Position numbers and translations under genes: made by a program. Positions 1 to 64,000 of a DNA stretch of 64,000 nt are shown here, piece after piece. The stretch is from an uncultured bacterium (GTDB taxonomy: Bacteria; Babelota; Babeliae; Babelales; Babelaceae). Location of the stretch: NCBI GenBank assembly GCA_963848965.1, contig CAWKFG010000001.1, positions 544,001-608,000 of the forward strand, in the 5' to 3' direction. Within the stretch, counting starts at the first letter, position 1. Each line of letters begins with the position of its first letter. The notes under the pieces are model-generated. The model saw only the letters and a program-made list of their open reading frames with translations, did not search any database and had not been told where the DNA came from.

Positions 1-14
1 TTTTTTATACTTGT

Positions 15-111
15 AAAGAAAACCACCGCATTGATGGAAATCATCAATGCGGTGGAAAAAAGGAGAGTAGTAATGAAGCCTAGGTTAAAAGTTAATGATT
101 TATCACTAACT
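15..111 (-). ncRNA. Candidate ~95-nt small RNA
   Basis: Minus-strand TTGACA (145-140), 16 nt, CATACT (123-118), then a short tract with a CU-rich CTACTCTCCTTTTT motif, ending in a 14-bp hairpin plus U-tract. Confidence 0.4.
23..55 (-). terminator. Rho-independent terminator
   Basis: CCACCGCATTGATG-gaaat-CATCAATGCGGTGG perfect 14-bp stem; TTTTCTTT follows on the minus strand. Confidence 0.7.
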
Positions 112-219
112 AATTTTAGTATGAATGAAATTTCAAAAATGTCAAATTATTTTTTTAATTGCTCTCTAAGAGATAAGGGCTTTTTATCTCTTATTTTCTA
201 TTTAGGATGACAAATAGGG

Positions 220-1311
220 TTAATTTGTGCTGTTGAGAGGCAGGAGAGAAATGTACTGGGGAGCATGAGAAAAAAGTTGTGTTTGAAGAAAATCTGGTAC
301 AAAAGTAAAGGTCATGATAACTTGGCTTGAGAGGCGAATGAGAAGAGGAAGAAGAACGCTTGCTTTAGCTTCGTCAAAATCTGCCATAAAATCATCAACT
401 AAAAAGACTATTTTATGATCATGAATAAGCTGTGCTTGTGCAAGCTTTAGCATGAAAACAATGAGTTTCTGTTGCCCTCGGGAAGCATAGGTACGAGATT
501 CTTTTTGTTGAAATATTAATAAAAAATCATCAAGATGGGCTCCAAAGAGAGAACGGCGCTGTGCTCGTTCATGCTCGCTCAGCGAAGGATACCGTTCAAG
601 AAGCTCTTGTGCGCTCGTAACTACTGCAGTATAGGGGCGAGCGTACTGATACTGAATGGTAATACCATAGGCGGCGCCAATAACTTCATGAGCAAGTGTA
701 GATGCTTCTTTTTCAAGTTGCGCTAAAAGAGATTGCCGTTGTTCTTGAATGTGCTTACTTGTAGTAAGGAGCTGGGAGGTCCATAAGAGATAAGAGTCAT
801 GATCAAAGTTGTACTGTGCCAGCAGAGCATTTCTATTGTCAAGAATCTGGCGGTATTTGCGCAGTAAGGCAGTATATGAAGGATCCTGAAGAACGAGCAT
901 CTGATCTACAAATGCTCGGCGTACTGCTGGTGCTCCACGCACAATAAGCAAATCATCTTCTGTGATAGTAATTGCTTTGTATGTTGTATAAAGCTCTTTA
1001 AAAGAATGAAGTGGCTTTTGATTGAGTTTTACAAGTCGTTTGGTGCGGGTAATGCTCGCTTGGAGTGTATCAAGCGCATAGTCAGATGCTATAGTAGCAG
1101 TTATAGAAAATCCTTCATCAGAATTATGAATAAGCTCTTTTGTTATATGGGTTTTAAATGAGCGTAAATAGCATAGAAAGTGTAAAGCTTCTAAAACAGA
1201 TGTTTTGCCTGAGCCATTAGGACCGGTAATAAGTACTATAGAGCTTTCAAAATCTAAAGATAATGATGTAAAGCAGCGAAAGTTTCTCAGCTGCACTGAT
1301 GTAATATGCAC
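220..1311 (-). CDS. recF: DNA replication/repair protein RecF
   Basis: N-terminal LRNFRCF, Walker A GPNGSGKT, GAHLDD and SRGQQK motifs, degenerate LVDDFMADFD; follows dnaN. Confidence 0.95.
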   Translation of the reverse strand: MHITSVQLRNFRCFTSLSLDFESSIVLITGPNGSGKTSVLEALHFLCYLRSFKTHITKELIHNSDEGFSITATIASDYALDTLQASITRTKRLVKLNQKPLHSFKELYTTYKAITITEDDLLIVRGAPAVRRAFVDQMLVLQDPSYTALLRKYRQILDNRNALLAQYNFDHDSYLLWTSQLLTTSKHIQEQRQSLLAQLEKEASTLAHEVIGAAYGITIQYQYARPYTAVVTSAQELLERYPSLSEHERAQRRSLFGAHLDDFLLIFQQKESRTYASRGQQKLIVFMLKLAQAQLIHDHKIVFLVDDFMADFDEAKASVLLPLLIRLSSQVIMTFTFVPDFLQTQLFSHAPQYISLLPLNSTN

Positions 1312-1319
1312 ACAAACCC

Positions 1320-2438
1320 TTAAGAAGTTGGCGATACCGGCATTACTAAATAGGTCATACGATAACCACCTCCTGTAGATTCAAAAATAATGGGAGTTGT
1401 ACTACTTTTAAGGAAAAACGTAATATCAGAATCATTAAATGCCTGAAGGCCACTTAACAAATAAGGTGCATAAAAACGAACATCAACATGTGCACCAGAG
1501 TCATTAAGGAGCGGTAGCTGTTCATCAAGTGTTCCTACTTCTTTATTCTGCATAGAGACACGAAGCATGTTATCATTAAATGAGAACTTTGTTGCAATAA
1601 ACTGGTTTGAAAGCAGACATGCAGAACGTCTTAATGTTTTAATGAAGCGAGAGCGGTCAAGCGTTGCAGGTGAGAATGCATTTTTATCAAGAATAGTTCT
1701 ATAGTTAGGAAACTGGTCTGCAAGAAGCTTCGTAAAAAAGTTAAAAAGCTCACCGGAGAAGACAAGTTGGTTGCCACATACACCTAAAAAAAGCGTAGTA
1801 TCTTGACAAGTCTCGATAATCTTTTTTAACTCAAAAATAGCTCTACGTGGTAAAAGCCATGTACGAGTTTCGTTGAATGAGCTTAAAGAACAACTTACTT
1901 GAGCAAGGCAATGACCATCGGTTGTTGTCATGGTAAGTGCATTCTGAGCAACTTCAAGAAGAAGGCCATTAAGTGCAGAATTGGCATTGCTTTGAGGAAT
2001 TAAAAATGCAACGCTTTCAAGCATTTTACGGAGCAGCGGTGCATCAAAGTGCATAAGATTTTCAATACGCTCAGGAAAGGGAGGAAACTCTTGTGCATCT
2101 TTAATATTAAGTGCAAGATTAACATCTCCTGCTTGAAGCGAAAGCTGATGGTGTGTAATTGTACATGAAATAGGTCCTTCAAGCTCTTTGATAACTTCCC
2201 AAATACGACGACCGGAGACAAGAAACGAATGCGCTTTTTCTAAAGTGCTTTCGATAAGTGAGCAGCTTGCTTGAAGACTAATTTCTAAGTCAGTACTCTT
2301 TAATACAAGCTCCTTATGTCCTACATGAAAAAGGATATTAGCAGTTGCATCAAGCGCAGTTCGCTTTGAGCAAATAGGCTGCATAGAAGCAAGAAGATTT
2401 AAGAGAGACTTTTGATCGACAATAAAACTTTTTTCCAT
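1320..2438 (-). CDS. dnaN: DNA polymerase III beta sliding clamp
   Basis: 372 aa; STDLEIS, TTDGHCL, FPNY and C-terminal YLVMPV motifs; upstream of recF. Confidence 0.95.
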   Translation of the reverse strand: MEKSFIVDQKSLLNLLASMQPICSKRTALDATANILFHVGHKELVLKSTDLEISLQASCSLIESTLEKAHSFLVSGRRIWEVIKELEGPISCTITHHQLSLQAGDVNLALNIKDAQEFPPFPERIENLMHFDAPLLRKMLESVAFLIPQSNANSALNGLLLEVAQNALTMTTTDGHCLAQVSCSLSSFNETRTWLLPRRAIFELKKIIETCQDTTLFLGVCGNQLVFSGELFNFFTKLLADQFPNYRTILDKNAFSPATLDRSRFIKTLRRSACLLSNQFIATKFSFNDNMLRVSMQNKEVGTLDEQLPLLNDSGAHVDVRFYAPYLLSGLQAFNDSDITFFLKSSTTPIIFESTGGGYRMTYLVMPVSPTS

Positions 2439-2708
2439 AAAAAACCGTACTACATAATCTCTTGAGGGTGAACAAATTCTTGTATATGAATGTAGTATAG
2501 CATGCAGAAAAAAAGTTTGAAGGGAAAGTCACTGTCAAAACTCTTGTTGCTCTCTTTTGTGCTATAGTATCCTAAAAGCAGTAATTATAAGAAGTTAAAT
2601 ATCTGCTATCACATCCTAGAGAACAGAGCTTATAAAAGCCTCTGTTAACCTCGGTGTCTACTGAAAGCCAGATCTTTAGCATTTTTGGCTATAAGGAGAA
2701 TAAATACT

Positions 2709-3626
2709 ATGTATATTCTTATAAATGCTCTCTTTTTTTGCTCTCAAATTTTTGCACAAGCAGGCACCATTGAAACAACATTTACTCCATTTCCAGGAAT
2801 TAGTGCAGAAGATGTTGCTCTTGATAGTCAAGGAAGAATTATCGTAGTAGGTACAGCAGGTAGTGTAGTGCGTTATGCTCCTACAGGAGTTATTGAAACT
2901 ATTTTTGATACATTTCCAGGGATAAAAGCACAAGCCGTAGTTATTGATGCACAAGATAGGGTACTTGTAGGTGGTAAAGCAGGAGTGCTTGTACGGTATT
3001 CCGTTACAGGAACAATTGAGACAACATTTGTACCATTTCTAGGTATAGATATTCAAGATCTCGCCTTAGATAGTGTAGGACGTATTATTGCTGTAGGTTT
3101 ACAGGGCCAAGTAGTACGATATCTTCCTACAGGAGTTCTTGAGACGACATTTGACACATTTCCTGGTATAAAAGCAAAGGCTCTTGCTCTTGTTACAGCG
3201 CAGAGAGCCACGGTTGTAGGACTACAGAGCTTTGTTATACGGTATACTACAACAGGACTACTAGGGACAACCTTTGGTTCTTTTCCGGGCATACGAGCAG
3301 AGGCGGTAGTTATAGATGCTCAGCAAAGAAGTATAGTAGGTGGTACTAACAGTGTTATTGTGCGATATACTCCAGCGGGAATTATTGAAACGACATTTAC
3401 TCCTTTTCCTGGCGTTCGTGTTCAAGCATTGGTAATTGATGCACAAGGCCGCACTATTGCAGGAGGGCTGCAAGGACAAATAGTAAGGTATACACCTGGA
3501 GGTGTCCAGCAGCTGGTATTTGATTCTTTTCCTGGTATAAAATGTAAAGCGCTTGCTTTAGATGCACAACAAAGACTTATTGCCGTAGGAAAGCAAGGTG
3601 TAGTTGTGCGCTATATCACAACGTAA
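2709..3626 (+). CDS. Secreted ~41-aa repeat beta-propeller (delta-60-repeat-like), 7 blades
   Basis: Signal peptide, then 7 repeats of GxIETTFxxFPGIxAxxxxxDxQxRxxVxGxxGxVVRYxxT; start moved to the ATG after AAGGAG. Confidence 0.75.
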   Translation: MYILINALFFCSQIFAQAGTIETTFTPFPGISAEDVALDSQGRIIVVGTAGSVVRYAPTGVIETIFDTFPGIKAQAVVIDAQDRVLVGGKAGVLVRYSVTGTIETTFVPFLGIDIQDLALDSVGRIIAVGLQGQVVRYLPTGVLETTFDTFPGIKAKALALVTAQRATVVGLQSFVIRYTTTGLLGTTFGSFPGIRAEAVVIDAQQRSIVGGTNSVIVRYTPAGIIETTFTPFPGVRVQALVIDAQGRTIAGGLQGQIVRYTPGGVQQLVFDSFPGIKCKALALDAQQRLIAVGKQGVVVRYITT

Positions 3627-3679
3627 TTGGCCAATTACAGTACACTTATTTTGTAATAAAAGTAGTTTTGTAGGTCTGC

Positions 3680-4666
3680 CTATTTAACTGCACCTGCATT
3701 TTGGAGCATTTCTACTATATCCTTATGTCCTCTTTCATTTGCAAGCTTTAAGGCAGTATAACCTATTGTAGTTGCAATAGTAGCATCAGCTCCTTTTGCT
3801 AGAAGTAGTGTTACTAAATCTTTATCTCCTTGTTCTGCTGCATACATTAAGGCTGTATATCCATTGATATTTTGAGCATTAACATCAGCGCCTGCATCTA
3901 TCAGCATTTTAGCTATTTCATTCGATCCCCAATTTATAGCCATCATTAAAGGAGTATAGCCCCATGTATCTTTAACATCAACGTCACTACCTTTATTCAG
4001 GAGATCTTTGGCTGTTTTATTATCGCCCCTTTTTGCTGCATCAATAAGTTGTACGTGTTCTCGCCATAATAAAGCACCAGGAGTTCCTAATGCTGCAGCT
4101 ATAGTTATATCTGGATCTTTGTGATATATCTGTTGATTGCCTAATACTTTAATAAGGTGTCTGTTAAAATCAGGGTTGTCAAATAGAAAAGAAAGATTTT
4201 TATTTATAGCTAAGCCAAGTAGAAATCTTAGAGCCGTATCATAGTCGTAACCATATATAGAAAATTGTTCAATTCGTTTTAGGTCTAAAAATAGTTCTTG
4301 AAATTGAGGGGTGTTAATTAGATGAGCAACTATTTTATTGTGGGCTAGTGCTTCTAGCTTCTGTAAAACTTCTTTTATGCTATTAGCTCGTTTTATCTCT
4401 TTTGGTAGTGAAAGTAACTGTTGAAACTCAGAAGTCTGTAATGCAGGGGCTAATTGCTTTACTTTGGCTAATTCCTGCAGATTTTTTAGTACTTCATTAA
4501 GAGATTTAGCTGTTTGTGTTTGAGCTATAAATTGAGAGAGTAGCTCTTTTAGCTCTTGGGGTAAAAGGGCTAAATAACTTTGTTGTTCTGATTTTCTCCA
4601 AGGCTTTATACCTAAAGTAGTAATAAAAAGTCCAAATGGTAAGATATAGAGTAAAATTTTTATCAT
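3680..4666 (-). CDS. Signal peptide + F-box-like + helical + ankyrin-repeat protein (family member)
   Basis: SYLALLPQELKELLSQF, FDNPDFNR, LGTPGAL, and ankyrin repeats (GYTPLMMA, GYTALMYA). Confidence 0.85.
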   Translation of the reverse strand: MIKILLYILPFGLFITTLGIKPWRKSEQQSYLALLPQELKELLSQFIAQTQTAKSLNEVLKNLQELAKVKQLAPALQTSEFQQLLSLPKEIKRANSIKEVLQKLEALAHNKIVAHLINTPQFQELFLDLKRIEQFSIYGYDYDTALRFLLGLAINKNLSFLFDNPDFNRHLIKVLGNQQIYHKDPDITIAAALGTPGALLWREHVQLIDAAKRGDNKTAKDLLNKGSDVDVKDTWGYTPLMMAINWGSNEIAKMLIDAGADVNAQNINGYTALMYAAEQGDKDLVTLLLAKGADATIATTIGYTALKLANERGHKDIVEMLQNAGAVK

Positions 4667-4676
4667 TAAGAATCCT

Positions 4677-4704
4677 TTTATTTATTTATTTATTTATTTA
4701 TTTA
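4677..4704. repeat. (TTTA)7 microsatellite in the 5' leader of the ankyrin gene
   Basis: Seven exact TTTA units directly upstream of the AAGGA RBS of 3680..4666. Confidence 0.9.
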
Positions 4705-4861
4705 TAGTATTGCTTTTTTAAAAATGAAAAATCAATAAAAATATTTGAAATTTAAATTAGAGTGAAGAGAAACAAGAAACATCTTCTCATAGTATTGACA
4801 GCTTAGACTGTGTTTTTATATTATTAATAGAAATAATATTTACAAAATAAAAGGAGATTTC

Positions 4862-5650
4862 ATGAAGTATGCTTTATTACTCATAACCACGTTTGCTGGA
4901 AGCATCTTTGCGCAAAATGCAGCAAGCAAAGACCCTAGCGCTCTTGTTGCACCTCCACCACTTTCAAAGATGTTACCAGGAGTTACAGCAGCAGCTTCTC
5001 GGCCAGTTAAAGTTGAGTCTATGCAAGATGAGATTAATTTTTGGTCACAACAGTTTGTAGATCACACTCGTTATCTTGAAGCTGCGTTTAAAAAGATGGC
5101 TCCTAACATTAGTAATAAAGCAGCAAAGCTTCGTGAAAAGCTTATGAGATTTAGAAACGATTTGAAAACAACACGATCACTTGGAAAAGATGGTAATCAA
5201 GAATATAGAACTATGGTAAAAGATCTTATCAGCCTTAAAAAAGATGCTCTTGATTCCCTGAGTGCAGCACCAAAAGGTATGAGAGTTAATTTACTAAAAG
5301 CTTTAGTAAAGCATATGATTGAAGAAGGTGATTATCATATGCAGAACTTAGAAGGAGTTAAAAGATCTGCAGCACAAGAGCGAGGATTCTGGGCTAGGCA
5401 TGATAAAGAAGTAGCAGAACTTAATACTCTTAAACCTGTTTCTGGTCGTGAAGAAAGTAAAATTATTGACCAGTTAATGAAAATGGGTCTTAAAGATCAT
5501 GAAGTGCGTGAAGATTCCTATGCACTATCTAAAATCTCACGACGAAGAACAGCAGAAAAACCTGTTGCAACACGACGTGGCGTGAGAGAAGATCAAGGAC
5601 AAAGAGCAGATCTTCCTGGACGCCAAGAGCGTGCAGAGATGCAACGCTAG
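4862..5650 (+). CDS. Secreted DUF2935-like helical protein
   Basis: Signal peptide; EINFWSQQFVDH, KHMIEEGDY and ERGFW motifs resemble DUF2935. Confidence 0.5.
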   Translation: MKYALLLITTFAGSIFAQNAASKDPSALVAPPPLSKMLPGVTAAASRPVKVESMQDEINFWSQQFVDHTRYLEAAFKKMAPNISNKAAKLREKLMRFRNDLKTTRSLGKDGNQEYRTMVKDLISLKKDALDSLSAAPKGMRVNLLKALVKHMIEEGDYHMQNLEGVKRSAAQERGFWARHDKEVAELNTLKPVSGREESKIIDQLMKMGLKDHEVREDSYALSKISRRRTAEKPVATRRGVREDQGQRADLPGRQERAEMQR

Positions 5651-5668
5651 TAAGAGATACGCTATTGA

Positions 5669-5693
5669 GAGGGCCCCAAACGGGCCCTTTTTT
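5669..5693 (+). terminator. Intrinsic terminator between convergent genes
   Basis: AGGGCCC-caaac-GGGCCCT followed by a T-run. Confidence 0.75.
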
Positions 5694-6429
5694 ATGACCG
5701 AGGATGTTTTCTTGTATAGGTTTCTTTTAACTCAGGCTCTGTAGTAAAAGAAGAATTATCTATAAGATGTAAAGATTCCTGCGGAGCTAAGACTGTTTTG
5801 AGCAATGACCACAATGCTTGGCGGGATATAGGCTTTATAAAAGAGCCACTTTTTACTGGAAACAGATAGGGAGAAACAAAAGGGATGCACGTTTGGTAGC
5901 TCTTAAAAAAAACAAAAAATTGTTCTGAAAGCTCAATAGAGCGAATACGTTTGCCATCCTTTATTTTTATACAGCGAGTTTGGTCGCAAAAGTCAGCTAT
6001 ATGAAGATTGTGTATCCTTGTAATTCCTAGCTTTCCTGTAGCAAGAAGAGAAAGTAGTATACATAAGCGAAGCTCATGATACGTTGTTCCCTTTTTGTAC
6101 TGCTCTATGAGCTCTGCCAGTTTCTCTAGAGAGTACTTATTGCAAGAAGCTAAAAGCGGTGTAAAATCTGGAAATTTATGCTGCTCTGTAAGGTATATAA
6201 AAAAGTATCGTAGTGCAGCATTTTTTCGATTTATAGTAGCTATACTTACTTTTCTTTTTAAAAGAAAGGCAAAATAATCACTCACTTCTTGTGTTGTAAG
6301 AGAATCAAGCATATAGCCAGAACTATGAAGAAATTGAATGAACTCTTGAATATCACGCCTATAGGCAAGGCGTGTATTGGCAGAATACGAGCTTAAAGAT
6401 TGTTCAAAAGAGACTAATAGCATATCCAT
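5692..6429 (-). CDS. Degenerate XerD/XerC-like tyrosine recombinase lacking catalytic residues
   Basis: SANTRLAYRRDI, ATINRKNAALRYFF, LATG, YLFP, ISRQALW and C-terminal YTRKHPRS are Xer hallmarks; the box I Arg, HxLRH and LGH..Y are absent. Confidence 0.75.
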   Translation of the reverse strand: MDMLLVSFEQSLSSYSANTRLAYRRDIQEFIQFLHSSGYMLDSLTTQEVSDYFAFLLKRKVSIATINRKNAALRYFFIYLTEQHKFPDFTPLLASCNKYSLEKLAELIEQYKKGTTYHELRLCILLSLLATGKLGITRIHNLHIADFCDQTRCIKIKDGKRIRSIELSEQFFVFFKSYQTCIPFVSPYLFPVKSGSFIKPISRQALWSLLKTVLAPQESLHLIDNSSFTTEPELKETYTRKHPRS

Positions 6430-6568
6430 AGTGCGGTTTAGGATAAACTATTTTAAAATAAAGTGCAATGAGATTTTATCATAGACTATGCTTGAGTAGC
6501 TCTCGTATAATGCTTCTCTTGCATTTATTTCTCGTGTCTCTTTATTTTTTGCTTGATTAACAGTGCGT

Positions 6569-7120
6569 TTATTTAAGAGCAGTTTCATTCTTATTTTCAG
6601 TATCAGTTTGAGTTCTTACATGAGAAGCAGGAATAGCTTGACCATGTTCACTATGAGTGGTTTTTCCATAATAGAAAGGCTCTTTGGCTCCAAAGGCTGC
6701 TCCTATAAGTGTTAGATTGAGCGAGCTGCTGGGTTCGATGAAGATTGTTTGGCCTTTATGATTACCTTTTTCTATGATCATAGCTACTGCTGTTTCTGTT
6801 TTTGCAGGCTTCTGCAATTCTTCTTGCACGTTTTTAACCCATAGCCAGTCTATAGTAACATAACTTGTAGCGGGAGGGAGATTGTAACAAGTACGAAGGT
6901 TATTATAGTGACCTACAATCGCAAGCTGTTTTCTTTCTTCTCCATCGGTTGTAGAAAAGACAGAAGAGCTAAAGTACGATGGATTTTTAGTTATAGCCCA
7001 GTTAAGGCAGAAAAGAGCACTTCTTTTTTTCTCAAAATCTTCTTGTGAGTTTGATTTTTCCATACATAATAAAGAGCTACCTATAATGATAAATGATAAA
7101 AGTGTAAAAAAATACTTCAT
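6569..7120 (-). CDS. Secreted hypothetical protein
   Basis: Signal peptide followed by MEK; AAGG-type RBS. Confidence 0.7.
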   Translation of the reverse strand: MKYFFTLLSFIIIGSSLLCMEKSNSQEDFEKKRSALFCLNWAITKNPSYFSSSVFSTTDGEERKQLAIVGHYNNLRTCYNLPPATSYVTIDWLWVKNVQEELQKPAKTETAVAMIIEKGNHKGQTIFIEPSSSLNLTLIGAAFGAKEPFYYGKTTHSEHGQAIPASHVRTQTDTENKNETALK

Positions 7121-7398
7121 GAACTACCTTTATGGTTCTAATAGTTTATTGATCGTACATAGTTGTATATCTATAGCATATATGCAAAGCCATAATTGTC
7201 AATAATGAATTTTTTTTGCAAGAGTAAAAGCCAGACCTATTACTAGGCTAGCAAAAAATAGAAAGACTCTGTCCTCCTAAAGAATCAATGCAATTAACAG
7301 GTTTAGAGGTATTTTTAGTTTTTATTAGTAAACATTTTTCAAAATGTTCTTCTGTTTGTATATTTCAATCTGATATTATATATAAAAAGGAGAAACAT

Positions 7399-7584
7399 AT
7401 GGAAAGAAAAAAAACTGTGCCCTACCAAGAGGTAGATTTAGAAGAGAAACTAGGCCAAAGTACAGTGCCGCATTCACATAGTAAAAATACAGGTGCTGTT
7501 ACTACAACCGCTGAAGATATTGAAGGTTCTGGGGGTGTTCTAGAAGCAGAAGCAGGTGCTGCAGGTATTCGTGAATCAGAATAG
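7399..7584 (+). CDS. Small acidic hypothetical protein (61 aa)
   Basis: AAGGAG RBS before ATG 7399; abuts the next gene. Confidence 0.6.
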   Translation: MERKKTVPYQEVDLEEKLGQSTVPHSHSKNTGAVTTTAEDIEGSGGVLEAEAGAAGIRESE

Positions 7585-7592
7585 GGGAAGAA

Positions 7593-8420
7593 ATGGAATT
7601 GAAGCAACTGATAAGGTTAGATATTGATAATGATAAAGTATATGTTTTAGAGGCTGCGCAAGATAAGCTTATTATTAATAATGCCAATAATGGAGTTCTT
7701 ATCTTAAATGATGCTTTAACACTTATACAAGATGTTCCTTTGCTTGATGATTTACGTATTACATGGCTCTATAAGAGAGTTACTCAAGATGCTCTTTTAT
7801 TATATTGTTATGAAAATAATGTGCTTGTTCATCTCGATCTTCATACCTTTAAACATAGTCTTATTCTACTACCTGACGGATATCGTGGACAATTATTTTC
7901 ACCTCTTTACTATTGGAGCCATGACGATATTATTCTTTCTACAAGTAATAAGCTTCATAGAGTGAATGTTATAGATGCAACAATTGTAGAGATTGCTGAA
8001 ACCGATATTGAGGAAGATCATCTTGAATTTTATAAAGTATGGACTGAATTTCGCGAAAAAGAGATTATTTTCTACGATCCTACAGATTACTCGTTCCTTA
8101 TACGGGAAAAAGATTCTGTAGTATTTGAGCACTTTGATTTTATACGAGAAAGGCGTATTAAAAAAGAAATTCCATTAGTAGGGAATGTACGAGATGCTCA
8201 TTATCATAAAGGTCTTGTTACGCTTGTGTATGAACATCAGCTTGTTATTGTATCTATTGAAAATGAGTTCCATGTAAAACTTACTATGCAAGAGCAGTAT
8301 ATTTTTAGAAGTGCACGCTTTTTAGGAAGCTCATATAAAAAGTTAGCAGTTTTGTTTAATGATACTTCACGACCTAAGCATAGTGTGCTTAAAGTATATG
8401 AGATAGAGCAGAAAAAATGA
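7593..8420 (+). CDS. Hypothetical beta-rich protein
   Basis: 275-aa ORF with a GGGGA RBS; no recognisable motif. Confidence 0.7.
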   Translation: MELKQLIRLDIDNDKVYVLEAAQDKLIINNANNGVLILNDALTLIQDVPLLDDLRITWLYKRVTQDALLLYCYENNVLVHLDLHTFKHSLILLPDGYRGQLFSPLYYWSHDDIILSTSNKLHRVNVIDATIVEIAETDIEEDHLEFYKVWTEFREKEIIFYDPTDYSFLIREKDSVVFEHFDFIRERRIKKEIPLVGNVRDAHYHKGLVTLVYEHQLVIVSIENEFHVKLTMQEQYIFRSARFLGSSYKKLAVLFNDTSRPKHSVLKVYEIEQKK

Positions 8421-8485
8421 GGGTTGCCAGAGGACTATTTTTTGGAGTATGATAAATAAAAAATAAGGTATGGGGAGGGGGAGAT

Positions 8486-9355
8486 ATGAAATATACTAGC
8501 GTGCTGCTCTGTATAATGAGTTATCAGTTGTTACTAGCAGAACAGAAAGATATGATACAAGATTTACAAACGCCTACCGTTGTATTTATTCATGGTACTC
8601 TTTTTCCCTTCATTACTAAATTGATCCACAAGGTTGAATGTCCAAGGGGAATACATCTTGCACGTACTCTTAAAAATCAGAATGCATTAAAATATCTTTC
8701 TACATGGCTCCATGAAGCAGCAGAAAGAGAGTTTCCTTTTGATTCTTTTTACTTCTATGGATGGCCGGGTACCTTAAGTTTTAAAGATCGTTTAGAAGCA
8801 GCTGAAGAGCTGTATAACTTTTTGCGTACCTGTAAAACTCCTGTTACTATTATAGGACATAGTCATGGTTGTAATGTTGCTCTTTACCTTGCAAAAATAG
8901 CCGAAAAGTATCCCGAAATATCCTTGGTGATCGATAAATTAATTCTGCTTGCTTGTCCTGTGCAAGAAGTTACCGCTTCTTATATTCATGCTCCGCTCTT
9001 TAAACAGATTTACCATTTTTATTCTGCAGATGACTTTGCTCAAGTCTGTGATCCGCAAGGATTGTATGTAGATGCCTATAAGCACATTACAGGTTCGATA
9101 CCCTTTTTCTCACAGCGTACGTTTAAGCCTGCACCACACCTGGTTCAAGTACAGGTTCTTTTTAATAAGCAAAGTCCAGGACATAATGATTTTATTCTCA
9201 AAGAAGAGTTTTTGAAAAAATTACCAACGCTTGTCTCGCTTGTTCATAAAGAGGCATCTCGTAGAAATGTTCTTGACAAAGGAGCTCACTTTGTTCTTGA
9301 TATAGCTCCTTATAATGAACTTTCTCTTATTGAAAAGCCATTAGCAAAGGCTTAA
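8486..9355 (+). CDS. Secreted alpha/beta hydrolase
   Basis: Signal peptide; VVFIHG, GHSHG nucleophile elbow, late D and H (PGHND). Confidence 0.8.
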   Translation: MKYTSVLLCIMSYQLLLAEQKDMIQDLQTPTVVFIHGTLFPFITKLIHKVECPRGIHLARTLKNQNALKYLSTWLHEAAEREFPFDSFYFYGWPGTLSFKDRLEAAEELYNFLRTCKTPVTIIGHSHGCNVALYLAKIAEKYPEISLVIDKLILLACPVQEVTASYIHAPLFKQIYHFYSADDFAQVCDPQGLYVDAYKHITGSIPFFSQRTFKPAPHLVQVQVLFNKQSPGHNDFILKEEFLKKLPTLVSLVHKEASRRNVLDKGAHFVLDIAPYNELSLIEKPLAKA

Positions 9356-9924
9356 GTTATAGCTCTTTGTTTGAGCCATTCTATAATTTCTTGTTTTCGC
9401 ATCTCCTGGGCCCATAAGAGAGCTTTGTACAAGCAAGCGCCGTTTTGTAAAAGAAGCTCTACAACTGGTAGATGATTATTTTGTATAGCATATAGTAAAG
9501 CACGATTATCATGTTCACGTGCATTGGCGCCATGAGCTAAAAGAAGAGATGCTATTTCTCTCTTTCCGTGTAAAGCGGCAGCCATAAGAGCACAGCTCAG
9601 AGCAGAGGAATCAGTATAAAAAGGAAGAAGTTTTTGTACCATGTCCTTATTTCCTTTATGAGTAGCTGCAATAAGGGGAGATTTATCGTTATCATACACC
9701 TTGTGTCCATTGTTAATGTAACTTTCAAGCATAGAAACGTTTCCTTGCATAATCGGAATCATAAGGTAAAAATCGCCATGAACGGTACGTACCGGCTCTG
9801 TTTCTTTAAAACAAAATTTCTTGTGCGATGATCCTAAAGAAAAATTGTTTTTTGGTCTTTTCATTGCTTGTAATGAGTGCTGGCTATAAAGAAGTGCTAT
9901 AACAATGACTCTATATAGTTTCAT
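9352..9924 (-). CDS. Secreted ankyrin-repeat protein
   Basis: Signal peptide then MKRPK; SPLIAA, ALMAAALHG and ALLYAIQNNH repeats. Confidence 0.85.
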   Translation of the reverse strand: MKLYRVIVIALLYSQHSLQAMKRPKNNFSLGSSHKKFCFKETEPVRTVHGDFYLMIPIMQGNVSMLESYINNGHKVYDNDKSPLIAATHKGNKDMVQKLLPFYTDSSALSCALMAAALHGKREIASLLLAHGANAREHDNRALLYAIQNNHLPVVELLLQNGACLYKALLWAQEMRKQEIIEWLKQRAIT

Positions 9925-10033
9925 AATAATTCCAGTAAGCGCATAGCCTCGTAAGCTCTACAGCGCTTGGTTCGTCTATAAGATAAATGCTTATTCAAAA
10001 ATAGTACTCTTCTCTTACTATACACTAAAAAGC

Positions 10034-10059
10034 AGTGCTATAAAAGCTTTTATAGCACT
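10034..10059. repeat. Perfect 26-bp palindrome in a divergent promoter region
   Basis: AGTGCTATAAAAGCTTTTATAGCACT equals its own reverse complement. Confidence 0.9.
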
Positions 10060-10202
10060 ACAACCAGTTATGGTTCCTAAGTATAAAGTATACCAAGCAT
10101 CTGCCTAAAAATGACAAATAATCAACTTGGCAACATACGTCGCTTGATAAATTTTTATAATATGCTAATTTAAATAATGATTTCTCAGAGAAAAGGATTA
10201 TT

Positions 10203-10481
10203 ATGAAACATCTGTATTTATTAGTGCTCTTTGTAAGTGTACCATTTTTTGCTTTTGCTGGCGGAGCAGAAAAGCGAGAAGCACAAGCATCAGAAGATAT
10301 TTCTATACATAAAAAGGCTCGTACGCAAGAGCTTCAAATAAGTATTACAGAACTGCTTATGCAGCAAAATACTTTTTTAGAGTCTCTCGCACAACGACTT
10401 GAAAACTTAAAGAAAAATAGTGAGGAATTTCTTAAAGAGATAGAGTATTTGGAGCAGCAACTGCTTACTAAAGGAAGCTGA
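10203..10481 (+). CDS. Small secreted coiled-coil protein with an NLS-like motif
   Basis: Signal peptide, GGAEKR..KKAR, then a heptad-like helix. Confidence 0.75.
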   Translation: MKHLYLLVLFVSVPFFAFAGGAEKREAQASEDISIHKKARTQELQISITELLMQQNTFLESLAQRLENLKKNSEEFLKEIEYLEQQLLTKGS

Positions 10482-10484
10482 TGT

Positions 10485-11633
10485 ATGAAGAGACAATTAC
10501 TGCTATTTCTTCTTATAATAGGGGGAATAGCATACGGATCTGGTGAGCTTTTAACCGAACTTTCAAGCAAGGAACACTTATCAGCGCTTATAATAAAGCG
10601 TCGTGCATTGCTTGAAAAAATTAGAAGTGATATTGAAAGTATTACAACAAATTATGATCTTATAGAAACAAAGATAGCCTCTTTGCAACAGGGGCTTAAA
10701 CCACAAGAAGAAAAAGACTTACATGCTGAAATAAAGGAAATCTTTTATAGGCCTGTCGAGGATGATTTTATTATATGGTATACTCATGGAAAAGTTGTAA
10801 AGTTGAATCCTGTAATGCAGTGCCAACTGAGTGTTCTCTTTGAGAATATACAAGCTTGTGGATTCTGTTGCTATCAAAAAGACGAGCAATGCTTTGTTGT
10901 TGCAACTGAGCAAGCTCTTGAACTTCGCAAAGGACAAACAGTCGTATGGTCAAGTGGTAAAGATACGCGAGCTCAAGGTATTTATGCTCTCTATCCTCAT
11001 CCTCTAGATAAGGATCGTGTTATTACTCTCCATACTAATGGACATGTGAAATTATGGGATCTAAAGAAGCGTGATTTTATAATGGCTCTTATGAAGCAAT
11101 GTAACAAGATTAACCATATGTGTATCACAAAGAATAATCATCTTGTTATGGCAGAAGAGACAGCTCTTAAAGTGCGAACTCTTGCTCTTACTACGAAAAG
11201 CTATAAAATTGCGGTACCAGAAAAAATTACTGCCCTTTGTAAAGATCCAAGCAACAATGATCAGGTTGTTATAGCAGGTAAGGAGCTACAAATATGGAAT
11301 GTGGTTTCTAAAAACTGTGTGCGTAAACTTGAGTGTAATGAAAAAGTTTCTGCGCTCTGTGCTCTAAAAAAGAGTTCCTTGAGTATTAATAACTGTATTA
11401 TTGCAGGAACTGAGCAAGGGAATATTATGCTCTGGAATGATGATTCTACTAAAAGAGTATACTTTAAAGCACATGGTACTCCTATAACGCATCTTGTTGT
11501 CGATAAACACGGCCGAATTATTTCGGCAGCTTACGATAGAACTGTTTCTGTATGGGCGTGTGTTGCAAAAGATACATGGGAAAAAATAGGTACTTTTAAA
11601 TTAGATAAAACGATAGAGAACGAAACATTATAA
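10485..11633 (+). CDS. Secreted coiled-coil + WD40 protein
   Basis: Signal peptide; GHVKLWD, LQIWN, GNIMLWN, AH..DRTVSVW. Confidence 0.85.
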   Translation: MKRQLLLFLLIIGGIAYGSGELLTELSSKEHLSALIIKRRALLEKIRSDIESITTNYDLIETKIASLQQGLKPQEEKDLHAEIKEIFYRPVEDDFIIWYTHGKVVKLNPVMQCQLSVLFENIQACGFCCYQKDEQCFVVATEQALELRKGQTVVWSSGKDTRAQGIYALYPHPLDKDRVITLHTNGHVKLWDLKKRDFIMALMKQCNKINHMCITKNNHLVMAEETALKVRTLALTTKSYKIAVPEKITALCKDPSNNDQVVIAGKELQIWNVVSKNCVRKLECNEKVSALCALKKSSLSINNCIIAGTEQGNIMLWNDDSTKRVYFKAHGTPITHLVVDKHGRIISAAYDRTVSVWACVAKDTWEKIGTFKLDKTIENETL

Positions 11634-11646
11634 TAAGGAATTATGT

Positions 11647-13593
11647 ATGAATAAAGTATTGTTAGCGCTTGCTCTAGGAATTTCGGGAAGCGTATTATAT
11701 GCAGGTGGTCAAGAGAAACGATCAGCAGATGAACATCCTCAAGTATCGCCATTAAAAAAATCGCGTACGACGGAAGAAGATGCTTCTGATAGTATACTTG
11801 CACAATTAAGAGAAGAGCTTACACAGTTTAAAGCTTCAGATATTCAGGCTTCTCTAAAGGCACTTGAAGAAAGAAACGAAAAGAATAGAGAAGAGTTTAA
11901 TAAGCTTAAAGCACGAGCAGGATCAGATACGCCTGCTTTACCAGCGCCTCCTAAACGACCTGCTGCAAAAATAACAGCAGTGCCACAATTGACTGGTCCA
12001 AAACCAGCAGCAAAAGCAAGTGATAACTCAAAAGAAAAAGAGAGCTCTCTTAGAACATCTCAAGGTAATGATCACTCAGTTAAAAAATTTAGAGCAACTA
12101 CAGATATTACTGCAAAGCCAGCTACTGGAACTCAAGATGGTGGTGTTAGTAACCCTATGTCTGCAAAACCTGCAGCTTCTCCTGAGGCCCCAAGCATTAT
12201 TAGGACTAAACAGCCGCTTATTCCTAGTTTACCAAAAGCTCCTGAGCAGACTGGTGTACCAGCTCAACTACCAATGCCTATAGTTGCTAAAGCTCCAGAG
12301 CAAACACATCTTTCTGCTCCAGTATTGCCTAAGGATTCAGAGCTTATAAGTGTACCTGCGCTTGCGCAAGCACCTCTAACAGCTAAGGCTCAAGAGATTG
12401 TAAATCTACCAGTACCAGCAGTTGCTAAACCTGCAGAAAGTGCACAATCAGAGATAGCAAAGACTACGAGAGTACAAGATTTGCTTGATGGCGGAGCTGC
12501 CGTGTCTATACCACATACTCTAAGCTTAGATAGTGGACTTTTTTCTACAAAAGAAGAGTCATTAACACCGCGTAAATTAAGTTTGTTACAAAGATTGAAT
12601 ACAATAAAAAGCCAAACAGTACAACGTCCTGCACAAAGCTCTATTTCTTGTATAATGTATTCACCTCTTACTAAAGAGTTGCTTGTAGGATGCCTTGATT
12701 GCAGTATACGAAAATACTCACAGCTTTCGCCATTATCAGGAAATAAAATTGGTGAGCATGATACTTCAGTAAAGTGTATGATTGTAGATCCTGTATCCCA
12801 AAAGTATCTTATTTCAGGTTCGTTCGACGGAGCTATAAAGGTATGGGATATTGCAGGGCAGCGATGTGTAGCATCATGGTTTGGTCATAACCGTGCTCTT
12901 CTTGCTTTCTTTATTAATCCCGAGAACCCCAATATTCTTATTTCTACTTCCGAGGATGGAACTCTGAAATTATGGGATTTAGGAAGCATTCGTCAAGCAG
13001 GAGAATTAAAGGGTGAATGTATTGTAGACAAATTTATATGTTCTCATGAGCTTACATTTAGTGAGCCTGTTACAGCAGTGACCTTTATACCAAGTGAGCC
13101 AACTGTTGCTTTCATTGGTAATGGTACTGAAATAGTGCTCTATGATTTAAGTAATGCAACCAAAGCTTATTCTTGGGATGATAATGTATTACTTAGTGCG
13201 CCTATAGCAGCGCTTTGTGGACATCCAGAAAATAGTGATTTGATAATTCTTGGGACACGAAATGGTGCGCTCTTTATATGGGATATTACAAAACCAAAAG
13301 AATCGCGCATTGTAGCCCAATTGAAAGCACCTGCATCTGTTAATATCAGCTCTTTAACAAAACTATCTATAGATTCTAAACAGCTTGTTTTACAAGCGAG
13401 TGATACTATTGCTCTTTGGAATCTTACAAATGGACGATTTATCACAAGTGTAAGAGTATCTGGGACAATTGCTAGTTTTGTGCTCGATCAAACAAAGATT
13501 GTTATAGCAACAGTTGCTGGACAACTTTTTACAGCAGATGTTATTCGTAATCAAGGAGAAATTACTGCATTTGGGCCGCTTACGGCCCTTTAA
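11647..13593 (+). CDS. Secreted protein with NLS-like motif, coiled coil, Pro/Ala-rich linker and WD40 propeller
   Basis: SGSFDGAIKVWD, GH..SEDGTLKLWD; AKP/AKAPEQT repeats. Confidence 0.85.
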   Translation: MNKVLLALALGISGSVLYAGGQEKRSADEHPQVSPLKKSRTTEEDASDSILAQLREELTQFKASDIQASLKALEERNEKNREEFNKLKARAGSDTPALPAPPKRPAAKITAVPQLTGPKPAAKASDNSKEKESSLRTSQGNDHSVKKFRATTDITAKPATGTQDGGVSNPMSAKPAASPEAPSIIRTKQPLIPSLPKAPEQTGVPAQLPMPIVAKAPEQTHLSAPVLPKDSELISVPALAQAPLTAKAQEIVNLPVPAVAKPAESAQSEIAKTTRVQDLLDGGAAVSIPHTLSLDSGLFSTKEESLTPRKLSLLQRLNTIKSQTVQRPAQSSISCIMYSPLTKELLVGCLDCSIRKYSQLSPLSGNKIGEHDTSVKCMIVDPVSQKYLISGSFDGAIKVWDIAGQRCVASWFGHNRALLAFFINPENPNILISTSEDGTLKLWDLGSIRQAGELKGECIVDKFICSHELTFSEPVTAVTFIPSEPTVAFIGNGTEIVLYDLSNATKAYSWDDNVLLSAPIAALCGHPENSDLIILGTRNGALFIWDITKPKESRIVAQLKAPASVNISSLTKLSIDSKQLVLQASDTIALWNLTNGRFITSVRVSGTIASFVLDQTKIVIATVAGQLFTADVIRNQGEITAFGPLTAL

Positions 13594-13619
13594 AAAGTGT
13601 TAACTTATTTTAATGAAGA

Positions 13620-14960
13620 GTGTATACAATGAGAACTTTATTTTACTTACTTTCTCTTGTGTTGTGCGTACAGACTGTACTCCACTGTGGTGGAGATAGT
13701 CCTAAGCGCAAACGAAATGATGATTCTTCCGAGAGTGCTTCAAGCCAAAAGAAGAAGAGATATTCGCAAGAAGAGCTGATACATATTATGAGCTTAATGC
13801 AAAAGTATCGTGAGCAGCGATTGAAAATACAGTCTCTTATAAAAGATCTTCAAAAAGGAACTGAAGAGATAGAGCAGAATATTGCATCTTTATATAAAGA
13901 ACGCGAGCAGGTTGAATCAGCAGATTCTTTCAATAGATCTGTAGAGTCTGATGAAGAAAGCGATGCTTCAACTGTAGGACGATCATCTCCTCTTTTAGCT
14001 GATTTTGATGCGATGGAAGAGATTGCTCAAGAAAAGAGAACTATGCCAGAATTGTGGCTCTTTCGGTATGATGCGCGCAGCAAGCAAGGATTTGCTTGTT
14101 ATGAAGGTAAATCTATTCGCGTATGGGATCTATCTTCGCGGCGTAGCATAGCAACTATTGCCGTTCCTGATGAAGGAGATATTTTGGATTTACGTATTCA
14201 TCCTTATAAACCACAGCATTGTATCATTGCAACGAAAGACTCAATACAAGTGCTCGGGCCAGCAGGATGCTTATGGAAAAGCAAAGTTGATGTAGGAAAG
14301 GACACTCGTGTTCTTTATATTAATCCTCATAATCAGCGGCAGTTATTTACTGGCCATGGTAATGGGATTGTACGCTTGTGGGACATTGAAACAGGAAAGC
14401 GTTTAAAAGAGTTTACTATGTTTGATACTTCCCGCGAAAATAGTAATGAAAATGCTATTTTTTCACTTTGTACTACTCAAGACAAAACGCTGATCGCTGC
14501 TACGTATAAAGGTAAAGTGAAGCTTAAAACAGAGGTCTCATCTATACCATTTCAATCTTTTCCTGCAGATGAGGAAAGTTTGCTTTATACTCATCCAATT
14601 GATAGTGGTAAGATTATTGTGGCTGGAAACGGTATAAGAATACGTAGTATACGAGGTAAAAATTGGCCACAAGCATTTAAAACTGCTGATGATGTAACTG
14701 CTGTTTGTACAATTCATAATTCATCTATGTATATTATAGCAGGTTTAAAAAATGGATCTATAGAGCTGTGGCGAGAGCTTGATGCTCATAATTACGCATT
14801 GATAACTACTTTTAGCAAATGCCATACAGGACCTATTATTTTCTTAGGGTTTGACGAAGAAAAGAACCAGCTTATTTCTGCTGGAGAGGATGGGTTAATT
14901 AAAGTGTGGGATTTAAACAAAGAGCGTACGTATGCCCATTGTGTAGATTCGCTTATATAA
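13620..14960 (+). CDS. Secreted NLS-like + coiled-coil + WD40 protein
   Basis: PKRKR..KKKR; IRVWD, GIVRLWD, SAGEDGLIKVWD; start may be ATG 13629. Confidence 0.85.
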   Translation: MYTMRTLFYLLSLVLCVQTVLHCGGDSPKRKRNDDSSESASSQKKKRYSQEELIHIMSLMQKYREQRLKIQSLIKDLQKGTEEIEQNIASLYKEREQVESADSFNRSVESDEESDASTVGRSSPLLADFDAMEEIAQEKRTMPELWLFRYDARSKQGFACYEGKSIRVWDLSSRRSIATIAVPDEGDILDLRIHPYKPQHCIIATKDSIQVLGPAGCLWKSKVDVGKDTRVLYINPHNQRQLFTGHGNGIVRLWDIETGKRLKEFTMFDTSRENSNENAIFSLCTTQDKTLIAATYKGKVKLKTEVSSIPFQSFPADEESLLYTHPIDSGKIIVAGNGIRIRSIRGKNWPQAFKTADDVTAVCTIHNSSMYIIAGLKNGSIELWRELDAHNYALITTFSKCHTGPIIFLGFDEEKNQLISAGEDGLIKVWDLNKERTYAHCVDSLI

Positions 14961-14961
14961 A

Positions 14962-15124
14962 TAAAAAGGGAGGCATATAAAACGCCTCCCATTTTACCTC
15001 CAGGACGAACCCGGAGGCTACATTTATTGTGGAAGGTAGCATTAAAACTACCTTCCTTTTTGCTTCCAGGACGAACCTGGAAGCTATACTTTTACATCTG
15101 TTATATTTCAAATATTTATTTCTA
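14962..15124 (-). ncRNA. Candidate ~160-nt sRNA made of two tandem hairpin-pair units
   Basis: TTGACA-16-TATAAT promoter with an extended-10 TG (15158-15131); two copies of a hairpin with a UUCGU loop plus a second hairpin; G-U pairs favour the minus strand; U-tail at the end. Confidence 0.6.
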
Positions 15125-15260
15125 ATATAAATTATAACACAGAAATAAATTTTGTCAAGCACTTTTTTAGAATTTTCTTAAATTTAAAATTAAAAACACC
15201 CTTTTCCTAGAAGCAAAATATGTTATAATTGGGCAAAATGTACAAACGGAAAGAGCAAAA

Positions 15261-16520
15261 ATGAGCTATAAAGTGATTGGAATGATCTGTTTTATGTGGT
15301 TGGGTTTATCTCTCTATGGAATGGAAAAGGAGCCTGTCTTAAAAGCAGCAATGCTTGAAGATGATTTTGGAGTTCTTAACGAACTTTTTGCTAAAATAGC
15401 ATTGGTTGAAAATGCCATAGAGCATTTTCTTAGTCAGGGTATTACGTCTAACATCTCTCATCGGAATTCTTTAGCTGTAGATTCAGCATATTTAAGTCCC
15501 CAGTGCAATTATATAATAGCTCAATCTGCAGGACCCGTGGTAGAAGTGTTTGATATAAGAAAATTCCCGGTAGTTGTGCCCTGTATTACGTGCCATGAAG
15601 GTGCAGCTAAATCTATAGCTATAAGCCAAGATGATAAATATATGTTAAAAGGATATCAAACTGGTATAGCAGAACTCAGCTTCCTCGAAAATTCTACTGG
15701 TAAACCATATGAGCTTTTTGGGCATACGGATGCTATTACTTCTGTAGCATTCAGTAAAGATAGGAGTTATGTGCTAACAGGATCACGGGATGGAACTGCA
15801 CGCATATGGGATATAAAAGCCCTTGAGGCTGTCAAATCATATGTTCTTACAGGTCATACAAAAGGTATTACTTCCGTAGCCACAAGCCCATCCAGCGACA
15901 AAGTGCTAACAGGATCATGGGATAAAACTGCACGAATATGGGATATAAGTAATCCTGAGTCTGTTACGTCATATGAACTTAAGGGCCATAAAGAAGATAT
16001 ACAGTGGGTACAATTTAGTCCAACGGGCACCTATGCTATAACAAGAGATAAAACAGAAGCATATTTATGGAATATAAGTGATCTCAAATCTATTACATCA
16101 CATCGTATAGGTGATAGAAGAGCTGTAAGCGCTATAGTATTTAGCCCAGATGAAAAATATCTCTTGATAGGATATTTTGAAGGTGCTGCACAAATGCTCG
16201 ATATACCTACTTTAAAGGGAACTGCTGTGTCATATACTCTTAAGGGTTTTACTAATCTTTGTTCTGGAGCATTTAGTCCAACAGGATTGCATATGCTGCT
16301 TGGATCGGCTGATGGTAGTGTAAAGCTTTGTACTATAACTGGCACTGACATTGTTGAAAAAACTAAGCTGGATGGGCATAATGGTTGGGTTTCGTCAGTA
16401 GTATGGAGCGTAAACGGAAGATATATTTTAACAGCATCGTGGGATGGAACGCTAGTACTACGAGATATGACTAGTCTTTGCACAGCTACAGAGCTTGCTT
16501 CAAAACGTAAGCAGATTTAG
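15261..16520 (+). CDS. Secreted WD40-repeat protein
   Basis: Canonical GHTxxITSVAxS..LTGSxDxTARIWD repeats; signal peptide then MEK. Confidence 0.9.
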   Translation: MSYKVIGMICFMWLGLSLYGMEKEPVLKAAMLEDDFGVLNELFAKIALVENAIEHFLSQGITSNISHRNSLAVDSAYLSPQCNYIIAQSAGPVVEVFDIRKFPVVVPCITCHEGAAKSIAISQDDKYMLKGYQTGIAELSFLENSTGKPYELFGHTDAITSVAFSKDRSYVLTGSRDGTARIWDIKALEAVKSYVLTGHTKGITSVATSPSSDKVLTGSWDKTARIWDISNPESVTSYELKGHKEDIQWVQFSPTGTYAITRDKTEAYLWNISDLKSITSHRIGDRRAVSAIVFSPDEKYLLIGYFEGAAQMLDIPTLKGTAVSYTLKGFTNLCSGAFSPTGLHMLLGSADGSVKLCTITGTDIVEKTKLDGHNGWVSSVVWSVNGRYILTASWDGTLVLRDMTSLCTATELASKRKQI

Positions 16521-16602
16521 GTTCATACTTCTACTATGTTTTTCTTGTATATTTTTGGTACCTCATTTAAGCTTTATATACTTTTTAAAGAGGGTTCATA
16601 GT

Positions 16603-17979
16603 ATGAAGAAATGGTTGTTATTAGTAATAGGTATTATAGGTGCTAGTATATACTGGTATGTAAAGCATCCAGTTCTTCTACAAGTTCCTAAAAATCAGCA
16701 ACTCTCTGGCTGGACAGTTGTTATACCGGGAATCACAGGAGATCTTGCTAAACGTAAGCTTATACCTGCATTGTACCAGCTGTATAAAAAGGGTATGCAA
16801 AGTATTATTATTGGTACTGGTCGGCGTGATGCTGCTATTACTGATATTCTTAAAGATGCTAAAAAATTCATTCAAGCAGTTGATGAGCAGCTCTGGAAGC
16901 AATTTGCTCAGATGGTTGTCTATCACAAATTAGATCCAAGCGTACCGACAGATTTTAAAGCACTTGCACAAAGCATTGTAAAACTAGAAGCATCTCACAA
17001 TTTTTCTGGTAAACGTCTTGTATTTCTCTCTCTTCCTGCTGATGTTTTTTGTCAAACTACCAAACTATTAGTTGAAAATGGTATTATTGAGCCTCATAAA
17101 TCTCAGTATATCCTCTATGAAAAACCATTTGGGTGGGACCATGCATCGGCACAAGAAATTAATAAGTGTACTACTTCTTTACTACCTGATAAGCAACTGT
17201 ATCGTATAGATCATTATGTTGCTAAAGGGCTTACGCAAACACTTGCGTATCTTTCTGGCACAAACCTTTTATTTGCTCACGTGTGGGATGGAAAAGCAAT
17301 TGATACAGTATCTGTTCTCTTTCATGAAACATTGGGTATAGAAGGGCGAGGTTCATTTTATGATCGTTATGGTGCGATAAAAGATGTTATGCAAAATCAT
17401 ATGTTACAACTGCTTGCGTTTTTTGCTCTTAATCTTTCTTCTGCAAAAACTTTAGATGAAAGAGCTCATCAAAAAGCTGCATTCTTAAACTCTTTATCAG
17501 TGCAAAATGTACGTCGAGGTCAGTATGAAGGATATCTTGCTGAAAAAGATGTTTCTCCTCATTCAAAGACTGAAACGTATGCTGCAGTTACACTTATAAG
17601 TAATGATCCTCGGTGGAAAGGGGTACAATTTATTTTAGAAACAGGTAAAGCACTTGCTCAAAAGAAAACAGAACTTGTTGTAACCTTTAAACCAGTAAAC
17701 CAAAGTCTTCCAAATCAGCTTACTGTGCAATTTGCGCCAAAAGAGCTTATGTCATTGCGCCTCAATGGCCTTGAAAGCAAACCATTTGACCTTGCTTCTA
17801 GTAGTTTTGAATATCCTGAGGCCTATGAAGCACTTCTTGCCGATGTCCTTACTGAGAAATTAGACTATTCAGTAAGCTTTGAAGAAATTGAAGCGCAGTG
17901 GCGTTTAACAGATAGCATAAGGACTCTGACATCAGAAGTCTCAATCTATCCTAAGGGTATATATCTTGACAAAGTATGA
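16603..17979 (+). CDS. zwf: Glucose-6-phosphate 1-dehydrogenase with an N-terminal hydrophobic anchor
   Basis: GITGDLAKRKLIPAL, EKPFG, RIDHY, GAIKDVMQNH, RWKGV, ETGK; start set at the ATG after GAGGG. Confidence 0.9.
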   Translation: MKKWLLLVIGIIGASIYWYVKHPVLLQVPKNQQLSGWTVVIPGITGDLAKRKLIPALYQLYKKGMQSIIIGTGRRDAAITDILKDAKKFIQAVDEQLWKQFAQMVVYHKLDPSVPTDFKALAQSIVKLEASHNFSGKRLVFLSLPADVFCQTTKLLVENGIIEPHKSQYILYEKPFGWDHASAQEINKCTTSLLPDKQLYRIDHYVAKGLTQTLAYLSGTNLLFAHVWDGKAIDTVSVLFHETLGIEGRGSFYDRYGAIKDVMQNHMLQLLAFFALNLSSAKTLDERAHQKAAFLNSLSVQNVRRGQYEGYLAEKDVSPHSKTETYAAVTLISNDPRWKGVQFILETGKALAQKKTELVVTFKPVNQSLPNQLTVQFAPKELMSLRLNGLESKPFDLASSSFEYPEAYEALLADVLTEKLDYSVSFEEIEAQWRLTDSIRTLTSEVSIYPKGIYLDKV

Positions 17980-18046
17980 AATAGTTGTCATATTTGAGTT
18001 TAGGGATAAATTTTATAATTTTAATAAGGTGATTCAGGAGTCTCTC

Positions 18047-18124
18047 ATGGACCTTTGTACTAGTTCTTATTGCGTTAATGGTGTTACAGATGCTTATATC
18101 TTAAGTTATCCCTGGCCTGCCTAA
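18047..18124 (+). CDS. Candidate 25-aa leader peptide MDLCTSSYCVNGVTDAYILSYPWPA
   Basis: AGGAG RBS 6 nt before the ATG, inside a ~310-bp leader. Confidence 0.4.
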   Translation: MDLCTSSYCVNGVTDAYILSYPWPA

Positions 18125-18292
18125 TAGTTATCTTTTCAATTTTACTCAATTTCTTCTTCTTTCTACTATTATTTCCTGGTGGCCTTTGTGGCCAACTATA
18201 GTTTTTAATTATTAACTTTTGCTTTTTGGGCATACTGCCTAAATAAGTGCTTTTTAAATACGGATTTTTAACTTTATTTTTAGGAAATAGCT

Positions 18293-19138
18293 ATGAATAG
18301 AAGAATATTACTATTTTTTAGTATATGTTTTAGTGGAATTTTAGTCGGAATGCACAATCTTGATAAGACTCAGCCTTGCTACCAGTATAGATTGGCAAAA
18401 CAAGCAGATGTACCAGCTTTACTTGACTTGATTAATACTCAAGCAATCCGTGATAATACAAAGATTGTTATTTTGCCAAAAGTATTTAGAGAAGGTGCTT
18501 TGCGATCGGCGATAGAAAAAAAGCGCATTTTTATTGCTTTAGATCAAGACCGTATTATTGGTTATAAAAAATTGTTTATAATGATGTGCGATCATGAAAA
18601 AAGCGATATCCTTAACGATGAAATTCGTTGCATTAATAATGAACAGAATTGTGTATTTGCAGGTTATATAGATAATGATACTATCTTTGTTCCCTGTGTA
18701 CCGCGCTTAGCTCATAATTGTTATAGCATTTGTATATACAATGGTGGTGATTTTACGTTGCCATCGTATCGTGGCAAGGGCATCAATCAACAGCTTACAA
18801 AAATGGCGTTGCTTTCTCTTGTTGCTGATGTGAAAGACTATATGCATAATCAAGGTGTAAATACTATAACTATGGTTTATGGAGTTACTCAAGCAAATGC
18901 TGGAATATATCCAGGAGCACCATCAGACCGTACTGTAAGTATTAGTAAAGCCTTTAAAGTGTTTATTCACATGGTGGAGGGTTACTTCAAACCGATTACT
19001 TTGCAGCATCAACGATATCGTGCATTTATGCCAACTTTTGATCCAGACTCTCAAGTATTACAGCCGCTGTCAGATGACCAATCCATTCCCGGCTTTGGTT
19101 GCGTATTAACATATATAGTAAGGAGAGAGCATGAATAA
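18293..19138 (+). CDS. Secreted GNAT-fold acetyltransferase-like protein
   Basis: YRLAKQADVPALLDLIN strand-helix start; TLPSYRGKGI acetyl-CoA motif A; signal peptide. Confidence 0.6.
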   Translation: MNRRILLFFSICFSGILVGMHNLDKTQPCYQYRLAKQADVPALLDLINTQAIRDNTKIVILPKVFREGALRSAIEKKRIFIALDQDRIIGYKKLFIMMCDHEKSDILNDEIRCINNEQNCVFAGYIDNDTIFVPCVPRLAHNCYSICIYNGGDFTLPSYRGKGINQQLTKMALLSLVADVKDYMHNQGVNTITMVYGVTQANAGIYPGAPSDRTVSISKAFKVFIHMVEGYFKPITLQHQRYRAFMPTFDPDSQVLQPLSDDQSIPGFGCVLTYIVRREHE

Positions 19139-20414
19139 ACAACTGTTACTTATAACAATCATACTGAGTGTCTGCGGAATATTTTTTGCTTTTTATCACA
19201 TTGATTTTAAAGGGGGCGATAACCGTCCCCTGAATGAACAATTAGTCTCTTTTTTGCAAGACTATATCCGCATTAATACTACTCATCCTCATCCAGAGTA
19301 TGAGAAAGCTATAAGCTTTTTGAAAAAACATGCGCTGGCTGATGGATTTAACTATCAAGAAGTCCTTTTACCTTCTGGTAAAAAGGTTTTCTTGCTTGAA
19401 TTGAAAGGTACTGATACATCGTTGCCAGCACTTGCATTGAATCATCATATGGACGTTGTACCAGCGAGTTTAGAAGGGTGGATAAAAGCTCCTTTTGCAG
19501 GTGAAATACATGAAGGCAGCATTATTGGACGAGGAACTCAAGATATGAAAGGTATTGGTGCAACCCATTATTTTGCATTGAAGGAGCTTAAGAAAGAGGG
19601 ATTTGTTCCGCGCCGTACAATTTACTTATTTGCAGTTCCTGATGAAGAAATTGGAGGCTTTACGGGTACTAAGGAATTTGTTGAAACACCACAGTTTAAT
19701 ACATTAAATATTGGTTTTATTGTTGATGAAGGACATGCGTCAGGTAATAATCAAGTACTTGATATTAAAGTGTCTGAGCGAAAACCGATTCAAGTACTTG
19801 TAACAAGTAAAGGTGAATTAGCGCATGGATCACACCTTATGTGTCGTAATGCTATACATGCGCTTGTTCAATTTCTTAACGCTATGGTTTTGGTTCACCA
19901 GAAACAGCAAGAGCAGATAGGGATTAAGCAACCAGGTCAGCTCTTGTCGTGTAATCTTACTTCTTTAACAGCAGGTATTAAAAAAGAGGGTGGCCATATT
20001 GCATTGAATGTAGTTCCTGACAGTGCACAAGCAACAATTGATATTCGTGTGCCGCCTACTATGAAAAAGCAGGATGTTATAGCGTTATTTGAAAATGCTA
20101 TAAAACAGTATCAACACTTAACCTATACTATCCTTGCGCAGGCAGATGAGGAGCCAGAGTTGGGAGATTATAAAACACCGCTTTACCGGGCTTTGAGTAA
20201 CGTTCTACAGAAATTTGATCTTAGAGCAGAGCCGCATTATTTTGAGGCATCAAGTGATCTAAGATTTTATCAAGCTCGAGGTATTAATGGAGTTGGGTTT
20301 ACTCCGTTTACTATAACTGATAATATTCATGGAGTTAATGAATCTGTGCCAATTGATCATTTAATACGAGGAAAAGATATTACAATGCGGTTTATTAAGG
20401 ATTTTTGTTCTTAA
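19131..20414 (+). CDS. M20 family aminoacylase (ACY1-like) with a signal/anchor
   Basis: NHHMDVVP, GRGTQDMK, PDEEIGG, DEG and IHGVNE metal-binding motifs. Confidence 0.85.
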   Translation: MNKQLLLITIILSVCGIFFAFYHIDFKGGDNRPLNEQLVSFLQDYIRINTTHPHPEYEKAISFLKKHALADGFNYQEVLLPSGKKVFLLELKGTDTSLPALALNHHMDVVPASLEGWIKAPFAGEIHEGSIIGRGTQDMKGIGATHYFALKELKKEGFVPRRTIYLFAVPDEEIGGFTGTKEFVETPQFNTLNIGFIVDEGHASGNNQVLDIKVSERKPIQVLVTSKGELAHGSHLMCRNAIHALVQFLNAMVLVHQKQQEQIGIKQPGQLLSCNLTSLTAGIKKEGGHIALNVVPDSAQATIDIRVPPTMKKQDVIALFENAIKQYQHLTYTILAQADEEPELGDYKTPLYRALSNVLQKFDLRAEPHYFEASSDLRFYQARGINGVGFTPFTITDNIHGVNESVPIDHLIRGKDITMRFIKDFCS

Positions 20415-20553
20415 AATTTTCTTGACTTTTTTTGCTGTTGGCATAAAAATGGGTGGGAATTGTGGAAAATCAGCTTGAGTACATGATTTATGATTATTGT
20501 TGCATTCGAATACTCAAGAAGAACCTATTACTATGATTCTCATATAGATACCT

Positions 20554-21873
20554 GTGGATATTCAACTGAGAAAGATTACTGCTATGATGCTACTTCTTTT
20601 TGCTTGTCTTCTATTATTTGGATGTCACCGAGTGAGAATAGAGCGTGAGCGAGTGTGTGTAACTGCGCTTGCGCAAGAAAAATTGGGCTATGATATTCCT
20701 CATTATGTTGTTCCATTAGATACAATGCTACAAAAAGGTATTTCAAGAGACGATGCTATTCGTATTGCACTTGTTAATAATCCGGCATTGCAAGCAGATT
20801 TTGAGTCACTAGGAATAGCAAAAGCAGATTTTGTACAAGCAGGTCTTTTTACAAATCCAACGATAGAGGCTGGATGGTGGTTTCCTATAAAAGCGGATGC
20901 AACACAAATTGGGGTGAGTATTGGCTTTGCTTTAAACGATTTGTGGCAAATACCACTTAAAAAAAGAATATTTAAAGATCAGCTTGATGTTACTGTACTC
21001 AAGGTGCTTGCTTCTGTGCGTACTCTTATTTCTGCAGTAATAGCTGCATATGATGGTGTGCTCTATGCACAAGGAGCTCTTAGGGATAACCGTGCTCTGC
21101 TTTCTGCTATAAGAAGACTTAAAAAAGATATGCAACAGGGAAAAAGATTCGGTTCTCTTACACAAGCAGATGTTGACGCTCTAGAAGGTGCTCGAAAAGA
21201 GCGAGAAATAGAGTTTTTAAAGCTTCAGAATAGTCTTATCAATCAGTCTATAGAGTTACAGTATCTTCTTGGGCTTCCTCATTCCTGTACGCTTATTCTT
21301 ACAGATCGATTAAACTCTGTATGTAAAGATATTCCTGCTGTTCATGAATTAGAATGTTGGGCTCTTAATACAAGGCCCGAGGTGCTTATTGCTCAGATGT
21401 CGGTAAAGGCGCAGGAAAGTCTTATTGCATTAGAAAGAGCGCAACGAGTAAGAGCGGTAGGAGTTGGCGTCTCATTTGCTCGGGATTTTGATACATCGAC
21501 AGGTATTGGCCCTTCTATTCAAGGATCTGTGCCTGTATTTGATGACAATCAAGCGCAGATAGATAAGGCGCACTTTCTTTTGAAAAAAGCACAAAAAGAG
21601 CTTTGTATGGAACAAAGTAAGGTTAGAAAAGAGGTATATCAAGCATATGAGACTGTTAAAAGCATTCAGCGCCAGATTACTCGCTTTACCACTGAAACAC
21701 CTTCTTGGCACGAAAAGATTGTAGCTACACCAGAAGCACAAGCTACTGTTTCAACAGTTCTACAAAGTGAAAGTGCACAGTACGAAGCAAAGAAATCGCT
21801 GTTAGCTTTTACATACGAGCTTACAAAGGCGTGGACAGAATTAGAAAAAGCAGTTGGCAAGAAAGTATGTTGA
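20554..21873 (+). CDS. TolC-family outer membrane efflux lipoprotein
   Basis: Lipobox LLFGC; ALVNNPALQA, AGLFTNP, ALNTRPE and SVPVFDDNQ OEP motifs. Confidence 0.85.
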   Translation: MDIQLRKITAMMLLLFACLLLFGCHRVRIERERVCVTALAQEKLGYDIPHYVVPLDTMLQKGISRDDAIRIALVNNPALQADFESLGIAKADFVQAGLFTNPTIEAGWWFPIKADATQIGVSIGFALNDLWQIPLKKRIFKDQLDVTVLKVLASVRTLISAVIAAYDGVLYAQGALRDNRALLSAIRRLKKDMQQGKRFGSLTQADVDALEGARKEREIEFLKLQNSLINQSIELQYLLGLPHSCTLILTDRLNSVCKDIPAVHELECWALNTRPEVLIAQMSVKAQESLIALERAQRVRAVGVGVSFARDFDTSTGIGPSIQGSVPVFDDNQAQIDKAHFLLKKAQKELCMEQSKVRKEVYQAYETVKSIQRQITRFTTETPSWHEKIVATPEAQATVSTVLQSESAQYEAKKSLLAFTYELTKAWTELEKAVGKKVC

Positions 21874-21880
21874 GGATTTT

Positions 21881-22252
21881 ATGAGATTACATTCTATTTG
21901 GTTTCTTTTGAAAATAACCTATGGACTTTACTATTGTATTATTGGTACTGATAAATTTTTTGGATTCGTTACAGAATCACACAATCGAGTAAGTGTGCTT
22001 GCCTTAAAACTTATTCCTCTTTCAATGCAGTACCTTTTATTCTTTATTGGCGCTATAGAACTACTTGTAGGTTTTATGATTCTTACTTTTTGGACAAGGC
22101 TTGGATCGTATCTAGGTTTTATTCTTATGATGATTATTGTTGTTAATATTGTGGCTATAGGCAAGCACTATGATATTGCCATTCATGGTACAACAATTGG
22201 TATAGGAATGCTTGCTTTGGCACAGCTTACACCACTTGTTGGTAAACGGTAA
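21881..22252 (+). CDS. DoxX-like membrane protein
   Basis: About 4 hydrophobic segments; GTDKFF and IGAIELLVG motifs. Confidence 0.6.
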   Translation: MRLHSIWFLLKITYGLYYCIIGTDKFFGFVTESHNRVSVLALKLIPLSMQYLLFFIGAIELLVGFMILTFWTRLGSYLGFILMMIIVVNIVAIGKHYDIAIHGTTIGIGMLALAQLTPLVGKR

Positions 22253-22283
22253 CTCAAAATCCTATTTTTTTAAAGGATGAGCT

Positions 22284-22874
22284 ATGAGACAAGTACTAGG
22301 GGCATATGTATTGTTTGTTGCTTCTGTTTATGCTATGGAGCCTGCGCCAGAAGAATCAAAAGAGAGCTCTTTGTCTGGTTATTTGACGCAAAAAACACGA
22401 AATGCTCTAGATAAAAAGAGCCCTACGAAAGCCACGGGAGATGTGGTTGAAGAGCGGCCTAGAAGTCGTTCTCTATATGAGAGTACTTCAAAAAAAAATG
22501 AAAAGCCAGTAAAGGAAGTTACATCTTTGGGGTCCTCACAGGCAAAATATGAAAATGCTAGGCATCTTTATAGAGAGAATCTACAGAAAGTTATAGCAGC
22601 AAACGCTGCTATTTGTCTTTGGCAAGCGGAGCTTGCAAATGTTAATACTAATGCAAAGCTCGTTTTAAGAAAAATAGATGAGCAAAAAGAGGAGCTTGCC
22701 AGCGCTTGGGCATACGTTAAAACATATCATCTTCGAATGCAAAAAGCTCTTGCTCCTCAACAGAGTACGCTGACCAATGAGCACTTTGAGCAGGCAGAGC
22801 TTCTTATACGAGGTGAAAAATGGCAAAAGCTTGAAGAATATCTTCCTTGTCTCAAGATAATGAGATCAAGCTAG
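22284..22874 (+). CDS. Secreted coiled-coil hypothetical protein
   Basis: Signal peptide then MEP. Confidence 0.75.
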   Translation: MRQVLGAYVLFVASVYAMEPAPEESKESSLSGYLTQKTRNALDKKSPTKATGDVVEERPRSRSLYESTSKKNEKPVKEVTSLGSSQAKYENARHLYRENLQKVIAANAAICLWQAELANVNTNAKLVLRKIDEQKEELASAWAYVKTYHLRMQKALAPQQSTLTNEHFEQAELLIRGEKWQKLEEYLPCLKIMRSS

Positions 22875-22878
22875 AAAT

Positions 22879-23445
22879 TTATATGCGTGGTAACGTAATA
22901 CCAACTTGCTTCATATATTTACCTTTGCGATCGGCATAAGAAACTTCGCAAGATTCTGCTGCTTGAAAGAAGATTACTTGGGCAATACCTTCATGCGCAT
23001 AAATTTTGGCAGGAAGTGGCGTAGTATTAGAAATTTCTAAGGTTACATAGCCTTCCCACTCTGGTTCAAAAGGCGTAACATTGACAATAATACCACAGCG
23101 AGCATACGTAGATTTGCCAAGACAAATAGTGAGTATATCACGAGGAATACGAAAATATTCTATGCTACGAGCTAAGGCAAACGAATTTGGTGGCACTATG
23201 CAAATATCCGTTTCTACTCGGACAAATGAATTTTCTTGAAAGTTTTTAGGATCGACAATAGAGTTATAGACATTCGTAAAGACTTTAAATTCATTAGAGA
23301 CTCGAATATCATAGCCATAGCTTGAAAGGCCGTAACTTACCTGAGCTGTTTGATTTGTCGTTCGTATTTGTCTATCTATAAAAGGTTCTATCATGCCAAA
23401 GTCATGTGCCATATGCCGTATCCATGCGTCAGATTTAATGCTCAT
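22879..23445 (-). CDS. dcd: dCTP deaminase
   Basis: [45 protein letters not shown]. Confidence 0.97.
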
Positions 23446-23723
23446 AATTCTTCCTACGTATGATAAAAATGCTTTTTTTCTTAAGGATACTGGCTTGCTT
23501 ATAATAGTCAATGAAAGAGTTGAAGGTCCTGAAGTTTTACCATATTCACGAGCTTTACCATAAGATCTTTAGAGCTTCTAAAATTTTTAAGGATCATGGG
23601 ATAGAGGATTTATATGTTCAAGAGCTTAAAATACAAACGATGTACTGTTGAAAATATAATTTAAAATTTGATAATTTTATAAGTAGTTTAAATACATATC
23701 AAATAATTAAGAAAGGATGCTAT

Positions 23724-24392
23724 ATGACAATAAAGGCATGTATAGCAGCAGTACTTGTGCTGGCAGGCACGGAACTTCTGGCTATGAGAGGAAGACGTGG
23801 CGACGAGTCCCGTGATACACAAGCAAGAAGATTTGAAGCAGGTAGACCACAAGAGGGTTCTTTAAGAGGCTTTAGGGGTTCACGTTTTGGTAGAGAAAGA
23901 TCCGCAGCCCGTCCTTTTGCTGGAGAGCGGTTTGGTCGTAGACTTGAAGCGCGAGATACAGATAAAGGATTTCCAAGAAGATCGCAAGGTAGAGGATTTG
24001 ATGGAGCTCGTCCTTTTGCAGGTAGAAGAGATGGAGTTCATCGAACAGCTCAACGTCCATTTCGATCAGGGCAATTTGCTAAATTCCGTACTCCGCAAAG
24101 ATTTGGGCAGCAAAGAGCATTTTTAAGAAGAACGTTTAGAGGTCACCCATGGAGCTGGTGGAGAAGCCATCATCCGAGATTATTCTCTAGAATATTCCCT
24201 GTCTACTTCTATCGTGTATATGGCTATTACCCGCCAGTATACTATGATTACTACGATACCTATGGTACTTATCCCGTTGTAGAGACTCAAGTGCAATCAG
24301 GCACATCTTTTAGAGCGTGTGTCCAAGACTGTCTCAATACATCAAATTTAAGTGTTGAAAATTGCCTTGGCAATTGTGGTGGCCAAGGATAA
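23724..24392 (+). CDS. Secreted Arg/Gly/Phe-rich low-complexity protein with a Tyr-rich segment and CX3C pair
   Basis: Signal peptide; ARPFAGxR repeats; YYPPVYYDYY; CVQDC..CLGNC. Confidence 0.75.
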   Translation: MTIKACIAAVLVLAGTELLAMRGRRGDESRDTQARRFEAGRPQEGSLRGFRGSRFGRERSAARPFAGERFGRRLEARDTDKGFPRRSQGRGFDGARPFAGRRDGVHRTAQRPFRSGQFAKFRTPQRFGQQRAFLRRTFRGHPWSWWRSHHPRLFSRIFPVYFYRVYGYYPPVYYDYYDTYGTYPVVETQVQSGTSFRACVQDCLNTSNLSVENCLGNCGGQG

Positions 24393-24399
24393 CCTTTTG

Positions 24400-24423
24400 G
24401 AGGCTGAAAGATCTTTCAGCCTC
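24400..24423 (+). terminator. Terminator-like palindrome
   Basis: GAGGCTGAAAGATCTTTCAGCCTC right after the stop codon, followed by TTATTT. Confidence 0.7.
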
Positions 24424-24667
24424 TTATTTAAAGTGTCTGATTATTCAGATCTGCTCGCCATAATAAAAACTACTTGAACAAAATTCAAATTTCTTATAGA
24501 ATATAAAAGCAATCTTAAGATATATTTTAAGCGGTTTGTTGTACATCGTGCTGAGCATATAAGTCATTGCAAAGTGAGCTTTACTGTTGTATACCTCTGG
24601 TAGGTACTCTTCATTAGCTTAAAATAACAGGTGTTTTTCTCTGTGTAATGGCTCAGATTCTCGCTTA

Positions 24668-25858
24668 ATGGAGTTTATGATGAAATGTATAGTAGTTTTG
24701 GCATGTATAGGAGCCTTTTTCTCTTGTATACAGATAGAAGCAGGTGGGCAAGAGGCTCTTGAGCACTTAGGAAAAGAGGAGCCTACTCTTTCTGGTATTC
24801 CTGCTGATATGCAGCGCTTTATTTGTAAGCTGCTTATTCAAGAACAGGAAAAGAATATAGAAAAAAATAAAGAAGAGTTTGATTGTGAAGACTATGATAC
24901 TCAAGAGGAAAAAGAGATAAAAAGATATAAAAACAATTATAAAGCTCTTGCTTTGCTTGCAGACGCTCTTGCGCCGCTTTTGATGAACAAGCGTTTAACT
25001 GCACTGGTTATAAAGCTTATCGCAGAACGACTGCAATGTTCAGAGTTTTTAGTTGCAACCTATCTAGCTGGTAAAACAACCTATCTGAGTAGTAAAATTT
25101 ACTTGTCTCTATGGCTTAAAAATAGCATTAGTACTACATCCGATAGTGATGTCCTTGCCAAAACTATTAATACGCTTGATCCTGTCTATGATACTAACCC
25201 TTTCTTTGAATCTCTTAAGCAAAAAAATGAAACTCTTATCAAGCTCCTTCTTGTACATGGTGCTCTCCTTTCTGTAGAAAATACTCGTAAAATGACTCCT
25301 TTAATGGTTGCGGCTCATCATCAAGAAGATTTTTTTAAGCAACGGCTTCATGTTGCAGTAGATGCTCTTTATTGTGATCCTCATCAGATAGTACAATCTT
25401 ATCTTAGTAAAAAAGATTACCAAGGAAGAACTGCTCTCTACCATGCAGTCAGAAAAAATAATCTTACTGCTACACAAGAGCTCTTAGGGTCTGGAGCAGA
25501 GATAAACGCAAAAACTAGTACTTCTACGACTTCTCTTCACCGTGCTGCTAGCAATGGAAATAGTGCTATTGTTTCGCTTTTATTGCAGAATGGTGCTCAT
25601 ATTAACGCTCAGGATTTTGGTGGAAAAACTCCACTTATGAGAGCTTTTATAGAGTGGGGTACTTATGCAGAAGAGAAGAAAAAATGGGATGACTATACTT
25701 CAGCTATTAGGGTACTTTTAGAAGATAAAAATATTGACCTTTTGGTAGAAGATAACGAGAATAAAACTGCAGTAGATTGGGCACAGATGCTTGCCGCTAT
25801 TAATATCCCTATTGCTACTTTATTGCCATCTCTTCAAGAAAAGCTTAACTTGCCATAA
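24668..25858 (+). CDS. Secreted ankyrin-repeat protein with a weak F-box-like N-terminus
   Basis: LSGIPADMQRFICKLL; GRTALYHA, SLHRAASNG, GKTPLMRA. Confidence 0.85.
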   Translation: MEFMMKCIVVLACIGAFFSCIQIEAGGQEALEHLGKEEPTLSGIPADMQRFICKLLIQEQEKNIEKNKEEFDCEDYDTQEEKEIKRYKNNYKALALLADALAPLLMNKRLTALVIKLIAERLQCSEFLVATYLAGKTTYLSSKIYLSLWLKNSISTTSDSDVLAKTINTLDPVYDTNPFFESLKQKNETLIKLLLVHGALLSVENTRKMTPLMVAAHHQEDFFKQRLHVAVDALYCDPHQIVQSYLSKKDYQGRTALYHAVRKNNLTATQELLGSGAEINAKTSTSTTSLHRAASNGNSAIVSLLLQNGAHINAQDFGGKTPLMRAFIEWGTYAEEKKKWDDYTSAIRVLLEDKNIDLLVEDNENKTAVDWAQMLAAINIPIATLLPSLQEKLNLP

Positions 25859-25992
25859 GAAACCATTTTATATTTCCAAAAATAGCTATATATTAAATAT
25901 TTGACAAATTTATATTCAAGTTGTAAAATATATACAAGCATGGTGTAGACTGTGCTTATAATTTATTTTAAAGACTCAAGGGGGATCTTCTT

Positions 25993-27513
25993 ATGTCTAT
26001 AAAACAACTTGGTCGTATACTTGTATTTTTATCTATAGGATCATTTGTTTATTCTATGGAGCCGGTAGATACGACGCCGGTAAGTCCTAAGGTGCATAGA
26101 CCGTTCCTTACTATTGAAGATATGAGGGAATGGAGACAGAATGCATCGATAAGAAAAGAGATAGCTAAAGCAGAAAGTTTGAAGTTGAAAGCTCTTAAAG
26201 CAGGGATTAACGCGTTAACTCCTGCAGAGGCGTTGCGCAAAGTTAACCAAGAGTTTGAGCATGCCAAAGGTGTTATAGTTGCTTGTGATAGAGTGCCTAA
26301 GAATACGTCTTCAAAGCAGACTGAGCTTGAAAAGCAAAGACAGGAGCTTGTTAAAATTAAGAGAGTATTTGATGATACTCCTGATATGTATGTTTATGCA
26401 CAAGAGCATGAGCAGGCTTTGTATGCGCAGTTAGTACCAGACATGATTACGCTTATAGAGCTTGGTGTGCAGTTAACAGAATTAACTAAGCGTGGGGTAG
26501 TCTTTGAAAAGTTGGCAACTGAATTTCAGGGTAAGCTTTCTGTTTTAATAGAAAATTATAATAAGGTAATTCGTTCTTTTGATCAATTTCTTAAGAAAGA
26601 GATGGCTGATTTAGAAACGGCACTTGTTCGTAAAGAGCAAGAGGTTCAGAAAGAAGCTGCTGCTGTTGAGACTATGCAAGAAGGTATAAGAGCTCGTAAA
26701 GAGCAAATCACAAAAGGGTTTAAGGTACAAAAAAACGCTCGTGCGATTTCAAATAACCTTGAACCGCAGCTTAAGCAAGCAGAGGCAAAGAAAGAGCACT
26801 CAGTACAACAATGTGCGATATTGTTTCATAGCTTTAAACAAAGCTTACAAAATTATGCTCAAAAGCAAACATATTGGGCTATTAATGATGTAGGTGCATT
26901 ACTTAATGCTATGATTGCACAGCTTGATAAAGAGTTTATAATAAGGGCATTTAATAGACTTGAAGCTGATCAAGCTCTAAGAAATATGGTAGGAACGGCT
27001 ATAGAACGATTTAAAGCAATTCCAGGCCTTTATGAAGGGCTTATGAGAACGCTTCAGAATTATTTGCTGCTTATATGTTCTCCAGATCTAGCACCGAGAG
27101 CAAAGGGTTATGAATGGGAGATTACAGTTGCTTGCTGGCTTTATAAGACGCTTGTTGAGCATCAAGATACAATGCGTATGAATTCTATGAAGAGCTTGCG
27201 TTCAAGAGATTTTTCACGTGAATTTGATATTGTTCTTGAAGAGCAAAGGGTGCTTATTGAGTGTAAGAATCGTCATTGGCATACTACTCATTTTAGTAAG
27301 ATTCATCAGCAATTTTTAGATCAAAAGGAAATTGCTCAAGAGTTGAAGTATTTGTTTATGATTGTTTCTCGCCATACATTAGATTATGAGATGAGAAGGT
27401 TTCTTCGTCAAAAAGATATTCTCTATCTTGAGCCGGGAACATCACTCGAGCTTTCTATTCTTAAAGAGCCGTGCAATACATTGTATACAGATACCTATTG
27501 TACACATAAATAA
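25993..27513 (+). CDS. Secreted coiled-coil protein with a C-terminal PD-(D/E)XK nuclease-like domain
   Basis: Signal peptide then MEP; GYEWE...REFDIV...LIECK restriction-endonuclease-type motifs. Confidence 0.7.
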   Translation: MSIKQLGRILVFLSIGSFVYSMEPVDTTPVSPKVHRPFLTIEDMREWRQNASIRKEIAKAESLKLKALKAGINALTPAEALRKVNQEFEHAKGVIVACDRVPKNTSSKQTELEKQRQELVKIKRVFDDTPDMYVYAQEHEQALYAQLVPDMITLIELGVQLTELTKRGVVFEKLATEFQGKLSVLIENYNKVIRSFDQFLKKEMADLETALVRKEQEVQKEAAAVETMQEGIRARKEQITKGFKVQKNARAISNNLEPQLKQAEAKKEHSVQQCAILFHSFKQSLQNYAQKQTYWAINDVGALLNAMIAQLDKEFIIRAFNRLEADQALRNMVGTAIERFKAIPGLYEGLMRTLQNYLLLICSPDLAPRAKGYEWEITVACWLYKTLVEHQDTMRMNSMKSLRSRDFSREFDIVLEEQRVLIECKNRHWHTTHFSKIHQQFLDQKEIAQELKYLFMIVSRHTLDYEMRRFLRQKDILYLEPGTSLELSILKEPCNTLYTDTYCTHK

Positions 27514-27525
27514 GGTAAGGCAGTA

Positions 27526-28242
27526 CTAAAGTGCTGCCTTATCATTTTTTAAAGCTACCGATTCTGTTGGTAGTTTGTTTTTTGATAATTTATCAGCAAG
27601 GCGAGTTGGTTCTGGTAATCGGTAGCCTTTGCTGCAGGCAAGTACATACTTGATACTTGTTTCAAGGCTTATAAGGTGACCTACTGAGATAAACAAAGGA
27701 GCTACGTTTGTTCGTGTACGTACTACAGCTCCAATACATTCTCCTTTACCTACAAGTGGTACCCAAGAGCCAGCTTGTTTGCCTAAGCACTGTTCATCAA
27801 ACTTTCCTGTAAGTAGCGATTTTCCGCAGCCAATAGTAGGTATACTGAGCCAGAGGCCAAGATGTGAAGCGATACCAATCCGTCTTGGATGAGCTATGCC
27901 CATACCGTCAACCATAATAAGGTCTGGCTTCTGCTGAAGCTTTGCAAATGCTCCTAGCATAGAGGGTATTTCTCGAAAGGAAAGGAGGCCTGGTATGTAA
28001 GGCATACGTAAAGGCTCTTCATGAACATGGTATTCTATCATGCGTAACTCTGGATAAGAAAGCAAAACAACTGCAGCTCGAGCCATATTTTTTTCTTGAG
28101 TAAGTGCTACATCTATGCCAGCTATAGTACGTACCTCTGTTATAGTATCCTTACAGATGATCTGCTTTGCCAATTCTCGTTGAAGGGCAATAGCTTGTTG
28201 CTCTGTGAGATTCCAGGTATGCAATGGCAGTTTTGTGTTCAT
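27526..28242 (-). CDS. nfi: Endonuclease V
   Basis: AGIDV, PYIPGLLSFRE, DGMGIAHPRRIGIASHLG, YRLPEPTRLAD. Confidence 0.97.
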   Translation of the reverse strand: MNTKLPLHTWNLTEQQAIALQRELAKQIICKDTITEVRTIAGIDVALTQEKNMARAAVVLLSYPELRMIEYHVHEEPLRMPYIPGLLSFREIPSMLGAFAKLQQKPDLIMVDGMGIAHPRRIGIASHLGLWLSIPTIGCGKSLLTGKFDEQCLGKQAGSWVPLVGKGECIGAVVRTRTNVAPLFISVGHLISLETSIKYVLACSKGYRLPEPTRLADKLSKNKLPTESVALKNDKAAL

Positions 28243-28281
28243 TCTAAAACTCCAGTAAGCACGTAAATCAGGCCTTTTTTA

Positions 28282-29370
28282 TTAACACTGGTGTCCGTAG
28301 CCGCCAGATGATGCCCAGGGTCTTCTACATCTCCAGCAGAATTCATGTTTACAATGTTTACAGGTCATATGATTGCATCCTTGATTCTTTTCGATCATAG
28401 CTCTACAAGAAGGACAACGTTGGGCGCCGAATTTTTGAGCATATTCATCAACAACATCTTGTGCGCACTCACTGTTATTTCCAAAAGGAGAGCTTTTATG
28501 TGGGTGTAAGCAGCGAGCACAGTATGTTTGCTTGCATTTTTGACAATTTATTTCGATTGCAGCATCCCATTCATAAATAAAAGCGAAACCGCATTTAGGG
28601 TTTGGGCAGTATTTGAGACCAGGTGTTTTTTTAAGTGTCTGCTCAAGTACAATGGTATCAAATTCTTCTAGCTCTTGTTTATTTTGTAGAATCAGTTCAA
28701 GATCTTGACGGGTATGTTCTTGTCTACATCCGAACTGAGGGCATAATGGAATTTCTTTATTTCTTTTGGAGACCATAAAGTGAGCATTAAGACATTCTCT
28801 GCAGTAGATGTGACCGCAGTGTAATCTTATTGCATCTGGTCTTGCTATGCGAGGGTTAAAGCAAATGTGACATACAAAGTACTCTTGTGCATAATTAAAT
28901 TGAGGACGCTCTGCAAAGATGTTATCAGTATGTTGACGAGCTGGTGCTGCAGGTCGTGCAATGTCAGGATTTTCAGTGTAAGTATGAGGGCGAGCTGCGG
29001 GTTCTTCAGGCATTGAAGATTGACGAGCAGCAGGTTCTGCAGCTCGTGCAGTAGCAGCGTCCTCAGTAAAGTGGTTATGAGTATAAGGGTGAGCTGTTGG
29101 TTCTGCAGGCATTGAAGATTGAGGATTTTCAGTAGGGGAGCCGTAGGCAGTAGATGGTCTGGGAGTAGATTCTTGTTGTTTTCTCTTTTTTATAAGGGAA
29201 TGTAATACAATACCAGCACATACGGAGCCCAGAATAAGTGCTACTATATGTCTTTTTGATGAAGTTCTCTTTCTTACTGTTTGTTCGTGTACTGTTGGTA
29301 ATGGGATAGTAGTACCTCCTATACTTATAAGAATAACAAAAGTGCTTGCTCTCAGGGTGGCTCTTTTCAT
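28282..29370 (-). CDS. RBR (RING1-IBR-Rcat) E3 ubiquitin ligase-like protein
   Basis: C3HC4 RING1; IBR CPNPKC..CQKC..CARC..H..C; Rcat CPSC..IEKNQGCNHMTC..C..EFCWRC; signal peptide plus TM helix. Confidence 0.9.
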   Translation of the reverse strand: MKRATLRASTFVILISIGGTTIPLPTVHEQTVRKRTSSKRHIVALILGSVCAGIVLHSLIKKRKQQESTPRPSTAYGSPTENPQSSMPAEPTAHPYTHNHFTEDAATARAAEPAARQSSMPEEPAARPHTYTENPDIARPAAPARQHTDNIFAERPQFNYAQEYFVCHICFNPRIARPDAIRLHCGHIYCRECLNAHFMVSKRNKEIPLCPQFGCRQEHTRQDLELILQNKQELEEFDTIVLEQTLKKTPGLKYCPNPKCGFAFIYEWDAAIEINCQKCKQTYCARCLHPHKSSPFGNNSECAQDVVDEYAQKFGAQRCPSCRAMIEKNQGCNHMTCKHCKHEFCWRCRRPWASSGGYGHQC

Positions 29371-29442
29371 AAAATTCCTTTATCTACAAGTGAACTCCGC
29401 AATTCAGCTTATATTCCTAACGCATTTGACGAAGAAGGCTTT

Positions 29443-30387
29443 TTAGCCAAAGAAGCAGTTATGTCCGTATGATGTCCAGCGGGCTCCGCAGGTCCAGCAA
29501 AACTCATATTTGCATTGTTGGCAGGTCATATGAGGACATCCGCCATTCTTTTCAATCATAGCTTTGCAAGCAGGGCATCGTTTAGCGCCAGCTTTTTGAG
29601 CAAACTTATCAACTGTATCTTGTGGACATCCACCATTTCCGAAAAGATTTGCCCAGAAAGAGTTACTATGCGGTTGTAAACAACGAGCGCAGTAGGTCTG
29701 CTGACACTTTTGACAGGTCATGTCAGTTGCTATATTACATTCATTAATAAAAGCGAAACCGCATTTAGGATTTGGGCAGTATTTGAGGCCGCGTACCTTT
29801 TTAAGTCCCTCTTCTGCTGCTATGTTATCAAATTCTGAAAGATCTTTTTTGTCCGGTAGAGTTTTTTCTAGATCTTCTCGTGTACACTCACGTCTGCAGC
29901 CAACTTGAGGACATCGTGGTAGATTTTTATCTTTCTTAGATATATTAATATGACCATTAAGGCAATCTCTGCAGAAGCTATGACCGCAGTGTAATCTTAC
30001 TATATCTTCTTTAGCTACTCGATAGTCAAAGCAAATACTACAATAATGATAATTTCCATAATTATAGTAATTATTTGAGTAAGGATCGTTAATCCTTTGC
30101 CCTTTAGCAAAGTAGTCATCAGGATTGGGACGAGCAGAGGGTTCTGGTGCTGTAGCATTTGCAAATTTTTGCTGCTTTACCTTTTTTACAAGGTAATGAA
30201 GTGCAATACCCGCACATATAGAGCCAATGATCCAGGCTGCTATGCGTTTAGTAGAGCGTGTTTTTTTAGCTGGTTTTTCTTCCGTTGGAGTTAATAGGGG
30301 ATCTGAGTCAGATGGTGCTGGGGCGGTAGTAAATACCATGCTTGCAAGGATGATAAAGATAAATGGTCTAAGAGTTGTTTTTTTCAT
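29443..30387 (-). CDS. RBR E3 ubiquitin ligase-like protein, tandem paralog
   Basis: Same architecture; Rcat CPAC..IEKNGGCPHMTC..C..EFCWTC. Confidence 0.9.
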   Translation of the reverse strand: MKKTTLRPFIFIILASMVFTTAPAPSDSDPLLTPTEEKPAKKTRSTKRIAAWIIGSICAGIALHYLVKKVKQQKFANATAPEPSARPNPDDYFAKGQRINDPYSNNYYNYGNYHYCSICFDYRVAKEDIVRLHCGHSFCRDCLNGHINISKKDKNLPRCPQVGCRRECTREDLEKTLPDKKDLSEFDNIAAEEGLKKVRGLKYCPNPKCGFAFINECNIATDMTCQKCQQTYCARCLQPHSNSFWANLFGNGGCPQDTVDKFAQKAGAKRCPACKAMIEKNGGCPHMTCQQCKYEFCWTCGARWTSYGHNCFFG

Positions 30388-30527
30388 ATAATTTCCTTTT
30401 CCTTCAAATGCTGTTTAGTAGAGATAGAGTCTTATATGTAGTTTACTTTAGCATACCCTCCTAGTATAATTCACCAAAATCCTTCTGCAAGTGCTCTTCT
30501 TTTACAAGAAAATTGCCGTGAGCTAAA

Positions 30528-30612
30528 AATATTATTTCATTTTTGGTGTCATTATTGAAATAATATTCTATACTGAAAGATATTATTTCATTTGGGACAT
30601 TATTTTTGAAAT
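30528..30612. promoter_or_regulatory. Inverted/direct repeat operator upstream of the fic gene
   Basis: AATATTATTTCA (30528) and TGAAATAATATT (30556) inverted pair, plus ATATTATTTCA (30580) and TGAAAT (30607). Confidence 0.55.
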
Positions 30613-30624
30613 GAGGCTAGTTTT

Positions 30625-31752
30625 ATGCGTAATACAGGGCATTATGAAGTTATTGGAAACACGGAATACTTTATACCCGACCATTTACCTCCAAAAGATC
30701 CGCCATTGGTAATGGATGCAGAGATAATAGTGCTTTTTGGAGATGCTATGCTGGAGCTGGGTAAACTTAATGAGATGACAAAAAGGTTGCCAGATGATGA
30801 GCGTTTTATAAAGGCATATATTATTAAGGAAGCGCTCCTTTCGTCTTCTATTGAAGGTATTCATACAACACTTGTAGATATTTTTACACAACCGCTTTTA
30901 GAATCAAAGCCGAGTAAGGATACGCAGTTGGTAATGAATTATACAAAAGCGCTTTCTGTAGCGCTTGCGATGATTCAAAAAGAAGAACTGCCTATTTCTT
31001 CTCGTGTTATTTTGAAAGCACATGAAGCTTTGATGCAAACGGGGACCGGTAGTAAGTCTGATCCTGGAAATTATCGAAAGCAATCAGTAAAGGTGGGCAA
31101 TCTTATACCGCCACCACCAATGCGGATTCCTGGCCTCATGGCAGAGCTTGAGCGGTATATGAATGAAGATGAAGCGTTGCCGGTGCTTATTAGAGCAGGT
31201 CTTGCGCATGTCCAATTTGAAGAGATTCATCCATTTTTAGATGGCAATGGTCGTATTGGCAGACTTTTAATTGTTTTAATGCTTGTGCAAAAGGGGATTT
31301 TATCAGAGCCAATATTATATCCTTCTTATTACTTTAAGAAGTACCATTTTGAGTATTATCAACGGTTAGATCGCGTAAGAACGCATGGCGATTTCGAAGG
31401 TTGGATTAAATTCTATCTTGCTGCAGTACGAGAAAGTAGTATTGATGCTCATCGACGTGCAAAGGATATAGAGTTATTAGAAGAAAACTTAGCTTTTATT
31501 ATTAAAAACGAAAAACGTTTTAGTGCTAAAATGAGAGAATTAAGACTTCAGGCGCTTGCTCTTCTGTTTGGCTATCCGATTATTAGTATAGGCGAATTAA
31601 GTGCACAACTTGGTGTATCATATAATACTGCAAGCCAAATTATAACTAATTTTGTTGAGCTTGGGTTTCTTGTAGAAGAGACGCAGCAAAAACGAGGACG
31701 CTTATTTAAATTTAAACCATATCTTGATGTGCTTGAACGAGAATATAAGTAG
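30625..31752 (+). CDS. Fic family protein with N-terminal inhibitory motif and C-terminal HTH
   Basis: HPFLDGNGRIGR Fic motif; SSSIEG inhibitory motif; LSAQLGVSYNTA HTH. Confidence 0.93.
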   Translation: MRNTGHYEVIGNTEYFIPDHLPPKDPPLVMDAEIIVLFGDAMLELGKLNEMTKRLPDDERFIKAYIIKEALLSSSIEGIHTTLVDIFTQPLLESKPSKDTQLVMNYTKALSVALAMIQKEELPISSRVILKAHEALMQTGTGSKSDPGNYRKQSVKVGNLIPPPPMRIPGLMAELERYMNEDEALPVLIRAGLAHVQFEEIHPFLDGNGRIGRLLIVLMLVQKGILSEPILYPSYYFKKYHFEYYQRLDRVRTHGDFEGWIKFYLAAVRESSIDAHRRAKDIELLEENLAFIIKNEKRFSAKMRELRLQALALLFGYPIISIGELSAQLGVSYNTASQIITNFVELGFLVEETQQKRGRLFKFKPYLDVLEREYK

Positions 31753-31968
31753 TGTTTTGACGATTGGATATTTTGGGTAGCAGTTCCAATTTATTTTTGT
31801 CGCATAATTTTTATAAACATGCTTTTAGAGCATTTATTTTATTTAAGAAGCGTTGGAATGTGGTGTAGGTTCTATAAATGTCAGGGCTAAAAAATATTAT
31901 TACTTTTGATGCATAATTTTGTAAGCGCGCAAAATAATATAGAAAAGGGCTTTTGCAAGGACATGAAG

Positions 31969-32373
31969 TCAGTCTTTGTTTCTCCAATTTTCTAGAGAGA
32001 TAACATTTGCCAATCTACCAAATTCACGTATATTAGAGGTTACAAGAATAAGGTTATGGGCAAATGCTGTTCCTGCAATTATACAGTCATAGGCGCCAAT
32101 TATTTGTGATCTTAGACGAGCTCTTAGTAGAGCTGTACAAACTGCTTCTTGAGAATCAAAGGGAACTGTTTCTATCTCTGCAATTAGAGCTTGCCACAGA
32201 GGGCGTAACTTGTTTTCTCGTTCAGGATTGAGCTGTAATCCATATTCAATTTCAAGAACGGTAACGGTGGATACTGCAAGATCACTACTAGAAGATTGCT
32301 TAAAACGCTCGATAGTATAAGGTATTTTCTTAAAAAAGTCTGAAATAACACAGGTGTCAAGAAGATACTTCAT
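31969..32373 (-). CDS. vapC: VapC PIN-domain toxin
   Basis: YLLDTCVI, EIEYG, IGAYDCIIAGTA, LVTSNIREF, LENW. Confidence 0.92.
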   Translation of the reverse strand: MKYLLDTCVISDFFKKIPYTIERFKQSSSSDLAVSTVTVLEIEYGLQLNPERENKLRPLWQALIAEIETVPFDSQEAVCTALLRARLRSQIIGAYDCIIAGTAFAHNLILVTSNIREFGRLANVISLENWRNKD

Positions 32374-32606
32374 TGTAAAGGGTCCTCATCTGGCTCTATA
32401 AGACTTTCGCGCAAAGATGTAAAGTCTGGTATGTCAGATACTGGCTCAAATTCAAAAAAGTGTGCAGGCCACTCTCTAGGACCATGTTGCTTAAGCCATA
32501 ACTCTAGGGCTTCATTAATAATAGAATTCCTGCTTTTATTTAATGTTTTACTGAGTTTATTAACTTGTTCAGCGAGTTCTTTCTTAACATAAACTGTAAG
32601 GTTCAT
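32370..32606 (-). CDS. Ribbon-helix-helix antitoxin (VapB-like)
   Basis: MNLTVYV..SRNSIINEAL RHH pattern, acidic tail, 4-bp overlap with vapC. Confidence 0.85.
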   Translation of the reverse strand: MNLTVYVKKELAEQVNKLSKTLNKSRNSIINEALELWLKQHGPREWPAHFFEFEPVSDIPDFTSLRESLIEPDEDPLQ

Positions 32607-32628
32607 ATCTCCTCCAAGCTTTATATAT

Positions 32629-32647
32629 TATGTTATAATATAACATA
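32629..32647. promoter_or_regulatory. Toxin-antitoxin operator palindrome
   Basis: TATGTTATA-A-TATAACATA just upstream of the antitoxin RBS. Confidence 0.65.
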
Positions 32648-32954
32648 TACAACTATTCAAAGTCAATATCAAAAACCCAAAACCATTATTCGTGTCCCAT
32701 AATTTTTAGAACAACATCCTTCTTAAAAATAATATTTCTATAGCAATCAAGAACTCGTTTTGAGCGAATAAAACTCTCTGCTATAGAAATGAATAAGATT
32801 TCTTATAGTGTTTAAATTCTTTCTTTATTTGTTCAGTTTTAAGTATGATTCTAACACGGGCCATAGATCTTGATAAAGTATAGACTTTGCCTTTTTTCTT
32901 GGTTATTTCCCCAGCATTTACCTTATTTGCAAGATTCCAGGGTAAAGCTGCTTT

Positions 32955-33935
32955 TTAGAATGCTATGCTCATATTGAGCCACCACAGGAAGACTTTGGTA
33001 TCAAATCGTTTTAACAACCCTATATTAAAACCGGTACCAATTATCATAGGTGTTGCACGATTAAGAAATATATGAGCAAAGCTTGCATATATATTGTTGC
33101 GAAGGAAGGGTTTACTTGTAATCTCTTGGGATTCTAGAATTAGGGCTTGATTAGTAAATAAAGTTAAACCATAGCCAGCTTCAAAAATGTTTTTCTTTTC
33201 TCTATAGTTAAGGATAAAGAGTAGATCAGTTCCATTACCTGGTTGAATACGAGCATTGCTAGGAAACCATTGTCTACTAAAGAAATGTAAGAATCTATTT
33301 TGAAAGGCTACAATAAGTGAGCGTTTGAGGGTGTTTATAAAACTATAGGCAATCTCTGATCCAACTCCTATACTAAAAAACCGTGTCCCTACTAAGGGGT
33401 CTTGTACTTCAAAAGAAGAGACTTTCCTGCGTGTTGGAAAGCCAGCAATGCCATAAAGCGTAAATTGTGTGTCTTTATTAAGGAGAAAATTGCGACCAGC
33501 TGAAAGTACAATGTCATCTATTCCTGTGCGAGAGAGGGAAAAATTTGTACTGCCACGAGATTCTGCATGCTCTCTTTCTATACCAGTCGTAACTTCTGCC
33601 CACCAAACTCTATTATATATATAACGAATATTGAAAATAGCTCCGCCAGATAACCGTTTTTCAAATATATTTCTTTCAAGCCCGAGGCTGTTATCAACAA
33701 TATGTCGTTTTCGCTTATAAAAAACAGGAACAACAGAACCAACAAGTCGTGATTTCTTTTTTTGTAATAGAGAAGTAGAAGTACCTACAGCAAAGGCCCG
33801 TCGTAGTCTCATGTTATACACAAGTGATGTACCATAGAGAACCTGAACGAAAATGCTACTCATCATACAGCTAGTTAATAAGCGTTTATAATTATTCATG
33901 ATATATAAAAGAGTACTGATATAGTATGTTACCAA
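32955..33935 (-). CDS. Probable outer-membrane beta-barrel protein
   Basis: Alternating amphipathic strands, aromatic-rich, ends in WWLNMSIAF. Confidence 0.6.
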   Translation of the reverse strand: MVTYYISTLLYIMNNYKRLLTSCMMSSIFVQVLYGTSLVYNMRLRRAFAVGTSTSLLQKKKSRLVGSVVPVFYKRKRHIVDNSLGLERNIFEKRLSGGAIFNIRYIYNRVWWAEVTTGIEREHAESRGSTNFSLSRTGIDDIVLSAGRNFLLNKDTQFTLYGIAGFPTRRKVSSFEVQDPLVGTRFFSIGVGSEIAYSFINTLKRSLIVAFQNRFLHFFSRQWFPSNARIQPGNGTDLLFILNYREKKNIFEAGYGLTLFTNQALILESQEITSKPFLRNNIYASFAHIFLNRATPMIIGTGFNIGLLKRFDTKVFLWWLNMSIAF

Positions 33936-34079
33936 AAAATAGTATGAAATATAGTGTGTATTGTCTAGTTCTTTATATAACTTTTAGAAAAGGAGGGCCG
34001 TTGCTTTACTATTTAAAAAGATATATATTCCAAATAAGTATGATATATAAAAGGATGTTTTAAAAGAAAGGAGCAGATT

Positions 34080-34265
34080 ATGAATATTAAACTTATAGCA
34101 GGATTGCTTATAGCTGCAGCTATCTCTTTCTTAATAGGGTATATACTTTTTAATTTAGCGCTGCCGCCCTATGTAAGATTTCTTATAGTTTCCTTGTTTG
34201 GTTTTACTGCATTTTTATTTAAAGCTACTTTATTAGAAAAGTTAAAGAGAGTTTTTCATTTTTAG
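34080..34265 (+). CDS. Small 2-TM membrane protein
   Basis: AAGGAG RBS, two hydrophobic helices, followed by a terminator. Confidence 0.7.
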   Translation: MNIKLIAGLLIAAAISFLIGYILFNLALPPYVRFLIVSLFGFTAFLFKATLLEKLKRVFHF

Positions 34266-34276
34266 AAGGTGTTAAA

Positions 34277-34304
34277 GAAGGGATGTCTTTGAGGACATCC
34301 CTTC
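34277..34304 (+). terminator. Intrinsic terminator
   Basis: GAAGGGATGTC-tttgag-GACATCCCTTC. Confidence 0.75.
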
Positions 34305-34601
34305 AATTTTAAAGCTAATAATTATTGTTGTCGCACAATTTAATAAAACTCTTATAACTAAGATATACTAATGTCCACTTAAGAGTTAAGAGGACATTAA
34401 ATAATAAAGAATTTCACCCTACATATTATCAAGATAACCTTTTCTAGTATTGCTACTAATAGTTTCTTCATCCGTGTGCTCCATGCTTCTTAATCGGAGA
34501 TGGCCCTAAATTCTTTAGCAGAGACGCAACTTTGGCGGGCTAGATGCCGCATAATTGAAGATAGAGCATCACAAATAGCATTTCTATTTAAAATAGCAAA
34601 A

Positions 34602-34997
34602 CTATTTTATTCTTTTCTCTGTGCTTTTAAGAAGCTCTATTATTTCTTTATCGCCATAGTCCGCAGCATACATTAAAGCCGTTTTACCATTATTATCTTT
34701 AGCATTAACATCTACTCCTGCATTGATGAGCATTTCTACTATATCTTTACTTCCTACGGCTGCTGCCCATATTAAAGCAGTATAACCATTACCATCTTGA
34801 GTGTTAACATTTGCTCCTTTATTAAGAAGCATTTTTACTATATCTTTATGTCCTCTTAAATGAGTAGTAAATTGAACAAGCTCTTTTTGAAGCTCTTGAG
34901 GTAAAAGGTCTAGATACGTCTCTGGCTGTATTTCTGACTTCATACTTACGGTATAGGTGCTCCAGCTTAGCATTAGTATAATCCATACCTTCTTCAT
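34602..34997 (-). CDS. F-box-like/ankyrin family member with an in-frame internal deletion
   Basis: TYLDLLPQELQKELVQFTTHL fused directly to RGHKDIVKML; helical domain missing. Confidence 0.8.
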   Translation of the reverse strand: MKKVWIILMLSWSTYTVSMKSEIQPETYLDLLPQELQKELVQFTTHLRGHKDIVKMLLNKGANVNTQDGNGYTALIWAAAVGSKDIVEMLINAGVDVNAKDNNGKTALMYAADYGDKEIIELLKSTEKRIK

Positions 34998-35086
34998 AAT
35001 TTCCTTATGTCTTTTATTTATTGGTTCTCCCATTTGAATATTATGGTCAAAATCTCTTCTTTATAAATCTTCCGTATACTTATTCT

Positions 35087-35473
35087 TTATTTTGTATGAT
35101 TAAATTTCTCTAAATACTTTAAGAGGATTTGATAGTAAATATCACCTTCTTTACTTAAAGAAGTTGCTCCTGGCATTGAAGCTTTAGACTGCGTAAAGCG
35201 TCGTGCAGATTGTTTAATTCTATTAAACAGTTCTCGGCTTTCTGCAGAAAGAGCATGGCGTAATGTTCTTGGTGCTGGAGTCACTGCTTGGTATCCTCCT
35301 TCAGATTTATAATAGGATAGGTACTCCTTAAACTTTTGTAGTTCCTGAGGATGTGCTTGTGCAAAATTATCAATAGCTCTTTGAGTATCATATAAAACTT
35401 TAGAAAGAGATTCTCTACTAAAAGTTTCTCCAGCTGAAAGTATACATATACCTAAGATAAAATTTTTATACAT
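35087..35473 (-). CDS. Secreted hypothetical protein
   Basis: Signal-peptide-like N-terminus; AAGGGA RBS. Confidence 0.65.
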   Translation of the reverse strand: MYKNFILGICILSAGETFSRESLSKVLYDTQRAIDNFAQAHPQELQKFKEYLSYYKSEGGYQAVTPAPRTLRHALSAESRELFNRIKQSARRFTQSKASMPGATSLSKEGDIYYQILLKYLEKFNHTK

Positions 35474-35783
35474 ATTATCCCTTTCTTTTTTTTGCCTATA
35501 CTATAGTACCATACTAAATTATTTTATAGCCAAATTGCAATATTTGAATGGGTGACAAGGAGAGCTTAGGCAGGCTATAGTAATCTGCATTATTATGAAA
35601 TGTAGCACCGTTTTGACTGGCGGGCATCGGCTATCATAAGCAATTTTATTATAGTTCTATTTTGCTGTCTGGCATAATCTAAAGCAGTCATATTTTTACT
35701 ATGTACAACTGGTACTTCGGTTTGCTTTTTTATTTCTTAGCATCGGGAATAGAAATACTCCACTAACATGCTACTATTATTTT

Positions 35784-36815
35784 TTACTGTTTTGCTCCAT
35801 GCTTCTTAAGCAATTCTACTATTTCTTTATTCCCACATTGTGTAGTAATCATTAAAGCAGTATAGCCGTATTTATCTTGAACATTAACATCAGCACCTGC
35901 ATTGATGAGCATTTCTACTATATCTTTGCTCTCATCATATACAGCAAATATTAAAGCAGTTTTTCCATCTTTGTTTTGAGCGTTAACATTTGTGCCCTTA
36001 GCTATAAGTAGTTCTGCAACATCCTTGTGCCCTTTGCACAAAGCATCCATGTAATGTCCCCTTCTATACACAGCATCCATAAAAGGAGTTTTATCATATT
36101 TATCTCGAGCATCAATATTAGCACCATAAGACAGAAGTATTTCTATTATATCTTTTTGACCAGCTCGAGCTGCCCAGTGTAAAGCTGTATGCCCAAGGTT
36201 ATCTGCGTGATGAATATTTGCCCCAGCCTTAATAAGCGTTTCTGTTATATCCTTATGGCCTTTTTGGGCAGCTCGATGTAATGCAGTAAGACCATACTTA
36301 TCTTGAGCATTACTATTAATACCTTTAGATAAAAACTCTTGTACTGTGTTTATATCTCCTTTTTCTGCTGCATCTATAAACTCCCGTTGCCTTAAAGACT
36401 CTAAAGCGCCTGAAGTATTTAATTCTTGTGCTATATTTTTTAGTTCTTTAGAAGGATCTTTGCTAGATAATTCACTAATAAGGATACGATTAAAATTAGG
36501 GCTGTTGAAAAAGAACGCTAAATCTTTATCGTTGGATAAAGTTTGCAGCGCATCTATGGCATTAGTATAGTCTTGTGTCTTTATAAGCTCTAATTGTTGT
36601 TGTAAGGTATTAAGAGCTTGCGAACTTTTAATGTTTGCAGCTTCCCTTATTCCTTGCAACAACTCATCGATAGTAAGAACATTGCTTAAATTAGTAGTAA
36701 ATTTAACAAGTTCTTGCTTCAGCTCTTGCGGTAAGAGTTTTAAATAGCTCTCAAGCTGCATTGCAGATAAAGGAAGGCTATATCCTATTACCAGAGCTAT
36801 CATTATTTTCTTCAT
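35784..36815 (-). CDS. F-box-like/ankyrin family member
   Basis: Signal, MQLESYLKLLPQEL, FNSPNFNRIL, ELNTSGAL, about 6 ankyrin repeats. Confidence 0.9.
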   Translation of the reverse strand: MKKIMIALVIGYSLPLSAMQLESYLKLLPQELKQELVKFTTNLSNVLTIDELLQGIREAANIKSSQALNTLQQQLELIKTQDYTNAIDALQTLSNDKDLAFFFNSPNFNRILISELSSKDPSKELKNIAQELNTSGALESLRQREFIDAAEKGDINTVQEFLSKGINSNAQDKYGLTALHRAAQKGHKDITETLIKAGANIHHADNLGHTALHWAARAGQKDIIEILLSYGANIDARDKYDKTPFMDAVYRRGHYMDALCKGHKDVAELLIAKGTNVNAQNKDGKTALIFAVYDESKDIVEMLINAGADVNVQDKYGYTALMITTQCGNKEIVELLKKHGAKQ

Positions 36816-37017
36816 TAGATTGTCTTTCAAATATCTTTATTCTACAAATTTCTTGTTCTTCCACAATTTAAATAATCCAAATTTTATAAAAATTAATTTT
36901 TATTGCATGTTTATGTTCAATTTAACTTGATTTTGGTAAAAATGCAATAATTGTGATGTTTAAGAGATGATGCATTGTTCTGCTAGATAAACACGGGTTG
37001 TAAGAAGTAGTTTTATT

Positions 37018-37158
37018 AAGCCCTTGCATAATCTAAAGCAGTCATATCATTACTATCTCGAATATTACTATCTGCGCCCATATTAACAAGCATGATTACT
37101 ATTTCTTCAAGCATTAATAGCACCTTGATACTTTAATAAAAGAGCTACAATAGCACAC
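37018..37158 (-). pseudogene. Ankyrin remnant
   Basis: Minus strand reads AIVALLLKYQGAINA and EEIVIMLVNMGADSNIRDSNDMTALDYARA. Confidence 0.6.
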
Positions 37159-37337
37159 TGAAAGTTATCTTATGACGAAAATGGGCAAACACAGCTGTTT
37201 CTAATTAATCTAATTGAAGGCTTAGATGCCATTATAAGTATCGACTTTGTTTTAGTTGACGCATGATAGTTGCTGCTATAAAATTTATAAGGAGATGTAG
37301 AAATAAGTAAAAATGTACCAAAATTGTTAAGGAAGAG

Positions 37338-38363
37338 ATGAAAAAACTCATATTAGTAGTGCTAGGATGGTCTGTTTCTACTTTTAGTATGCAGCCTAAA
37401 ACCTATTTAGATATTCTATCGCAACAGCTTCGACAAGAGATTGTTAAATTTATCACTGACCCACAAGATGTTTTTGCTTCAGAAAACGAAAACATAGCAA
37501 AAGAATTAAATACTTCAGGCGCTCTAGAATCTTTAAGGCAACGAGAGTTTATAGATGCAATAGAAAGCGAAGATATAAAAGCAGTAAAGGACCTTTTAGC
37601 TGCAGGTATTAATAGTGATGCTCAAGATATCTATTACGGGCTTACCGCTTTGCATTGGGCTGTTGGAAGAGAAAACAAAGAATTAGTAGAGGTGCTTCTA
37701 TCATTTGGCGCTAATGTTAATGCTAAAGATGTATATACAAATACTGCTTTAATGGATGCTGCAGAAAGTAGTAAGCATATATTTGTTACAGACGTTAATG
37801 CTAAGAATAGACATAAAGATATAGTAGAAATGCTTATCAATGCAGGTGCTGATATTAATGCTAAAGATGGATATGGTTATACTGCTTTAATGAAAGCTGC
37901 ATATAAAGGAAATAAAGCAGTAGTAGAATTGCTTCTGTTATCTGGCTCAGATGTTAATACTAAAAATAGTTTTGGCAATACTGCATTAATGCGTGCCACT
38001 AAATATATATATGGTAATAAAGACGTAGTAGAAATGCTTATCAATGCAGGTGCCGATGTTAACGCTAAAGACAACTATGGTAGAACTGCTTTAATGTTTG
38101 CTATATTGTTTATCAATCATAGCAGTATAGTAGCGCTACTTATAGCTAAGGGCGCTGATGTTAATGCTCAAGATGGAATTGGCAATACAGCTTTAATCTA
38201 TGCTGCAGACGATGGCAATAAAGATATAGTAAAAATGCTCATCAATGCAGGTGCTGATGTGAATGCTAAGAATAATGATGGTCAAACTGCTTTAATGGCA
38301 GCTAAGCATCGAGGCCGTAAAGAAGTAGAAGAGCTTCTTAAAAGACAAGAAGCAAAAGAATAA
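37338..38363 (+). CDS. F-box-like/ankyrin family member with a shortened helical domain
   Basis: MQPKTYLDILSQQL, then jumps to ENIAKELNTSGAL; about 8 ankyrin repeats. Confidence 0.9.
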   Translation: MKKLILVVLGWSVSTFSMQPKTYLDILSQQLRQEIVKFITDPQDVFASENENIAKELNTSGALESLRQREFIDAIESEDIKAVKDLLAAGINSDAQDIYYGLTALHWAVGRENKELVEVLLSFGANVNAKDVYTNTALMDAAESSKHIFVTDVNAKNRHKDIVEMLINAGADINAKDGYGYTALMKAAYKGNKAVVELLLLSGSDVNTKNSFGNTALMRATKYIYGNKDVVEMLINAGADVNAKDNYGRTALMFAILFINHSSIVALLIAKGADVNAQDGIGNTALIYAADDGNKDIVKMLINAGADVNAKNNDGQTALMAAKHRGRKEVEELLKRQEAKE

Positions 38364-38367
38364 AGAG

Positions 38368-38499
38368 CTATCTTCCAGGGCTTTTAATTTTTTCTTCCGC
38401 TTCAAGGGTTACAATGGTACCATGATCTAATGTAAGCTCCTTCATTGCTGCTAAAAGAGAGCCAATTTCTCTGTGCTGAGTTTCTCTCATCCTTTAAGG
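38368..38499 (-). pseudogene. 3' remnant of an AAA_14/DUF4143 ATPase like 51218..52531
   Basis: Minus strand reads REIGSLLAAMKELTLDHGTIVTLEAEEKIKSPG versus REINSLLIAMKELKVGYGTIITLEEEGEIQSPE. Confidence 0.8.
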
Positions 38500-38761
38500 A
38501 AATTATAATAATTGGTACTAATATTTGCCTCAGAACTTCTAAAAAACATAGAAATATGACAAGTGTTTATATGCCTATCCTTGCAAAATCATGTAGCTCT
38601 AGCTCGGCAAAGTTATATCCTTAAAACCATCTTAAAAATGAGCAATTACTGTTGTTCTCATCGAGCTTATCAAAGGAAATGACGCTATAACTATTGCTTT
38701 TATTTTATTTTATGCATTATAATTGCTAATATAAAATTAATAAAACTCTGGGGGAACAAAA

Positions 38762-39959
38762 ATGAAAAAACTATTAATTATAGTGTTAGGGCGGTCTGTT
38801 TTTACCATAGGTATGCAGCCTGAGACTTACTTAGATGTCTTACCACAAGAGCTTCAAAAAGAACTTATTCAATTTACTACTAGTTTACAAGACATACGTA
38901 CTTTTGAAGAGTTACAAGAAAAACTAAATGAAATACAACAAAAGGCTGTGCATCTTAAGAGGCTTTCTTCTTTAGTACAAGCTCTTAACAACCTACAACA
39001 GCAACTAAAATATATAAAGAATGCAAACTATACTAATGCTTTAGCTGCGCTGCAAACTTTATCCAAAGATAAAGAATTAGAGTTCCTTTTTAATAATCCT
39101 GATTTTAATCGTATTCTTATTAGTGAATTATATAATTCTTCAGCGCCAGAAAATATATTAAAAGATCTAAATACTCCTGGTGCTTTAAAATGGTTGAAGC
39201 AACTAGAGTTTATAGATGCAGCAGGGAAAGGAAGTGTAAAAGCGGTAAAAGAGTTTTTAGATGCAGGCATTAATAGTAATGCTAAAAACAAAGATGGTTA
39301 TACTGCTTTAATATATGCTACATCTAATGGCTACAAAGATATAGTAAAGCTACTTCTAGCTAAGGCAGATATTAACGCCAATAACTATGGGACCGCTTTA
39401 CACCGAGCTGCTGTAGCTCGGCATAAAGATATAGTAGAGATGCTTCTTAATAAAGGAGCAAATGTTAACGCTCAAGATGGTTTTGGCAATACTGCTTTAA
39501 TAATAAGCTGCGTTGGGACATAAAGATATAGTGGAACTACTTATAAATGCAGGCGCAGATGTTAATGCCCAAGGTTATTGCGGTAAAACAGCTTTAATAG
39601 AAGCTGTGCAAAGAGGAAATAAAGAAATAGTAGAAATACTCATTCAAGCAGGAGCAAATGTTAATGCTCAAGATTATGAAGGTCTTATTGCTTTAATAGA
39701 TGCAGTAAATAATGGACATAAAATTATAGTAGAGATGCTTCTTAAGGCTGGTGCAGATGTTAATGCTAAAGATAAGATTGGACGTACAGCTTTAATGTAT
39801 GCCGCTTTGCACGGACGCAAAAGCATAGCAGAACTACTCATTAAAGCTGGTATTGATGTTAACGCTCAAGATAATGATGGCCAAACTCCCTTAATGATTG
39901 CTATACAAAGAGGGGATAAAGAGATAGCAGAACTACTTAAAAAACATGGAGCAGAATAA
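38762..39959 (+). pseudogene. F-box-like/ankyrin family member split by a frameshift near 39500
   Basis: ORFs 38762..39523 and 39513..39959 join into one continuous ankyrin array ending ELLKKHGAE. Confidence 0.85.
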
Positions 39960-40043
39960 ACTACACAACTTTAATTTGTGCTGCCGCTACAAGATATTTC
40001 TTGTTCACATTCAAAATACTATTGTACAACATGGCCGTTTCAT

Positions 40044-40099
40044 GTTAAATTTTAAACAGAGAATGGTCAAATTTTGAACAGTTGGTGGTCAAATTTACG
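40044..40099 (+). promoter_or_regulatory. Three direct repeats with a 22-bp period before the ATPase start
   Basis: GTTAAATTTTAAACA (40044), GTCAAATTTTGAACA (40066), GTCAAATTTACGATG (40088). Confidence 0.7.
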
Positions 40100-41329
40100 A
40101 TGTTTCATAGAAATATAAAAGAAAAACTAGAAAAAGCTCTTTCCTTTAGCCCTGTTGTGCTACTTACAGGAGCGCGTCAGACAGGGAAGTCAACCTTAAT
40201 GACAGCAATTGCGCAAGAGCATAAATACTCCTTCCATACTTTTGATAGCCTAACAACATTGGCAGCAGCATCGAGTGATCCTTCTGGCTTTATAGCTGGT
40301 ATCCAAAAACCAGCAATTTTAGATGAAGTTCAACGAATACCAGAGATATTTTTACCTATAAAGCATGAAGTAGATCAAAATAGGCAGCCTGGGCAGTTTG
40401 CTCTTACTGGATCTGCAAATCCACTCCTTATTCCCACACTTGGCGATACCCTTGCAGGCAGAATAAGTATTTTAGAATTGTTTCCTCTGTCTCAAGGAGA
40501 ACTTTTAGGCGTTTTTGATGATTTTATAGATTTTGTATTTGGTGATACATATCCAGCTATAACTAGAATCGCAAGAAAGGATCTTATAGAAAAAATAATG
40601 GTTGGAGGCTATCCAAATGTTCAATTACTAGATGAGGAAATGCGAGATCAGTGGTTTGATAATTACATTACAACTGTTTTAAAGCGCGAAGTAACAGAGC
40701 TTGCAAAAATTGAAGGCATAGTTGAGTTTCCTCAATTATTGCGCCTTTTGGCAACACGTGCGGGAACTATTTTAAATGTCTCAGAACTTTCTCGTGCAAG
40801 CATGCTGGTTAACACTACACTTCGTCGCTACCTTGCACTTCTACAAACCGTATTTCTAGTGAACTTTTTACCTTCATGGGGTATTAATTTAAGTAAGCGA
40901 TTGGTGAAATCTCCAAAAGTATATCTTGTAGATACCGGTCTCCTGAGCTATTTATTGGGTATCAATCATGATAGACTTTCTGTCGATGTCACCCTAGTGG
41001 GCAATCTCTTTGAAAACTTCGTAATAATGGAGCTCAAAAAACAAGCGACCTGGTCAAAACGACGTGTTAATCTTTATTATTATCGAACACTGGATGGTAT
41101 TGAAGTTGATCTTGTACTAGAAGATAAGGCAGGAAACATTGTAGGCATTGAAGTAAAAGCATCAGAAACAGTAACTGCTGCAGACTTTAAGGGTCTTAAA
41201 CATATGCAAGAAACCTATAAAAATAGATTCCTAAAAGGAATTGTATTATATGCAGGCAGTGATAATGTTCCTTTTGGCAAAAAACTCTTTGCATGGCCTC
41301 TCTCCTGCCTGTGGGCAAAACCTGCTTGA
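40100..41329 (+). CDS. AAA_14 ATPase with a DUF4143 nuclease-like C-terminus
   Basis: GARQTGKS, ILDEVQ, LTGS, GGYP, KSPKVYLVDTG, FEN, EVDLV..IEVK. Confidence 0.9.
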   Translation: MFHRNIKEKLEKALSFSPVVLLTGARQTGKSTLMTAIAQEHKYSFHTFDSLTTLAAASSDPSGFIAGIQKPAILDEVQRIPEIFLPIKHEVDQNRQPGQFALTGSANPLLIPTLGDTLAGRISILELFPLSQGELLGVFDDFIDFVFGDTYPAITRIARKDLIEKIMVGGYPNVQLLDEEMRDQWFDNYITTVLKREVTELAKIEGIVEFPQLLRLLATRAGTILNVSELSRASMLVNTTLRRYLALLQTVFLVNFLPSWGINLSKRLVKSPKVYLVDTGLLSYLLGINHDRLSVDVTLVGNLFENFVIMELKKQATWSKRRVNLYYYRTLDGIEVDLVLEDKAGNIVGIEVKASETVTAADFKGLKHMQETYKNRFLKGIVLYAGSDNVPFGKKLFAWPLSCLWAKPA

Positions 41330-41420
41330 CAGATTTTACATAATGTATCAATAATTTTTTGACTTAATTTCAAGCATTAATTATAATTAGTGAGATAAGA
41401 ATCAAACAAAAGGAAGTAAG

Positions 41421-42248
41421 ATGAAGAAAGCACTAGTTATAGTACTCCTAGGATGGTCTATTTCTCTAGTGGGTATGGAGCCTAAAACTTATTTAGATCT
41501 TTTACCTCAAGATCTAAGGCAAGAACTTGCTAAATTCACTACTACTTTAGAAGGCATATATACTTTTGATGAGTTACAAGAAAAACTAAGTGAAATACAA
41601 CAAAATGCTGTGCATCTTAAGAGTCCCTCTTCTTTAGTACAAGCTATCAATAACCTACAACAGCAACTAAAGACTATAAAGAATGCAAACTATAGTAATG
41701 CTATGGCTGCATTACAAGTTTTATCCAAGGATAAAGAGTTAGAGTTTCTTTTTAACAATCCTGATTTTAATCGTATTCTTATAGATGCATTACAGCAAGA
41801 GAACTATACTGAAAAACTAGAAAATATAGCAAAAGCTCTTGGTACTCCAGGTGCTTTAGAATACTCAAGGCAATTACAATTTATAAAAGCAATCAAAAAA
41901 GGAGATATAAAAGCTGTAAAAGAGTTTTTAGATAAAGGTATTAATGTTAATGTTAAAGATGGGGTCAGCAATACTGCTTTAATGATTACTGCCGAAAAAG
42001 GACATAAAGATATAGCAGAATTACTTTTAGCTGCAGGCGCAAATGTTAATGCTAAAGACATAGGTGGTTCTCCTGCTTTAATGCTTGCCGCTTTGTACGG
42101 AAGTAAAAGCATAGCAGAGTCACTCATTAAAGCAGGAGCAGATGTTAATGCTCAAAATGTCCGTGGCAGAACAGCTTTAATGCATGCTGCGGACTATGGC
42201 TATAAAGAAATAGTAGAACTACTTAAGCATCATGGCGCACGGAAATAA
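41421..42248 (+). CDS. F-box-like/ankyrin family member
   Basis: Signal, MEPKTYLDLLPQDL, FNNPDFNRIL, about 4 ankyrin repeats. Confidence 0.9.
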   Translation: MKKALVIVLLGWSISLVGMEPKTYLDLLPQDLRQELAKFTTTLEGIYTFDELQEKLSEIQQNAVHLKSPSSLVQAINNLQQQLKTIKNANYSNAMAALQVLSKDKELEFLFNNPDFNRILIDALQQENYTEKLENIAKALGTPGALEYSRQLQFIKAIKKGDIKAVKEFLDKGINVNVKDGVSNTALMITAEKGHKDIAELLLAAGANVNAKDIGGSPALMLAALYGSKSIAESLIKAGADVNAQNVRGRTALMHAADYGYKEIVELLKHHGARK

Positions 42249-42250
42249 CT

Positions 42251-42372
42251 TTCTTCATCCTTCTGCCTCAGTCACCCCAAGGCTCCAAGGGTATTAAGAC
42301 TTTTTAATCCTTTAGAGAGAGATATCAATGATAAGACATAAATAATAATTCTATTAAAATCAGGTTTCTTTA
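42251..42372 (-). pseudogene. Remnant of the family helical domain
   Basis: Minus strand reads KPDFNRIII..LNTLGALG*LRQK. Confidence 0.65.
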
Positions 42373-42700
42373 ATTCCAAAGTATGAAACAGTTAGGCGAA
42401 CTTTTTTGGTTAGCGTTGAAAAAAGGCTTAAATTCAAGCATATTTCATGTCCGAAAAGCGCACATTGCAGACATGCAGCGTTTTAGAATTCTACCCGACT
42501 CATTGTTTTAAGTGTTTATTTTTATTCTGCTTTACATGAGTTTGAATGTTGCCAGAAAGACAGAGAAAGTCGTATAAACTTATAAGCGATCCAAGGCTAT
42601 AGCGCCCCCCCTAAACCATTTACTGCAAAATTGAAATAAACAATCCAAGCAACCCTAGCGACTTTTTACAACGAGAAACATGCGCCAAATGGTGCCGTAT

Positions 42701-42730
42701 TATAATTATAAAAAGCTTTTTATAATTATA
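42701..42730. repeat. Perfect 30-bp palindrome
   Basis: TATAATTATAAAAAGCTTTTTATAATTATA. Confidence 0.9.
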
Positions 42731-42807
42731 GACAAAACCATTATTGCTTAGCAAATATTCATTTATAGTTGATTTGTGTGCGCATGAATCTTATAATTAT
42801 ACGACGC
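42731..42807. repeat. ~78-bp direct repeat, copy 1, ending in an XerC-arm-like motif
   Basis: Aligns by eye (about three quarters identical) with 44057..44134; ends TTATAATTATACGACGC. Confidence 0.75.
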
Positions 42808-42903
42808 ATCTGCCAGAAACTTTACTTCCTTAATTCGATTGGTAACTGGCAAGAGACAAACAAATTATAGGACTCGTATCATGCCTTAAAGCTCATCATA
42901 CGA

Positions 42904-43890
42904 TTAAGAGATCATTTTGCTCCATGCTTTGAGAAGCTCTACTACATCTTTATCTCCGCGAAAAGCAGCTATGATCTCAGCGGTATTACCGTCTTTATCT
43001 TCAGCATTAATATCAGCACCTGCATATATAAGTAGTTCTACTATATCTTTTTGTCCCTTTTCAGCAGCAAGCGTTAAAGCAGTATCTCCATTCTCATTTT
43101 GAACATTAACGTCAGCACCATGGGTTATGAGCATTTTTACTATATCTTTACTTCCTGCGGTTGCTGCCCATATTAAAGCAGTATTGCCATACTCATCTTG
43201 AACATTAACGTTGGCACCTCTAGCTAGTAATAAAGATACAACTTCTTTATGTCCGTTCTTTGCAGCTTCACGTAAAGCAGTCCTGCCGACTACTATATCA
43301 TCTTGAGCATTAATATTAACACCAGCATCTAAAAAGTCTTTTACTGCATTTATGTTTCCTTTTTCTGCAGCATCTATAAATTGTAATTGTCTTAGATATT
43401 TAAGAGATCCTAGTGTATCAATTTCTTGTGTTATGTTTTCTGGTGCTTTAAAAGGATTTTTATAATATAATTCACTAATAAGAATTTGATTAAAATCAAG
43501 ATTATTAAAAAGGAATTCTAAATCTTTATCTTTGGATAAAGTTTGTAGCGTAGCTAAGGCATTATCATAATCTGCATTCTTTATAAGCTCTAGTTGGTCC
43601 CATAGGTTGTTAAGAGCTTGTATTAAACGAGAAAGACTCTTAAGATGCACAGCTTTTTGCTGTATTTCATTTAGTTTTTCTGGTAACTCATCAAAAGTGT
43701 TTATGCCTTCTAAATTAGTAGAGAATTGAATAAGTTCTTTTTGAAGCTCTTGAGGTAAAAGCTTAAGATAGCTTTCTCGTTCTTGAGCTGGAAGCTCCTC
43801 TGAAGGCGTAGGCCATAGCGATGAGGGATCCTCCATGCTATATATATTGATACAAAACATTACAAACGCTATCCATATTGTTCTTTTCAT
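42904..43890 (-). CDS. F-box-like/ankyrin family member
   Basis: Signal then MED; SYLKLLPQELQKEL; about 5 ankyrin repeats. Confidence 0.9.
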   Translation of the reverse strand: MKRTIWIAFVMFCINIYSMEDPSSLWPTPSEELPAQERESYLKLLPQELQKELIQFSTNLEGINTFDELPEKLNEIQQKAVHLKSLSRLIQALNNLWDQLELIKNADYDNALATLQTLSKDKDLEFLFNNLDFNQILISELYYKNPFKAPENITQEIDTLGSLKYLRQLQFIDAAEKGNINAVKDFLDAGVNINAQDDIVVGRTALREAAKNGHKEVVSLLLARGANVNVQDEYGNTALIWAATAGSKDIVKMLITHGADVNVQNENGDTALTLAAEKGQKDIVELLIYAGADINAEDKDGNTAEIIAAFRGDKDVVELLKAWSKMIS

Positions 43891-44056
43891 AAAGGCTTCC
43901 TTGCTTGTTTTATTTTTTCAGAACTCTTGATCATGTTAAACTATTTATTGCAAAATAGCAACACCCCGACCAGTGCCTAGGCTTATTTTTCACAAGGAGA
44001 AACCACCACCCTTTTGATGTCATATTCTATACAAGAAAAACATTTTTCACCTACGA

Positions 44057-44134
44057 GCCAAAGACATTAGTGCTTAGTGAATACTCGTTTGTAGTGGATC
44101 TGCGCAAGCATTAATTTTTATAATTATGCGACTC
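44057..44134. repeat. ~78-bp direct repeat, copy 2, ending in an XerC-arm-like motif
   Basis: Ends TTATAATTATGCGACTC; with copy 1 it brackets gene 42904..43890. Confidence 0.75.
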
Positions 44135-44668
44135 GATTGAAAGCTACAGAGTTCTGCTATATTTTTATGTCCTTCTTTTGCAGCTATCATTAAAGCAGCA
44201 ACTCCGTTTAATATTACCCTGGTTGCATTTATACAAAGACGGTTGGATCATGTGTATTTAATATAGAACTACAACTACTAGAGTTCGTAAAAGATGTACC
44301 TAACAAGTTTACCAAAACAACAGAAGATAGACGCTCTAACTGAATTGAATACAACCAGAATAGCTATGGAGATCTTTTATCTTAAGTTACATGAGCCCGA
44401 GCCGCATAATTATAAATTACAACAAAACAACAAACGCATTACAAGGCATGACCATTCGCGTTTCTGTATTGGGGCTCATTATCATGTCCTACGGACTTGC
44501 TTTATTTGAATTAGAGTGTTTATGTTAAAAATGTCGATTGTATGGCCTTTTTAAAAACCTTCACTCTAAAATATGCCATCTTTAACTCTGCAAGGATTCT
44601 TATAGCTGTTATCGCTATTGCCGTTAGCAACTTCTGCTTCGAGGAGCATCCTCATTTCTTTATTTCTT

Positions 44669-46114
44669 TCATTGCAAAGCATATGATAAAATCGACACAT
44701 CTGTATTGTTTTCTTGAGCATTTATAAGTAGTTTTACTATCTCCTTGTAGCCGAAGGATACTGCCCAATCTAAAGCAGTTTTACCCTCTTCATCTTGAGC
44801 ATTAATATTTGCACCAGCTGCTAGAAGTAGTTCTACTACATCAGCATTCCCTTTATTTACAGCAAATATTAGAGCAGTTTGTCCCATACATTTTACATTA
44901 ACATCAGCTCTTGCAGCTATATACATATCTACTATCTTCTTATATCCTCCATGTATAGCCTCTATTAAAGCAGTCCAGCCATTATTACTTTGAACATTAA
45001 CATTTGCGCCTGCAGCTATAAGCATTTCTACTGTATCTTCATATCTCTCTCTTGCTGCAATTATTAGAGCAGTCTGGCCATTTATATCCTTCGCATTAAC
45101 ATCTGCCCCTGCATTTATAAGCATTGCTGCTATCTCATTATGACGATCTAAAGCAGCATGAATTAAAGCAGTATCACCATATTTATTTGCAGAGTTAACG
45201 TCTGCCTTGGCTTTAAGAAGCAATTCTACTATATCTTTGTGTCCAATAGTTACAGCACGCATTAAAGCAGTAGAGCCATTCTCATTTTGAACATTAACAT
45301 TTGCGCCTGCAGCTATAAGCACTTCCACTATCTGTTTATATCTAAGCATCTCTGCCATATCTTTATACACACGGTCTACTGCACCTATTAAAGCAGTCCG
45401 GCCATGTAGATTTTTCGCATTAACATCTGCTCTTGCATTAATGAGCAGTTCTACTATTTCTTTGAATCCACTACCAGAAGCATACATTAAAGCGGTTTGG
45501 CCATTTAAACCACGAGCATTAACATTAGTACCTTTATCTATCAGCTCTTTTACCTTTTGTGTATCCCCTTTTTCTACTACCTCTAGAAATTCAAGGTACC
45601 TTGCAAGCTCTAAAGCTCTGGCAGTAGCCAAATTTTCTGCTATATTTTTTGGTCCCACACCTAGTTCTTCAGCATTTGATTTATGCCAGAGGCTATCTAC
45701 AAGAATACGGATAAAATTAGGATTATTAAAGAAGAATTCTAACTCTTTATCTTCTGATAAATCCTTTATTAAGGCTAATGCATTAGTGTAATTTTCTCTC
45801 TTTATTTGCCATAAACGATCTTCCAATCTTTCAAGAACCTCTGCTGAAAGAGATGCTCGAAGAAGAGAAATCCCTTGTATTTCTTCTAACTTTCTCAACA
45901 GCCCATTAATTGTATTAACATCAGATGAACCACATAGGTTAAAAAGAAATGTAACGAGCTCGTTTTTAAGTTCTTGAGGCAAAAGGCTTAGGTATGTTTG
46001 TTCCTGCTTTCCTTTTTTTTCGGCTTGTTCTTTAATGTCTTCGCTTTCTTGCTCCATTGTTAGAGTTGTGATACTCCATCCTATTATAAGCATCATTATT
46101 ATTGTTTTCTTCAC
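44669..46114 (-). CDS. F-box-like/ankyrin family member, long
   Basis: Signal then MEQ; TYLSLLPQELKNEL; about 9 ankyrin repeats. Confidence 0.9.
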   Translation of the reverse strand: MKKTIIMMLIIGWSITTLTMEQESEDIKEQAEKKGKQEQTYLSLLPQELKNELVTFLFNLCGSSDVNTINGLLRKLEEIQGISLLRASLSAEVLERLEDRLWQIKRENYTNALALIKDLSEDKELEFFFNNPNFIRILVDSLWHKSNAEELGVGPKNIAENLATARALELARYLEFLEVVEKGDTQKVKELIDKGTNVNARGLNGQTALMYASGSGFKEIVELLINARADVNAKNLHGRTALIGAVDRVYKDMAEMLRYKQIVEVLIAAGANVNVQNENGSTALMRAVTIGHKDIVELLLKAKADVNSANKYGDTALIHAALDRHNEIAAMLINAGADVNAKDINGQTALIIAARERYEDTVEMLIAAGANVNVQSNNGWTALIEAIHGGYKKIVDMYIAARADVNVKCMGQTALIFAVNKGNADVVELLLAAGANINAQDEEGKTALDWAVSFGYKEIVKLLINAQENNTDVSILSYALQ

Positions 46115-46344
46115 TTTATTTGTTCTTTCCTACTTCTATACCGTATAATTTTATTGTAGATCAACGTTCTCTTTATATGTTCCAGCACTATTAAAAAAGG
46201 TAGAGCAAAATGGCTCAACAACACAATGCAATCGCAGAACTTAGATCTTTTAACGCAATTATTTATTATACCTTTGATTTATAACTATGACAAATTCAGC
46301 AGCACTATTTTTAATGTAGAGTGTTGTATAAATTACCATTATGT

Positions 46345-46401
46345 GTTAAAATTTTAAACATGCAGAGGTCAAATTTTGAACATTTGGTGGTCAAATTTAC
46401 G
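46345..46401 (+). promoter_or_regulatory. Three 22-bp-period direct repeats before the second ATPase
   Basis: AAATTT cores at 46349, 46371 and 46393; homologous to 40044..40099. Confidence 0.7.
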
Positions 46402-47637
46402 ATGATTTATAGGAATATAAAAGAAAAACTAGAAAAAGCCCTTTCTTTCAGTCCTGTTGTACTTTTAACAGGAGCTCGCCAAACAGGAAAGTCAACCTTA
46501 ATGGCAGCAATTGCACAAGAACGTAATTATTCTTTCTATACATTCGATAGTTTAACAACATTGGCAGCAGCAACAAACGATCCTTCCGGTTTTATAACTG
46601 GCATTCAAAAGCCAACAATTTTAGATGAAGTTCAACGGATACCAGAAATATTTCTACCTATAAAGCATGAAGTAGACCGAAATAGACAGCCAGGGCAGTT
46701 TGCTCTTACAGGATCTGCCAATCCGCTCCTTATTCCCACACTTGGCGATACTCTTGCAGGAAGAATAAGCATCTTAGAGCTATTTCCTTTATCACAAGGG
46801 GAACTTTTAGGCATTTTTGATGATTTTATAGATCTAGCGTTTAGCGATAAGCATCCTATTATAGCTCAAGTCTCGAAAAAAGAGCTTATAGAAAAAATGA
46901 TAATTGGAGGATATCCAAATGTTCAATCAATAGACGAAGAGCAGCGAGACCAATGGTTTGATAATTATATTACGACAGTTTTAAAGCGAGAGATAAGCGA
47001 GCTTGCAAAAATAGAAGGTATAGTTGAATTTCCTCAATTATTGAGACTTTTAGCAACGCGAGCCGGGACTATCTTAAACGCCTCAGAACTTTCTCGTGCA
47101 AGCATGCTTGTAAATACTACTCTTCGTCGCTACCTTGCACTTTTGCAGACGGTATTCTTAGTTGGCTTTTTACCTTCATGGGGTGTTAACTTAAGTAAGC
47201 GATTAGTCAAATCTCCGAAAGTATATCTGGTAGATACTGGCCTGCTAAGCTACTTATTGGGTATCAATCATGATAGACTTTCTGTTGATAGCGCGCTTAT
47301 AGGCAATCTTTTTGAAAACTTTGTTGTAATGGAGTTGAAGAAGCAAGCTACGTGGTCAAAAAGGCGTGTTACCCTTTATTATTATCGAACACTCGATGGT
47401 ATTGAAGTTGATATTGTTCTAGAAGATAAAGCAGGAAACATTGTAGGAATTGAAGTTAAGGCCTCAGAAACAGTGACTGCTATGGATTTCAAAGGCCTTA
47501 AACATATGCAAGAAACATATAAAGATAGATTTTTAAAAGGAATTGTACTATACGCAGGCAGCGAAGGCGTTCCTTTTGGCAAGAACCTCTTTGCTTGGCC
47601 TATTTCATCTTTGTGGGCAAAAAATACGCAAATTTAA
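46402..47637 (+). CDS. AAA_14/DUF4143 ATPase, close paralog of 40100..41329
   Basis: Same motifs and long identical peptide stretches. Confidence 0.9.
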   Translation: MIYRNIKEKLEKALSFSPVVLLTGARQTGKSTLMAAIAQERNYSFYTFDSLTTLAAATNDPSGFITGIQKPTILDEVQRIPEIFLPIKHEVDRNRQPGQFALTGSANPLLIPTLGDTLAGRISILELFPLSQGELLGIFDDFIDLAFSDKHPIIAQVSKKELIEKMIIGGYPNVQSIDEEQRDQWFDNYITTVLKREISELAKIEGIVEFPQLLRLLATRAGTILNASELSRASMLVNTTLRRYLALLQTVFLVGFLPSWGVNLSKRLVKSPKVYLVDTGLLSYLLGINHDRLSVDSALIGNLFENFVVMELKKQATWSKRRVTLYYYRTLDGIEVDIVLEDKAGNIVGIEVKASETVTAMDFKGLKHMQETYKDRFLKGIVLYAGSEGVPFGKNLFAWPISSLWAKNTQI

Positions 47638-47643
47638 ACAAGC

Positions 47644-48012
47644 TCAGAAAGCAAAACTCGCCTGGCTTAATGTATTCAGTTCTATTATACCAGAAGCTAA
47701 AAAGTCTTTTACAGCTGCAACATTGCCTTCCTTTACGGCGGTTATAAAATATTCTTGCCGCAGATATTCGCGTGCTCCTGGCGTATCAATCGCTCGTGCT
47801 ACTTTTTCTGCATTAGCATATCCTTTTCTATAAAAAAGAGACCTTGCAAAAATACGAATAAAATCAGGGTTATTAAAAAAAGATCCTAGTTTTTTGTCTT
47901 GAGATAATTGTTTTATGATAGCTAATGCATTATCATATTTTGCATTCTTTATCTGCTCTAATTGCTGTTGAAGATTATTAAGGGCTTGAGTAAAACCTAA
48001 TAAACTAAACAT
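47644..48012 (-). pseudogene. Internal fragment of an F-box-like/ankyrin gene
   Basis: QALNNLQQQLEQIKNA..FFNNPDFIR..TPGAREYLRQ..; no signal peptide or F-box, truncated at the first ankyrin. Confidence 0.8.
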
Positions 48013-48138
48013 TAGTTAATTATTCTTGTAAAATAGAATTTGGGCAGGGAGTTTGCTTCTATGATAGTTTATGGTGTTTGAGTAAAATCTGTCTTGAGCG
48101 AAGCACTTAAAATAAGAGAGCCCCAGGGGACTTATAAT

Positions 48139-49164
48139 TTATTTTGCACCATGCCTTTTAAGAAGCTCTACTATCTCTTTATATCCACATTGTGTAGTAA
48201 TCATTAAAGCAGTATAGCCATATTCATCTTGAGCATTAACATTTGCACCAGATTTAATAAGCATTTGAACTATATCTTTATGTCCATACAGTGCAGCATA
48301 CCTTAAAGCAGTTCCGCCATATTTATCTTTAGCATTAACATCGGCACCCTTAGCGATAAGCATTTGTACTATATCTTTATATCCACGAGAAGCAGCATTC
48401 ATTAAAGCAGTCTGACCATACACATTTTTAGCATTAACATCTGCACTAGCTTTAAGAAGCATCTCTACTATTTCTTTGCGCCCTTTTTCGGCAGCAAACC
48501 ATAAAGCAGTATTGCCTTTATTGTCTTTAGCATTAACATTTGCCCTATGAGCTAGAAGTAGTTCTGCTATATCTTTATGTCCAATAGCAGCATACATTAA
48601 AGCTGTCCAGCCATCATTATCTTTAGCATTAATATCAATACCTTTATCTAAAAAGTCTTTTATAGCTTTTACATCTCCTTTTTCTGCAGTCTTTAAAAAC
48701 TCTAATTGCTTCAACCATTCTAAGGCACCAGAAGTATTAAGCTCTTTTGCTATGTTTTCTGGATTCTTCAAAAAAAGGTTCTGCTGCCAAAGTACAGATG
48801 TAAGAATGCGATTAAAATTAGGATTATTAAAAAGGAACTCTAACTCTTTATCGTTAGACAAAGCTTGCAGTGCAGCTAAAGCATTAGTATAGCTTGCTGT
48901 CTTTATAAGTTCTAGTTGTTGCTGTAGGTTATTGATAGCTTGTATTAATGAAGAGAGACCTTTAAAATATGCTGCCCTTTGTTGTATTTCACCTAGTTTT
49001 TCTTGTAACTCTTTAAAAGTCTGTATGTCTTGTAAACTAGTAGTGAATAGAATAAGTTCTCGTTTAAGGTCTTGAGGTAAAAGTTCTAAATAACTCTGCG
49101 GTTCCATACCTAGAATAGAGATAGACCAGCCTAGTAGTAGCGCTAACAATCTTTTTTTAATCAT
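48139..49164 (-). CDS. F-box-like/ankyrin family member
   Basis: Signal, MEPQSYLELLPQDL, about 6 ankyrin repeats. Confidence 0.9.
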   Translation of the reverse strand: MIKKRLLALLLGWSISILGMEPQSYLELLPQDLKRELILFTTSLQDIQTFKELQEKLGEIQQRAAYFKGLSSLIQAINNLQQQLELIKTASYTNALAALQALSNDKELEFLFNNPNFNRILTSVLWQQNLFLKNPENIAKELNTSGALEWLKQLEFLKTAEKGDVKAIKDFLDKGIDINAKDNDGWTALMYAAIGHKDIAELLLAHRANVNAKDNKGNTALWFAAEKGRKEIVEMLLKASADVNAKNVYGQTALMNAASRGYKDIVQMLIAKGADVNAKDKYGGTALRYAALYGHKDIVQMLIKSGANVNAQDEYGYTALMITTQCGYKEIVELLKRHGAK

Positions 49165-49376
49165 CTTATTCCTTTTATTATAGCATTTTATAGTAATCAA
49201 TTATACTTAAAGATTGTCTTTTGACCAGAAGATAATATTTTTTAAACTCTTATTTTATGCTAATTCTTTAAAAACCAACACTTGTATTAAAGACTAGGAA
49301 TGCATTAGTTTAATGCTCAAGAAATATCTTGTAGAAGAATTATTTTGAGCTAAGTGGCACAAAAGTTAAGTTAATT

Positions 49377-49410
49377 TTGACTCACTTGACTCATGCTTGA
49401 CTCATGAGTT
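49377..49410. promoter_or_regulatory. TTGACTCA x3 operator-like repeats
   Basis: TTGACTCA at 49377, 49386 and 49397, upstream of the AlbA_2 fragment. Confidence 0.6.
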
Positions 49411-49451
49411 ATACTAGTAGTGAGGAAATGAGTTAAACTGAAGGAACTTAC

Positions 49452-49673
49452 ATGAAATACCCAGAACAAGAATCCTCGACATTAGAATTCAAGGAATCTT
49501 TCCCAAAAAATAATCAAATTACTAAGACATTAGTTGGCTTCTGTAATCAGCATGGAGGTAAAATACTTATAGGTGTTGATAATAGTGGCACTATTAAAGG
49601 TCTTGCTGAAGAAGATATTGAACATGCTCTTGAGAGCCTTGATAAAGCTATATTTGAGATAACTTGTCCTTAA
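49452..49673 (+). pseudogene. Truncated AlbA_2 (Schlafen-like) domain gene
   Basis: ESSTLEFKE..GFCNQHGGKILIGVDNSG motif; stops after 73 aa. Confidence 0.75.
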
Positions 49674-49901
49674 TACCAAGACTATTTAAAAATAAAGGGT
49701 TAATTATTTGCATATTACTTATCGTCCCTAATCCATAAGGCTTTTATTGCTTAAGCTCAATCTTTTATTATAACTTATTTTTCATTAAACTCTAAATTAC
49801 TAATGTGCTAATAGACCGAATCTTTATGTCCTCTTTGTACGGCTTCAAAAAATACCGTGACTATACAAAGACAAGTGGTTTGCCTACCGTTACACTTAGC
49901 A

Positions 49902-50909
49902 TTAACCCTTTGCTCCATGCTTCTTCAGTAATTCTACTATATCTTTAGCTCCTGTGTCTGCAGCCTCATGCAAAGCAGTTCTACCTTCGTTATCCTTTAC
50001 ATTAACATCAGCTCCTGATGCCAAGAGTATTTCTACTAGATCTTTACGGCGATATTGTACAGCAAGCATTAAAGCAGTTCGGCCATATTTATTTTGGCTA
50101 TTAACCTCTACACCTGCTTTAAGTAGTATTTGAACTATACCTTTAGGTCCTAATGCAGCTCGATGTAAAGCAGTAGAGCCATTATTATTTTTAGCATTAA
50201 CATCAGCTCCTGCCTTTATAAGCATTTCTACTATATTTGTATGTCCTTTTTCGGCAGCCCAATGTAAAGAAGTAAGACCATACTTATCATGAGCATTAAC
50301 ATCTGCTCCTGCATTGATAAGCATTTCTACTATATCTTTGCTTTCATCATATACAGCAATCATTAAGGCAGTACGTCCATTTATATCTCTAGCATTAACA
50401 TTAATACCTTTATCTAAAAAGTCTTTTACAGCTTTTATATCTCCTTTTGTTGCAGCAGCAATAAATCGTTTTTGCCTTAAGTATTCTAAAGCTCCTGGAG
50501 TATTAAGCTCTTGTGCTATATTTTCTAGTTCTTTAGAAGTATCTTTGATAGATAATTCTCTTATAAGAATACGATTAAAATCGAGATTGTTAAAAAGAAA
50601 TTCTAACTCTTTATCCTTGGATAAATCTTGTAGCGCAGCTAATGCATTATCATAGTTTGCATTCTTTATCTGCTCCAATTGCTGTTGTAAGGTATTAAGG
50701 GCTTGAGTAAAAGAAGATGAGCTTGAACGCTCTGCTGCTTCTTTTAATTTTTGCAATAACTCATCAATAGTAAAAACATTGCTTAAATTAGTAGTAAATC
50801 TACTAATCTCTTGTCTTAGCTCTTGCGGTAGGAGTTCTATATAAGTCTTCTGTTCCATTCCTAAGGTAGAAACATACCATCCTAGTACTATAACTAATAA
50901 TTTCTTCAC
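49902..50909 (-). CDS. F-box-like/ankyrin family member
   Basis: GTG start, signal, MEQKTYIELLPQEL, about 6 ankyrin repeats. Confidence 0.9.
   Translation of the reverse strand: MKKLLVIVLGWYVSTLGMEQKTYIELLPQELRQEISRFTTNLSNVFTIDELLQKLKEAAERSSSSSFTQALNTLQQQLEQIKNANYDNALAALQDLSKDKELEFLFNNLDFNRILIRELSIKDTSKELENIAQELNTPGALEYLRQKRFIAAATKGDIKAVKDFLDKGINVNARDINGRTALMIAVYDESKDIVEMLINAGADVNAHDKYGLTSLHWAAEKGHTNIVEMLIKAGADVNAKNNNGSTALHRAALGPKGIVQILLKAGVEVNSQNKYGRTALMLAVQYRRKDLVEILLASGADVNVKDNEGRTALHEAADTGAKDIVELLKKHGAKG
50391..50642. repeat. 252-bp perfect inverted repeat, arm 1
   Basis: Reverse complement matches 57447..57698 base for base by manual alignment. Confidence 0.9.
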
Positions 50910-51217
50910 TTTCTTTCTCCACAATTATTATCTCACATCTATAATTATTTATATTAGTAATTATAATACATAAATTAAAATAAAAGCAATAGTTATAGTG
51001 TTATCAACCTTTTCGATCAGCTCAATGAGAAACAGCAGCCAAACAAATCCCATGTCATATTTCTATACCTTACCAATCATAGCTATAGAGCAAGCTGCTC
51101 TGAAGTAGATATTAGTACCAATTATTATGATTTCCTTGAAATAGGGATAGTTATATAGTATTATGTCCTTATAAGAGAGAAATAATTTATAACTTTTATC
51201 CCCTTACAAAGGAAAAA

Positions 51218-52531
51218 ATGGAATTTAAGCAAGTTTTTAAAGAGCTTATTACTGATTTTCATGCCTCTCATCTTCCACATCCCATTAAAAGAGCTATAGC
51301 ATTGCCAATTTTACCTGATAATGTGCGTAAAGCTTTTGTATTTATAGGCATGAGACGGAGTGGCAAAACTTGGACTTTATATCAAATTATGCAAGACTTG
51401 ATAGCGCAAGGTATAGAGTTTTCTAAAATACTTTATCTTAATTTTGAAGATGAGCGTCTTATTGATATGCAGAAAGAGAACCTTCAAGATATCCTTATGG
51501 CTTACTTTGAACTTTATCCCCAGTATTTAAACAGATCGGATATTTACTTTTTCTTTGATGAAATTCATGAGGTGAGCGGATGGGAAAAATTTATTCGAAG
51601 GCTTTTGGATCAAGAAAAGGTTCAAATTTATGTAACTGGTTCTTCTTGCAAAATGTTAAGTAAGGAAATTGCCTCTGCTTTAAGAGGGAGAACCTTTGTT
51701 CAAGAGATCTTCCCCTTTAGCTTTAGTGAATATTTACAGAAACTCAACATAGCAATTCCCAAAACAATTGGAACAAAAGCAAAGATTGAGCTCGTACATC
51801 ATCTTAGGAATTTTCTGCAAAGGGGCGGCTTTCCTGAAGTTATAGGCACTTCTCCAGAAGTCCATCGTCAAATCCTTCAAGAATATATTTCTTCAGTTAT
51901 CTATCGTGATATTATTGACCGTTATGGTATAAGTAACTCACATGTTTTAAAACAGCTTCTAACCCATTGTTTAAGAAATAGCTCAAGAATTTTTAGTATC
52001 AATAAAATGTATCTTGCCTTCAAATCAATGGGATATGAAATTAGCAAAAATACGCTCTACGACTATATGTCCTATTTTGAAGATGCATACTGCGTTTTTT
52101 CTTTAAATAAATTTGATTTATCTTATCGGAAAGCTGCCTATAGTATGAAAAAGATATTTGCTATTGACCAAGGGCTTATAACCGCAGTAACAATGGCAAG
52201 CCATTTTGATTTATCCGCTCAATTAGAAACGGCAGTGTTTGCGCATTTTCGTCGTAAATCGAGCACTATCAGTTACTATCGATCCAAGGATGATAAAGAG
52301 GTGGATTTTCTTATAGTGCTAGTAGATCATTCTATCTCTCTTTTTCAAGTTTGCCTATCATTAAAAGATGAGAATACTAAACAGAGAGAAATTAATTCTC
52401 TTTTAATTGCAATGAAGGAACTCAAGGTAGGTTATGGTACTATTATAACTCTTGAAGAAGAAGGAGAAATTCAAAGTCCAGAGGGCATAATCTCTCTGAT
52501 ACCTGCTTTTAAAATACTCCTTGAGCAATGA
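51218..52531 (+). CDS. AAA_14/DUF4143 ATPase, second subfamily
   Basis: GMRRSGKT, NFEDER, FFDEIH, VTGS, GGFPE, KKIFAIDQG, EVDF..FQV. Confidence 0.9.
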   Translation: MEFKQVFKELITDFHASHLPHPIKRAIALPILPDNVRKAFVFIGMRRSGKTWTLYQIMQDLIAQGIEFSKILYLNFEDERLIDMQKENLQDILMAYFELYPQYLNRSDIYFFFDEIHEVSGWEKFIRRLLDQEKVQIYVTGSSCKMLSKEIASALRGRTFVQEIFPFSFSEYLQKLNIAIPKTIGTKAKIELVHHLRNFLQRGGFPEVIGTSPEVHRQILQEYISSVIYRDIIDRYGISNSHVLKQLLTHCLRNSSRIFSINKMYLAFKSMGYEISKNTLYDYMSYFEDAYCVFSLNKFDLSYRKAAYSMKKIFAIDQGLITAVTMASHFDLSAQLETAVFAHFRRKSSTISYYRSKDDKEVDFLIVLVDHSISLFQVCLSLKDENTKQREINSLLIAMKELKVGYGTIITLEEEGEIQSPEGIISLIPAFKILLEQ

Positions 52532-52654
52532 TAAATAATCTTTTGTCATCCCTTTGTTTTGTAACTTTTATACTATTAATTATAATTATATTTTATATCA
52601 GAATAAAAATCAATGTAACAGAGAAATACAGATAACAGAAGCAAGCTGACAGTA

Positions 52655-54754
52655 TTAATGAAAGAACTTAATACCAAGATTATCTAAAAATAGGGGGTTA
52701 ATTATCTGTATGTCTGGATACCTATCTTTAAAGGCTTCCTTAACCTGCTCAAGTTTTTTGGCAGCTTCAAGGAATTCGCTGCTATATTTACCTAAGAGGA
52801 GAAGCATGTTTTTAAGATCGCCTTGAGCTGCTGCTACTTCCAGCACTAGTACTATTTTCTTAATAGAGCCAATCTTGGCTCCTTGAGCTAGAAGTAATTT
52901 TGCTACCTCAAAATTACTCTTTAATAAAGCATAAAAGAGTGCGGTATTGCCTTCTTTATCCTTGAGGTTTATACCACTGCCACAGGTATTAATAAATGTA
53001 CCAGGCTGAGTTTTGTTTCTTAGATAAATTAATGCTTTAACACAGTCATCTCTACCACATACTATAGCATACATCAATGCTGTTTTTCCCCATTGATCCT
53101 GTGCATTAATGTACCATTGTGGCATAGTAGTCAAACTGAGTACTCCAAGGGTATACCCTCGTATACAGCATCTATGAAGTGCCGTTTGCTCTGTCTGTTC
53201 ATCGCGTAAATGAGGATGTTCTGCTGTTATTGCATGTACACAGTGCTCATGTAAGTTAGTAAACTCATTCACATTAATGCTATTGTTTTCAATACAGGTT
53301 GGTAGAATACGTGCTACTTCTCTTTGCAAAACATCACAAAGAAAGCCATTGCTGTTGTGCCTTATCTCGGTCTCGGCTTCAAAAGTCTTTATGTTTGCTC
53401 CAAGGTTGTTCTCTATAAGTTTGACTATGTTCATATCTATTGGAGCTAGTGCGATATATATTTTTTGGTTTAAGATTAAACTGAGTATATCAAGTCTTCC
53501 ATGCTTAAAGATACTGTTAATACACGCACTATCTAAGCTTATATGGCTAAATGTGTGGACTAAGGCTCTGATTATCATTTCAATAGTTTCTAGTGATTTA
53601 TTAGTAGTAATAGCAAAGCTTAGGAGCACTTGGTTGTAATTAATAACCTGAATAGTTGGCGGTGCTCCGAATGAGAGAAACTTTCTCACTAACTGAGGCT
53701 TGTCAAACTTTACTGCATTAACAAGCCCATTGGCAAGCAGCTGTATTCTATCGGGAGAACCCATAGGATAATAGTCTAAAAATCTATTTATGATGTCTTC
53801 ATAATCTTGCTCTATAGCATATCCTATGATAGACATATTTCTACTATTATTACTATCATTATAGTCAATCACAAAACTAGGGTACTCTAGTAAGAGCTCA
53901 GCTACTTTTTTATGCTTATTTTCTAAAGCTATCATTAAGAGGCTCTTACCATCAGGTCCCTTTAGAGTGCAATCAGCTCCTGCATATAATAAAAAGCTTA
54001 CCTTTTCTACCTCACCGGTTATTACTGTACAAAGAAGGTACTCGTTTAAAATCTTTTGACCAGATTCGCCGTATTGTTGTAAAATAGCTCTAATAGCACT
54101 ACCATTACAAGCTTCTATCGCATCGCCTATAATACGTTGTAGTGGGTGTTTTTCTGGGCCCTGAGTTTCTTTTTTAGGTTGTAGTCGTTTATAATCAAGC
54201 AATAAGTTAACTACATCTTCACGACCGTGTTCTGCAGCTATTTCTACGGCACTCTTACCATTTTCTTTAAAATTCTGGTCAGCACCTAAATCAAGCAACT
54301 GACGAATTTTAGCTACTGTCATTTTCCGTCTAATTCCACTAACCAGTAATGAATTAATTAAAAAAGGATTTCGCGCTAGCAGCTCTTTAAATAAAGTAAG
54401 ATTTGAAAGCTCGAATGCCCTTTCTAGTCTTGTTAAATCATTAATCCCAGGAGCAACCGTAGCCCACAATGTTTCAAATGCCTTTTTTTGCCCTTCTGCC
54501 AATGGCGCAGGAGTTTCCTCAGAAGATTGACTATCTTCTGAGTCTTCATCATCAGACAAGTGGGGTATTACAAGACTATCTTCAGAGCTTGAAGCTTGTT
54601 CATCAGAGGAGTTATTATGTTCAGAATCGCTCTCAGAAGCCATTTCATCATGCAATCTTTTTATACCGTGAGCATCCAGATTTTTTTCCATGGCACTACT
54701 ACCATAAGAAATACTTATAATGCCCAAGAATAGTATTACATACTTTGTTACCAC
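52655..54754 (-). CDS. Large secreted ankyrin-repeat protein with an acidic Ser/Glu/Asp tract
   Basis: Signal then MEK; GKSAVEIAAEHG, QTALHR, GKTALMYA, GNTALFYA. Confidence 0.85.
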   Translation of the reverse strand: MVTKYVILFLGIISISYGSSAMEKNLDAHGIKRLHDEMASESDSEHNNSSDEQASSSEDSLVIPHLSDDEDSEDSQSSEETPAPLAEGQKKAFETLWATVAPGINDLTRLERAFELSNLTLFKELLARNPFLINSLLVSGIRRKMTVAKIRQLLDLGADQNFKENGKSAVEIAAEHGREDVVNLLLDYKRLQPKKETQGPEKHPLQRIIGDAIEACNGSAIRAILQQYGESGQKILNEYLLCTVITGEVEKVSFLLYAGADCTLKGPDGKSLLMIALENKHKKVAELLLEYPSFVIDYNDSNNSRNMSIIGYAIEQDYEDIINRFLDYYPMGSPDRIQLLANGLVNAVKFDKPQLVRKFLSFGAPPTIQVINYNQVLLSFAITTNKSLETIEMIIRALVHTFSHISLDSACINSIFKHGRLDILSLILNQKIYIALAPIDMNIVKLIENNLGANIKTFEAETEIRHNSNGFLCDVLQREVARILPTCIENNSINVNEFTNLHEHCVHAITAEHPHLRDEQTEQTALHRCCIRGYTLGVLSLTTMPQWYINAQDQWGKTALMYAIVCGRDDCVKALIYLRNKTQPGTFINTCGSGINLKDKEGNTALFYALLKSNFEVAKLLLAQGAKIGSIKKIVLVLEVAAAQGDLKNMLLLLGKYSSEFLEAAKKLEQVKEAFKDRYPDIQIINPLFLDNLGIKFFH

Positions 54755-55209
54755 AATTATTTACCTTATATTATAAGAAGATGAACTTTATCAAATAATA
54801 GAGAGTATTAGTATATGATATAAATTCCTGATTGACAAGGCAAATATTGGCACTAGTTTCAATTGCACAATAAAAACGTGCTTTATCAAAAACATACAAT
54901 AACCAAAAAGTAAGTATTCTCAAAAAGATTTAATACAAAATAGCTTCTTGATAAATATAATTCTTTATGTTGCACCATACTTTTTAAGAAGTTCTACCAT
55001 ATATTTCTAACAAGAAAGACACTATAGATCAACCAACTCAAGAATGTACTTAAAGTGACCACAGAGAGCCAATTTAGAAATAACTAGCTTTTTTGTATAG
55101 GCCCATTTAAGAACAAAGCTGCTATAATTGACTTAAATATGCACACCGCTATACTTAAAATAATTCGCATATGAAAATAAAAACTAGAAGATAATCAAAG
55201 GATATAGCA

Positions 55210-56050
55210 ATGAAAAGGATACTAGTTGTAACACTCGTAGGATGGTCTATCTCTATTCTAGGTATGGAGCCTAAAACTTATTTAGAACTTTTACCTCAAG
55301 ATCTGAGGCAAGAGCTTGCTAAATTCACTACCAATTTAGAAAATGTTTTTACTATTAAGAAGTTACAAGAAAAACTAGGTGAAATAGAACAAAGAGTGGT
55401 GCATCTTAAGGGTTTATCTTCTTTAGTACAAGCTCTTAATACCTTACAACAACAATTAGAGCTTATAAAAAATGCAAAGTATGAAGATGCATTAGCTTTA
55501 ATAAAAGAATTATCTCAAAATAAAGGATTAGAATCCTTTTTTAATAATCCTGATTTTATTAGAATTATTATACACACGCTATGGCCTAAAGCACTTAGGG
55601 AAGGAAAGTACAACATTCAAGAAGGAAATATAGCACAAGAGCTTAATACACCAGGAGCTTTAGAATACTCAAAGCAATTACAATTTATTAAAGCAGCACA
55701 TAAAGGAGACATAAAAACAGTGCAAGAATTTTTAAGTAAAGGTATTAATGTTAATGCTAAAGCTATCCTTGGCACCACTGCTTTAATGTCTGCTGGATAT
55801 GGTAGGAAAGATATAGTTCAAATGCTTCTGGCGCATAAAGCAGATGTTAATGCTCAAGATCACAGTGGGCAGACTGCATTAATATATGCTGCATTGCGTG
55901 GAGATAAAAATATAGTAGAAGTGCTTATAGTGCAAGGGTGCAGATGTTAATGCTAAAGATAATGATGGTCATACTGCTTTAACGTGGGCAGCTACTTATG
56001 AACATAAAGATATAGTAGCATTGCTTAAAAAGCACGGGTCTAAAGAGTAA
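55210..56050 (+). pseudogene. F-box-like/ankyrin family member with a +1 frameshift near 55937
   Basis: After CAAGGGTGCAG the shifted frame gives [37 protein letters not shown]. Confidence 0.85.
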
Positions 56051-56339
56051 TAAAAGCAAAAAATATTCAAGCAGCTCTACTCTATTCCTTTCTATTCTAT
56101 TCCTTGTGTGCTTCTTATAGTCTCCAGGCTCCCAAAGAGCCCTGAAACTAGTGTTTACAGCCAAAGACGCGGACATCCAATAATCATTCGTTATTATTGG
56201 CAAAAGCACAAAAGTTGTCTTTGCAAAAAAAACATATGTGCAAAATAGCGAGTATACTTCTCAACACAACAGCTGATTCAAAAACACTTTAAATAACTTA
56301 AATTTTGCTTATACTCATATACTATACAAAGGAACTCTT

Positions 56340-56879
56340 ATGATATACAAGTACTCTCTGACCCTTGCTCTTCTTGGTGCTTTTGCTTCCAGCTATAGCA
56401 TGGAACACATGAACCAACACTTAGAAAATCTAAAAAGGCTTGATCCTGAAGGAGTATATGCGTTTATGCACACTCTTATTTTATATTATAGTAATGATAT
56501 AGAAGCTCTCTATCAATCACAAAACATTGAAACCTCGTATCTTAAGTCATTACCATTAGATCTTAACCGAGAACTTATGTGCTACAGAATTCTTGCTATG
56601 TTAGAGGATTTCGATAGGTTCCGCATGCTAGACAACAGTGATATCGTAGCATACCTTACAACAGCACTTACTAGTATCAATCCTCGCATACCATTTCAAC
56701 TTCTTGGCCTACAAAATAATGCTTCTGCAGCAGAAATAGCGACAGCATTTAAGCAACTTGCTCGCCAATGGCACCCGGATAAACATACAAGAAGTACCGA
56801 AAAAGAAAAAGAGCTCGCAATTGCTCGTTTTAAACTTTATAATGCTTGTAGAGAGTTTTGCTTATTAAGAGCACAATAA
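56340..56879 (+). CDS. Secreted F-box-like + J-domain protein
   Basis: Signal then MEH; SYLKSLPLDLNREL; LLGL..ASAAEIATAFKQLARQWHPDK. Confidence 0.85.
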   Translation: MIYKYSLTLALLGAFASSYSMEHMNQHLENLKRLDPEGVYAFMHTLILYYSNDIEALYQSQNIETSYLKSLPLDLNRELMCYRILAMLEDFDRFRMLDNSDIVAYLTTALTSINPRIPFQLLGLQNNASAAEIATAFKQLARQWHPDKHTRSTEKEKELAIARFKLYNACREFCLLRAQ

Positions 56880-57155
56880 TCTCTATTCTTTTATATTATT
56901 GTCTTCCCTGTTTATTATCAGTCTTAAAGCTGTATTGCCACCTATACCTCGAACCTTTTTAACTCATAGGCTAACTGGTGATGAAGAAATAAGTTAATAT
57001 GGCAATACTAATCATCCGTCAATAAAACTGTAATACTTTTTTCATAAATTAATTCAAATAATTAATATAATTGACTTATGTTGACATAAATTGTTATGTT
57101 AAAAAAAATTTATCAGCTAAATTTTTACATAAAAAGATAAAAATAATTAAAGGAT

Positions 57156-58093
57156 ATGATAATGAAAAAGATACTAGTAGCTGGAGTAATAATAGGATGG
57201 TCTGTTTTTACCGTAAGTATGCAGCAAAAGACGTATTTAGATATTTTACCACAAGAGCTTAGACAAGAACTTGTTAAATTTACTACTCATTTAAAAGGTA
57301 TACATACCTTGTATGAGTTACCAGAAAAACTAAGAGAAATACAACAAAGGGCGGCACAGCTTAAGAGTTTCTCTTCATTAGTACAAGCTATCAATAACCT
57401 GCGGCAGCAATTAGACCTTATTAAGACTGCAAACTATGATAATGCTTTAGCTGCGCTACAAGATTTATCCAAGGATAAAGAGTTAGAATTTCTTTTTAAC
57501 AATCTCGATTTTAATCGTATTCTTATAAGAGAATTATCTATCAAAGATACTTCTAAAGAACTAGAAAATATAGCACAAGAGCTTAATACTCCAGGAGCTT
57601 TAGAATACTTAAGGCAAAAACGATTTATTGCTGCTGCAACAAAAGGAGATATAAAAGCTGTAAAAGACTTTTTAGATAAAGGTATTAATGTTAATGCTCA
57701 AGATGTTAGTGACTATACTGCTTTAATAATAGCTGCAGCTCATGGAGATAAAGATATAGTAAAGATGCTACTTGCATCCGGTGCTGATGTTAATGCTCAT
57801 GATAAGTATGGTCTTACTTCTTTACATTGGGCTGCCGAAAAAGGGCATAAAGAAATAGTAGAGATGCTTCTTAAGGCAGGTGCAGATGTTAATGCTCGAG
57901 ATATGTATGGCCGTACAGCTTTAATGATTGCTGCAAATGATGAAAGACACAAAATATAGCAGAAATGCTTATCAATGCAGGAGCAGATGTTAATGCTCAA
58001 AGTAATGATGGTCAGACTGCTTTAATGTTTGCTACTGAAAAGAATTATAAAGATATAGTAGAACTACTTAAGCGTCATGGCGCACGGAAATAA
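57156..58093 (+). pseudogene. F-box-like/ankyrin family member with a -1 frameshift near 57952
   Basis: The shifted frame continues NIAEMLINAGADVNAQSNDGQTALMFATEKNYKDIVELLKRHGARK*. Confidence 0.85.
57447..57698. repeat. 252-bp perfect inverted repeat, arm 2
   Basis: Matches the reverse complement of 50391..50642. Confidence 0.9.
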
Positions 58094-58204
58094 AAATTCA
58101 ATTTACTAGAAAACTGTATACTTCCCTACTTTTGAAGGAGGCCATACATATTTCTTGCTATGTATAAAATGTATCAAATCAGCAGTATGAGGAATCTTAT
58201 TAGT

Positions 58205-59446
58205 CTAGTGCTGAGATTCTTTTACATGAGGCATACACACTTTTTTATGATTAGGCCAATCTTTAGCTTGGCATTCTATACTGCAATAACGTACCTTTTT
58301 GCACTTTCCGCAGACCTGAATCTTGTGAACTGTTCGAGTATTAAGACAGACCTGGCATGAACGGACGTCTTTTTCGGGGTTATTTTTCAAGAAGTTTTCA
58401 ATTACGTTTACTAATCCTCTAGAAAAGGCATTTATGTCCCCATGAACGTGAAAGAGCATAGTCCGCAACTGCTTTCTTAGTGTTATTCCTTTGACCATAG
58501 AATACCCTAGCTTTTTTAAAACGGGGATAAAACCTTGTATATGATCTTCGCCACCGATAAAGATAACTCGCCAGTATGCTGCTTTTTGAGCATCAAGGAT
58601 TTTATCAAGAAAGCATGCGTTTGCAAAGTTTTCATCAAGCTCAGAAAGTAAGATTTTAGCTATAACCTCAGTGTAAAGTGTAAGTGCTTGCTGAGCGGTA
58701 GAGCATCGATTCAACAGCTCAACACTGGCAATTTCAAAAAGCTGCTGAAGATCTTTATCTCTTGTAAGAAAGAAATACGCTTTGTTCTTGGCTTCTTGGT
58801 ATTCAGTTAAAGTACGCATAAAAAAGGGCCCAACATCTTTTTCATTGCGGTATTTTTTGACAAGATCTTCAAGGATGCGCTGATTTTTTTCAAGGTCGTT
58901 AAGATATACTTCAACAGTAACATCTTGAGTGAGATTCTGTGCTTGAGCATTCAGTTGATTTTTAAAGTCTGTCCAGAAAGTAGAAAATGAATCGCACTCA
59001 AAAGATTTTTCAATAACATCTAAAATGGTTTGTGCTACTCCTGTAAGGACACTACTTGGTCTTGATCGAGGCTCGTAAGGGATAAACTTTATTTTATCCA
59101 AAAGTTGAGACGCTTGCTTACTAAGTTCCTTAAATGTAGTATGTATAATGACATTTGAAGCTAAGGTATTCTTTTGTATAGCAAAGAAATAGGGCTCTTC
59201 CATTGCTAAAATACAGGGAATAGGAGCTGAGATTGTTTCTTGCTTTACGAGGTTTGTTAAAGTGTTTACATGCAAAATGTTAGTAGTATACAACAGCTCT
59301 GAAGAATGCTCTATATCACCTAAAAGAAGAATCTGCTGTCCCTGCTCGTTAGTAAAGAGGTAGTATGAAATAAAAGGATACACCGATATAGGTATGCAAG
59401 AAAGAGAAAATAACATAGTGATTAATAAGTAGCGCACTTTATTCAT
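58205..59446 (-). CDS. Secreted protein with a C-terminal MYND zinc finger and possible EreA/TIKI-like domain
   Basis: CQVC..CGKCKKVRYCSIECQAKDWPNHKKVC; ILLLGDIEH and IFIGGEDH. Confidence 0.8.
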   Translation of the reverse strand: MNKVRYLLITMLFSLSCIPISVYPFISYYLFTNEQGQQILLLGDIEHSSELLYTTNILHVNTLTNLVKQETISAPIPCILAMEEPYFFAIQKNTLASNVIIHTTFKELSKQASQLLDKIKFIPYEPRSRPSSVLTGVAQTILDVIEKSFECDSFSTFWTDFKNQLNAQAQNLTQDVTVEVYLNDLEKNQRILEDLVKKYRNEKDVGPFFMRTLTEYQEAKNKAYFFLTRDKDLQQLFEIASVELLNRCSTAQQALTLYTEVIAKILLSELDENFANACFLDKILDAQKAAYWRVIFIGGEDHIQGFIPVLKKLGYSMVKGITLRKQLRTMLFHVHGDINAFSRGLVNVIENFLKNNPEKDVRSCQVCLNTRTVHKIQVCGKCKKVRYCSIECQAKDWPNHKKVCMPHVKESQH

Positions 59447-59857
59447 GATTTTCCTTATCGAGAATTGAGATCTTACGTGCTGTTTAATAAGCCTATAGCT
59501 TTATCATTTCTACAAATGGGCTGTATCTTTACTTAAAAAGCTAGCACCGTACTTTTGAAGAAGCTCTACAACGTCTTTGTGCCTTCCTCAGGATGCATTA
59601 ATAAACATACTGCCACTGTCAAAACTACTTTATTCATATCTAAAAATACCTTTGATTAACTATTTACAGTTTTATATTATATAACAAATAGGAAATATGC
59701 GCAAATCGTTCTTTTATGCCCTAAAATTGGTAATCACTCTTGTCTTTTCATTCCTAGATTTAGTTATTCTTAGGCAGCATAATTATAGTATACTTGAAAT
59801 ATAAAGTTAATATATGATATTTTATAATAAAATAATAAAAGTTAAAGGAAAATTATT

Positions 59858-60304
59858 ATGAAGACATCTTTTATTAAAGCTTGTATACTGCTGACAACCT
59901 TTTCTTCCGTATACGGCATGGAAAAAATTAAGGAAAAACTATTTCCTAAAAGCAAAGAGAAAAGAGAACGGCCGGCAGCAGAACTTCCTCTAGAAGAGCA
60001 AATTCAGAACGAATTTACCAAAAGAGCTGCAGTTGCACATGGACAAGGAAGAAATATGAATCAAGACGACCTTATGCTTATTTTCTTTCCCTTGCGCCCA
60101 AGTCTTGCACAGGAACAGCGGGTAACAGTTGAAGTAGTCGATACTATTATAGGACAAATTAAAAAGCATTTTCCAGATTGGTCACTTGATAAAATACATG
60201 ATCTCTTAATACAGTATCTTCCAACACGCGAGTTTACCTATTTTAATAATTTTCTTTCGCGCAGGATTAAAAAATACAAAGCTAGCAAGATCAATGGTGC
60301 GTAA
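59858..60304 (+). CDS. Secreted hypothetical protein, paralog of the next gene
   Basis: Signal then MEK; DDLMLIFFPLRPS and PTREFTYFN align with the neighbour. Confidence 0.75.
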   Translation: MKTSFIKACILLTTFSSVYGMEKIKEKLFPKSKEKRERPAAELPLEEQIQNEFTKRAAVAHGQGRNMNQDDLMLIFFPLRPSLAQEQRVTVEVVDTIIGQIKKHFPDWSLDKIHDLLIQYLPTREFTYFNNFLSRRIKKYKASKINGA

Positions 60305-60320
60305 TAGGAGGCCTAAAACA

Positions 60321-60827
60321 ATGACTAGAGCTCTATCTTTCATCATTACAAGTAACTTCTTGCTACTCATCCTTTGTCACTCTTATACATCTACAATGGA
60401 ACCTATGAAAGAAGAGCCATCAACTTCGCGTTTATACGCTCTGCCTCCAGAGCTCAGAGCACAGACACTTCTTACTACTATAATGAAAGAACTTCAATCA
60501 AAAATGGGCCGTAAAATGTTAATGAGAGCACATAAAGCACTTGCTCCTCATGAAGAGCCACAACTAGAGTTAGATGAAGACGATATTCAATTTATCATCG
60601 CAAAATTGCAACCCTCTTTTTCTCATAAGGATTTTTCTACTTCGCGTACCATTGGCACGGTACTTTCTAGACTTGCTCCTTATTATAAAGGATCCCTCAA
60701 AGAACTTGGCCTCAAGATTAAGGAAGGGTTTCCTGAGAAAGAATACCCATTCTTTAACCAAGCTCTTCAAGAATGGTTGAAGGAACAAGCGGCAAAAGAG
60801 ACACAATCTTCTCAAAGTAGATTATAA
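60321..60827 (+). CDS. Secreted protein with an F-box-like motif
   Basis: AGGAGG RBS; signal then MEP; LYALPPELRAQTL; DDIQFIIAKLQPS, PEKEYPFFN. Confidence 0.75.
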   Translation: MTRALSFIITSNFLLLILCHSYTSTMEPMKEEPSTSRLYALPPELRAQTLLTTIMKELQSKMGRKMLMRAHKALAPHEEPQLELDEDDIQFIIAKLQPSFSHKDFSTSRTIGTVLSRLAPYYKGSLKELGLKIKEGFPEKEYPFFNQALQEWLKEQAAKETQSSQSRL

Positions 60828-60924
60828 CAACAAGCTTTCTATAGTTGCATCATAAAAAATAACAGATATACTTAAGAATATTAATTAATATTCTAATAAA
60901 TAATCTAAATACATTTGGTCTGTT

Positions 60925-61314
60925 ATGAAAATATTATTTTTTCTATCTATATTATTACTTAATGTAATTTACGCTCAGGCTATGGATACAGCAAAAGCGG
61001 TTAATTCTCAAAAGCCACTTACTATTCTCCATATTATTGATAATACAAAAACTACTGGTGGTGAGAATGCGGTAACCATTGAACATAAGACTGCAGCATC
61101 CTACTGGGGGCCTATGATATATGATTGCCCCATTCAAGACATAGTAGATATCCCTCTTTTTAAACGTGATATTGTAAGGGTCTATGGCCCAGGGGGAGTT
61201 TCTCTTCTTACCTATTGCCCTACAGGCAAATTCTCTCGTGTAAATCTTATCATTGGCAAAAGTAAAAAAAGTACTAAGATTGTTTTTGTACAAAACAAAG
61301 AGGACCTTCATTAA
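60925..61314 (+). CDS. Secreted hypothetical beta-rich protein
   Basis: Signal ending AQA, then MDT. Confidence 0.7.
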   Translation: MKILFFLSILLLNVIYAQAMDTAKAVNSQKPLTILHIIDNTKTTGGENAVTIEHKTAASYWGPMIYDCPIQDIVDIPLFKRDIVRVYGPGGVSLLTYCPTGKFSRVNLIIGKSKKSTKIVFVQNKEDLH

Positions 61315-62207
61315 GTATATTTTTTAAGAAGTTCTATTATATCTTTAAATCCAGACATTTTGGCAGGCGTTAAAGCAGTATTGCCTTTATTGTCTTTAGC
61401 ATTAACATCAGCACCATGAACTATAAGCATCTCTACTATAGCTTTATTTCCCCCAGATGCAGCTACTATTAAAGCAGTATTGCCATACTCATCTTGAGCA
61501 TTACCATCTGCACCAGATGCAAGTAGCATCTTTACTATATCTTTATATCCATTAGATGCAGCTTTCATTAAAGCAGTATCACCAGTTATGTCTTGAGCAT
61601 TAACATTTGTTCTATGAGCTAGAAGTAGTTCTACTATGTCTTTATAACCAAAAACTACTGCTCTCATTAAAGCTGTTTGATTAGTATTACTATTTACTTT
61701 AGCATTAACATTTATTCCTTTATTGAGAAAATCTTCAACTGCTTTAACATCTGCTTGGCCAACAGCCTTTAAAAATAGCAACTCTGTTGGACGACGTTGT
61801 AACCAGAGTGCAGCACCTGCTGTTTTAAGATCCTTTGCAATATCATCCTGCTTTTTAATATCATATCTTGTGTGGTAATCGTTAATCTTGATTACTTTAT
61901 ATTTCTTCTGCAGCTCATCTAATAGAGATTCAGTAAAAGGAATATCTTCAAAGAGGGTAGCATATTCTTGCTTTTGTGCGAGCTCTTGTATCTTATGTAA
62001 TGCCTCTGTGTATTCTAAGTCTTTTATAAGTACATGAATTACAAGAGGATTCAGTAAATTCTTAAGATCTTGCGGCAATAAACTTAAATAACTCGTCTCT
62101 TGCTTGCTTTTCTTATGCTCTCTTTCTTCTGCCATCTCAGACTCATGCTTCATACCTATAGCATTAAAACAGAAAGCTATGAGTAGAATATATAATACTT
62201 TAAACAT
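61311..62207 (-). CDS. F-box-like/ankyrin family member
   Basis: SYLSLLPQDLKNLL, LKTAGAALWL, about 5 ankyrin repeats. Confidence 0.9.
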   Translation of the reverse strand: MFKVLYILLIAFCFNAIGMKHESEMAEEREHKKSKQETSYLSLLPQDLKNLLNPLVIHVLIKDLEYTEALHKIQELAQKQEYATLFEDIPFTESLLDELQKKYKVIKINDYHTRYDIKKQDDIAKDLKTAGAALWLQRRPTELLFLKAVGQADVKAVEDFLNKGINVNAKVNSNTNQTALMRAVVFGYKDIVELLLAHRTNVNAQDITGDTALMKAASNGYKDIVKMLLASGADGNAQDEYGNTALIVAASGGNKAIVEMLIVHGADVNAKDNKGNTALTPAKMSGFKDIIELLKKYT

Positions 62208-62359
62208 GGGTACCCTTCTTTTCTCTTTATCTGCATGCTAAATATATCATAAAAGAAATTTATTTTCAATTCTATCAAAATATATTATTTTTGTTACACT
62301 AGTATAAAGAACTATATTCGTAATTAAAATATCCCTTAGAGACCGGAAAAGGCTTAAAA

Positions 62360-64000
62360 ATGAAAAAAATACTTTATTTAGTACTTATAGCATTTTCTAG
62401 TACTACTTATAGTATGGAGAAAGAAAAGGGCTCCTCAATTGAGCTATCAGTTGCCCAACTACCAGCTCCTTCTTTAAATGAGCAGGAAAAACATACCTTT
62501 GCTCAAATTCTTTTTAATAGATACAGAGTTACTGAAGCCTTTGCTGGCCTTATTGCTCAAAATCACTACCTTAACAAAACGCACACCGACCTCTGGGTTG
62601 ATGAAATTATCTCTCGCTGCTCTACTCTAGAAAGGCTAGAAAATGAATCTTCAGAGAGAGTAAAAGCTCTCTTAAAGCTTATTGACACTATATGCCTTAC
62701 TCACAGCAAAGACTACTGCTATCAAACAATAGCACCCCTTTTACAGATCTACCATTTTAATACTCATCAATGGGATACTTGTTTACACACTCTTATTGCC
62801 TATTATAAGGAAATACGCACACTTGCTGCAGATCTAAAACAAGAGTTTGCTACAAGTGATAGAAAAAAAAGAAAATTCTTAAGTAACCTCAAACGCGCTG
62901 TCGATATTCTCAATGAAATAGCAATAAAAGATCCCTACGCCGCTCTTGAAAAGGCTTTTTCTGAGCACCACCTTAATATAGGAAACAAAGAAAACCTGCA
63001 TGTCGTACTTGATACAGTAACAATACAACAACCTCATTTGAAACGAGATAAATCTGTTTTCGATCAATTTGACTCGTATTATGAAGGTAGAAAAAATATT
63101 TCTGCGACAGAAAAGGATATCCTTTATTACATTAGACTATGCCGCCTTAGAGAGATGCGAGCCTCAATAGAAACACATCTTAATAATCTTATAAGTCAAG
63201 TAGAACCATTTCAATCCTTATTAAGTACCATAGATACACTATCTCCTTACCAATGCTACGTACGTTCTCCTCTTCCGCTTCTTAATAATTCTCTTTACAA
63301 AGCATATACAAACGATAAAACTCCTCTTTATCCTCTTCGTATACTCATGGACCTTTCAGAAGCTGAAAAGGCCACATTCGCTCAAACAATAAGAGATCAT
63401 CTTGTTATTGCCCGCAACTTCTGCTATCTCAACACTGTCTATAAAGCAATTGAAAATGCATGGTCTCAATTGCCTCTCTATGCCCTTGAACAAAAATTAA
63501 AACAGCTTCTCCTTACTCTACAAACAGAACAAGCTGCTTCTAAACTTTCCGCAATTCCTCGCTCTACAGAGAGCTTAGAACAAGAATGTAAAGCGCTTAC
63601 TCTCTTTATCGCACAAACAAGAAAAAATATATGGCGCTACGTAAAAGAGCGCCTTTGTAAATCATTGTGGCAAGAAATTCAAGAAGCCGCTACCTGTCTT
63701 TTATCTATACCTCCTCAAACTATGTTTTTACTAGAATGTTATAAACTACTTGAACAACCACTCAGAGGATACAATCATGAAGCTCATGCTCACGCTCTTG
63801 TAAAAGAGTGGCAAGAGCTTTTTAAAGACAAAGTAGATCTTATCATTATTCTAGATTATACCGTTTGTCCCTATATAACTCACGTATATACTACACTTTC
63901 AGGCCATGAATTTCCTCTTACTTTATGTCCTCCACAAGAAAAGCTTAGCTCAACCATCTCTTCGGTAAAAAGAAAGATGGAAAGTTACATACAAGTATTT
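62360..64000 (+). CDS. Large secreted helical protein, 3' end outside the window (not in the ORF track)
   Basis: ATG 62360, MKKILYLVLIAFSSTTYS-MEKEK, open for 547 codons to the window edge by manual translation. Confidence 0.85.
   Translation, partial: MKKILYLVLIAFSSTTYSMEKEKGSSIELSVAQLPAPSLNEQEKHTFAQILFNRYRVTEAFAGLIAQNHYLNKTHTDLWVDEIISRCSTLERLENESSERVKALLKLIDTICLTHSKDYCYQTIAPLLQIYHFNTHQWDTCLHTLIAYYKEIRTLAADLKQEFATSDRKKRKFLSNLKRAVDILNEIAIKDPYAALEKAFSEHHLNIGNKENLHVVLDTVTIQQPHLKRDKSVFDQFDSYYEGRKNISATEKDILYYIRLCRLREMRASIETHLNNLISQVEPFQSLLSTIDTLSPYQCYVRSPLPLLNNSLYKAYTNDKTPLYPLRILMDLSEAEKATFAQTIRDHLVIARNFCYLNTVYKAIENAWSQLPLYALEQKLKQLLLTLQTEQAASKLSAIPRSTESLEQECKALTLFIAQTRKNIWRYVKERLCKSLWQEIQEAATCLLSIPPQTMFLLECYKLLEQPLRGYNHEAHAHALVKEWQELFKDKVDLIIILDYTVCPYITHVYTTLSGHEFPLTLCPPQEKLSSTISSVKRKMESYIQVF

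Follow-up and report, generated by a model that had tools for sequence, protein, structure and literature searches.

Leaders ending directly before a methionine in the window

Within a window of 64,000 nucleotides from an uncultured bacterium, a parasite of protists, 25 ORFs encode a Sec-type leader of 17-25 amino acids for which the next residue is Met (Table 1). Each leader has a basic n-region, a hydrophobic core and a small residue at -1. The residues at +1 and +2 are ME in 15 ORFs, MQ in four, MK in three, and MD, MH and MR in one each. Our recount agrees with an earlier note on this DNA both for the 25 ORFs and for the 20 that carry ME, MQ or MD, and the nine leader-Met junctions quoted in that note are all correct. 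The note divides the 25 into 12 ankyrin-family members and 13 others; our BLAST labels give 14 ankyrin-like ORFs and 11 that are not. ORF 38762 was missed by the detectors because of an Arg in its core, and its leader was read by eye. Two detector matches were dropped, namely 29443 (LAS↓MVF), with the site inside the hydrophobic core, and 32955 (VYN↓MRL), with a -1 residue that is not small. ORF 62360 encodes 757 amino acids in the genome, with no Pfam family in the first 546.

Table 1. Leader-bearing ORFs of the window and contrasting neighbors. Leader coordinates include the two residues after the predicted cut (↓).
Feature	ORF	Strand	Leader with +1/+2	Boundary
No Pfam	6569-7120	-	ME, 7058..7120	MKYFFTLLSFIIIGSSLLC↓MEK
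Ankyrin-like (BLAST)	9352-9924	-	MK, 9859..9924	...HSLQA↓MKR
WD40-like (BLAST)	15261-16520	+	ME, 15261..15326	...LSLYG↓MEK
No Pfam	18293-19138	+	MH, 18293..18355	...GILVG↓MHN
No Pfam	22284-22874	+	ME, 22284..22340	...ASVYA↓MEP
No Pfam	23724-24392	+	MR, 23724..23789	...TELLA↓MRG
No Pfam	25993-27513	+	ME, 25993..26061	
F-box/ankyrin paralogue	34602-35033	-	MK, 34938..34997	MKKVWIILMLSWSTYTVS↓MKS
F-box/ankyrin paralogue	35784-36830	-	MQ, 36756..36815	...SLPLSA↓MQL
F-box/ankyrin paralogue	37338-38363	+	MQ, 37338..37394	...SVSTFS↓MQP
Ankyrin	38762-39523	+	MQ, 38762..38818	MKKLLIIVLGRSVFTIG↓MQP
F-box/ankyrin paralogue	41421-42248	+	ME, 41421..41480	...SISLVG↓MEP
F-box/ankyrin paralogue	42904-43890	-	ME, 43831..43890	...CINIYS↓MED; 20-aa insertion after ME
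F-box/ankyrin paralogue	44669-46114	-	ME, 46052..46114	...SITTLT↓MEQ
F-box/ankyrin paralogue	48139-49200	-	ME, 49102..49164	MIKKRLLALLLGWSISILG↓MEP
F-box/ankyrin paralogue	49902-50924	-	ME, 50853..50924	...YVSTLG↓MEQ
Ankyrin-like, 699 aa	52655-54754	-	ME, 54686..54754	...SYGSSA↓MEK
F-box/ankyrin paralogue	55210-55950	+	ME, 55210..55269	...SISILG↓MEP
DnaJ domain	56340-56879	+	ME, 56340..56405	...FASSYS↓MEH
F-box/ankyrin paralogue	57156-57959	+	MQ, 57156..57224	...SVFTVS↓MQQ
No Pfam	59858-60304	+	ME, 59858..59923	
No Pfam	60294-60827	+	ME, 60294..60401	...CHSYTST↓MEP
No Pfam	60925-61314	+	MD, 60925..60987	...VIYAQA↓MDT
Ankyrin-like	61311-62207	-	MK, 62148..62207	...CFNAIG↓MKH
ORF 62360	62360 onward	+	ME, 62360..62419	...SSTTYS↓MEK
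F-box/ankyrin paralogue	3680..4666	-		...ITTLG↓IKP; Ile replaces family Met
Exported DUF2935 protein (contrast)	4862..5650	+		...GSIFA↓QNA; ordinary site, without Met
Three WD40-like paralogues (contrast)	10485..14960	+		...YG↓SG, ...YA↓GG, ...HC↓GG; without Met

Translation start and predicted cleavage site

An SD-like motif was found at -20 to -4 of 54% of 259 leader starts and 45% of 73 cytoplasmic starts, versus 2% before the inner Met, a comparison biased by the exclusion, by construction, of charged codons upstream of that Met. The G fraction at -9/-8 before the leader start was 0.48 and stayed at or below 0.20 at all positions from -14 to -5 before the Met. The sequences TTGACA and TATAAT show enrichment ahead of leader starts; in ORF 59858, the leader ATG is preceded by TATAAT and AAAGGAAAA, and nothing similar precedes the inner ATG. 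Lys is the second residue at 87 of the 259 leader starts, a feature independent of the detectors, and Glu occupies that position in only 4 of the 73 cytoplasmic starts. The SD-like G peak, present ahead of the leader start but not ahead of the Met, together with a Glu that is untypical as second residue of a start, argues that the Met is not the true initiator, and these signals clearly indicate that translation begins at the leader.

The predicted cut position rests on residue statistics at -3 and -1. Among 320 loose cases, for which no particular residue was required at -1 or -3, -1 is A, S or G in 229 and T or C in 33 more, -3 is L, S, I, A, V, T or C in 291, and the preferred -2 residues are Y, F and L. 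Leader length has its mode at 18-21 amino acids, and the basic n-region and uncharged hydrophobic core are partly demanded by the detectors themselves. LepB is encoded by one gene (G000:C1:323677-324552). The -3/-1 pattern directly precedes the Met, as expected for a Met at +1 of an AXA-like site, and we infer that cleavage occurs at the bond before it.

Extent of the Met-first rule in the genome

A small residue followed by Met-[E/Q/D/K] is present in 238 of 1472 genome ORFs, approximately one predicted protein in six, nearly all being host-mimicking or lineage-specific types of presumed effector. These carriers fall into 82 BLAST-unrelated groups, of which 66 are singletons, and 114 of them have an adjacent carrier versus about 30% expected. 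Of 757 leader-like ORFs, 182 have Met directly before the first charged residue after the hydrophobic run, with a Met background of 1.7%. Of 413 AXA-like sites followed by a residue X and a polar residue, 186 have Met at X, 39 Leu, 24 Ile and 19 Gln (binomial p about 1e-209 for the Met excess, a value overstated because paralogues are not independent). By ORF position, Met frequency reaches its maximum at 19-22 (4.6-5.7% versus about 1.5%). A literature search found no published description of such a rule.

Among 259 strict cases, the +2 residue is E in 127, Q in 36, K in 25, S in 14, N in 7 and D in 7. E, Q, D and N together account for 177 of the 259 (68%) versus 17 of 73 (23%) at cytoplasmic position 2, and Glu plus Gln for 63% versus 8%. 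GAA and GAG codons after the Met occur at 84:43, which equals the genome ratio, and the codon and residue counts clearly point to selection of Met-Glu at the amino-acid level. The consensus is [L/T/I]-[Y/F/L]-[A/G/S]↓M-[E/Q/K]-[K/P/Q]-[E/D/A].

Proteins that carry the rule

Among eukaryote-like exported proteins, a class with ankyrin, zinc-finger, LRR, WD40 and other members, 57 of 81 have Met after the leader, as do 30 of 145 exported proteins without a Pfam family and only 1 of 103 from other Pfam families, a class that includes BamA, DegP, binding proteins, hydrolases and glycosyltransferases. The strict detector gives 48/81, 24/145 and 1/103 for the three classes (Fisher p = 4e-21, overstated for the same reason as above). 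Proteins without Met include BamA, POTRA, three DegP-like proteases, S41, S49, M23, two solute-binding proteins, GH1/3/18 and seven GT1. Judged by predicted sites, the rule is class-specific, and its carriers are presumed to be host-directed effectors that comprise eukaryote-like repeat proteins and fast-evolving lineage-specific proteins. The earlier note had proposed the motif as an effector predictor, and this use is supported because the predicted cut falls before the Met, few exported housekeeping proteins have Met at +1, and the Met does not appear to be the initiator. Met was not found on the exported host-directed UCH deubiquitinase, the dual-specificity phosphatase or two RING-IBR proteins, and an exported WD40 subfamily has leaders without it.

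Conservation within families and among relatives

In the F-box/ankyrin family of 14 members, the leaders vary, Met is present in 13 and replaced by Ile in one, and insertions of up to about 20 amino acids fall after ME. Two such Ile-for-Met paralogues were found as exceptions. Of 149 leader-bearing ankyrin ORFs, 125 retain the Met. ORF 25993 is an ORFan with two homologues, at 73% and 35% identity, both of which share its Met22 and Glu23.

The rule is also present in relatives G002, G003 and G004, is weaker in G024 and G028, which belong to other families and for which the sampled motif is mostly Met-Asp/Glu/Gln, and is absent or rare in samples of G059, G017, G001 and G011. Samples of 80 kb from the same family yielded 0/38 for G001, 1/35 for G009 and 1/66 for G011. 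Among exported ankyrin proteins of G059, a small residue precedes Met in 8 of 39, and six of those eight are an inner S↓MYA. In G003, Met is kept and +2 is varied: the 39 ankyrin carriers have E in 16, Q in 6, N in 2 and D in 2, with E/Q in 22 and the rest spread over 12 residues. Across the sampled sequences, the rule recurs in some relatives and is patchy even within the family.

Comparison with known N-terminal signals

The leaders resemble classical Sec/signal peptidase I substrates in n-region, core, -1/-3 residues and length mode. They differ at +1, where Met is rare in the genome's own housekeeping exported proteins and in known signal peptide sets. In the E. coli +2 rule and the Bacteroidetes lipoprotein export signal, residues after the cleavage site set the destination, which resembles an address encoded in the first mature residues and read after signal-peptide removal; those proteins, however, are cut by signal peptidase II and carry a lipidated Cys at +1. 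A lipoprotein signal was rejected for our leaders, which have no lipobox, have Met at +1 by definition, and have Cys at -1 in only 16 of the 320 loose cases.

PEXEL depends on the ER and an aspartic protease, its motif lies some tens of residues past the signal, and its processing yields a new N-terminus with E, Q or D as second residue, a point of likeness to our leaders. This Plasmodium host-targeting motif, RxLxE/Q/D behind an ER signal (PMC2408878), is also similar in outline in that a short motif beside a secretory signal marks only host-directed proteins. It is nonetheless eukaryotic and without homology, and our first residue is Met; a conserved R..L is absent from the composition at +2 to +26, where preferences occur only at +2 to +4 (E/Q/K, K/P/Q and E/D/A).

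In Bacteroidetes, signal peptidase I substrates follow a Q-rule, by which they have Gln at +1 and this Gln is cyclised to pyroglutamate (PMC5837995, PMC10653852). The likeness lies in a lineage-restricted conserved residue directly after the signal peptidase I site that is common to exported proteins. As those reports present it, the Q-rule covers most such substrates and has a dedicated enzyme, glutaminyl cyclase, whereas here the residue is Met, in one cargo class only and patchy even within the family. The genome, which is 88.7% complete, gave no match to the PF05096 cyclase, and no exported Met-processing enzyme was found, as both M24 peptidases lack leaders. The Q-rule was rejected on the +1 Gln and Met counts among the 413 sites and on the absence of the rule from 102 of the 103 non-eukaryote-like exported proteins.

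Possible functions of the Met-first N-terminus

The explanation that we regard as best, with a probability of roughly 0.38, is that the N-terminus serves, after cleavage, as an address tag for onward export. As parts of this explanation, the leaders would be genuine Sec signal peptides with -3/-1 residues fitting signal peptidase I, which would cut so that the mature protein starts with the conserved Met, and purifying selection would hold that Met at the leader boundary in one cargo class only. The exposed Met-Glu/Gln N-terminus would act as a short linear tag, read in the periplasm after cleavage, that separates cargo leaving the cell from periplasmic and outer-membrane residents, and the way out would be the type II/secretin apparatus, besides which no secretion system is reported for this phylum. 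The genome contains three secretin ORFs and two T2SS-E ATPases. For Babela, too, a T2SS is the sole secretion system reported (PMC4378268). A tag evolving together with a bacterial machine would fit the lineage-restricted distribution.

Several findings count against an export tag. Known type II secretion signals are regarded as conformational rather than linear, secretin copy number (2-3) across 11 genomes does not track the rule, and the analysis found no receptor for the proposed tag. Also counted against it are the Met-less UCH, phosphatase, RING-IBR and WD40-subfamily proteins, the further TM-like segment in 33 of the 238 carriers, and G059 and other relatives with exported ankyrin proteins that do without Met. 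It is rather unlikely that Met-Glu/Gln is a linear, transferable export signal through which a clustered secretin/type II-like apparatus picks host-bound periplasmic proteins; if true, type II-like secretion would have its first known short sequence tag, and effector repertoires could be predicted by a one-line rule in part of an entire phylum.

A role on the host side is doubtful too, yet nearly as likely as the export tag. Cleavage would be the same, but the Met-first N-terminus would matter only after delivery, where it would mimic a native host protein that retains its initiator Met. N-termini of the type Met-Asp/Glu/Asn/Gln are eukaryotic NatB substrates, and under N-degron rules, with Met aminopeptidase leaving the Met in place, an acidic second residue would never be exposed as a destabilising N-terminus. 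The 68% of strict cases that would present such an N-terminus support this role, as do the Met-Asp/Glu/Gln motifs of G024 and G028 and the need of the carriers (F-box, ankyrin, zinc-finger, LRR and RING) for host cytosol or nucleus. However, Asp and Asn are under-used at +2, Lys is frequent and G003 is varied, which weakens the NatB-specific version that the earlier note had put forward, and acetylation of a delivered bacterial protein is putative. N-terminal acetyltransferases act mainly on nascent chains. Met is not required for N-degron evasion, because small +1 residues are also stabilising. Furthermore, the host-directed enzymes named above lack Met. N-degron pathways are general among eukaryotes, yet in lineages such as G059 the mature effectors begin with A-Q-E or D/E.

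It is improbable that the Met is a historical by-product of leaders grafted at the start codons of formerly cytosolic, partly host-derived genes, with little present function and an N-terminal module spread through duplication and shuffling. This origin would fit the presence of Met in acquired or expanded families and its absence from ancestral exported proteins, the few leaderless ankyrin proteins that start Met-Glu or Met-Asn, the one-base change from Met to Ile in two paralogues and the clustering of carriers. A functionless single-codon residue should, however, decay like its flanks, whereas Met persists in most leader-bearing ankyrin ORFs, in the 82 unrelated groups and in relatives of other genera. 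In addition, the +2 to +4 preferences are unlike real starts of the genome, and Met stays at the leader end when insertions part the leader from the domain.

Less probable still is that the inner ATG is a second, functional start from which a cytoplasmic isoform without leader is made, or that it is the sole true start and the leader an annotation artefact. The inner codon is always ATG, followed by A-rich codons, and a missing SD does not exclude initiation because our scan found no SD-like motif at about half of the genuine starts. Yet the upstream peptide has full n/h/c anatomy with a -3/-1 site, promoter-like and SD elements precede the leader start, and Glu is untypical at position 2. Finally, a general, phylum-wide signal peptidase I rule at +1, like the Q-rule and unrelated to effectors, would account for the strong genome-wide predominance of Met at candidate +1 sites, but it is already contradicted by the class cross-tabulation (1/103) and by samples of several relatives in which Met is absent.

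The Met rule in the window and across the source genome

The earlier note had counted 25 ORFs in the window with a Sec-type leader that ends directly before Met, and inspection of every ORF N-terminus in the window confirmed this total and the nine examples that it quoted. These leaders are 17-25 aa long, and the residues that follow at once are Met-Glu in 15 ORFs, Met-Gln in four, Met-Lys in three, and Met-Asp, Met-His and Met-Arg in one each. The proposed split into 12 ankyrin-family members and 13 others did not hold, as BLAST labels give 14 ankyrin-like proteins and 11 others, which comprise one WD40-like protein, one DnaJ-domain protein and nine proteins without any Pfam family. The window is an effector-rich part of a genome-wide phenomenon, with ORFs that obey this Met rule (carriers) making up 15 of the 43 ORFs in its central 50-kb bin versus 16% genome-wide.

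Over the source genome (1.73 Mb, 37% G+C, 5 contigs), we called 1472 non-overlapping ORFs of at least 80 aa. Met frequency by ORF position peaks at 4.6-5.7% at positions 19-22 and is approximately 1.5% further in, and Glu follows Met at positions 15-35 in 177 of 823 cases (21.5%), compared with 4.1% elsewhere. Among 757 loosely leader-like ORFs, the residue preceding the first charge is Met in 182, with Ala next at 69 and a Met background of 1.7%. When AXA-like sites followed by any residue and then a polar one were collected (n = 413), that residue was Met in 186, Leu in 39 and Ile in 24 (binomial p ~1e-209). A strict detector returned 259 ORFs, in which the residue after Met (+2, Met being +1 after the predicted cut) is Glu in 127, Gln in 36, Lys in 25, Ser in 14, Asn, Asp and Tyr in 7 each, and spread over eleven other residues in 36. 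A relaxed detector, which tolerates one charge in the c-region, found a small residue before Met-[EQDK] in 238 of the 1472 ORFs. The consensus is [LTI]-[YFL]-[AGS] / M-[EQK]-[KPQ]-[EDA], where the slash marks the predicted cut, and background level is reached by +5.

By BLASTP of their mature parts, the 238 carriers form 82 mutually dissimilar groups, 66 of them singletons, which indicates that a single duplicated family does not account for the pattern, as the earlier note had argued. An additional TM-like segment is present in 33 of the 238, and the C-terminal composition of carriers showed nothing notable. By BLAST, about 165 of the 1472 ORFs are ankyrin-like, and the mature part of several large ones opens Met-Lys-Arg, followed by Lys/Arg-rich NLS-like runs.

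The leaders are translated and end at a predicted cleavage site

An SD-like motif occurs at 4-20 nt before 54% of leader starts and 45% of cytoplasmic single-candidate starts (n = 73), compared with 2% of inner Mets (the +1 Met read as a potential start) and 10% of other internal Mets, although this comparison is biased against the inner Met because the detectors bar charged codons immediately upstream of it. Likewise, the G fraction is 0.48 at -9/-8 of leader starts and at most 0.20 throughout -14 to -5 of the inner Met. Independent of the SD bias, Glu or Gln occupies position 2 in 6 of 73 cytoplasmic proteins versus 63% after the inner Met. We therefore consider it very improbable that the inner ATG is the start codon. 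Leader starts do not differ from other genes in upstream profile and show enrichment of TTGACA and TATAAT. When upstream k-mers were searched for a promoter specific to effectors, the words recovered were generic -35/-10 ones and AT-rich ones only.

In a loose set of 320 ORFs for which a small -1 residue was not required, -1 is Ala, Ser or Gly in 229 and Thr or Cys in 33 more, and -3 is Leu, Ser, Ile, Ala, Val, Thr or Cys in 291. This is the signal peptidase I pattern, positioned exactly ahead of Met, which places the predicted cut directly before it. The genome encodes one LepB, and no twin-arginine (Tat) motif was seen by eye in the listed leaders. Leaders of paralogues align at the protein level with indels in frame. 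On the SD peak, the -3/-1 pattern and the conservation of leaders whose indels keep the frame, we rejected the possibility that the leaders are open frames arisen by chance in AT-rich DNA upstream. Taken together, these results indicate that the carriers have translated Sec leaders with a putative signal peptidase I-type site immediately before a conserved Met. We infer both cleavage at the leader-Met bond and any function that the resulting N-terminus may have.

The Met is constrained at the amino-acid level

An F-box/ankyrin family of 14 members has just two near-invariant columns ahead of its F-box, namely the start Met and the +1 Met, the latter kept in 13 of 14 (one Ile). Insertions of up to ~20 residues fall downstream of Met-Glu, which suggests that the Met goes with the leader end rather than with the domain. 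The Met behaves the same way in smaller families, and a leader-bearing GT1 family lacks it. In a window ORFan, Met22 and Glu23 are unchanged in relatives of 73% and 35% identity while the flanks differ, which is a thin test of conservation as it involves three sequences only, the database homologues being two. After Met, GAA and GAG occur 84:43, a ratio equal to the genome-wide 19416:9314, which indicates that the preference is for an amino acid and not a nucleotide word. A nucleotide-level ATG-NAR signal was rejected on the same ratio. We conclude that selection, as read from these sequences, works at the amino-acid level.

The Met rule is restricted to eukaryote-like and orphan proteins

We labelled all 329 leader-like ORFs among the 679 ORFs contained entirely within 20-kb pieces of positions 1-400,000 of contigs C1 and C4, 306 via Pfam and 23 via BLAST to repeat proteins only. 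Eukaryote-like proteins (ankyrin, WD40, C2H2 zinc finger, LRR, RING, UCH, DnaJ, DSP phosphatase and Macro) obeyed the rule in 57 of 81 cases with the relaxed detector and in 48 with the strict one. The corresponding counts are 30 and 24 of 145 for proteins without a Pfam family, and 1 of 103 with either detector for those of any other Pfam family. The strict contrast of 48/81 versus 1/103 gives a Fisher p of 4e-21, which is overstated since paralogues are kin. A +1 Met is thus far from equally common in exported housekeeping proteins, which contradicts a general signal peptidase rule and leaves that explanation with next to no probability. The 102 rule-free proteins of other families include BamA, a POTRA protein, three DegP-like proteases, S41, S49, M23 and M48 peptidases, two solute-binding proteins, GH1, GH3, GH18, an esterase, PBPs and seven GT1 glycosyltransferases, and their leader ends are ordinary (LYA/KN, ARA/GW, YVFS/QF).

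Genome-wide, a small residue precedes Met in 125 of 149 leader-bearing ankyrin-like ORFs, 15 of 16 zinc-finger, 4 of 4 LRR and 10 of 18 WD40 ORFs. Eukaryote-like proteins with leaders that lack the Met include a UCH deubiquitinase, a dual-specificity phosphatase, a Macro-domain protein and three DnaJ proteins, and Ile replaces it in two F-box/ankyrin paralogues. Within the window, two eukaryote-like RING-IBR proteins and a WD40 subfamily are without it. These results indicate that the Met rule, as predicted from N-termini, is restricted to eukaryote-like and orphan proteins.

Distribution among relatives

The relatives compared all belong to the same order; families f2, f10, f11 and f12 are represented by one or two genomes or none, and absences are weak because effector islands may escape small samples.

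Carriers (small residue before Met-[EQKD]) per leader-like ORFs in the source genome (G000) and relatives; samples of 40-80 kb unless sized
Genome	Family	Carriers/leader-like ORFs	Remark
G000	f1	91/364	800 kb
G002	f1	14/37
G003	f1	9/31
G004	f1	10/54
G005	f1	4/38
G010	f1	3/15	includes a false hit, DnaN
G001	f1	0/38
G009	f1	1/35
G011	f1	1/66
G024	f10	8/49	mostly Met-Asp
G028	f11	5/49
G046	f11	4/53
G058	f14	4/41
G018	f4	2/49
G059	f5	1/47
G017	f3	0/25

A small residue precedes Met in 39 of the 50 leader-bearing ankyrin-like ORFs within 480 kb of G003, with +2 being Glu in 16, Gln in 6 and varied in the rest. The same length of G059 gave 8 of 39, and 6 of these 8 are an inner S/MYA. The ankyrin junction of G059 (loci L059-L062 and L099-L118) is stereotyped but different, reading SMYA/AQE, YA/FQE and once YA/MQE, and many other leaders of this genome are followed directly by Gln-Glu/Asp or by Asp/Glu, which suggests that the junction motifs form a family, each specific to its lineage, and not a single rule. 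The Met rule itself, judged by predicted junctions, is lineage-restricted and patchy, and it is present in several genera.

Possible meaning of the junction

We know of no means by which Dependentiae distinguish host-directed cargo from periplasmic residents. Our leading interpretation, to which we assign a probability of about 0.38, is that the +1 Met N-terminus is a post-cleavage address tag: after signal peptide removal, a Met-first tag would divide cargo exported onward from proteins that stay in the periplasm. Co-evolution with a bacterial machine would be expected to yield a tag of this lineage-specific kind. Nearly as likely, and itself doubtful, is a host-side role in which Met-Glu/Gln would provide a native-looking N-terminus. 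A functionless relic of leader grafting would agree with the class-specificity, but a single-codon residue has been retained across 82 groups, and we regard this explanation as distinctly unlikely.

For the address tag, type II is the sole secretion system reported for the phylum in the available text of PMC4378268, and that of PMC4776705 gives two gspD copies in every TM6 genome studied. The source genome has two T2SS-E ATPases and one cluster of three large secretin ORFs. Three clustered secretins also occur in G003 and G010, two in G024, G028, G046 and G059, and two plus a shorter one elsewhere in G017, G018 and G058. Copy number (2-3 in all 11 genomes) does not follow the Met rule.

The nearest described system is the Bacteroidetes Q-rule, which, in the portions available, applies to most SPI substrates and involves a cyclase (PMC5837995, PMC10653852), whereas the Met rule covers one cargo class and no exported Met-processing enzyme was found in the source genome, where both M24 peptidases lack a leader and PF05096 glutaminyl cyclase had no match. 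The Plasmodium export element and lipoprotein +2 sorting rules resemble the Met rule in logic and have no sequence feature in common with it. The accessible full-text literature on the phylum yielded no description of it: "methionine" does not occur in the available main text of the Chromulinavorax and Babela papers, nor "cleavage" in the former, "cleavage site" in the latter, "signal" in that of the TM6 comparative paper, or "methionine", "TM6" and "Dependentiae" in that of the Q-rule paper. The present analysis contributes a test of class-specificity, evidence on the start site, a count of the groups that are unrelated, the patchy distribution, in which G059 has a different motif, and searches for a processing enzyme, which were negative.

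Up to about 44% of Dependentiae proteins are exported, according to the available text of PMC6561590. A signature of four residues, present in 70% of the eukaryote-like exported proteins and absent from 99% of the housekeeping ones, provides a cheap, testable handle on sorting, and it marks about 100 unannotated proteins of the source genome as effector candidates. For annotation, the second ATG of carrier genes should not be taken as the start. Because cultured members of the phylum that infect amoebae and flagellates exist (Babela, Chromulinavorax; PMC4378268, PMC6561590), and because G003 obeys the rule in 39 of 50 leader-bearing ankyrin ORFs, the question is open to experiment.

Further features of the window

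Features with coordinates (window positions unless a contig is given)
Position	Strand	Feature	Observation
10485-14960	+	WD40-like tandem trio	leaders end YG/SG, YA/GG, HC/GG; then Lys/Arg-rich nuclear-localisation-like stretches
16495-17979	+	glucose-6-phosphate dehydrogenase	normally cytosolic; here with N-terminal hydrophobic anchor
19131-20414	+	M20 peptidase	normally cytosolic; here with N-terminal hydrophobic anchor
25993-27513		ORFan with Met22-Glu23
28282-29370	-	RING-IBR (RBR E3-ligase-like)	hydrophobic N-terminus and second hydrophobic stretch
29443-30387	-	RING-IBR (RBR E3-ligase-like)	hydrophobic N-terminus and second hydrophobic stretch
30625-31752	+	Fic-domain protein	no leader; adjoins PIN-domain protein
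31969-32373	-	PIN-domain protein	no leader
38762-39523	+	ankyrin gene, first piece	leader/MQP kept
39513-39959	+	ankyrin gene, second piece	overlaps first piece
40082-41329	+	AAA_14 + DUF4143 ATPase
46321-47637	+	AAA_14 + DUF4143 ATPase
51218-52531	+	AAA_14 + DUF4143 ATPase
59820-59960		example of a leader start with promoter-like words upstream
C4:764000-775000		secretin cluster	1153, 818 and 796 aa

One ankyrin gene seemingly lies in two overlapping ORFs, and the probable cause is a frameshift or recent decay. The F-box/ankyrin paralogues are interspersed with three AAA_14 + DUF4143 ATPase genes, of which the first two have nearly identical N-terminal sequences. The three ATPase genes could be recombination anchors or a piece of a mobile unit that spreads effector genes.

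Follow-up and report, generated by a model that had tools for sequence, protein, structure and literature searches.

Tandem genes for putative exported RBR-type E3 ubiquitin ligases in a Dependentiae genome

The window, a stretch of 64,000 nucleotides, contains two adjacent genes on the minus strand, RBR-A and RBR-B, whose products share the same layout: from the N-terminus, a leader resembling a signal peptide is followed by a single hydrophobic helix, a linker of low complexity and a RING1-IBR-Rcat module (Table 1). Both genes start with ATG, preceded by a ribosome-binding site (AAGGA, 5 nt upstream of RBR-A; GGAAAAGGAAA, 4 nt upstream of RBR-B). The modules of the two proteins are 60% identical over 199 aa, and no further domain follows Rcat: RBR-A stops at the last zinc ligand and RBR-B 3 residues past it. 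The gene for endonuclease V follows RBR-A on this strand after a gap of 39 nt and is possibly co-transcribed with it; a promoter and terminator scan of positions 27300-30800 gave site counts no higher than those of shuffled sequences and no convincing terminator between the two genes. A third RBR gene of this genome is located 14 kb outside the window.

Table 1. Features of the RBR locus, in coordinates of the window
Feature	Coordinates	Strand	Basis and remarks
RBR-A gene	28282-29370	minus	ORF of 362 aa (stop codon included); Pfam matches
RBR-A putative leader, residues 1-26 (MKRATLRASTFVILISIGGTTIPLPT)	29293-29370	minus	KD10 maximum 2.38
RBR-A hydrophobic helix, residues 42-60 (IVALILGSVCAGIVLHSLI)	29191-29247	minus	KD19 2.44
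RBR-A Ala/Pro-rich linker, residues 61-160	28891-29190	minus	Composition
RBR-A RING1-IBR-Rcat, residues 161-362	28285-28890	minus	Pfam; zinc ligands all conserved
RBR-A predicted catalytic Cys332 codon (GC-N-H-M-T-C; His334, Glu343)	28375-28377	minus	
RBR-B gene	29443-30387	minus	ORF of 314 aa (stop codon included); Pfam IBR, IBR_1 and zf-C3HC4 above cut-off
RBR-B putative leader, residues 1-26 (MKKTTLRPFIFIILASMVFTTAPAPS)	30310-30387	minus	KD10 maximum 3.00; conserved with RBR-A and P0002
RBR-B hydrophobic helix, residues 49-67 (IAAWIIGSICAGIALHYLV)	30187-30243	minus	KD19 1.95; both flanks basic
RBR-B low-complexity linker (N/Y/P/A-rich), residues 68-112	30052-30186	minus	Composition; paralogues align poorly here
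RBR-B RING1-IBR-Rcat, residues 113-314	29446-30051	minus	phmmer, AlphaFold, Foldseek
RBR-B predicted catalytic Cys284 codon (GC-P-H-M-T-C; His286, Glu295)	29536-29538	minus	
Endonuclease V gene	27526-28242	minus	Pfam Endonuclease_5, E 2.4e-74; bacterial housekeeping

RBR-A and RBR-B carry complete RBR modules with a predicted catalytic Cys/His/Glu set. Matches to the Pfam families IBR_1 and IBR (72.7 and 62.0 bits in RBR-A, 59.8 and 62.7 bits in RBR-B) exceed the respective cut-offs of 27 and 24.3, as do those to zf-C3HC4 (24.5 and 27.4 bits; cut-off 21). The IBR_1 match spans Rcat (residues 317-353 of RBR-A and 269-305 of RBR-B), and IBR covers two stretches in each protein. The zinc ligands of RING1 (C167, C170, C185, H187, C190, C193, C210 and C215 in RBR-A; C116, C119, C134, H136, C139, C142, C159 and C164 in RBR-B) are invariant or nearly so across 90 family sequences, and the spacing to the last IBR ligand, H-x10-C in RBR-A and H-x13-C in RBR-B, exceeds the family consensus. 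The predicted active sites read EKNQGCNHMTC at residue 327 and EFCW at 343 of RBR-A, and EKNGGCPHMTC at 279 and EFCW at 295 of RBR-B. The predicted catalytic cysteine is invariant in all 90 aligned family members, as are 16 other columns, and both proteins keep the complete set (C332/H334/E343 and C284/H286/E295), of which we take the His and Glu to be the equivalents of parkin H433 and E444. The RBR catalytic triad has been described (PMC11354881, in excerpt).

The best match of RBR-B in the PDB found by phmmer is ARIH2 (residues 113-310 aligned to 136-336, E 2.2e-21), with EKNGGCPHMTC placed opposite EKNGGCNHMQC. The AlphaFold model of the RBR-B module (pLDDT 90, pTM 0.64) yielded 61 PDB matches at E ≤ 0.001 in a Foldseek search, the best 50 of which are ARIH2, HOIL-1, parkin, HHARI, RNF216 and HOIP. 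Superposition of the model on the active or transthiolation complexes 7b5l, 8eaz, 8eb0 and 9sdx gives 6.9-8.2 A, whereas the autoinhibited forms of ARIH2, HHARI and parkin give 18-26 A; these distances weakly favour an open state of the model. An earlier note, made from the DNA alone, had described two tandem bacterial RBR proteins with GC(N/P)HMTC and EFCW motifs, and the open reading frames, Pfam matches, alignment to ARIH2 and predicted fold all agree with that description.

Neither protein matches the Ariadne families PF19422 and PF21235 in the Pfam search, both of which are present in the eukaryotic comparison set, and the domain search detected no UBA or UBL domain, in line with the claim of the earlier note that Ariadne and UBL domains are missing. 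No substrate-binding domain was recognised by Pfam in either protein. Lacking an Ariadne, UBL or REP element, RBR-A and RBR-B are probably not autoinhibited in the manner of ARIH1 or parkin. The Ariadne-type ligases ARIH2 and ARIH1/HHARI (PDB 7od1, 5udh and 7b5l) are nevertheless the best matches by both sequence and fold, at only 27-28% identity, and share with the two proteins the order RING1-IBR-Rcat, the motif EKNGGC-x-HM-x-C and the His two residues past the Cys; they differ in that RBR-A and RBR-B have a leader and a helix in place of the Ariadne or UBA-like domain. Autoinhibition by the Ariadne domain and activation by neddylated cullin of the same kind are thus not expected, and a link to SCF, which the earlier note had drawn by analogy with ARIH1, is unlikely because its structural basis, the Ariadne domain, is absent.

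The earlier note had further placed a library of F-box-like receptors next to the pair. The genes nearby are ankyrin and WD40 paralogues bearing signal peptides, and they share the N-terminal motif (S/T)YLxLLPQELxQEL. None of 19 N-termini of these neighbours matched an F-box Pfam model at E ≤ 0.1; PF12937 found nothing genome-wide, in a weak search that was also silent in 14 of 14 control genomes; and the AlphaFold model of the N-terminal domain (pLDDT 89) had no fold match in the PDB at E ≤ 0.001. The assignment of the neighbours as F-box or SCF substrate receptors is thus unsupported, and the LLPQEL motif may bear a distant resemblance to an F-box. UBM matches were weak, with E values of 0.007-0.08, below the cut-off, and were disregarded.

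The leaders and helices were assigned with our own Kyte-Doolittle hydropathy heuristics (KD10 and KD19), a protein being called leader-like at KD10 ≥ 2.2. Both putative leaders consist of a basic n-region, a hydrophobic core of 10-13 residues and a P-x-P-[ST] c-region, from which we infer cleavage after T26 in RBR-A and S26 in RBR-B. They do not have the [A/G/S]-Met-[D/E/Q] ending typical of most putative secreted proteins in the window, and the lipobox Cys is missing from both. The N-termini of RBR-A and RBR-B are 52% identical (E 4.6e-12), with no other occurrence in the genome. Within or beside the helix, 12 positions are invariant in three of three sequences, including the core G-S-x-C-A-G-I-x-x-H and the KK..QQ flank. 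Since basic residues border the helix on either side (RKRTSSKRH and KKRK in RBR-A), its orientation is not given by the positive-inside rule. The linker of RBR-A includes 17 Ala and 15 Pro in 94 residues and, according to the direct-repeat search, an imperfect duplication of 46 nt (28981-29026 and 29080-29125; 87% identity, spacing 99 nt); Tandem Repeats Finder reported nothing relevant within the two genes. The layout described in the earlier note, with a leader-like segment, a helix with basic flanks and a Pro/Ala repeat linker, thus stands for RBR-A; in RBR-B the linker is short, and the repeat search found no repeat in it.

Single-helix tethers are known from the eukaryotic RBR proteins RNF144A/B, RNF19A/B, RNF217 and plant RSL1, in which the helix is C-terminal to the RBR module. 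The putative tether of RBR-A and RBR-B is alike, but their helix is instead N-terminal and follows a putative cleavable leader. A C-terminal arrangement of the RNF144/RSL1 type occurs in a few of the Dependentiae relatives: a TM-like segment is located C-terminal to the RBR module in 7 of 126, and between the leader and the module in 19 of 126, being absent from the latter position in the remaining 107. Judged from these predicted segments, membrane anchoring is recurrent in the family.

The earlier note had missed that the pair is part of a family found across the phylum. IBR genes were detected in 46 of 261 Dependentiae genomes (about a sixth of those sampled), representing 31 of 145 genera, and in 22 of 63 (about a third of those sampled) Endozoicomonadaceae. 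For giant viruses, BFVD gave 45 matches at E ≤ 0.001 (best 1e-14, identity 20-26%). The leader-like criterion was satisfied by 19 of 25 Dependentiae RBR proteins, by all three of this genome and, within the 150 library matches listed, by 89 of the 148 that start with Met; in the control, it was also satisfied by 3 of 19 Ariadne-type eukaryotic proteins, and by none of six named eukaryotic RBR proteins. Of the 48 families matched by 90 RBR family members, the 25 most frequent do not include PF19422. Full GC.H[MVLI].C motifs are present in only 15 of the 25 Dependentiae proteins, and GCLYVTC and GCDYVTC are variants seen in the family; with the catalytic His lost in part of the family, some members may be something other than standard ligases. 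A genome scan with the motif EKxxGCNHMxC, which is degenerate yet narrow and misses RBR-B itself, returned 15 loci. One of these, L040 in a Cryomorpha MAG, had no RBR match at E ≤ 0.001, and L045, L047 and L051 are mere fragments on short contigs; none of these four was counted.

For phylogenetic analysis, a FastTree tree was built from the 150 nearest library proteins and 19 Ariadne-type sequences, leaving out P0002, P0003 and 11 sequences without a full-length domain match (L007_266, L008_651, L020_271, L034_451, L034_478, L036_423, L038_266, P0179, P0181, P0183 and P0187). One cluster (support 90) unites 86 of the 88 leader-bearing representatives and 23 of the 25 Dependentiae proteins, as well as all three of this genome. 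The cluster includes no named eukaryote, with the plant and oomycete proteins placed outside; the tree has a weak backbone, 79 of its 199 inner branches being open. The best named library matches include RSL1-like plant proteins and one oomycete RBR. The giant-virus RBR proteins (Klosneuvirus, Fadolivirus, Hokovirus, Yasminevirus and others) resemble RBR-A and RBR-B in being often short, devoid of Ariadne domains and protist-associated; unlike RBR-A and RBR-B, they can do without an export signal, being synthesised in the host cytoplasm.

The sequence context of RBR-A and RBR-B identifies them as bacterial genes and not contamination, as the earlier note had anticipated from the AAGGA-type ribosome-binding sites and bacterial neighbours. 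Mis-binning of eukaryotic or giant-virus DNA into the bacterial assembly could be considered given that RBR ligases are typical of eukaryotes (PMC3305615, in excerpt) and common in giant viruses, as the BFVD matches illustrate. However, the pair occupies an interior position on a contig of 643 kb, which belongs to a Dependentiae (Babeliales) genome of 1.73 Mb. The two genes are bracketed by endonuclease V (nfi) on one side and Fic on the other, with recF, dnaN and G6PD also among the neighbours on the contig. Both genes are intronless and preceded by ribosome-binding sites, their GC3 (0.26-0.30) matches that of five neighbouring genes (0.23-0.30), housekeeping genes included, and some of the 46 genomes of the phylum that encode the family are single-contig assemblies. 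The probability of mis-binning is accordingly negligible, and for practical purposes this explanation is already refuted.

With regard to export, the genome encodes three secretins and gave no match to the type IV marker VirB4 or the type III marker FHIPEP. In the excerpted text of Yeoh 2016 (PMC4776705), seven of seven TM6 genomes studied are reported to encode a type II system along with two gspD genes, and putative signal peptides are assigned to 44% of CDS in that of Deeg 2019 (PMC6561590). The latter also describes Chromulinavorax as replicating directly in the host cytoplasm with a mitochondrion wrapped around it, and Pagnier 2015 (PMC4378268, in excerpt) argues that ankyrin proteins with signal peptides enter the amoeba cytoplasm by secretion. 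These ankyrin proteins of Babela massiliensis and Chromulinavorax destructans (excerpts of PMC4378268 and PMC6561590) come from the same phylum and likewise have a eukaryote-type domain behind a Sec leader; type II/Sec is the sole evident route for Dependentiae effectors in the parts of PMC4378268, PMC6561590 and PMC4776705 considered here. Babela is described, again in excerpt, as encoding an F-box protein, a RING protein and secreted deubiquitinases.

The reading that we favour, and regard as reasonably probable, is that RBR-A and RBR-B are tandem paralogues, RBR E3 ubiquitin ligases of eukaryotic derivation that a protist parasite would export and direct at its host, using the host E1 and E2. 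Under the proposed mechanism, the leader would mediate passage through Sec, and a secretin-type (type II-like) pathway or vesicles would release the protein. In the host cytosol, RING1 would bind a host E2~ubiquitin conjugate (UBE2L3/UBE2D-like), and the Rcat cysteine would accept ubiquitin as a thioester before passing it on to substrates. The helix, which is conserved and has small-xxx-small spacing in GSxCAG, would tether the enzyme to a membrane, so that membrane-proximal proteins are the proposed targets. Candidates for this membrane are a host organelle, a vacuole, the bacterial surface and the bacterial inner membrane.

The last of these candidates leads to a different explanation. A cleavable leader followed by a 19-residue hydrophobic helix is the textbook layout of a type I inner-membrane protein, and by ordinary Sec rules the leader and a stop-transfer helix with KD19 values of 1.95 (RBR-B) and 2.44 (RBR-A) would leave the RBR module in the bacterial cytoplasm, without ubiquitin; the module would then have another zinc-finger or scaffold role, or would reach the host through lysis or shed inner-membrane material. 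We consider such retention unlikely, although the leaders are not of the Met-ending type seen in the neighbours presumed to be secreted, the N-terminal conservation (12 positions in three of three sequences) exceeds the need of a greasy anchor, and cysteine-rich zinc domains generally fold best in a reducing cytoplasm. A point against export is that the RBR module, which has some 24 cysteines and six zinc sites, would need to cross the periplasm unfolded and metal-free. On the other hand, the genome encodes only one partial ubiquitin-like ORF and gave no match to UQ_con E2, in a weak search that was silent in the control genomes too. The relatives mostly have a leader without the second helix, which suggests that full export is the ancestral design; the catalytic residues are all retained in both paralogues, which implies selection for ligase chemistry; and it would be unusual for a basic N-terminal flank (+5) to face the periplasm. 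The Sec-type pattern itself was recognised by eye and by KD10, with the control rate given above.

Anchoring could also serve display on the bacterial surface, where envelope-attached ligases facing the host cytoplasm would ubiquitinate the host proteins they touch or remodel the ubiquitin coat that marks bacteria for autophagy. A hydrophobic anchor is present, three secretins could carry the protein across the outer membrane, and Chromulinavorax replicates in the host cytoplasm (PMC6561590, in excerpt). Yet alpha-helical anchors are rare in the Gram-negative outer membrane, and the sequences include neither an outer-membrane sorting signal nor a lipobox Cys, so we rate surface display as quite improbable. 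The chances are slimmer still that RBR-A and RBR-B are exported pseudo-ligases or decoys that sequester host E2~ubiquitin or ubiquitin without transfer. The loss of the catalytic His in some members of the family and the lack of a recognisable substrate-binding domain are compatible with decoys, but RBR-A and RBR-B retain Cys, His and Glu, and the catalytic Cys, which a pure decoy does not need, is invariant in 90 of 90 members.

To our knowledge, RBR ligases such as parkin, HOIP and Ariadne are regarded as enzymes of eukaryotes. The bacterial E3 effectors include the RING/U-box proteins NleG, LubX and GobX, the HECT-like SopA and NleL, the NEL proteins IpaH and SspH, and SidC. A RING ligase of Simkania (PMC12591485) is a further example. 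Like the proposed function of RBR-A and RBR-B, these effectors use host E1 and E2 on host targets, and the HECT-like, NEL and SidC enzymes also employ a catalytic cysteine; unlike RBR-A and RBR-B, they are not known to contain an RBR module, and they depend on type III or IV secretion. In the literature on bacterial E3 effectors that we examined, RBR appears just as a host class, and our search for bacterial RBR ligases found no paper, nor one on Endozoicomonas among the matches listed, in keeping with the earlier note, whose author knew of no characterised effectors of this kind. The "bacterial Rbr" of the literature is rubrerythrin, as is the "RBR" of a Legionellales preprint; neither is a ligase. 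Supplementary tables aside, the excerpted text of PMC4378268 has no occurrence of "IBR" or "ariadne", and that of PMC4776705 none of "IBR" or "ubiquitin".

A broader and more tentative proposal is that Dependentiae and, independently, further eukaryote-associated bacteria, Endozoicomonadaceae for example, might have a large, undescribed prokaryotic RBR arsenal, the Dependentiae copies leaving via Sec/type II with no injection system. RBR-A and RBR-B would then be a minimal, non-autoinhibited RBR placed in a host membrane by a dimerising helix, the first class of bacterial effectors with the RBR mechanism and a natural "always-on" core.

As far as we found, the bacterial E3 effectors characterised so far are of the RING/U-box, HECT-like, NEL, SidC and other folds. 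If the favoured reading of RBR-A and RBR-B as exported ligases is true, a third canonical E3 mechanism would join the bacterial effector repertoire, and the question would arise how a cysteine-rich, six-zinc enzyme survives periplasmic export. Structural and biochemical work on the RBR mechanism would gain RBR cores that are compact, at about 200 residues, and free of autoinhibitory domains. For the biology of the Dependentiae, RBR-A and RBR-B are concrete candidates for host manipulation, members of an apparently large and unstudied bacterial RBR family that probably lets these parasites tag host proteins.

Two neighbouring minus-strand genes in the window (C1:544001-608000 of a 1.73-Mb genome in five contigs), RBR-A and RBR-B, encode predicted ubiquitin ligases of the RING1-IBR-Rcat (RBR) class, at exactly the coordinates proposed in the earlier note. 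The genes are 72 nt apart, each with an ATG start preceded by an AAGGA-type ribosome-binding site, and the next gene downstream, in the same orientation and after a gap of 39 nt, encodes endonuclease V. Both proteins score above the cut-off for Pfam IBR, IBR_1 and zf-C3HC4. When RBR-B was compared with all PDB chains using phmmer, residues 113-310 aligned with the entire ARIH2 RING1-IBR-Rcat (E 2.2e-21), followed by ARIH1, CUL9, HOIL-1, parkin and HOIP. AlphaFold modelled RBR-B 111-314 from an alignment of 22 relatives with a mean pLDDT of 90, and the model yields 61 Foldseek matches in the PDB at E<=0.001, RBR ligases throughout among the matches listed. Zinc ligands and catalytic residues (C332, H334 and E343 in RBR-A; C284, H286 and E295 in RBR-B) are present, in keeping with the complete modules claimed previously; as far as in silico testing reaches, RBR-A and RBR-B display every sequence and fold feature that defines the RBR family. 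The modules are 60% identical and are sisters in a FastTree phylogeny (support 100), which indicates a tandem duplication.

Features of the window and, where a contig is named, of the rest of the genome (G000, contigs C1 and C4)
Feature	Position	Strand	Remarks
Integrase fragment	5692-6429	minus	SAM-like N-domain only
WD40 beta-propeller genes	10485-16520	plus	tandem array of four
G6PD	16495-17979	plus	strongly hydrophobic N-terminus; internal MKKWLLLVIGIIGA downstream of TTG
M20 peptidase	19131-20414	plus	strongly hydrophobic N-terminus
RBR-A	28282-29370	minus	362 aa
RBR-B	29443-30387	minus	314 aa
Fic/Fic_N protein	30625-31752	plus	C-terminal HTH; adjoins RBR-B
Short gene pair	31969-32606	minus	resembles PIN-toxin/antitoxin module
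Ankyrin genes (most of 15)	35784-62207		one paralogous family
AAA_14 + DUF4143 ATPase	40082-41329	plus	no leader
AAA_14 + DUF4143 ATPase	46321-47637	plus	no leader
AAA_14 + DUF4143 ATPase	51218-52531	plus	no leader
DnaJ-domain protein	56340-56879	plus	179 aa; eukaryote-type domain after leader
zf-MYND protein	58205-59446	minus	413 aa; eukaryote-type domain after leader
Ubiquitin-like ORF	C1:528125-528511 (= L053:1625-2011)	minus	128 aa; 16 kb before window
Third RBR gene	C1:620703-622625 (= L052:2703-4625)	plus	640 aa; 14 kb past window end
Three adjacent secretin-domain genes	G000:C4:767163-774663		open frames 1153, 818 and 796 aa

The segment had been judged bacterial rather than eukaryotic, and this holds: besides the ribosome-binding sites, the pair lies on a 643-kb contig near recF, dnaN, G6PD, dCTP deaminase and endonuclease V, and its GC3 (0.26 and 0.30) is no different from the values of five genes nearby (0.23-0.30). 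Eukaryotic or viral contamination is therefore no serious option as the source of the two genes.

The domain search detected no Ariadne, UBA, UBL or other extra domain in either protein, as the earlier note had anticipated for Ariadne and UBL, and Rcat forms the C-terminal end. Thus, by the criterion of the Ariadne subfamily the two proteins lie outside it, and every known autoinhibitory element is absent. Given these missing elements, RBR-A and RBR-B may be constitutively active. The predicted domain arrangement of RBR-B, which superposes at 6.9-8.2 A on active or transthiolation complexes versus 18-26 A on autoinhibited ARIH2, HHARI and parkin, is a weak hint of such activity, and the sole computational one.

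Upstream of the RBR, the predicted leader (signal-peptide-like N-terminus) and basic-flanked hydrophobic helix were recovered in both proteins by our own hydropathy heuristics, as part of a conserved N-terminal module shared with P0002, a 307-aa library protein that is 58% identical to RBR-B and the only close relative in a collection of 5.8 billion proteins. The module comprises a basic start (MK[KR]..[LF]R), a hydrophobic core of 10-13 residues, a P-x-P-[ST] stretch, a basic stretch, a 19-residue hydrophobic helix (mean Kyte-Doolittle hydropathy over 19 residues 2.44 in RBR-A and 1.95 in RBR-B) and KK-x-x-QQ; the helix core G-S-x-C-A-G-I-x-x-H is invariant in all three proteins. Within this genome, the module is confined to RBR-A and RBR-B. 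Beyond the module, conservation is poor in the linker. This linker is short in RBR-B; in RBR-A it is rich in Ala and Pro, and a stretch of about 33 codons is imperfectly duplicated.

The third RBR protein of this genome has a leader ending in YAMMPDE, a coiled coil, ankyrin repeats and a C-terminal RBR with EKNGGCPHMTC; its nearest library relative, P0011, is 77% identical across the RBR. In a six-frame search, the IBR model matched 46 of the 261 genomes that represent the phylum Dependentiae, this one included (45 over the curated cut-off; 31 of 145 genera; 32 of 189 good-quality genomes), with up to 13 matches per genome and none in 14 control genomes. A crude criterion, a Kyte-Doolittle mean of >=2.2 over a ten-residue stretch close to the N-terminus, classes 19 of 25 RBR proteins of Dependentiae as leader-like, and likewise all three from this genome, versus 3/19 Ariadne-type and 0/6 named eukaryotic RBRs. 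When 1.84 billion representatives were scanned with phmmer, 11,436 matched at E<=0.001; within the best 150, 89 of the 148 Met-initiated proteins are leader-like, and named proteins are few among the matches listed (an oomycete RBR and plant RSL1-like RBRs). In the FastTree phylogeny of 210 RBR modules, which has a weak backbone (79/199 branches unresolved), a cluster with support 90 unites 86/88 leader-bearing representatives, 23/25 Dependentiae proteins, 8/10 proteins from a motif scan (see below) and all three RBRs of this genome, with no named eukaryote. In a set of 90 leader-bearing members, all match IBR, nine carry ankyrin repeats and one WD40; 48 families were matched in total, and the 25 seen most often do not include the Ariadne domain. 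The catalytic Cys is invariant. A TM-like segment lies between leader and RBR in 19/126 proteins (in two or more of these it is probably an ankyrin helix) and C-terminal to the RBR in 7/126. Loci L007 (= L038), L029, L034 and L036 of other Dependentiae encode short RBR variants, some of which, with matches of 150-160 aa, appear to be missing a portion of the module; in L007 and L029 the RBR is followed by a hydrophobic C-terminal tail, as in tail-anchored eukaryotic RBRs.

Beyond the phylum, 15 loci were identified in a narrow motif scan that covered 185,579 species genomes; at E<=0.001 an RBR was matched in 14, of which three hold only fragments. Among the loci are a Parendozoicomonas haliclonae isolate and MAGs labelled Myxococcota and Bdellovibrionia. 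In the family of P. haliclonae, which consists of animal symbionts, 22 of 63 genomes (G261-G325) match the IBR model, the open frames spanning about 100-1500 aa; the N-terminus of L046, the single locus inspected, is not leader-like. Giant viruses commonly carry RBRs, with 45 BFVD matches at E<=0.001, and PMC3305615 describes this class as present throughout eukaryotes.

By the hydropathy criterion, 33 of the 47 ORFs of at least 150 aa in the window are leader-like, including 14/15 ankyrin genes and 4/4 WD40 genes. No VirB4-type ATPase or FHIPEP protein of type III/flagellar systems was found in the genome, which encodes three secretin-domain proteins. Passages of PMC4776705 report a type II system and two gspD copies in 7/7 TM6 genomes, and passages of PMC6561590 report putative signal peptides on 44% of CDS, outer-membrane vesicles and host-cytoplasm replication in Chromulinavorax. 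The simplest reading is that RBR-A and RBR-B belong to a Sec-dependent, host-directed secretome, through which they would be exported toward the host; host E1 and E2~ubiquitin would then serve them, with ubiquitin passing onto the Rcat cysteine and on to substrates. No UQ_con E2 was found in the genome, which is weak evidence because the control genomes were silent too. The sole ubiquitin-like match in the genome is partial, covering PF00240 positions 1-41 (29.8 bits) in an ORF that lacks the C-terminal Gly-Gly.

The combination of a cleavable leader and, after it, a strongly hydrophobic helix has the look of a type I inner-membrane protein, and by that rule the RBR would not leave the bacterial cytoplasm. 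Because the helix is flanked by basic residues on both sides, charge does not orient it, and the leaders lack the [A/G/S]-Met-[D/E/Q] ending typical of most presumed secreted neighbours. Our expectations are therefore divided among four readings. We consider it probable that the proteins are exported and host-directed; within this reading, anchoring in a host membrane with the RBR facing the cytosol is suggested tentatively. Retention in the bacterial inner membrane appears unlikely, display on the bacterial surface quite improbable, and a role as decoy or pseudo-ligase very improbable.

The supposed large library of F-box-like receptors next to the RBR genes was not borne out: it consists of the ankyrin paralogues and the WD40 array. 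After a leader ending [G/S]-M-[E/Q], the ankyrin paralogues have a helical N-terminal domain starting (S/T)YLxLLPQELxQEL, which has no Pfam match and whose model (pLDDT 89) has no PDB fold match at E<=0.001. F-box models matched 0/19 N-termini at E<=0.1, and PF12937 had no match in the genome, the control genomes being silent too; distant F-box kinship of the ankyrin N-terminal domain is possible. Cooperation of ARIH1 with SCF depends on the Ariadne domain (the title of PDB 7b5l is a pointer), so the ARIH1-SCF-like cooperation proposed for RBR-A and RBR-B, which lack this domain, is without its structural basis. The AAA_14 + DUF4143 genes alternate with ankyrin genes at a spacing of roughly 5-6 kb, which points to an ATPase-plus-ankyrin unit having undergone segmental duplication.

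A full-text literature search turned up no account of an RBR ligase from bacteria, including in the available text of PMC8003559, PMC13728172 (bacterial ubiquitin), PMC12591485 (Simkania RING ligase) and Dependentiae genome papers, whose supplementary tables may list IBR domains. The novelty lies in the host kingdom, the delivery logic and the architecture; the enzyme class is known, and the mechanism is not new. Amoeba-associated bacteria are already known to borrow ubiquitin-system domains, so the surprise for effector specialists is only moderate. The finding opens to direct testing a family of compact RBR genes that numbers well above one hundred.

Follow-up and report, generated by a model that had tools for sequence, protein, structure and literature searches.

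A clustered family of predicted exported ankyrin proteins with a Leu-Pro motif and recombination between copies

The ankyrin gene cluster and its relatives

The window analysed here is a 64,000-nt stretch of a 1.73-Mb genome of the intracellular type, in which a family-derived repeat model detects 159 ankyrin ORFs; the bacterium probably depends on protists, and the cluster encodes predicted exported ankyrin proteins. The bacterium most likely belongs to the Dependentiae; a named MAG of this phylum is among its zwf relatives (37% identity), which is no more than consistent with this placement. Thirteen loci of one family are densely clustered between 34.6 and 62.2 kb of the window, and a 14th member lies apart at 3680..4666 (minus strand, 328 aa), where a leader and the motif YLALLPQEL are followed by a duplicated helical module and about three ankyrin repeats. 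In the common plan, a signal-like N-terminus and the motif YLxxLPxEL precede a helical domain, which is followed by ankyrin repeats; Pfam recognises the repeats in every member except the fragment at 47644. The first-pass annotation had credited 13 copies and 3680 with these shared parts, one copy being an internal fragment; they do form one family, but some copies (34602, 37338 and 47644) are incomplete.

Full-length members are found at 35784..36830 (minus strand, with one repeat broken), 41421..42248 (plus, 275 aa), 42904..43890 (minus, 328 aa), 48139..49200 (minus) and 49902..50924 (minus). The longest member, which is also the most divergent of the cluster, is located at 44669..46114 (minus, 481 aa, about nine repeats), and another divergent member with a shortened N-domain at 61311..62207 (minus, 298 aa). 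Six of the 13 clustered loci are damaged or shortened, including (i) three genes with 1-nt frameshifts, namely 38762..39959 (plus), a single member read as ORFs 38762-39523 and 39513-39959, 55210..56050 (plus), shifted near 55940 so that the C-terminal repeat and cap fall in another frame, and 57156..58090 (plus), shifted near 57955; (ii) the fragment 47644..48012 (minus), which retains the helical domain alone, without leader, motif or repeats, as had been recognised earlier; and (iii) two genes with internal deletions. Among the latter, the short member 34602..35033 (minus, about 2.5 repeats) has lost its helical domain, since the leader and LLPQEL run directly into the middle of a repeat (RGHKDIV...), whereas 37338..38363 (plus), also with most of this domain absent, has 7-8 repeats with irregular junctions and a degenerate motif, YLDILSQQL, with LS where other members have LP. 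The three shifts could be assembly errors; no long homopolymer is found at any of them, and upstream, over 34 kb, the housekeeping ORFs seem undamaged. The partial copies look like products of decay.

The cluster is interspersed with AAA_14/DUF4143 ATPase genes, of which 40082..41329 (plus) shares 84% identity over 1.28 kb with a copy at 46321-47637, and a third copy occupies 51218-52531. Two further genes outside the family carry the same kind of Leu-Pro (LP) motif: 56340..56879 (plus) encodes a leader, SYLKSLPLDL and a DnaJ domain, and 60294..60827 (plus), in which no known domain is recognised, has a hydrophobic N-terminus and RLYALPPELRAQ as its LP motif.

With member 48139 serving both as the search query and as the source of the structure model, a single-query phmmer search with the N-domain matched 20 of 4877 ORFs of this genome, and the N-domain profile matched 27 places in it. 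Among 150 other genomes of the order, seven had matches to the profile, all weak and partial. An exhaustive profile search of 1.84 billion representative proteins gave 59 proteins at E<=1e-3, 15 from this genome and 44 external relatives with 22-52% identity, 36 of which contain ankyrin repeats.

A typical protein consists of a leader, a helix-LP-helix motif, a helical domain of about 100 residues and 3-9 ankyrin repeats with their variable residues on the usual binding surface; it is predicted to be exported and to bind host proteins through the ankyrin face. Variability is highest in six repeat columns (3, 4, 6, 11, 14 and 15), among them the five that we take to correspond to surface positions randomised in DARPins, in line with the variation proposed earlier for such a surface.

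The LP motif and its possible partners

The motif, [ST][YF]LxxLPx[ED]L[RK]xE[LI]xx[FY], is carried by 54 ORFs of the genome, 36 of them with ankyrin repeats. Numbered from the proline, the conserved positions are hydrophobic P-5 and P-4, Leu P-1, Pro, Leu P+3, Glu P+6 (39 of 54) and Leu P+7, and P+4 is mostly Arg or Lys. AF2 models show a short helix, the LP turn and then a second helix, which runs into a three-helix bundle. Through this module, the proteins would all attach to one partner from the ubiquitin system of the host: Skp1, if the module is F-box-like, or ubiquitin itself, if it resembles the UBM (ubiquitin-binding motif); this putative link is suggested by sub-threshold similarity, and the weak matches of the motif profiles to the UBMs of REV1/HUWE1 and to the F-box of FBXW7 are about equal.

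The first-pass annotation had read the LLPQEL domain as F-box-like, by which each copy would recruit host Skp1/SCF and send its own ankyrin-bound host protein to degradation. The domain order, with the LP-helix at the N-terminus and the repeat domain behind it, agrees with this proposal, and over 27 positions the broad motif profile, comprising 50 sequences, can be aligned with the F-box of FBXW7 ('RDFISLLPKELALYVLSFL...'; E 0.16, single-domain 14.4 bits, rank 4 of 177,635 PDB sequences). The external relative P0047 gives an F-box-like match over 44 residues (E 0.0083), and the helices of relatives in another genome are more F-box-like (LPPEIKEMIIRQL), with one PRANC match at E 0.11. F-box proteins are reported from Dependentiae in the available text of PMC4378268 and PMC4776705. 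However, neither PF00646 nor PF12937 finds any of the 13 family members even at E<=10, the commonest Pfam family match is instead to the UBM, and F-box-like matches below threshold are confined to one of 38 motif segments of this genome and two of the 44 external relatives. No F-box appears among the fold-search matches listed, and the conserved Trp-containing third helix is absent. In helix 1 of F-boxes, the positions equivalent to P+4 and P+6 are hydrophobic, whereas here they are mostly basic and glutamate, respectively. The F-box identification is not supported, and we regard this reading as doubtful.

Alternatively, the module could be a UBM-type element (helix, Leu-Pro turn, helix) coupling ubiquitin or ubiquitinated host proteins to the ankyrin partner. 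A 26-column motif profile matches the HUWE1 UBM ('PSFLAALPDDIRREVLQ') at E 0.03 (16.4 bits) and both UBMs of REV1 at E 0.041. UBM proteins make up six of its ten PDB matches at E<=10, and the best match of the broader profile is REV1 (E 0.0044). Of the Pfam families, the UBM is hit by more motif segments than any other (7 of 38, best E 0.011), and 11 of its 12 sub-threshold matches in the genome fall on the motif, but no match of the family itself reaches the Pfam cut-off of 23.3 bits, the best scoring 17.5, and the identical search gives matches in 11 of 14 control genomes. In the search of 1.84 billion proteins, the N-domain profile reaches P0041 at E 1.4e-5, a protein with five tandem LNRFLxxLPEDLRQEV repeats and a Pfam UBM match at E 7.5e-13, although it comes from a 1.6-kb contig. 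The conserved motif positions correspond to ubiquitin-contacting residues of REV1 and Pol iota, as given in the available part of PMC8468184. The modelled helix-LP-helix fits as well, except that the second helix enters the three-helix bundle rather than forming a free 30-residue unit; moreover, the motif is short, and a leucine-rich-repeat protein scores too. We regard this reading as equally doubtful.

Still less probable is an export, sorting or host-targeting signal of the PEXEL/RxLR kind known from eukaryotic parasites. In 48 of the 54 ORFs the motif does follow a signal-like N-terminus, scored with a crude hydrophobicity rule, and in 46 it is found in the first 80 residues; the C-terminal parts behind it are unrelated, being ankyrin repeats, a DnaJ domain or sequence in which no domain is recognised. 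However, a similar motif is C-terminal in three tandem paralogs of another genome, and the likeness of the motif to the helices of the UBM and the F-box is suggestive of a folded element that binds proteins. We know of no bacterial precedent for a PEXEL/RxLR-type motif.

Recombination between copies

Members 49902 and 57156 share two exact tracts, one of 252 nt (50391-50642 and 57447-57698) and one of 59 nt (50245-50303 and 57786-57844), within flanks that are about 65% identical; the flanks of the shorter tract match at 58/90 and 64/90 positions, and 10-codon windows elsewhere at 19-23/30. In a public soil run, possibly of the source sample itself, short contigs agree exactly with the window at 50410-50692 and 57709-57859 and span two tract borders. 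Applied to 12 N-domains, with 246 informative sites in 471 gap-free nt, the PHI test gave z = -6.8, -5.9 and -5.8, with none of 2000 permutations equally low, and along the N-domain of 41421 the closest paralog shifts from 55210 to 38762/42904 and then to C1:608790. Recombination between copies is demonstrated, and the earlier picture of a mosaic family exchanging sequence is borne out. The junctions, which had been proposed to fall in conserved codons, are each locatable only to the nearest stretch identical in both parents. In segment trees, the 3' segment joins 49902 and 57156 as sisters (99/99 support) and the 5' segment does not, but the AU test, with clades picked post hoc on data already seen, did not reject their forced pairing in the 5' segment (p=0.073) or any of four further clades.

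The evidence is different for the ankyrin arrays, which had been described as shuffled at half-repeat resolution. All nine peptides quoted for this are present in the genes named, except that AALxGxKSIAExLIKAG is encoded by ORF 39513, the 3' portion of 38762 behind the frameshift. At the DNA level, their cores are 84-100% identical (at least 93% in eight of nine), and 16 of the 18 flanks (at least 45 nt) show 54-73% identity, the two shorter right flanks being 48% (29/60) and 78% (35/45) identical. Examples are AVYDESKDIVEMLINAGAD, common to 35784 and 49902 (53/57 nt), and the exact runs that 48139 shares with 35784 (35 nt) and 61311 (38 nt). Only the exact between-gene matches of 35, 38, 41, 59 and 252 nt stand clear of a roughly geometric tail. 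Under a null model with column and unit-pair effects, seven identical runs of at least 10 codons compare with 2.9 expected (0.015 of 200 simulations), whereas runs of at least eight or nine codons show no excess; since the model fits most runs, short pieces such as QDEYGNTALI and AADYGxKE are not individually beyond chance. PHI on 35 complete ankyrin units likewise gave no recombination signal (p 0.96-0.99), so that half-repeat resolution is not statistically supported.

The arrays have lost positional register between genes. Amino acid identity is 0.531 for in-register and 0.524 for off-register units, identical residues have the same codon in 990/1447 and 3252/4816 cases, respectively (2401/3259 in the N-domain), and the two halves of a unit share their nearest-neighbour unit in none of 69 cases. 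Nucleotide identity of units is 0.646 between different clustered genes, 0.637 within one gene and 0.598 between clustered and dispersed genes. Because the recombination tests on arrays are weak, the loss of register could partly reflect independent array growth or saturation. A reading with no exchange at all, in which the pieces are coincidences of a conserved repeat consensus and codon bias, or assembly chimeras, is consistent with the fit of the null model, the negative repeat-unit PHI and the same-codon identity of 0.47 expected from codon usage alone, and it may apply to most short ankyrin pieces; it is refuted for the N-domain, where PHI is significant, and for 49902/57156, where the 252-nt exact tract in a pair of about 65-70% identity is beyond chance and two tract borders recur in the public contigs, which makes it very improbable as a general account.

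Origin of the diversity and comparison with known systems

We favour, at a probability of about 0.7, an unprogrammed origin by duplication, gene conversion or unequal recombination and decay of genes for exported ankyrin effectors with a ubiquitin-docking LP module. The genes evolve by tandem duplication, paralogs swap sequence by ectopic gene conversion or unequal recombination (at least one exchange, that of 252 and 59 nt, being very recent), repeats have turned over inside arrays until register is gone, and copies decay through frameshift and deletion; diversity would be a by-product of ordinary homologous recombination together with selection and drift. Exchange is greater among clustered copies and homogenisation is partial, so that features of both conversion and birth-and-death evolution are seen; a gene for recA is present in the genome, and ordinary RecA-type conversion suffices. 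The library assembled like VLR cassettes, as first imagined, or programmed recombination of cassettes into an expression site (as for msp2, vlsE or pilS), is hardly credible: it accords with the mosaic pattern, and the partial copies 47644 and 34602 might in principle be donors, but these resemble decay products. Most copies are complete and have a start codon and a leader to themselves, behind an AT-rich region containing purine-rich stretches; copies occur on both strands, 6 of 13 are damaged or shortened, paralog identity is only 72-84%, and no dedicated recombinase occurs among the 20 window ORFs scanned.

In Legionella AnkB and in the ANK/PRANC proteins of poxviruses and Orientia, ankyrin repeats occur alongside a short LP-helix module by which host SCF is engaged. 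The present family likewise pairs ankyrin repeats with an LP module, but without an F-box or PRANC profile match; furthermore, AnkB, a type IV substrate, has no Sec leader and the PRANC module is C-terminal, both unlike the present family. With the UBM (PF14377; REV1, Pol iota, HUWE1) it shares a Leu-Pro between two helices, flanking hydrophobic residues and Glu P+6, and the motif profile finds its best PDB sequence matches in UBM proteins, although every family match is below threshold. To our knowledge, UBMs occur in nuclear proteins and ligases of eukaryotes and are not known from proteins that bacteria export. AnkB is mentioned in the available text of PMC4776705.

Among the Dependentiae, the consulted portions of two genome papers describe very many ankyrin proteins, mostly signal-bearing, partly in genomic islands and presumed to be exported effectors: 126 in Babela massiliensis, 79 with signal peptides (PMC4378268), and 98 in Chromulinavorax destructans, 78% with signals (PMC6561590); the same portions do not describe the LP motif with its helical domain or mosaic evolution. 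The F-box/BTB and LRR families of Parachlamydiaceae are similar as large lineage-specific sets of repeat effectors with ubiquitin-related N-terminal modules and birth-and-death evolution with pseudogenes, and according to the available text of Domman et al. 2014 (PMC4209131) they have a profile-recognised F-box, LRRs and type III secretion, convincing recombination not having been found. The family described here, which appears to be a new effector-type family, differs in having no F-box profile match, in its ankyrin repeats and Sec-type leader, and in clear recombination of the N-domain.

A clustered family of putatively exported ankyrin proteins

The genome around the window comprises 1.73 Mb in five contigs, with about 37% G+C. 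Between 34.6 and 62.2 kb, 13 loci of an ankyrin family were found on both strands, with an outlying copy at 3680-4666, within the window, and a further one at C1:608790, just beyond the window end. The count of 13 + 1 loci in the first-pass annotation is thus correct, as is its description of 47644 as an internal fragment. A typical N-terminus consists of MKK and about 15 hydrophobic residues ending in G/S-M-E/Q, after which come the segment SYLxLLPQEL(R/K)QEL..F and a helical part of about 100 residues with the consensus FLFNNPDFNRIL ... LNTPGALE(Y/W)L(R/K)Q. Downstream of the helical domain there are a capping repeat, three to nine ankyrin repeats and an ELLKKHGAK C-terminal cap. This architecture, ascribed to the copies at first pass, is incomplete in some of them: 34602 and 37338 are without most of the helical domain, the latter also having LS in place of LP. 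The building block of the helical domain is some 45 residues long (...ALxxLxxLxxxKxLxxxFxxPxFxxxL) and is doubled in some members (3680-4666, L012 and L014). Ankyrin repeats are the sole Pfam domains detected in the family proteins and were matched by 13 of the 14 listed loci (E 1e-15 to 1e-70, with 38762/39513 counted once), the fragment 47644 having no ankyrin repeat match. An Rfam scan of the window gave no match.

The cluster also contains three AAA_14/DUF4143 ATPase genes (40082-41329, 46321-47637 and 51218-52531). Those at 40082-41329 and 46321-47637 lie in direct orientation with 84% identity across 1.28 kb, and this pair may serve as additional homology for rearrangements of the cluster. 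The MYND zinc finger, a domain typical of eukaryotes, occurs at the C-terminus of a 413-aa protein with a hydrophobic N-terminus (58205-59446, minus strand; Pfam E 7.5e-11). A 699-aa ankyrin protein outside the family (52655-54754, minus strand) has a leader and a long acidic stretch rich in Ser, Asp and Glu. Two non-ankyrin proteins on the plus strand, one with a DnaJ domain (56340-56879) and a second at 60294-60827, carry the motif [ST][YF]LxxLPx[ED]L[RK]xE[LI]xx[FY] (hereafter LP motif) after a hydrophobic N-terminus. In addition, a 134-aa ORF at 31969-32373 (minus strand) resembles, on visual inspection, a PIN-domain (VapC-type) toxin.

The LP motif also occurs outside the family. A 26-column motif profile matched 52 places in this genome, and one to three places each in 11 of the 150 other genomes of the order. 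By hmmsearch, 54 ORFs with the motif were found in this genome; ankyrin repeats are present in 36 of them, the motif proline lies within the first 80 residues in 46, and a signal-like N-terminus was recognized in 48 by a crude hydrophobicity rule. Elsewhere the LP module occurs in at least 44 protein clusters. The profile of the entire N-terminal domain, including the helical part, gave only weak partial matches, in seven of the 150 genomes. An exhaustive search of 1.84 billion representatives retrieved 59 proteins at E<=1e-3, 15 from this genome and 44 external (22-52% identity), most of which keep the order leader, motif, helical domain, ankyrin repeats. Relatives include P0029, a protein from a 58.5-kb contig that is at least 90% identical to C4:452319, and P0011, at 52%. 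A word-based homolog search had returned four proteins, all of this genome; given the 44 external relatives, it was limited by sensitivity rather than by absence of homologs.

Exchange between copies and the ankyrin arrays

At the DNA level the paralogs are 72-84% identical in their best alignments. The clearest departure is the pair 49902 and 57156, where nine successive 30-nt windows are identical at 30/30, forming an exact 252-nt match; beyond this tract there follow one repeat at 19-20/30 and an exact 59-nt match, with identity of about 65-75% outside these tracts. The number of exact between-gene matches declines with length in an approximately geometric manner (482 of 12 nt, 13 of 24 nt), and only matches of 35, 38, 41, 59 and 252 nt stand clearly beyond this tail. 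The identical 252-nt tracts are inverted (50391-50642, minus strand; 57447-57698, plus strand) and 6.8 kb apart, and crossing-over between them would invert a segment in which the ATPase gene 51218 lies together with two ankyrin genes, 52655 and 55210.

Recombination was also detected in the N-terminal domains. In the PHI test (12 domains, 471 gap-free nt, 246 informative sites, 2000 permutations), the statistic lay 5.8-6.8 SD below the permutation mean and none of the 2000 permutations was as low. Likewise, the nearest paralog of 41421 shifts along the gene, from 55210 (90-93%) at the 5' end to 38762/42904 and then to C1:608790. The segment trees proposed at first pass point in the same direction: in the 3' segment 49902 and 57156 group together with 99/99 support, which they do not in the 5' segment. 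Forcing the two together in the latter was, however, not rejected by the AU test (p=0.073), and four other AU tests were likewise non-significant at 0.05.

The assembly was checked against public sequencing runs, among which a single soil run contains low-depth short contigs identical to the window, covering 7% of the sampled words and not suited to revealing alternative mosaics. In 49902, one of them (50410-50692) runs across the 5' border of the 252-nt tract; in 57156, another (57709-57859) covers both the divergent repeat and the 59-nt tract. Since this run may be the source sample, the contigs lend weak support to the assembly. A contig that appeared to join 43033 to 61497 was discarded, as on one side it matches over just 30 letters and its ends are long and unmatched; it probably comes from another paralog or organism.

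Turning to the repeats, all nine shared peptides quoted in the first-pass annotation are present, one of them in ORF 39513, the frameshifted continuation of 38762. We compared identical-codon runs with a null model that allowed for a codon-identity rate specific to each column and an overall similarity specific to each unit pair (89 units, 3723 between-gene unit pairs, 200 simulations; a unit being one ankyrin repeat). Runs of at least 8 codons (12 vs 15.8 expected) and at least 9 (8 vs 6.4) are not in excess over the model; runs of at least 10 show a modest excess (7 vs 2.9 expected, reached in 0.015 of simulations), and the 19-codon run has a probability of 0.025. Together with the tail of match lengths, this means that the long pieces are tracts truly shared between genes. 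Several short ones span 10 residues, of which only 3-4 really vary, and would be expected from the conserved consensus and biased codons in any case.

Register has been lost between the arrays. Among units of the nine core paralogs, amino acid identity is 0.531 in register and 0.524 off register, and the frequency of the same codon given the same residue is 0.684 and 0.675, respectively; the latter measure is 0.737 for the N-terminal domains of these paralogs, with 0.469 expected from codon usage. Identity between units is similar whether they come from different clustered genes (0.646) or from one gene (0.637), and lower (0.598) in cluster-versus-dispersed comparisons. The best matches of the first and second halves of a unit belong to the same unit in 0 of 69 cases and to the same gene in 5 of 69, and a highly similar unit pair is no guide to the following unit (0.649 vs background 0.625). 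The loss of register, the likeness of clustered units across genes and the halves matching different units demonstrate that the arrays do not descend collinearly from a single ancestor.

Such a pattern could arise from a pool of repeats mixed through exchange among neighbouring genes. Independent growth of the arrays combined with saturation would also fit it, and PHI on 35 complete repeat units gave no signal (p 0.96-0.99). For these reasons, the phrase "shuffled at half-repeat resolution", used at first pass, is a fair description of the pattern, but half-repeat shuffling is not demonstrated as a mechanism at that scale. It should be noted that dN/dS between repeats would be biased by recombination and by synonymous sites near saturation.

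The LP module and its possible link to the ubiquitin system

The LP module had been taken for an F-box-like, Skp1-recruiting element. This identity is not established. No family member matches PF00646 or PF12937 even at E<=10, and the ubiquitin-binding motif (UBM, PF14377) is commoner among the segment matches. Six-frame searches of the genome with the two F-box families gave four and six sub-threshold matches, none in the family; F-box matches below threshold were found for one of 38 motif segments (F-box-like) and two of the 44 external relatives. Among twenty other LP-motif proteins of the genome, none matches an F-box at E<=1 and 15 carry ankyrin repeats. When the 38 motif segments were scanned singly, UBM was the commonest Pfam family (7/38, best E 0.011). 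The best UBM match in the genome (17.5 bits, E 0.0068) is below the curated cut-off of 23.3 bits, and the 12 sub-threshold matches there have counterparts in 11 of 14 control genomes under the same search.

Conservation within the motif follows the UBM pattern. Counted from the proline (P), the 54 copies are hydrophobic at P-5 (49/54), P-4 (54/54) and P+3 (54/54), and have Leu at P-1 (53/54), the proline itself (54/54) and Glu at P+6 (39/54); in most copies P+4 is basic and P+6 acidic, whereas F-box helix 1 is hydrophobic at these positions. The conserved positions (P-5, P-4, P-1, P, P+3 and P+6) coincide with the ubiquitin-contacting residues of the REV1 and Pol iota UBMs listed in PMC8468184. 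A narrow motif profile searched against PDB sequences matched an LRR protein first, followed by the HUWE1 UBM (E 0.03) and REV1 UBM1+2 (E 0.041); six of its ten matches are UBM proteins and none is an F-box protein. With a broader profile that includes the external relatives, REV1 ranked first (E 0.0044) and the F-box of FBXW7 fourth (E 0.16), the FBXW7 match having a longer alignment and a single-domain score of 14.4 vs 9.8 bits. The N-terminal domain profile also found P0041, an otherwise unrelated, signal-bearing protein of 263 aa on a 1.6-kb contig, with five tandem LNRFLxxLPEDLRQEV units and a significant Pfam UBM match (E 7.5e-13).

AF2 models contain a short helix, the LP and then a long helix opening a three-helix bundle; in the model with pLDDT 83, LP is followed by three long helices. 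Foldseek with two models gave no match at E<=0.001, the 58-residue model giving none at all, and the best Z in the wide VIA-align search was 6.8, the level of generic helical bundles; no F-box was listed by either, and these fold searches are uninformative. Look-alikes in the ESM Atlas scored at best 0.81-0.84 and included one F-box cluster at 0.81, a lead only, as shuffled sequences reach this range.

Similar motifs occur in other genomes. In one genome, two tandem paralogs without ankyrin repeats (L018, G152:C1:1027378-1030827) have the leader, LP motif and helical domain in common; their LP motif is more F-box-like (LPPEIKEMIIRQL), and one of them matches PRANC at E 0.11. In another (L052, G098:C1:280748-283819), three tandem small leader-plus-ankyrin paralogs carry LPxDLQKxII at the C-terminus, the place taken by PRANC in poxvirus ankyrin proteins, with no Pfam F-box or PRANC match.

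As to the ubiquitin system itself, 13 of the 261 genomes searched in the phylum have ubiquitin-domain ORFs above the Pfam cut-off. They include a partial match of 29.8 bits in this genome (C1:528245-528370), about 16 kb before the window. Two adjacent ORFs in another genome (L045, G237:C9) have very ubiquitin-like domains (96-97 bits). The Skp1 family PF01466 was found in 0 of 261 genomes and likewise in none of the control genomes, so that this search says nothing on Skp1. We conclude that the LP module is an LP-helix element of the type common to UBMs and the first F-box helix. Considering the ubiquitin-domain ORFs and the richness of Dependentiae in ubiquitin-related genes described in PMC4378268, it may plausibly be linked to the host ubiquitin system.

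A joint reading would make the LP module an undescribed class of Sec-exported bacterial adaptors docking on host ubiquitin (UBM-like) or Skp1, with ankyrin arrays drawn from one repeat pool by gene conversion among clustered genes, so that the cluster would form a natural, re-sorted library of ubiquitin-linked binders against host proteins. We consider it improbable, at roughly one chance in seven. The motif, found in 54 putatively exported proteins, is a short, strongly conserved and concrete testable handle. What it binds (ubiquitin, Skp1 or neither) would tell how this effector class plugs into the host, and a bacterial UBM, if true, would be new.

Birth-and-death evolution and known systems

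The cluster combines tandem paralogs, pseudogenes and discordant tracts between paralogs, the features of birth-and-death evolution. Single-nucleotide frameshifts were found in three loci (38762/39513, 55210 and 57156), the remainder being readable in another frame; one locus is a fragment and two others have in-frame losses of the helical domain. Full-length copies each begin at a separate start codon, preceded by AT-rich sequence and a stretch rich in purines, and clearly related upstream sequence is common to two pairs of copies. Separate starts and upstream regions together with pseudogenes are what a birth-and-death multigene family with gene conversion shows, rather than a single expression site supplied from silent cassettes. 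That paralogs undergo gene conversion is textbook knowledge, and recA is present in the genome.

Cassette-type variation, with one expressed gene and promoterless partial donors, is at odds with the at least seven intact full-length copies, each with its own upstream region. Programmed, VLR-like assembly, suggested at first pass, finds no support: these copies occupy both strands and do not share a start, leader or upstream region, and the partial copies look like decay products. The first-pass observation was largely right and its interpretation only partly so, and no new mechanism of diversification emerges from the locus.

In Dependentiae, exported ankyrin proteins take up at least a tenth of the small genome, and this locus is a clean example of how such a repertoire is generated, by tandem duplication, very recent gene conversion, loss of register and decay. 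In a narrow literature search, outside of which subscription journals lay, the N-terminal motif and helical domain with a UBM-like signature seem undescribed. Exported ankyrin expansions as such are a hallmark of Dependentiae, according to PMC4378268, PMC6561590 and PMC4776705. For the Parachlamydiaceae, PMC4209131 describes expanded effector families with ubiquitin-related modules that follow birth-and-death evolution.
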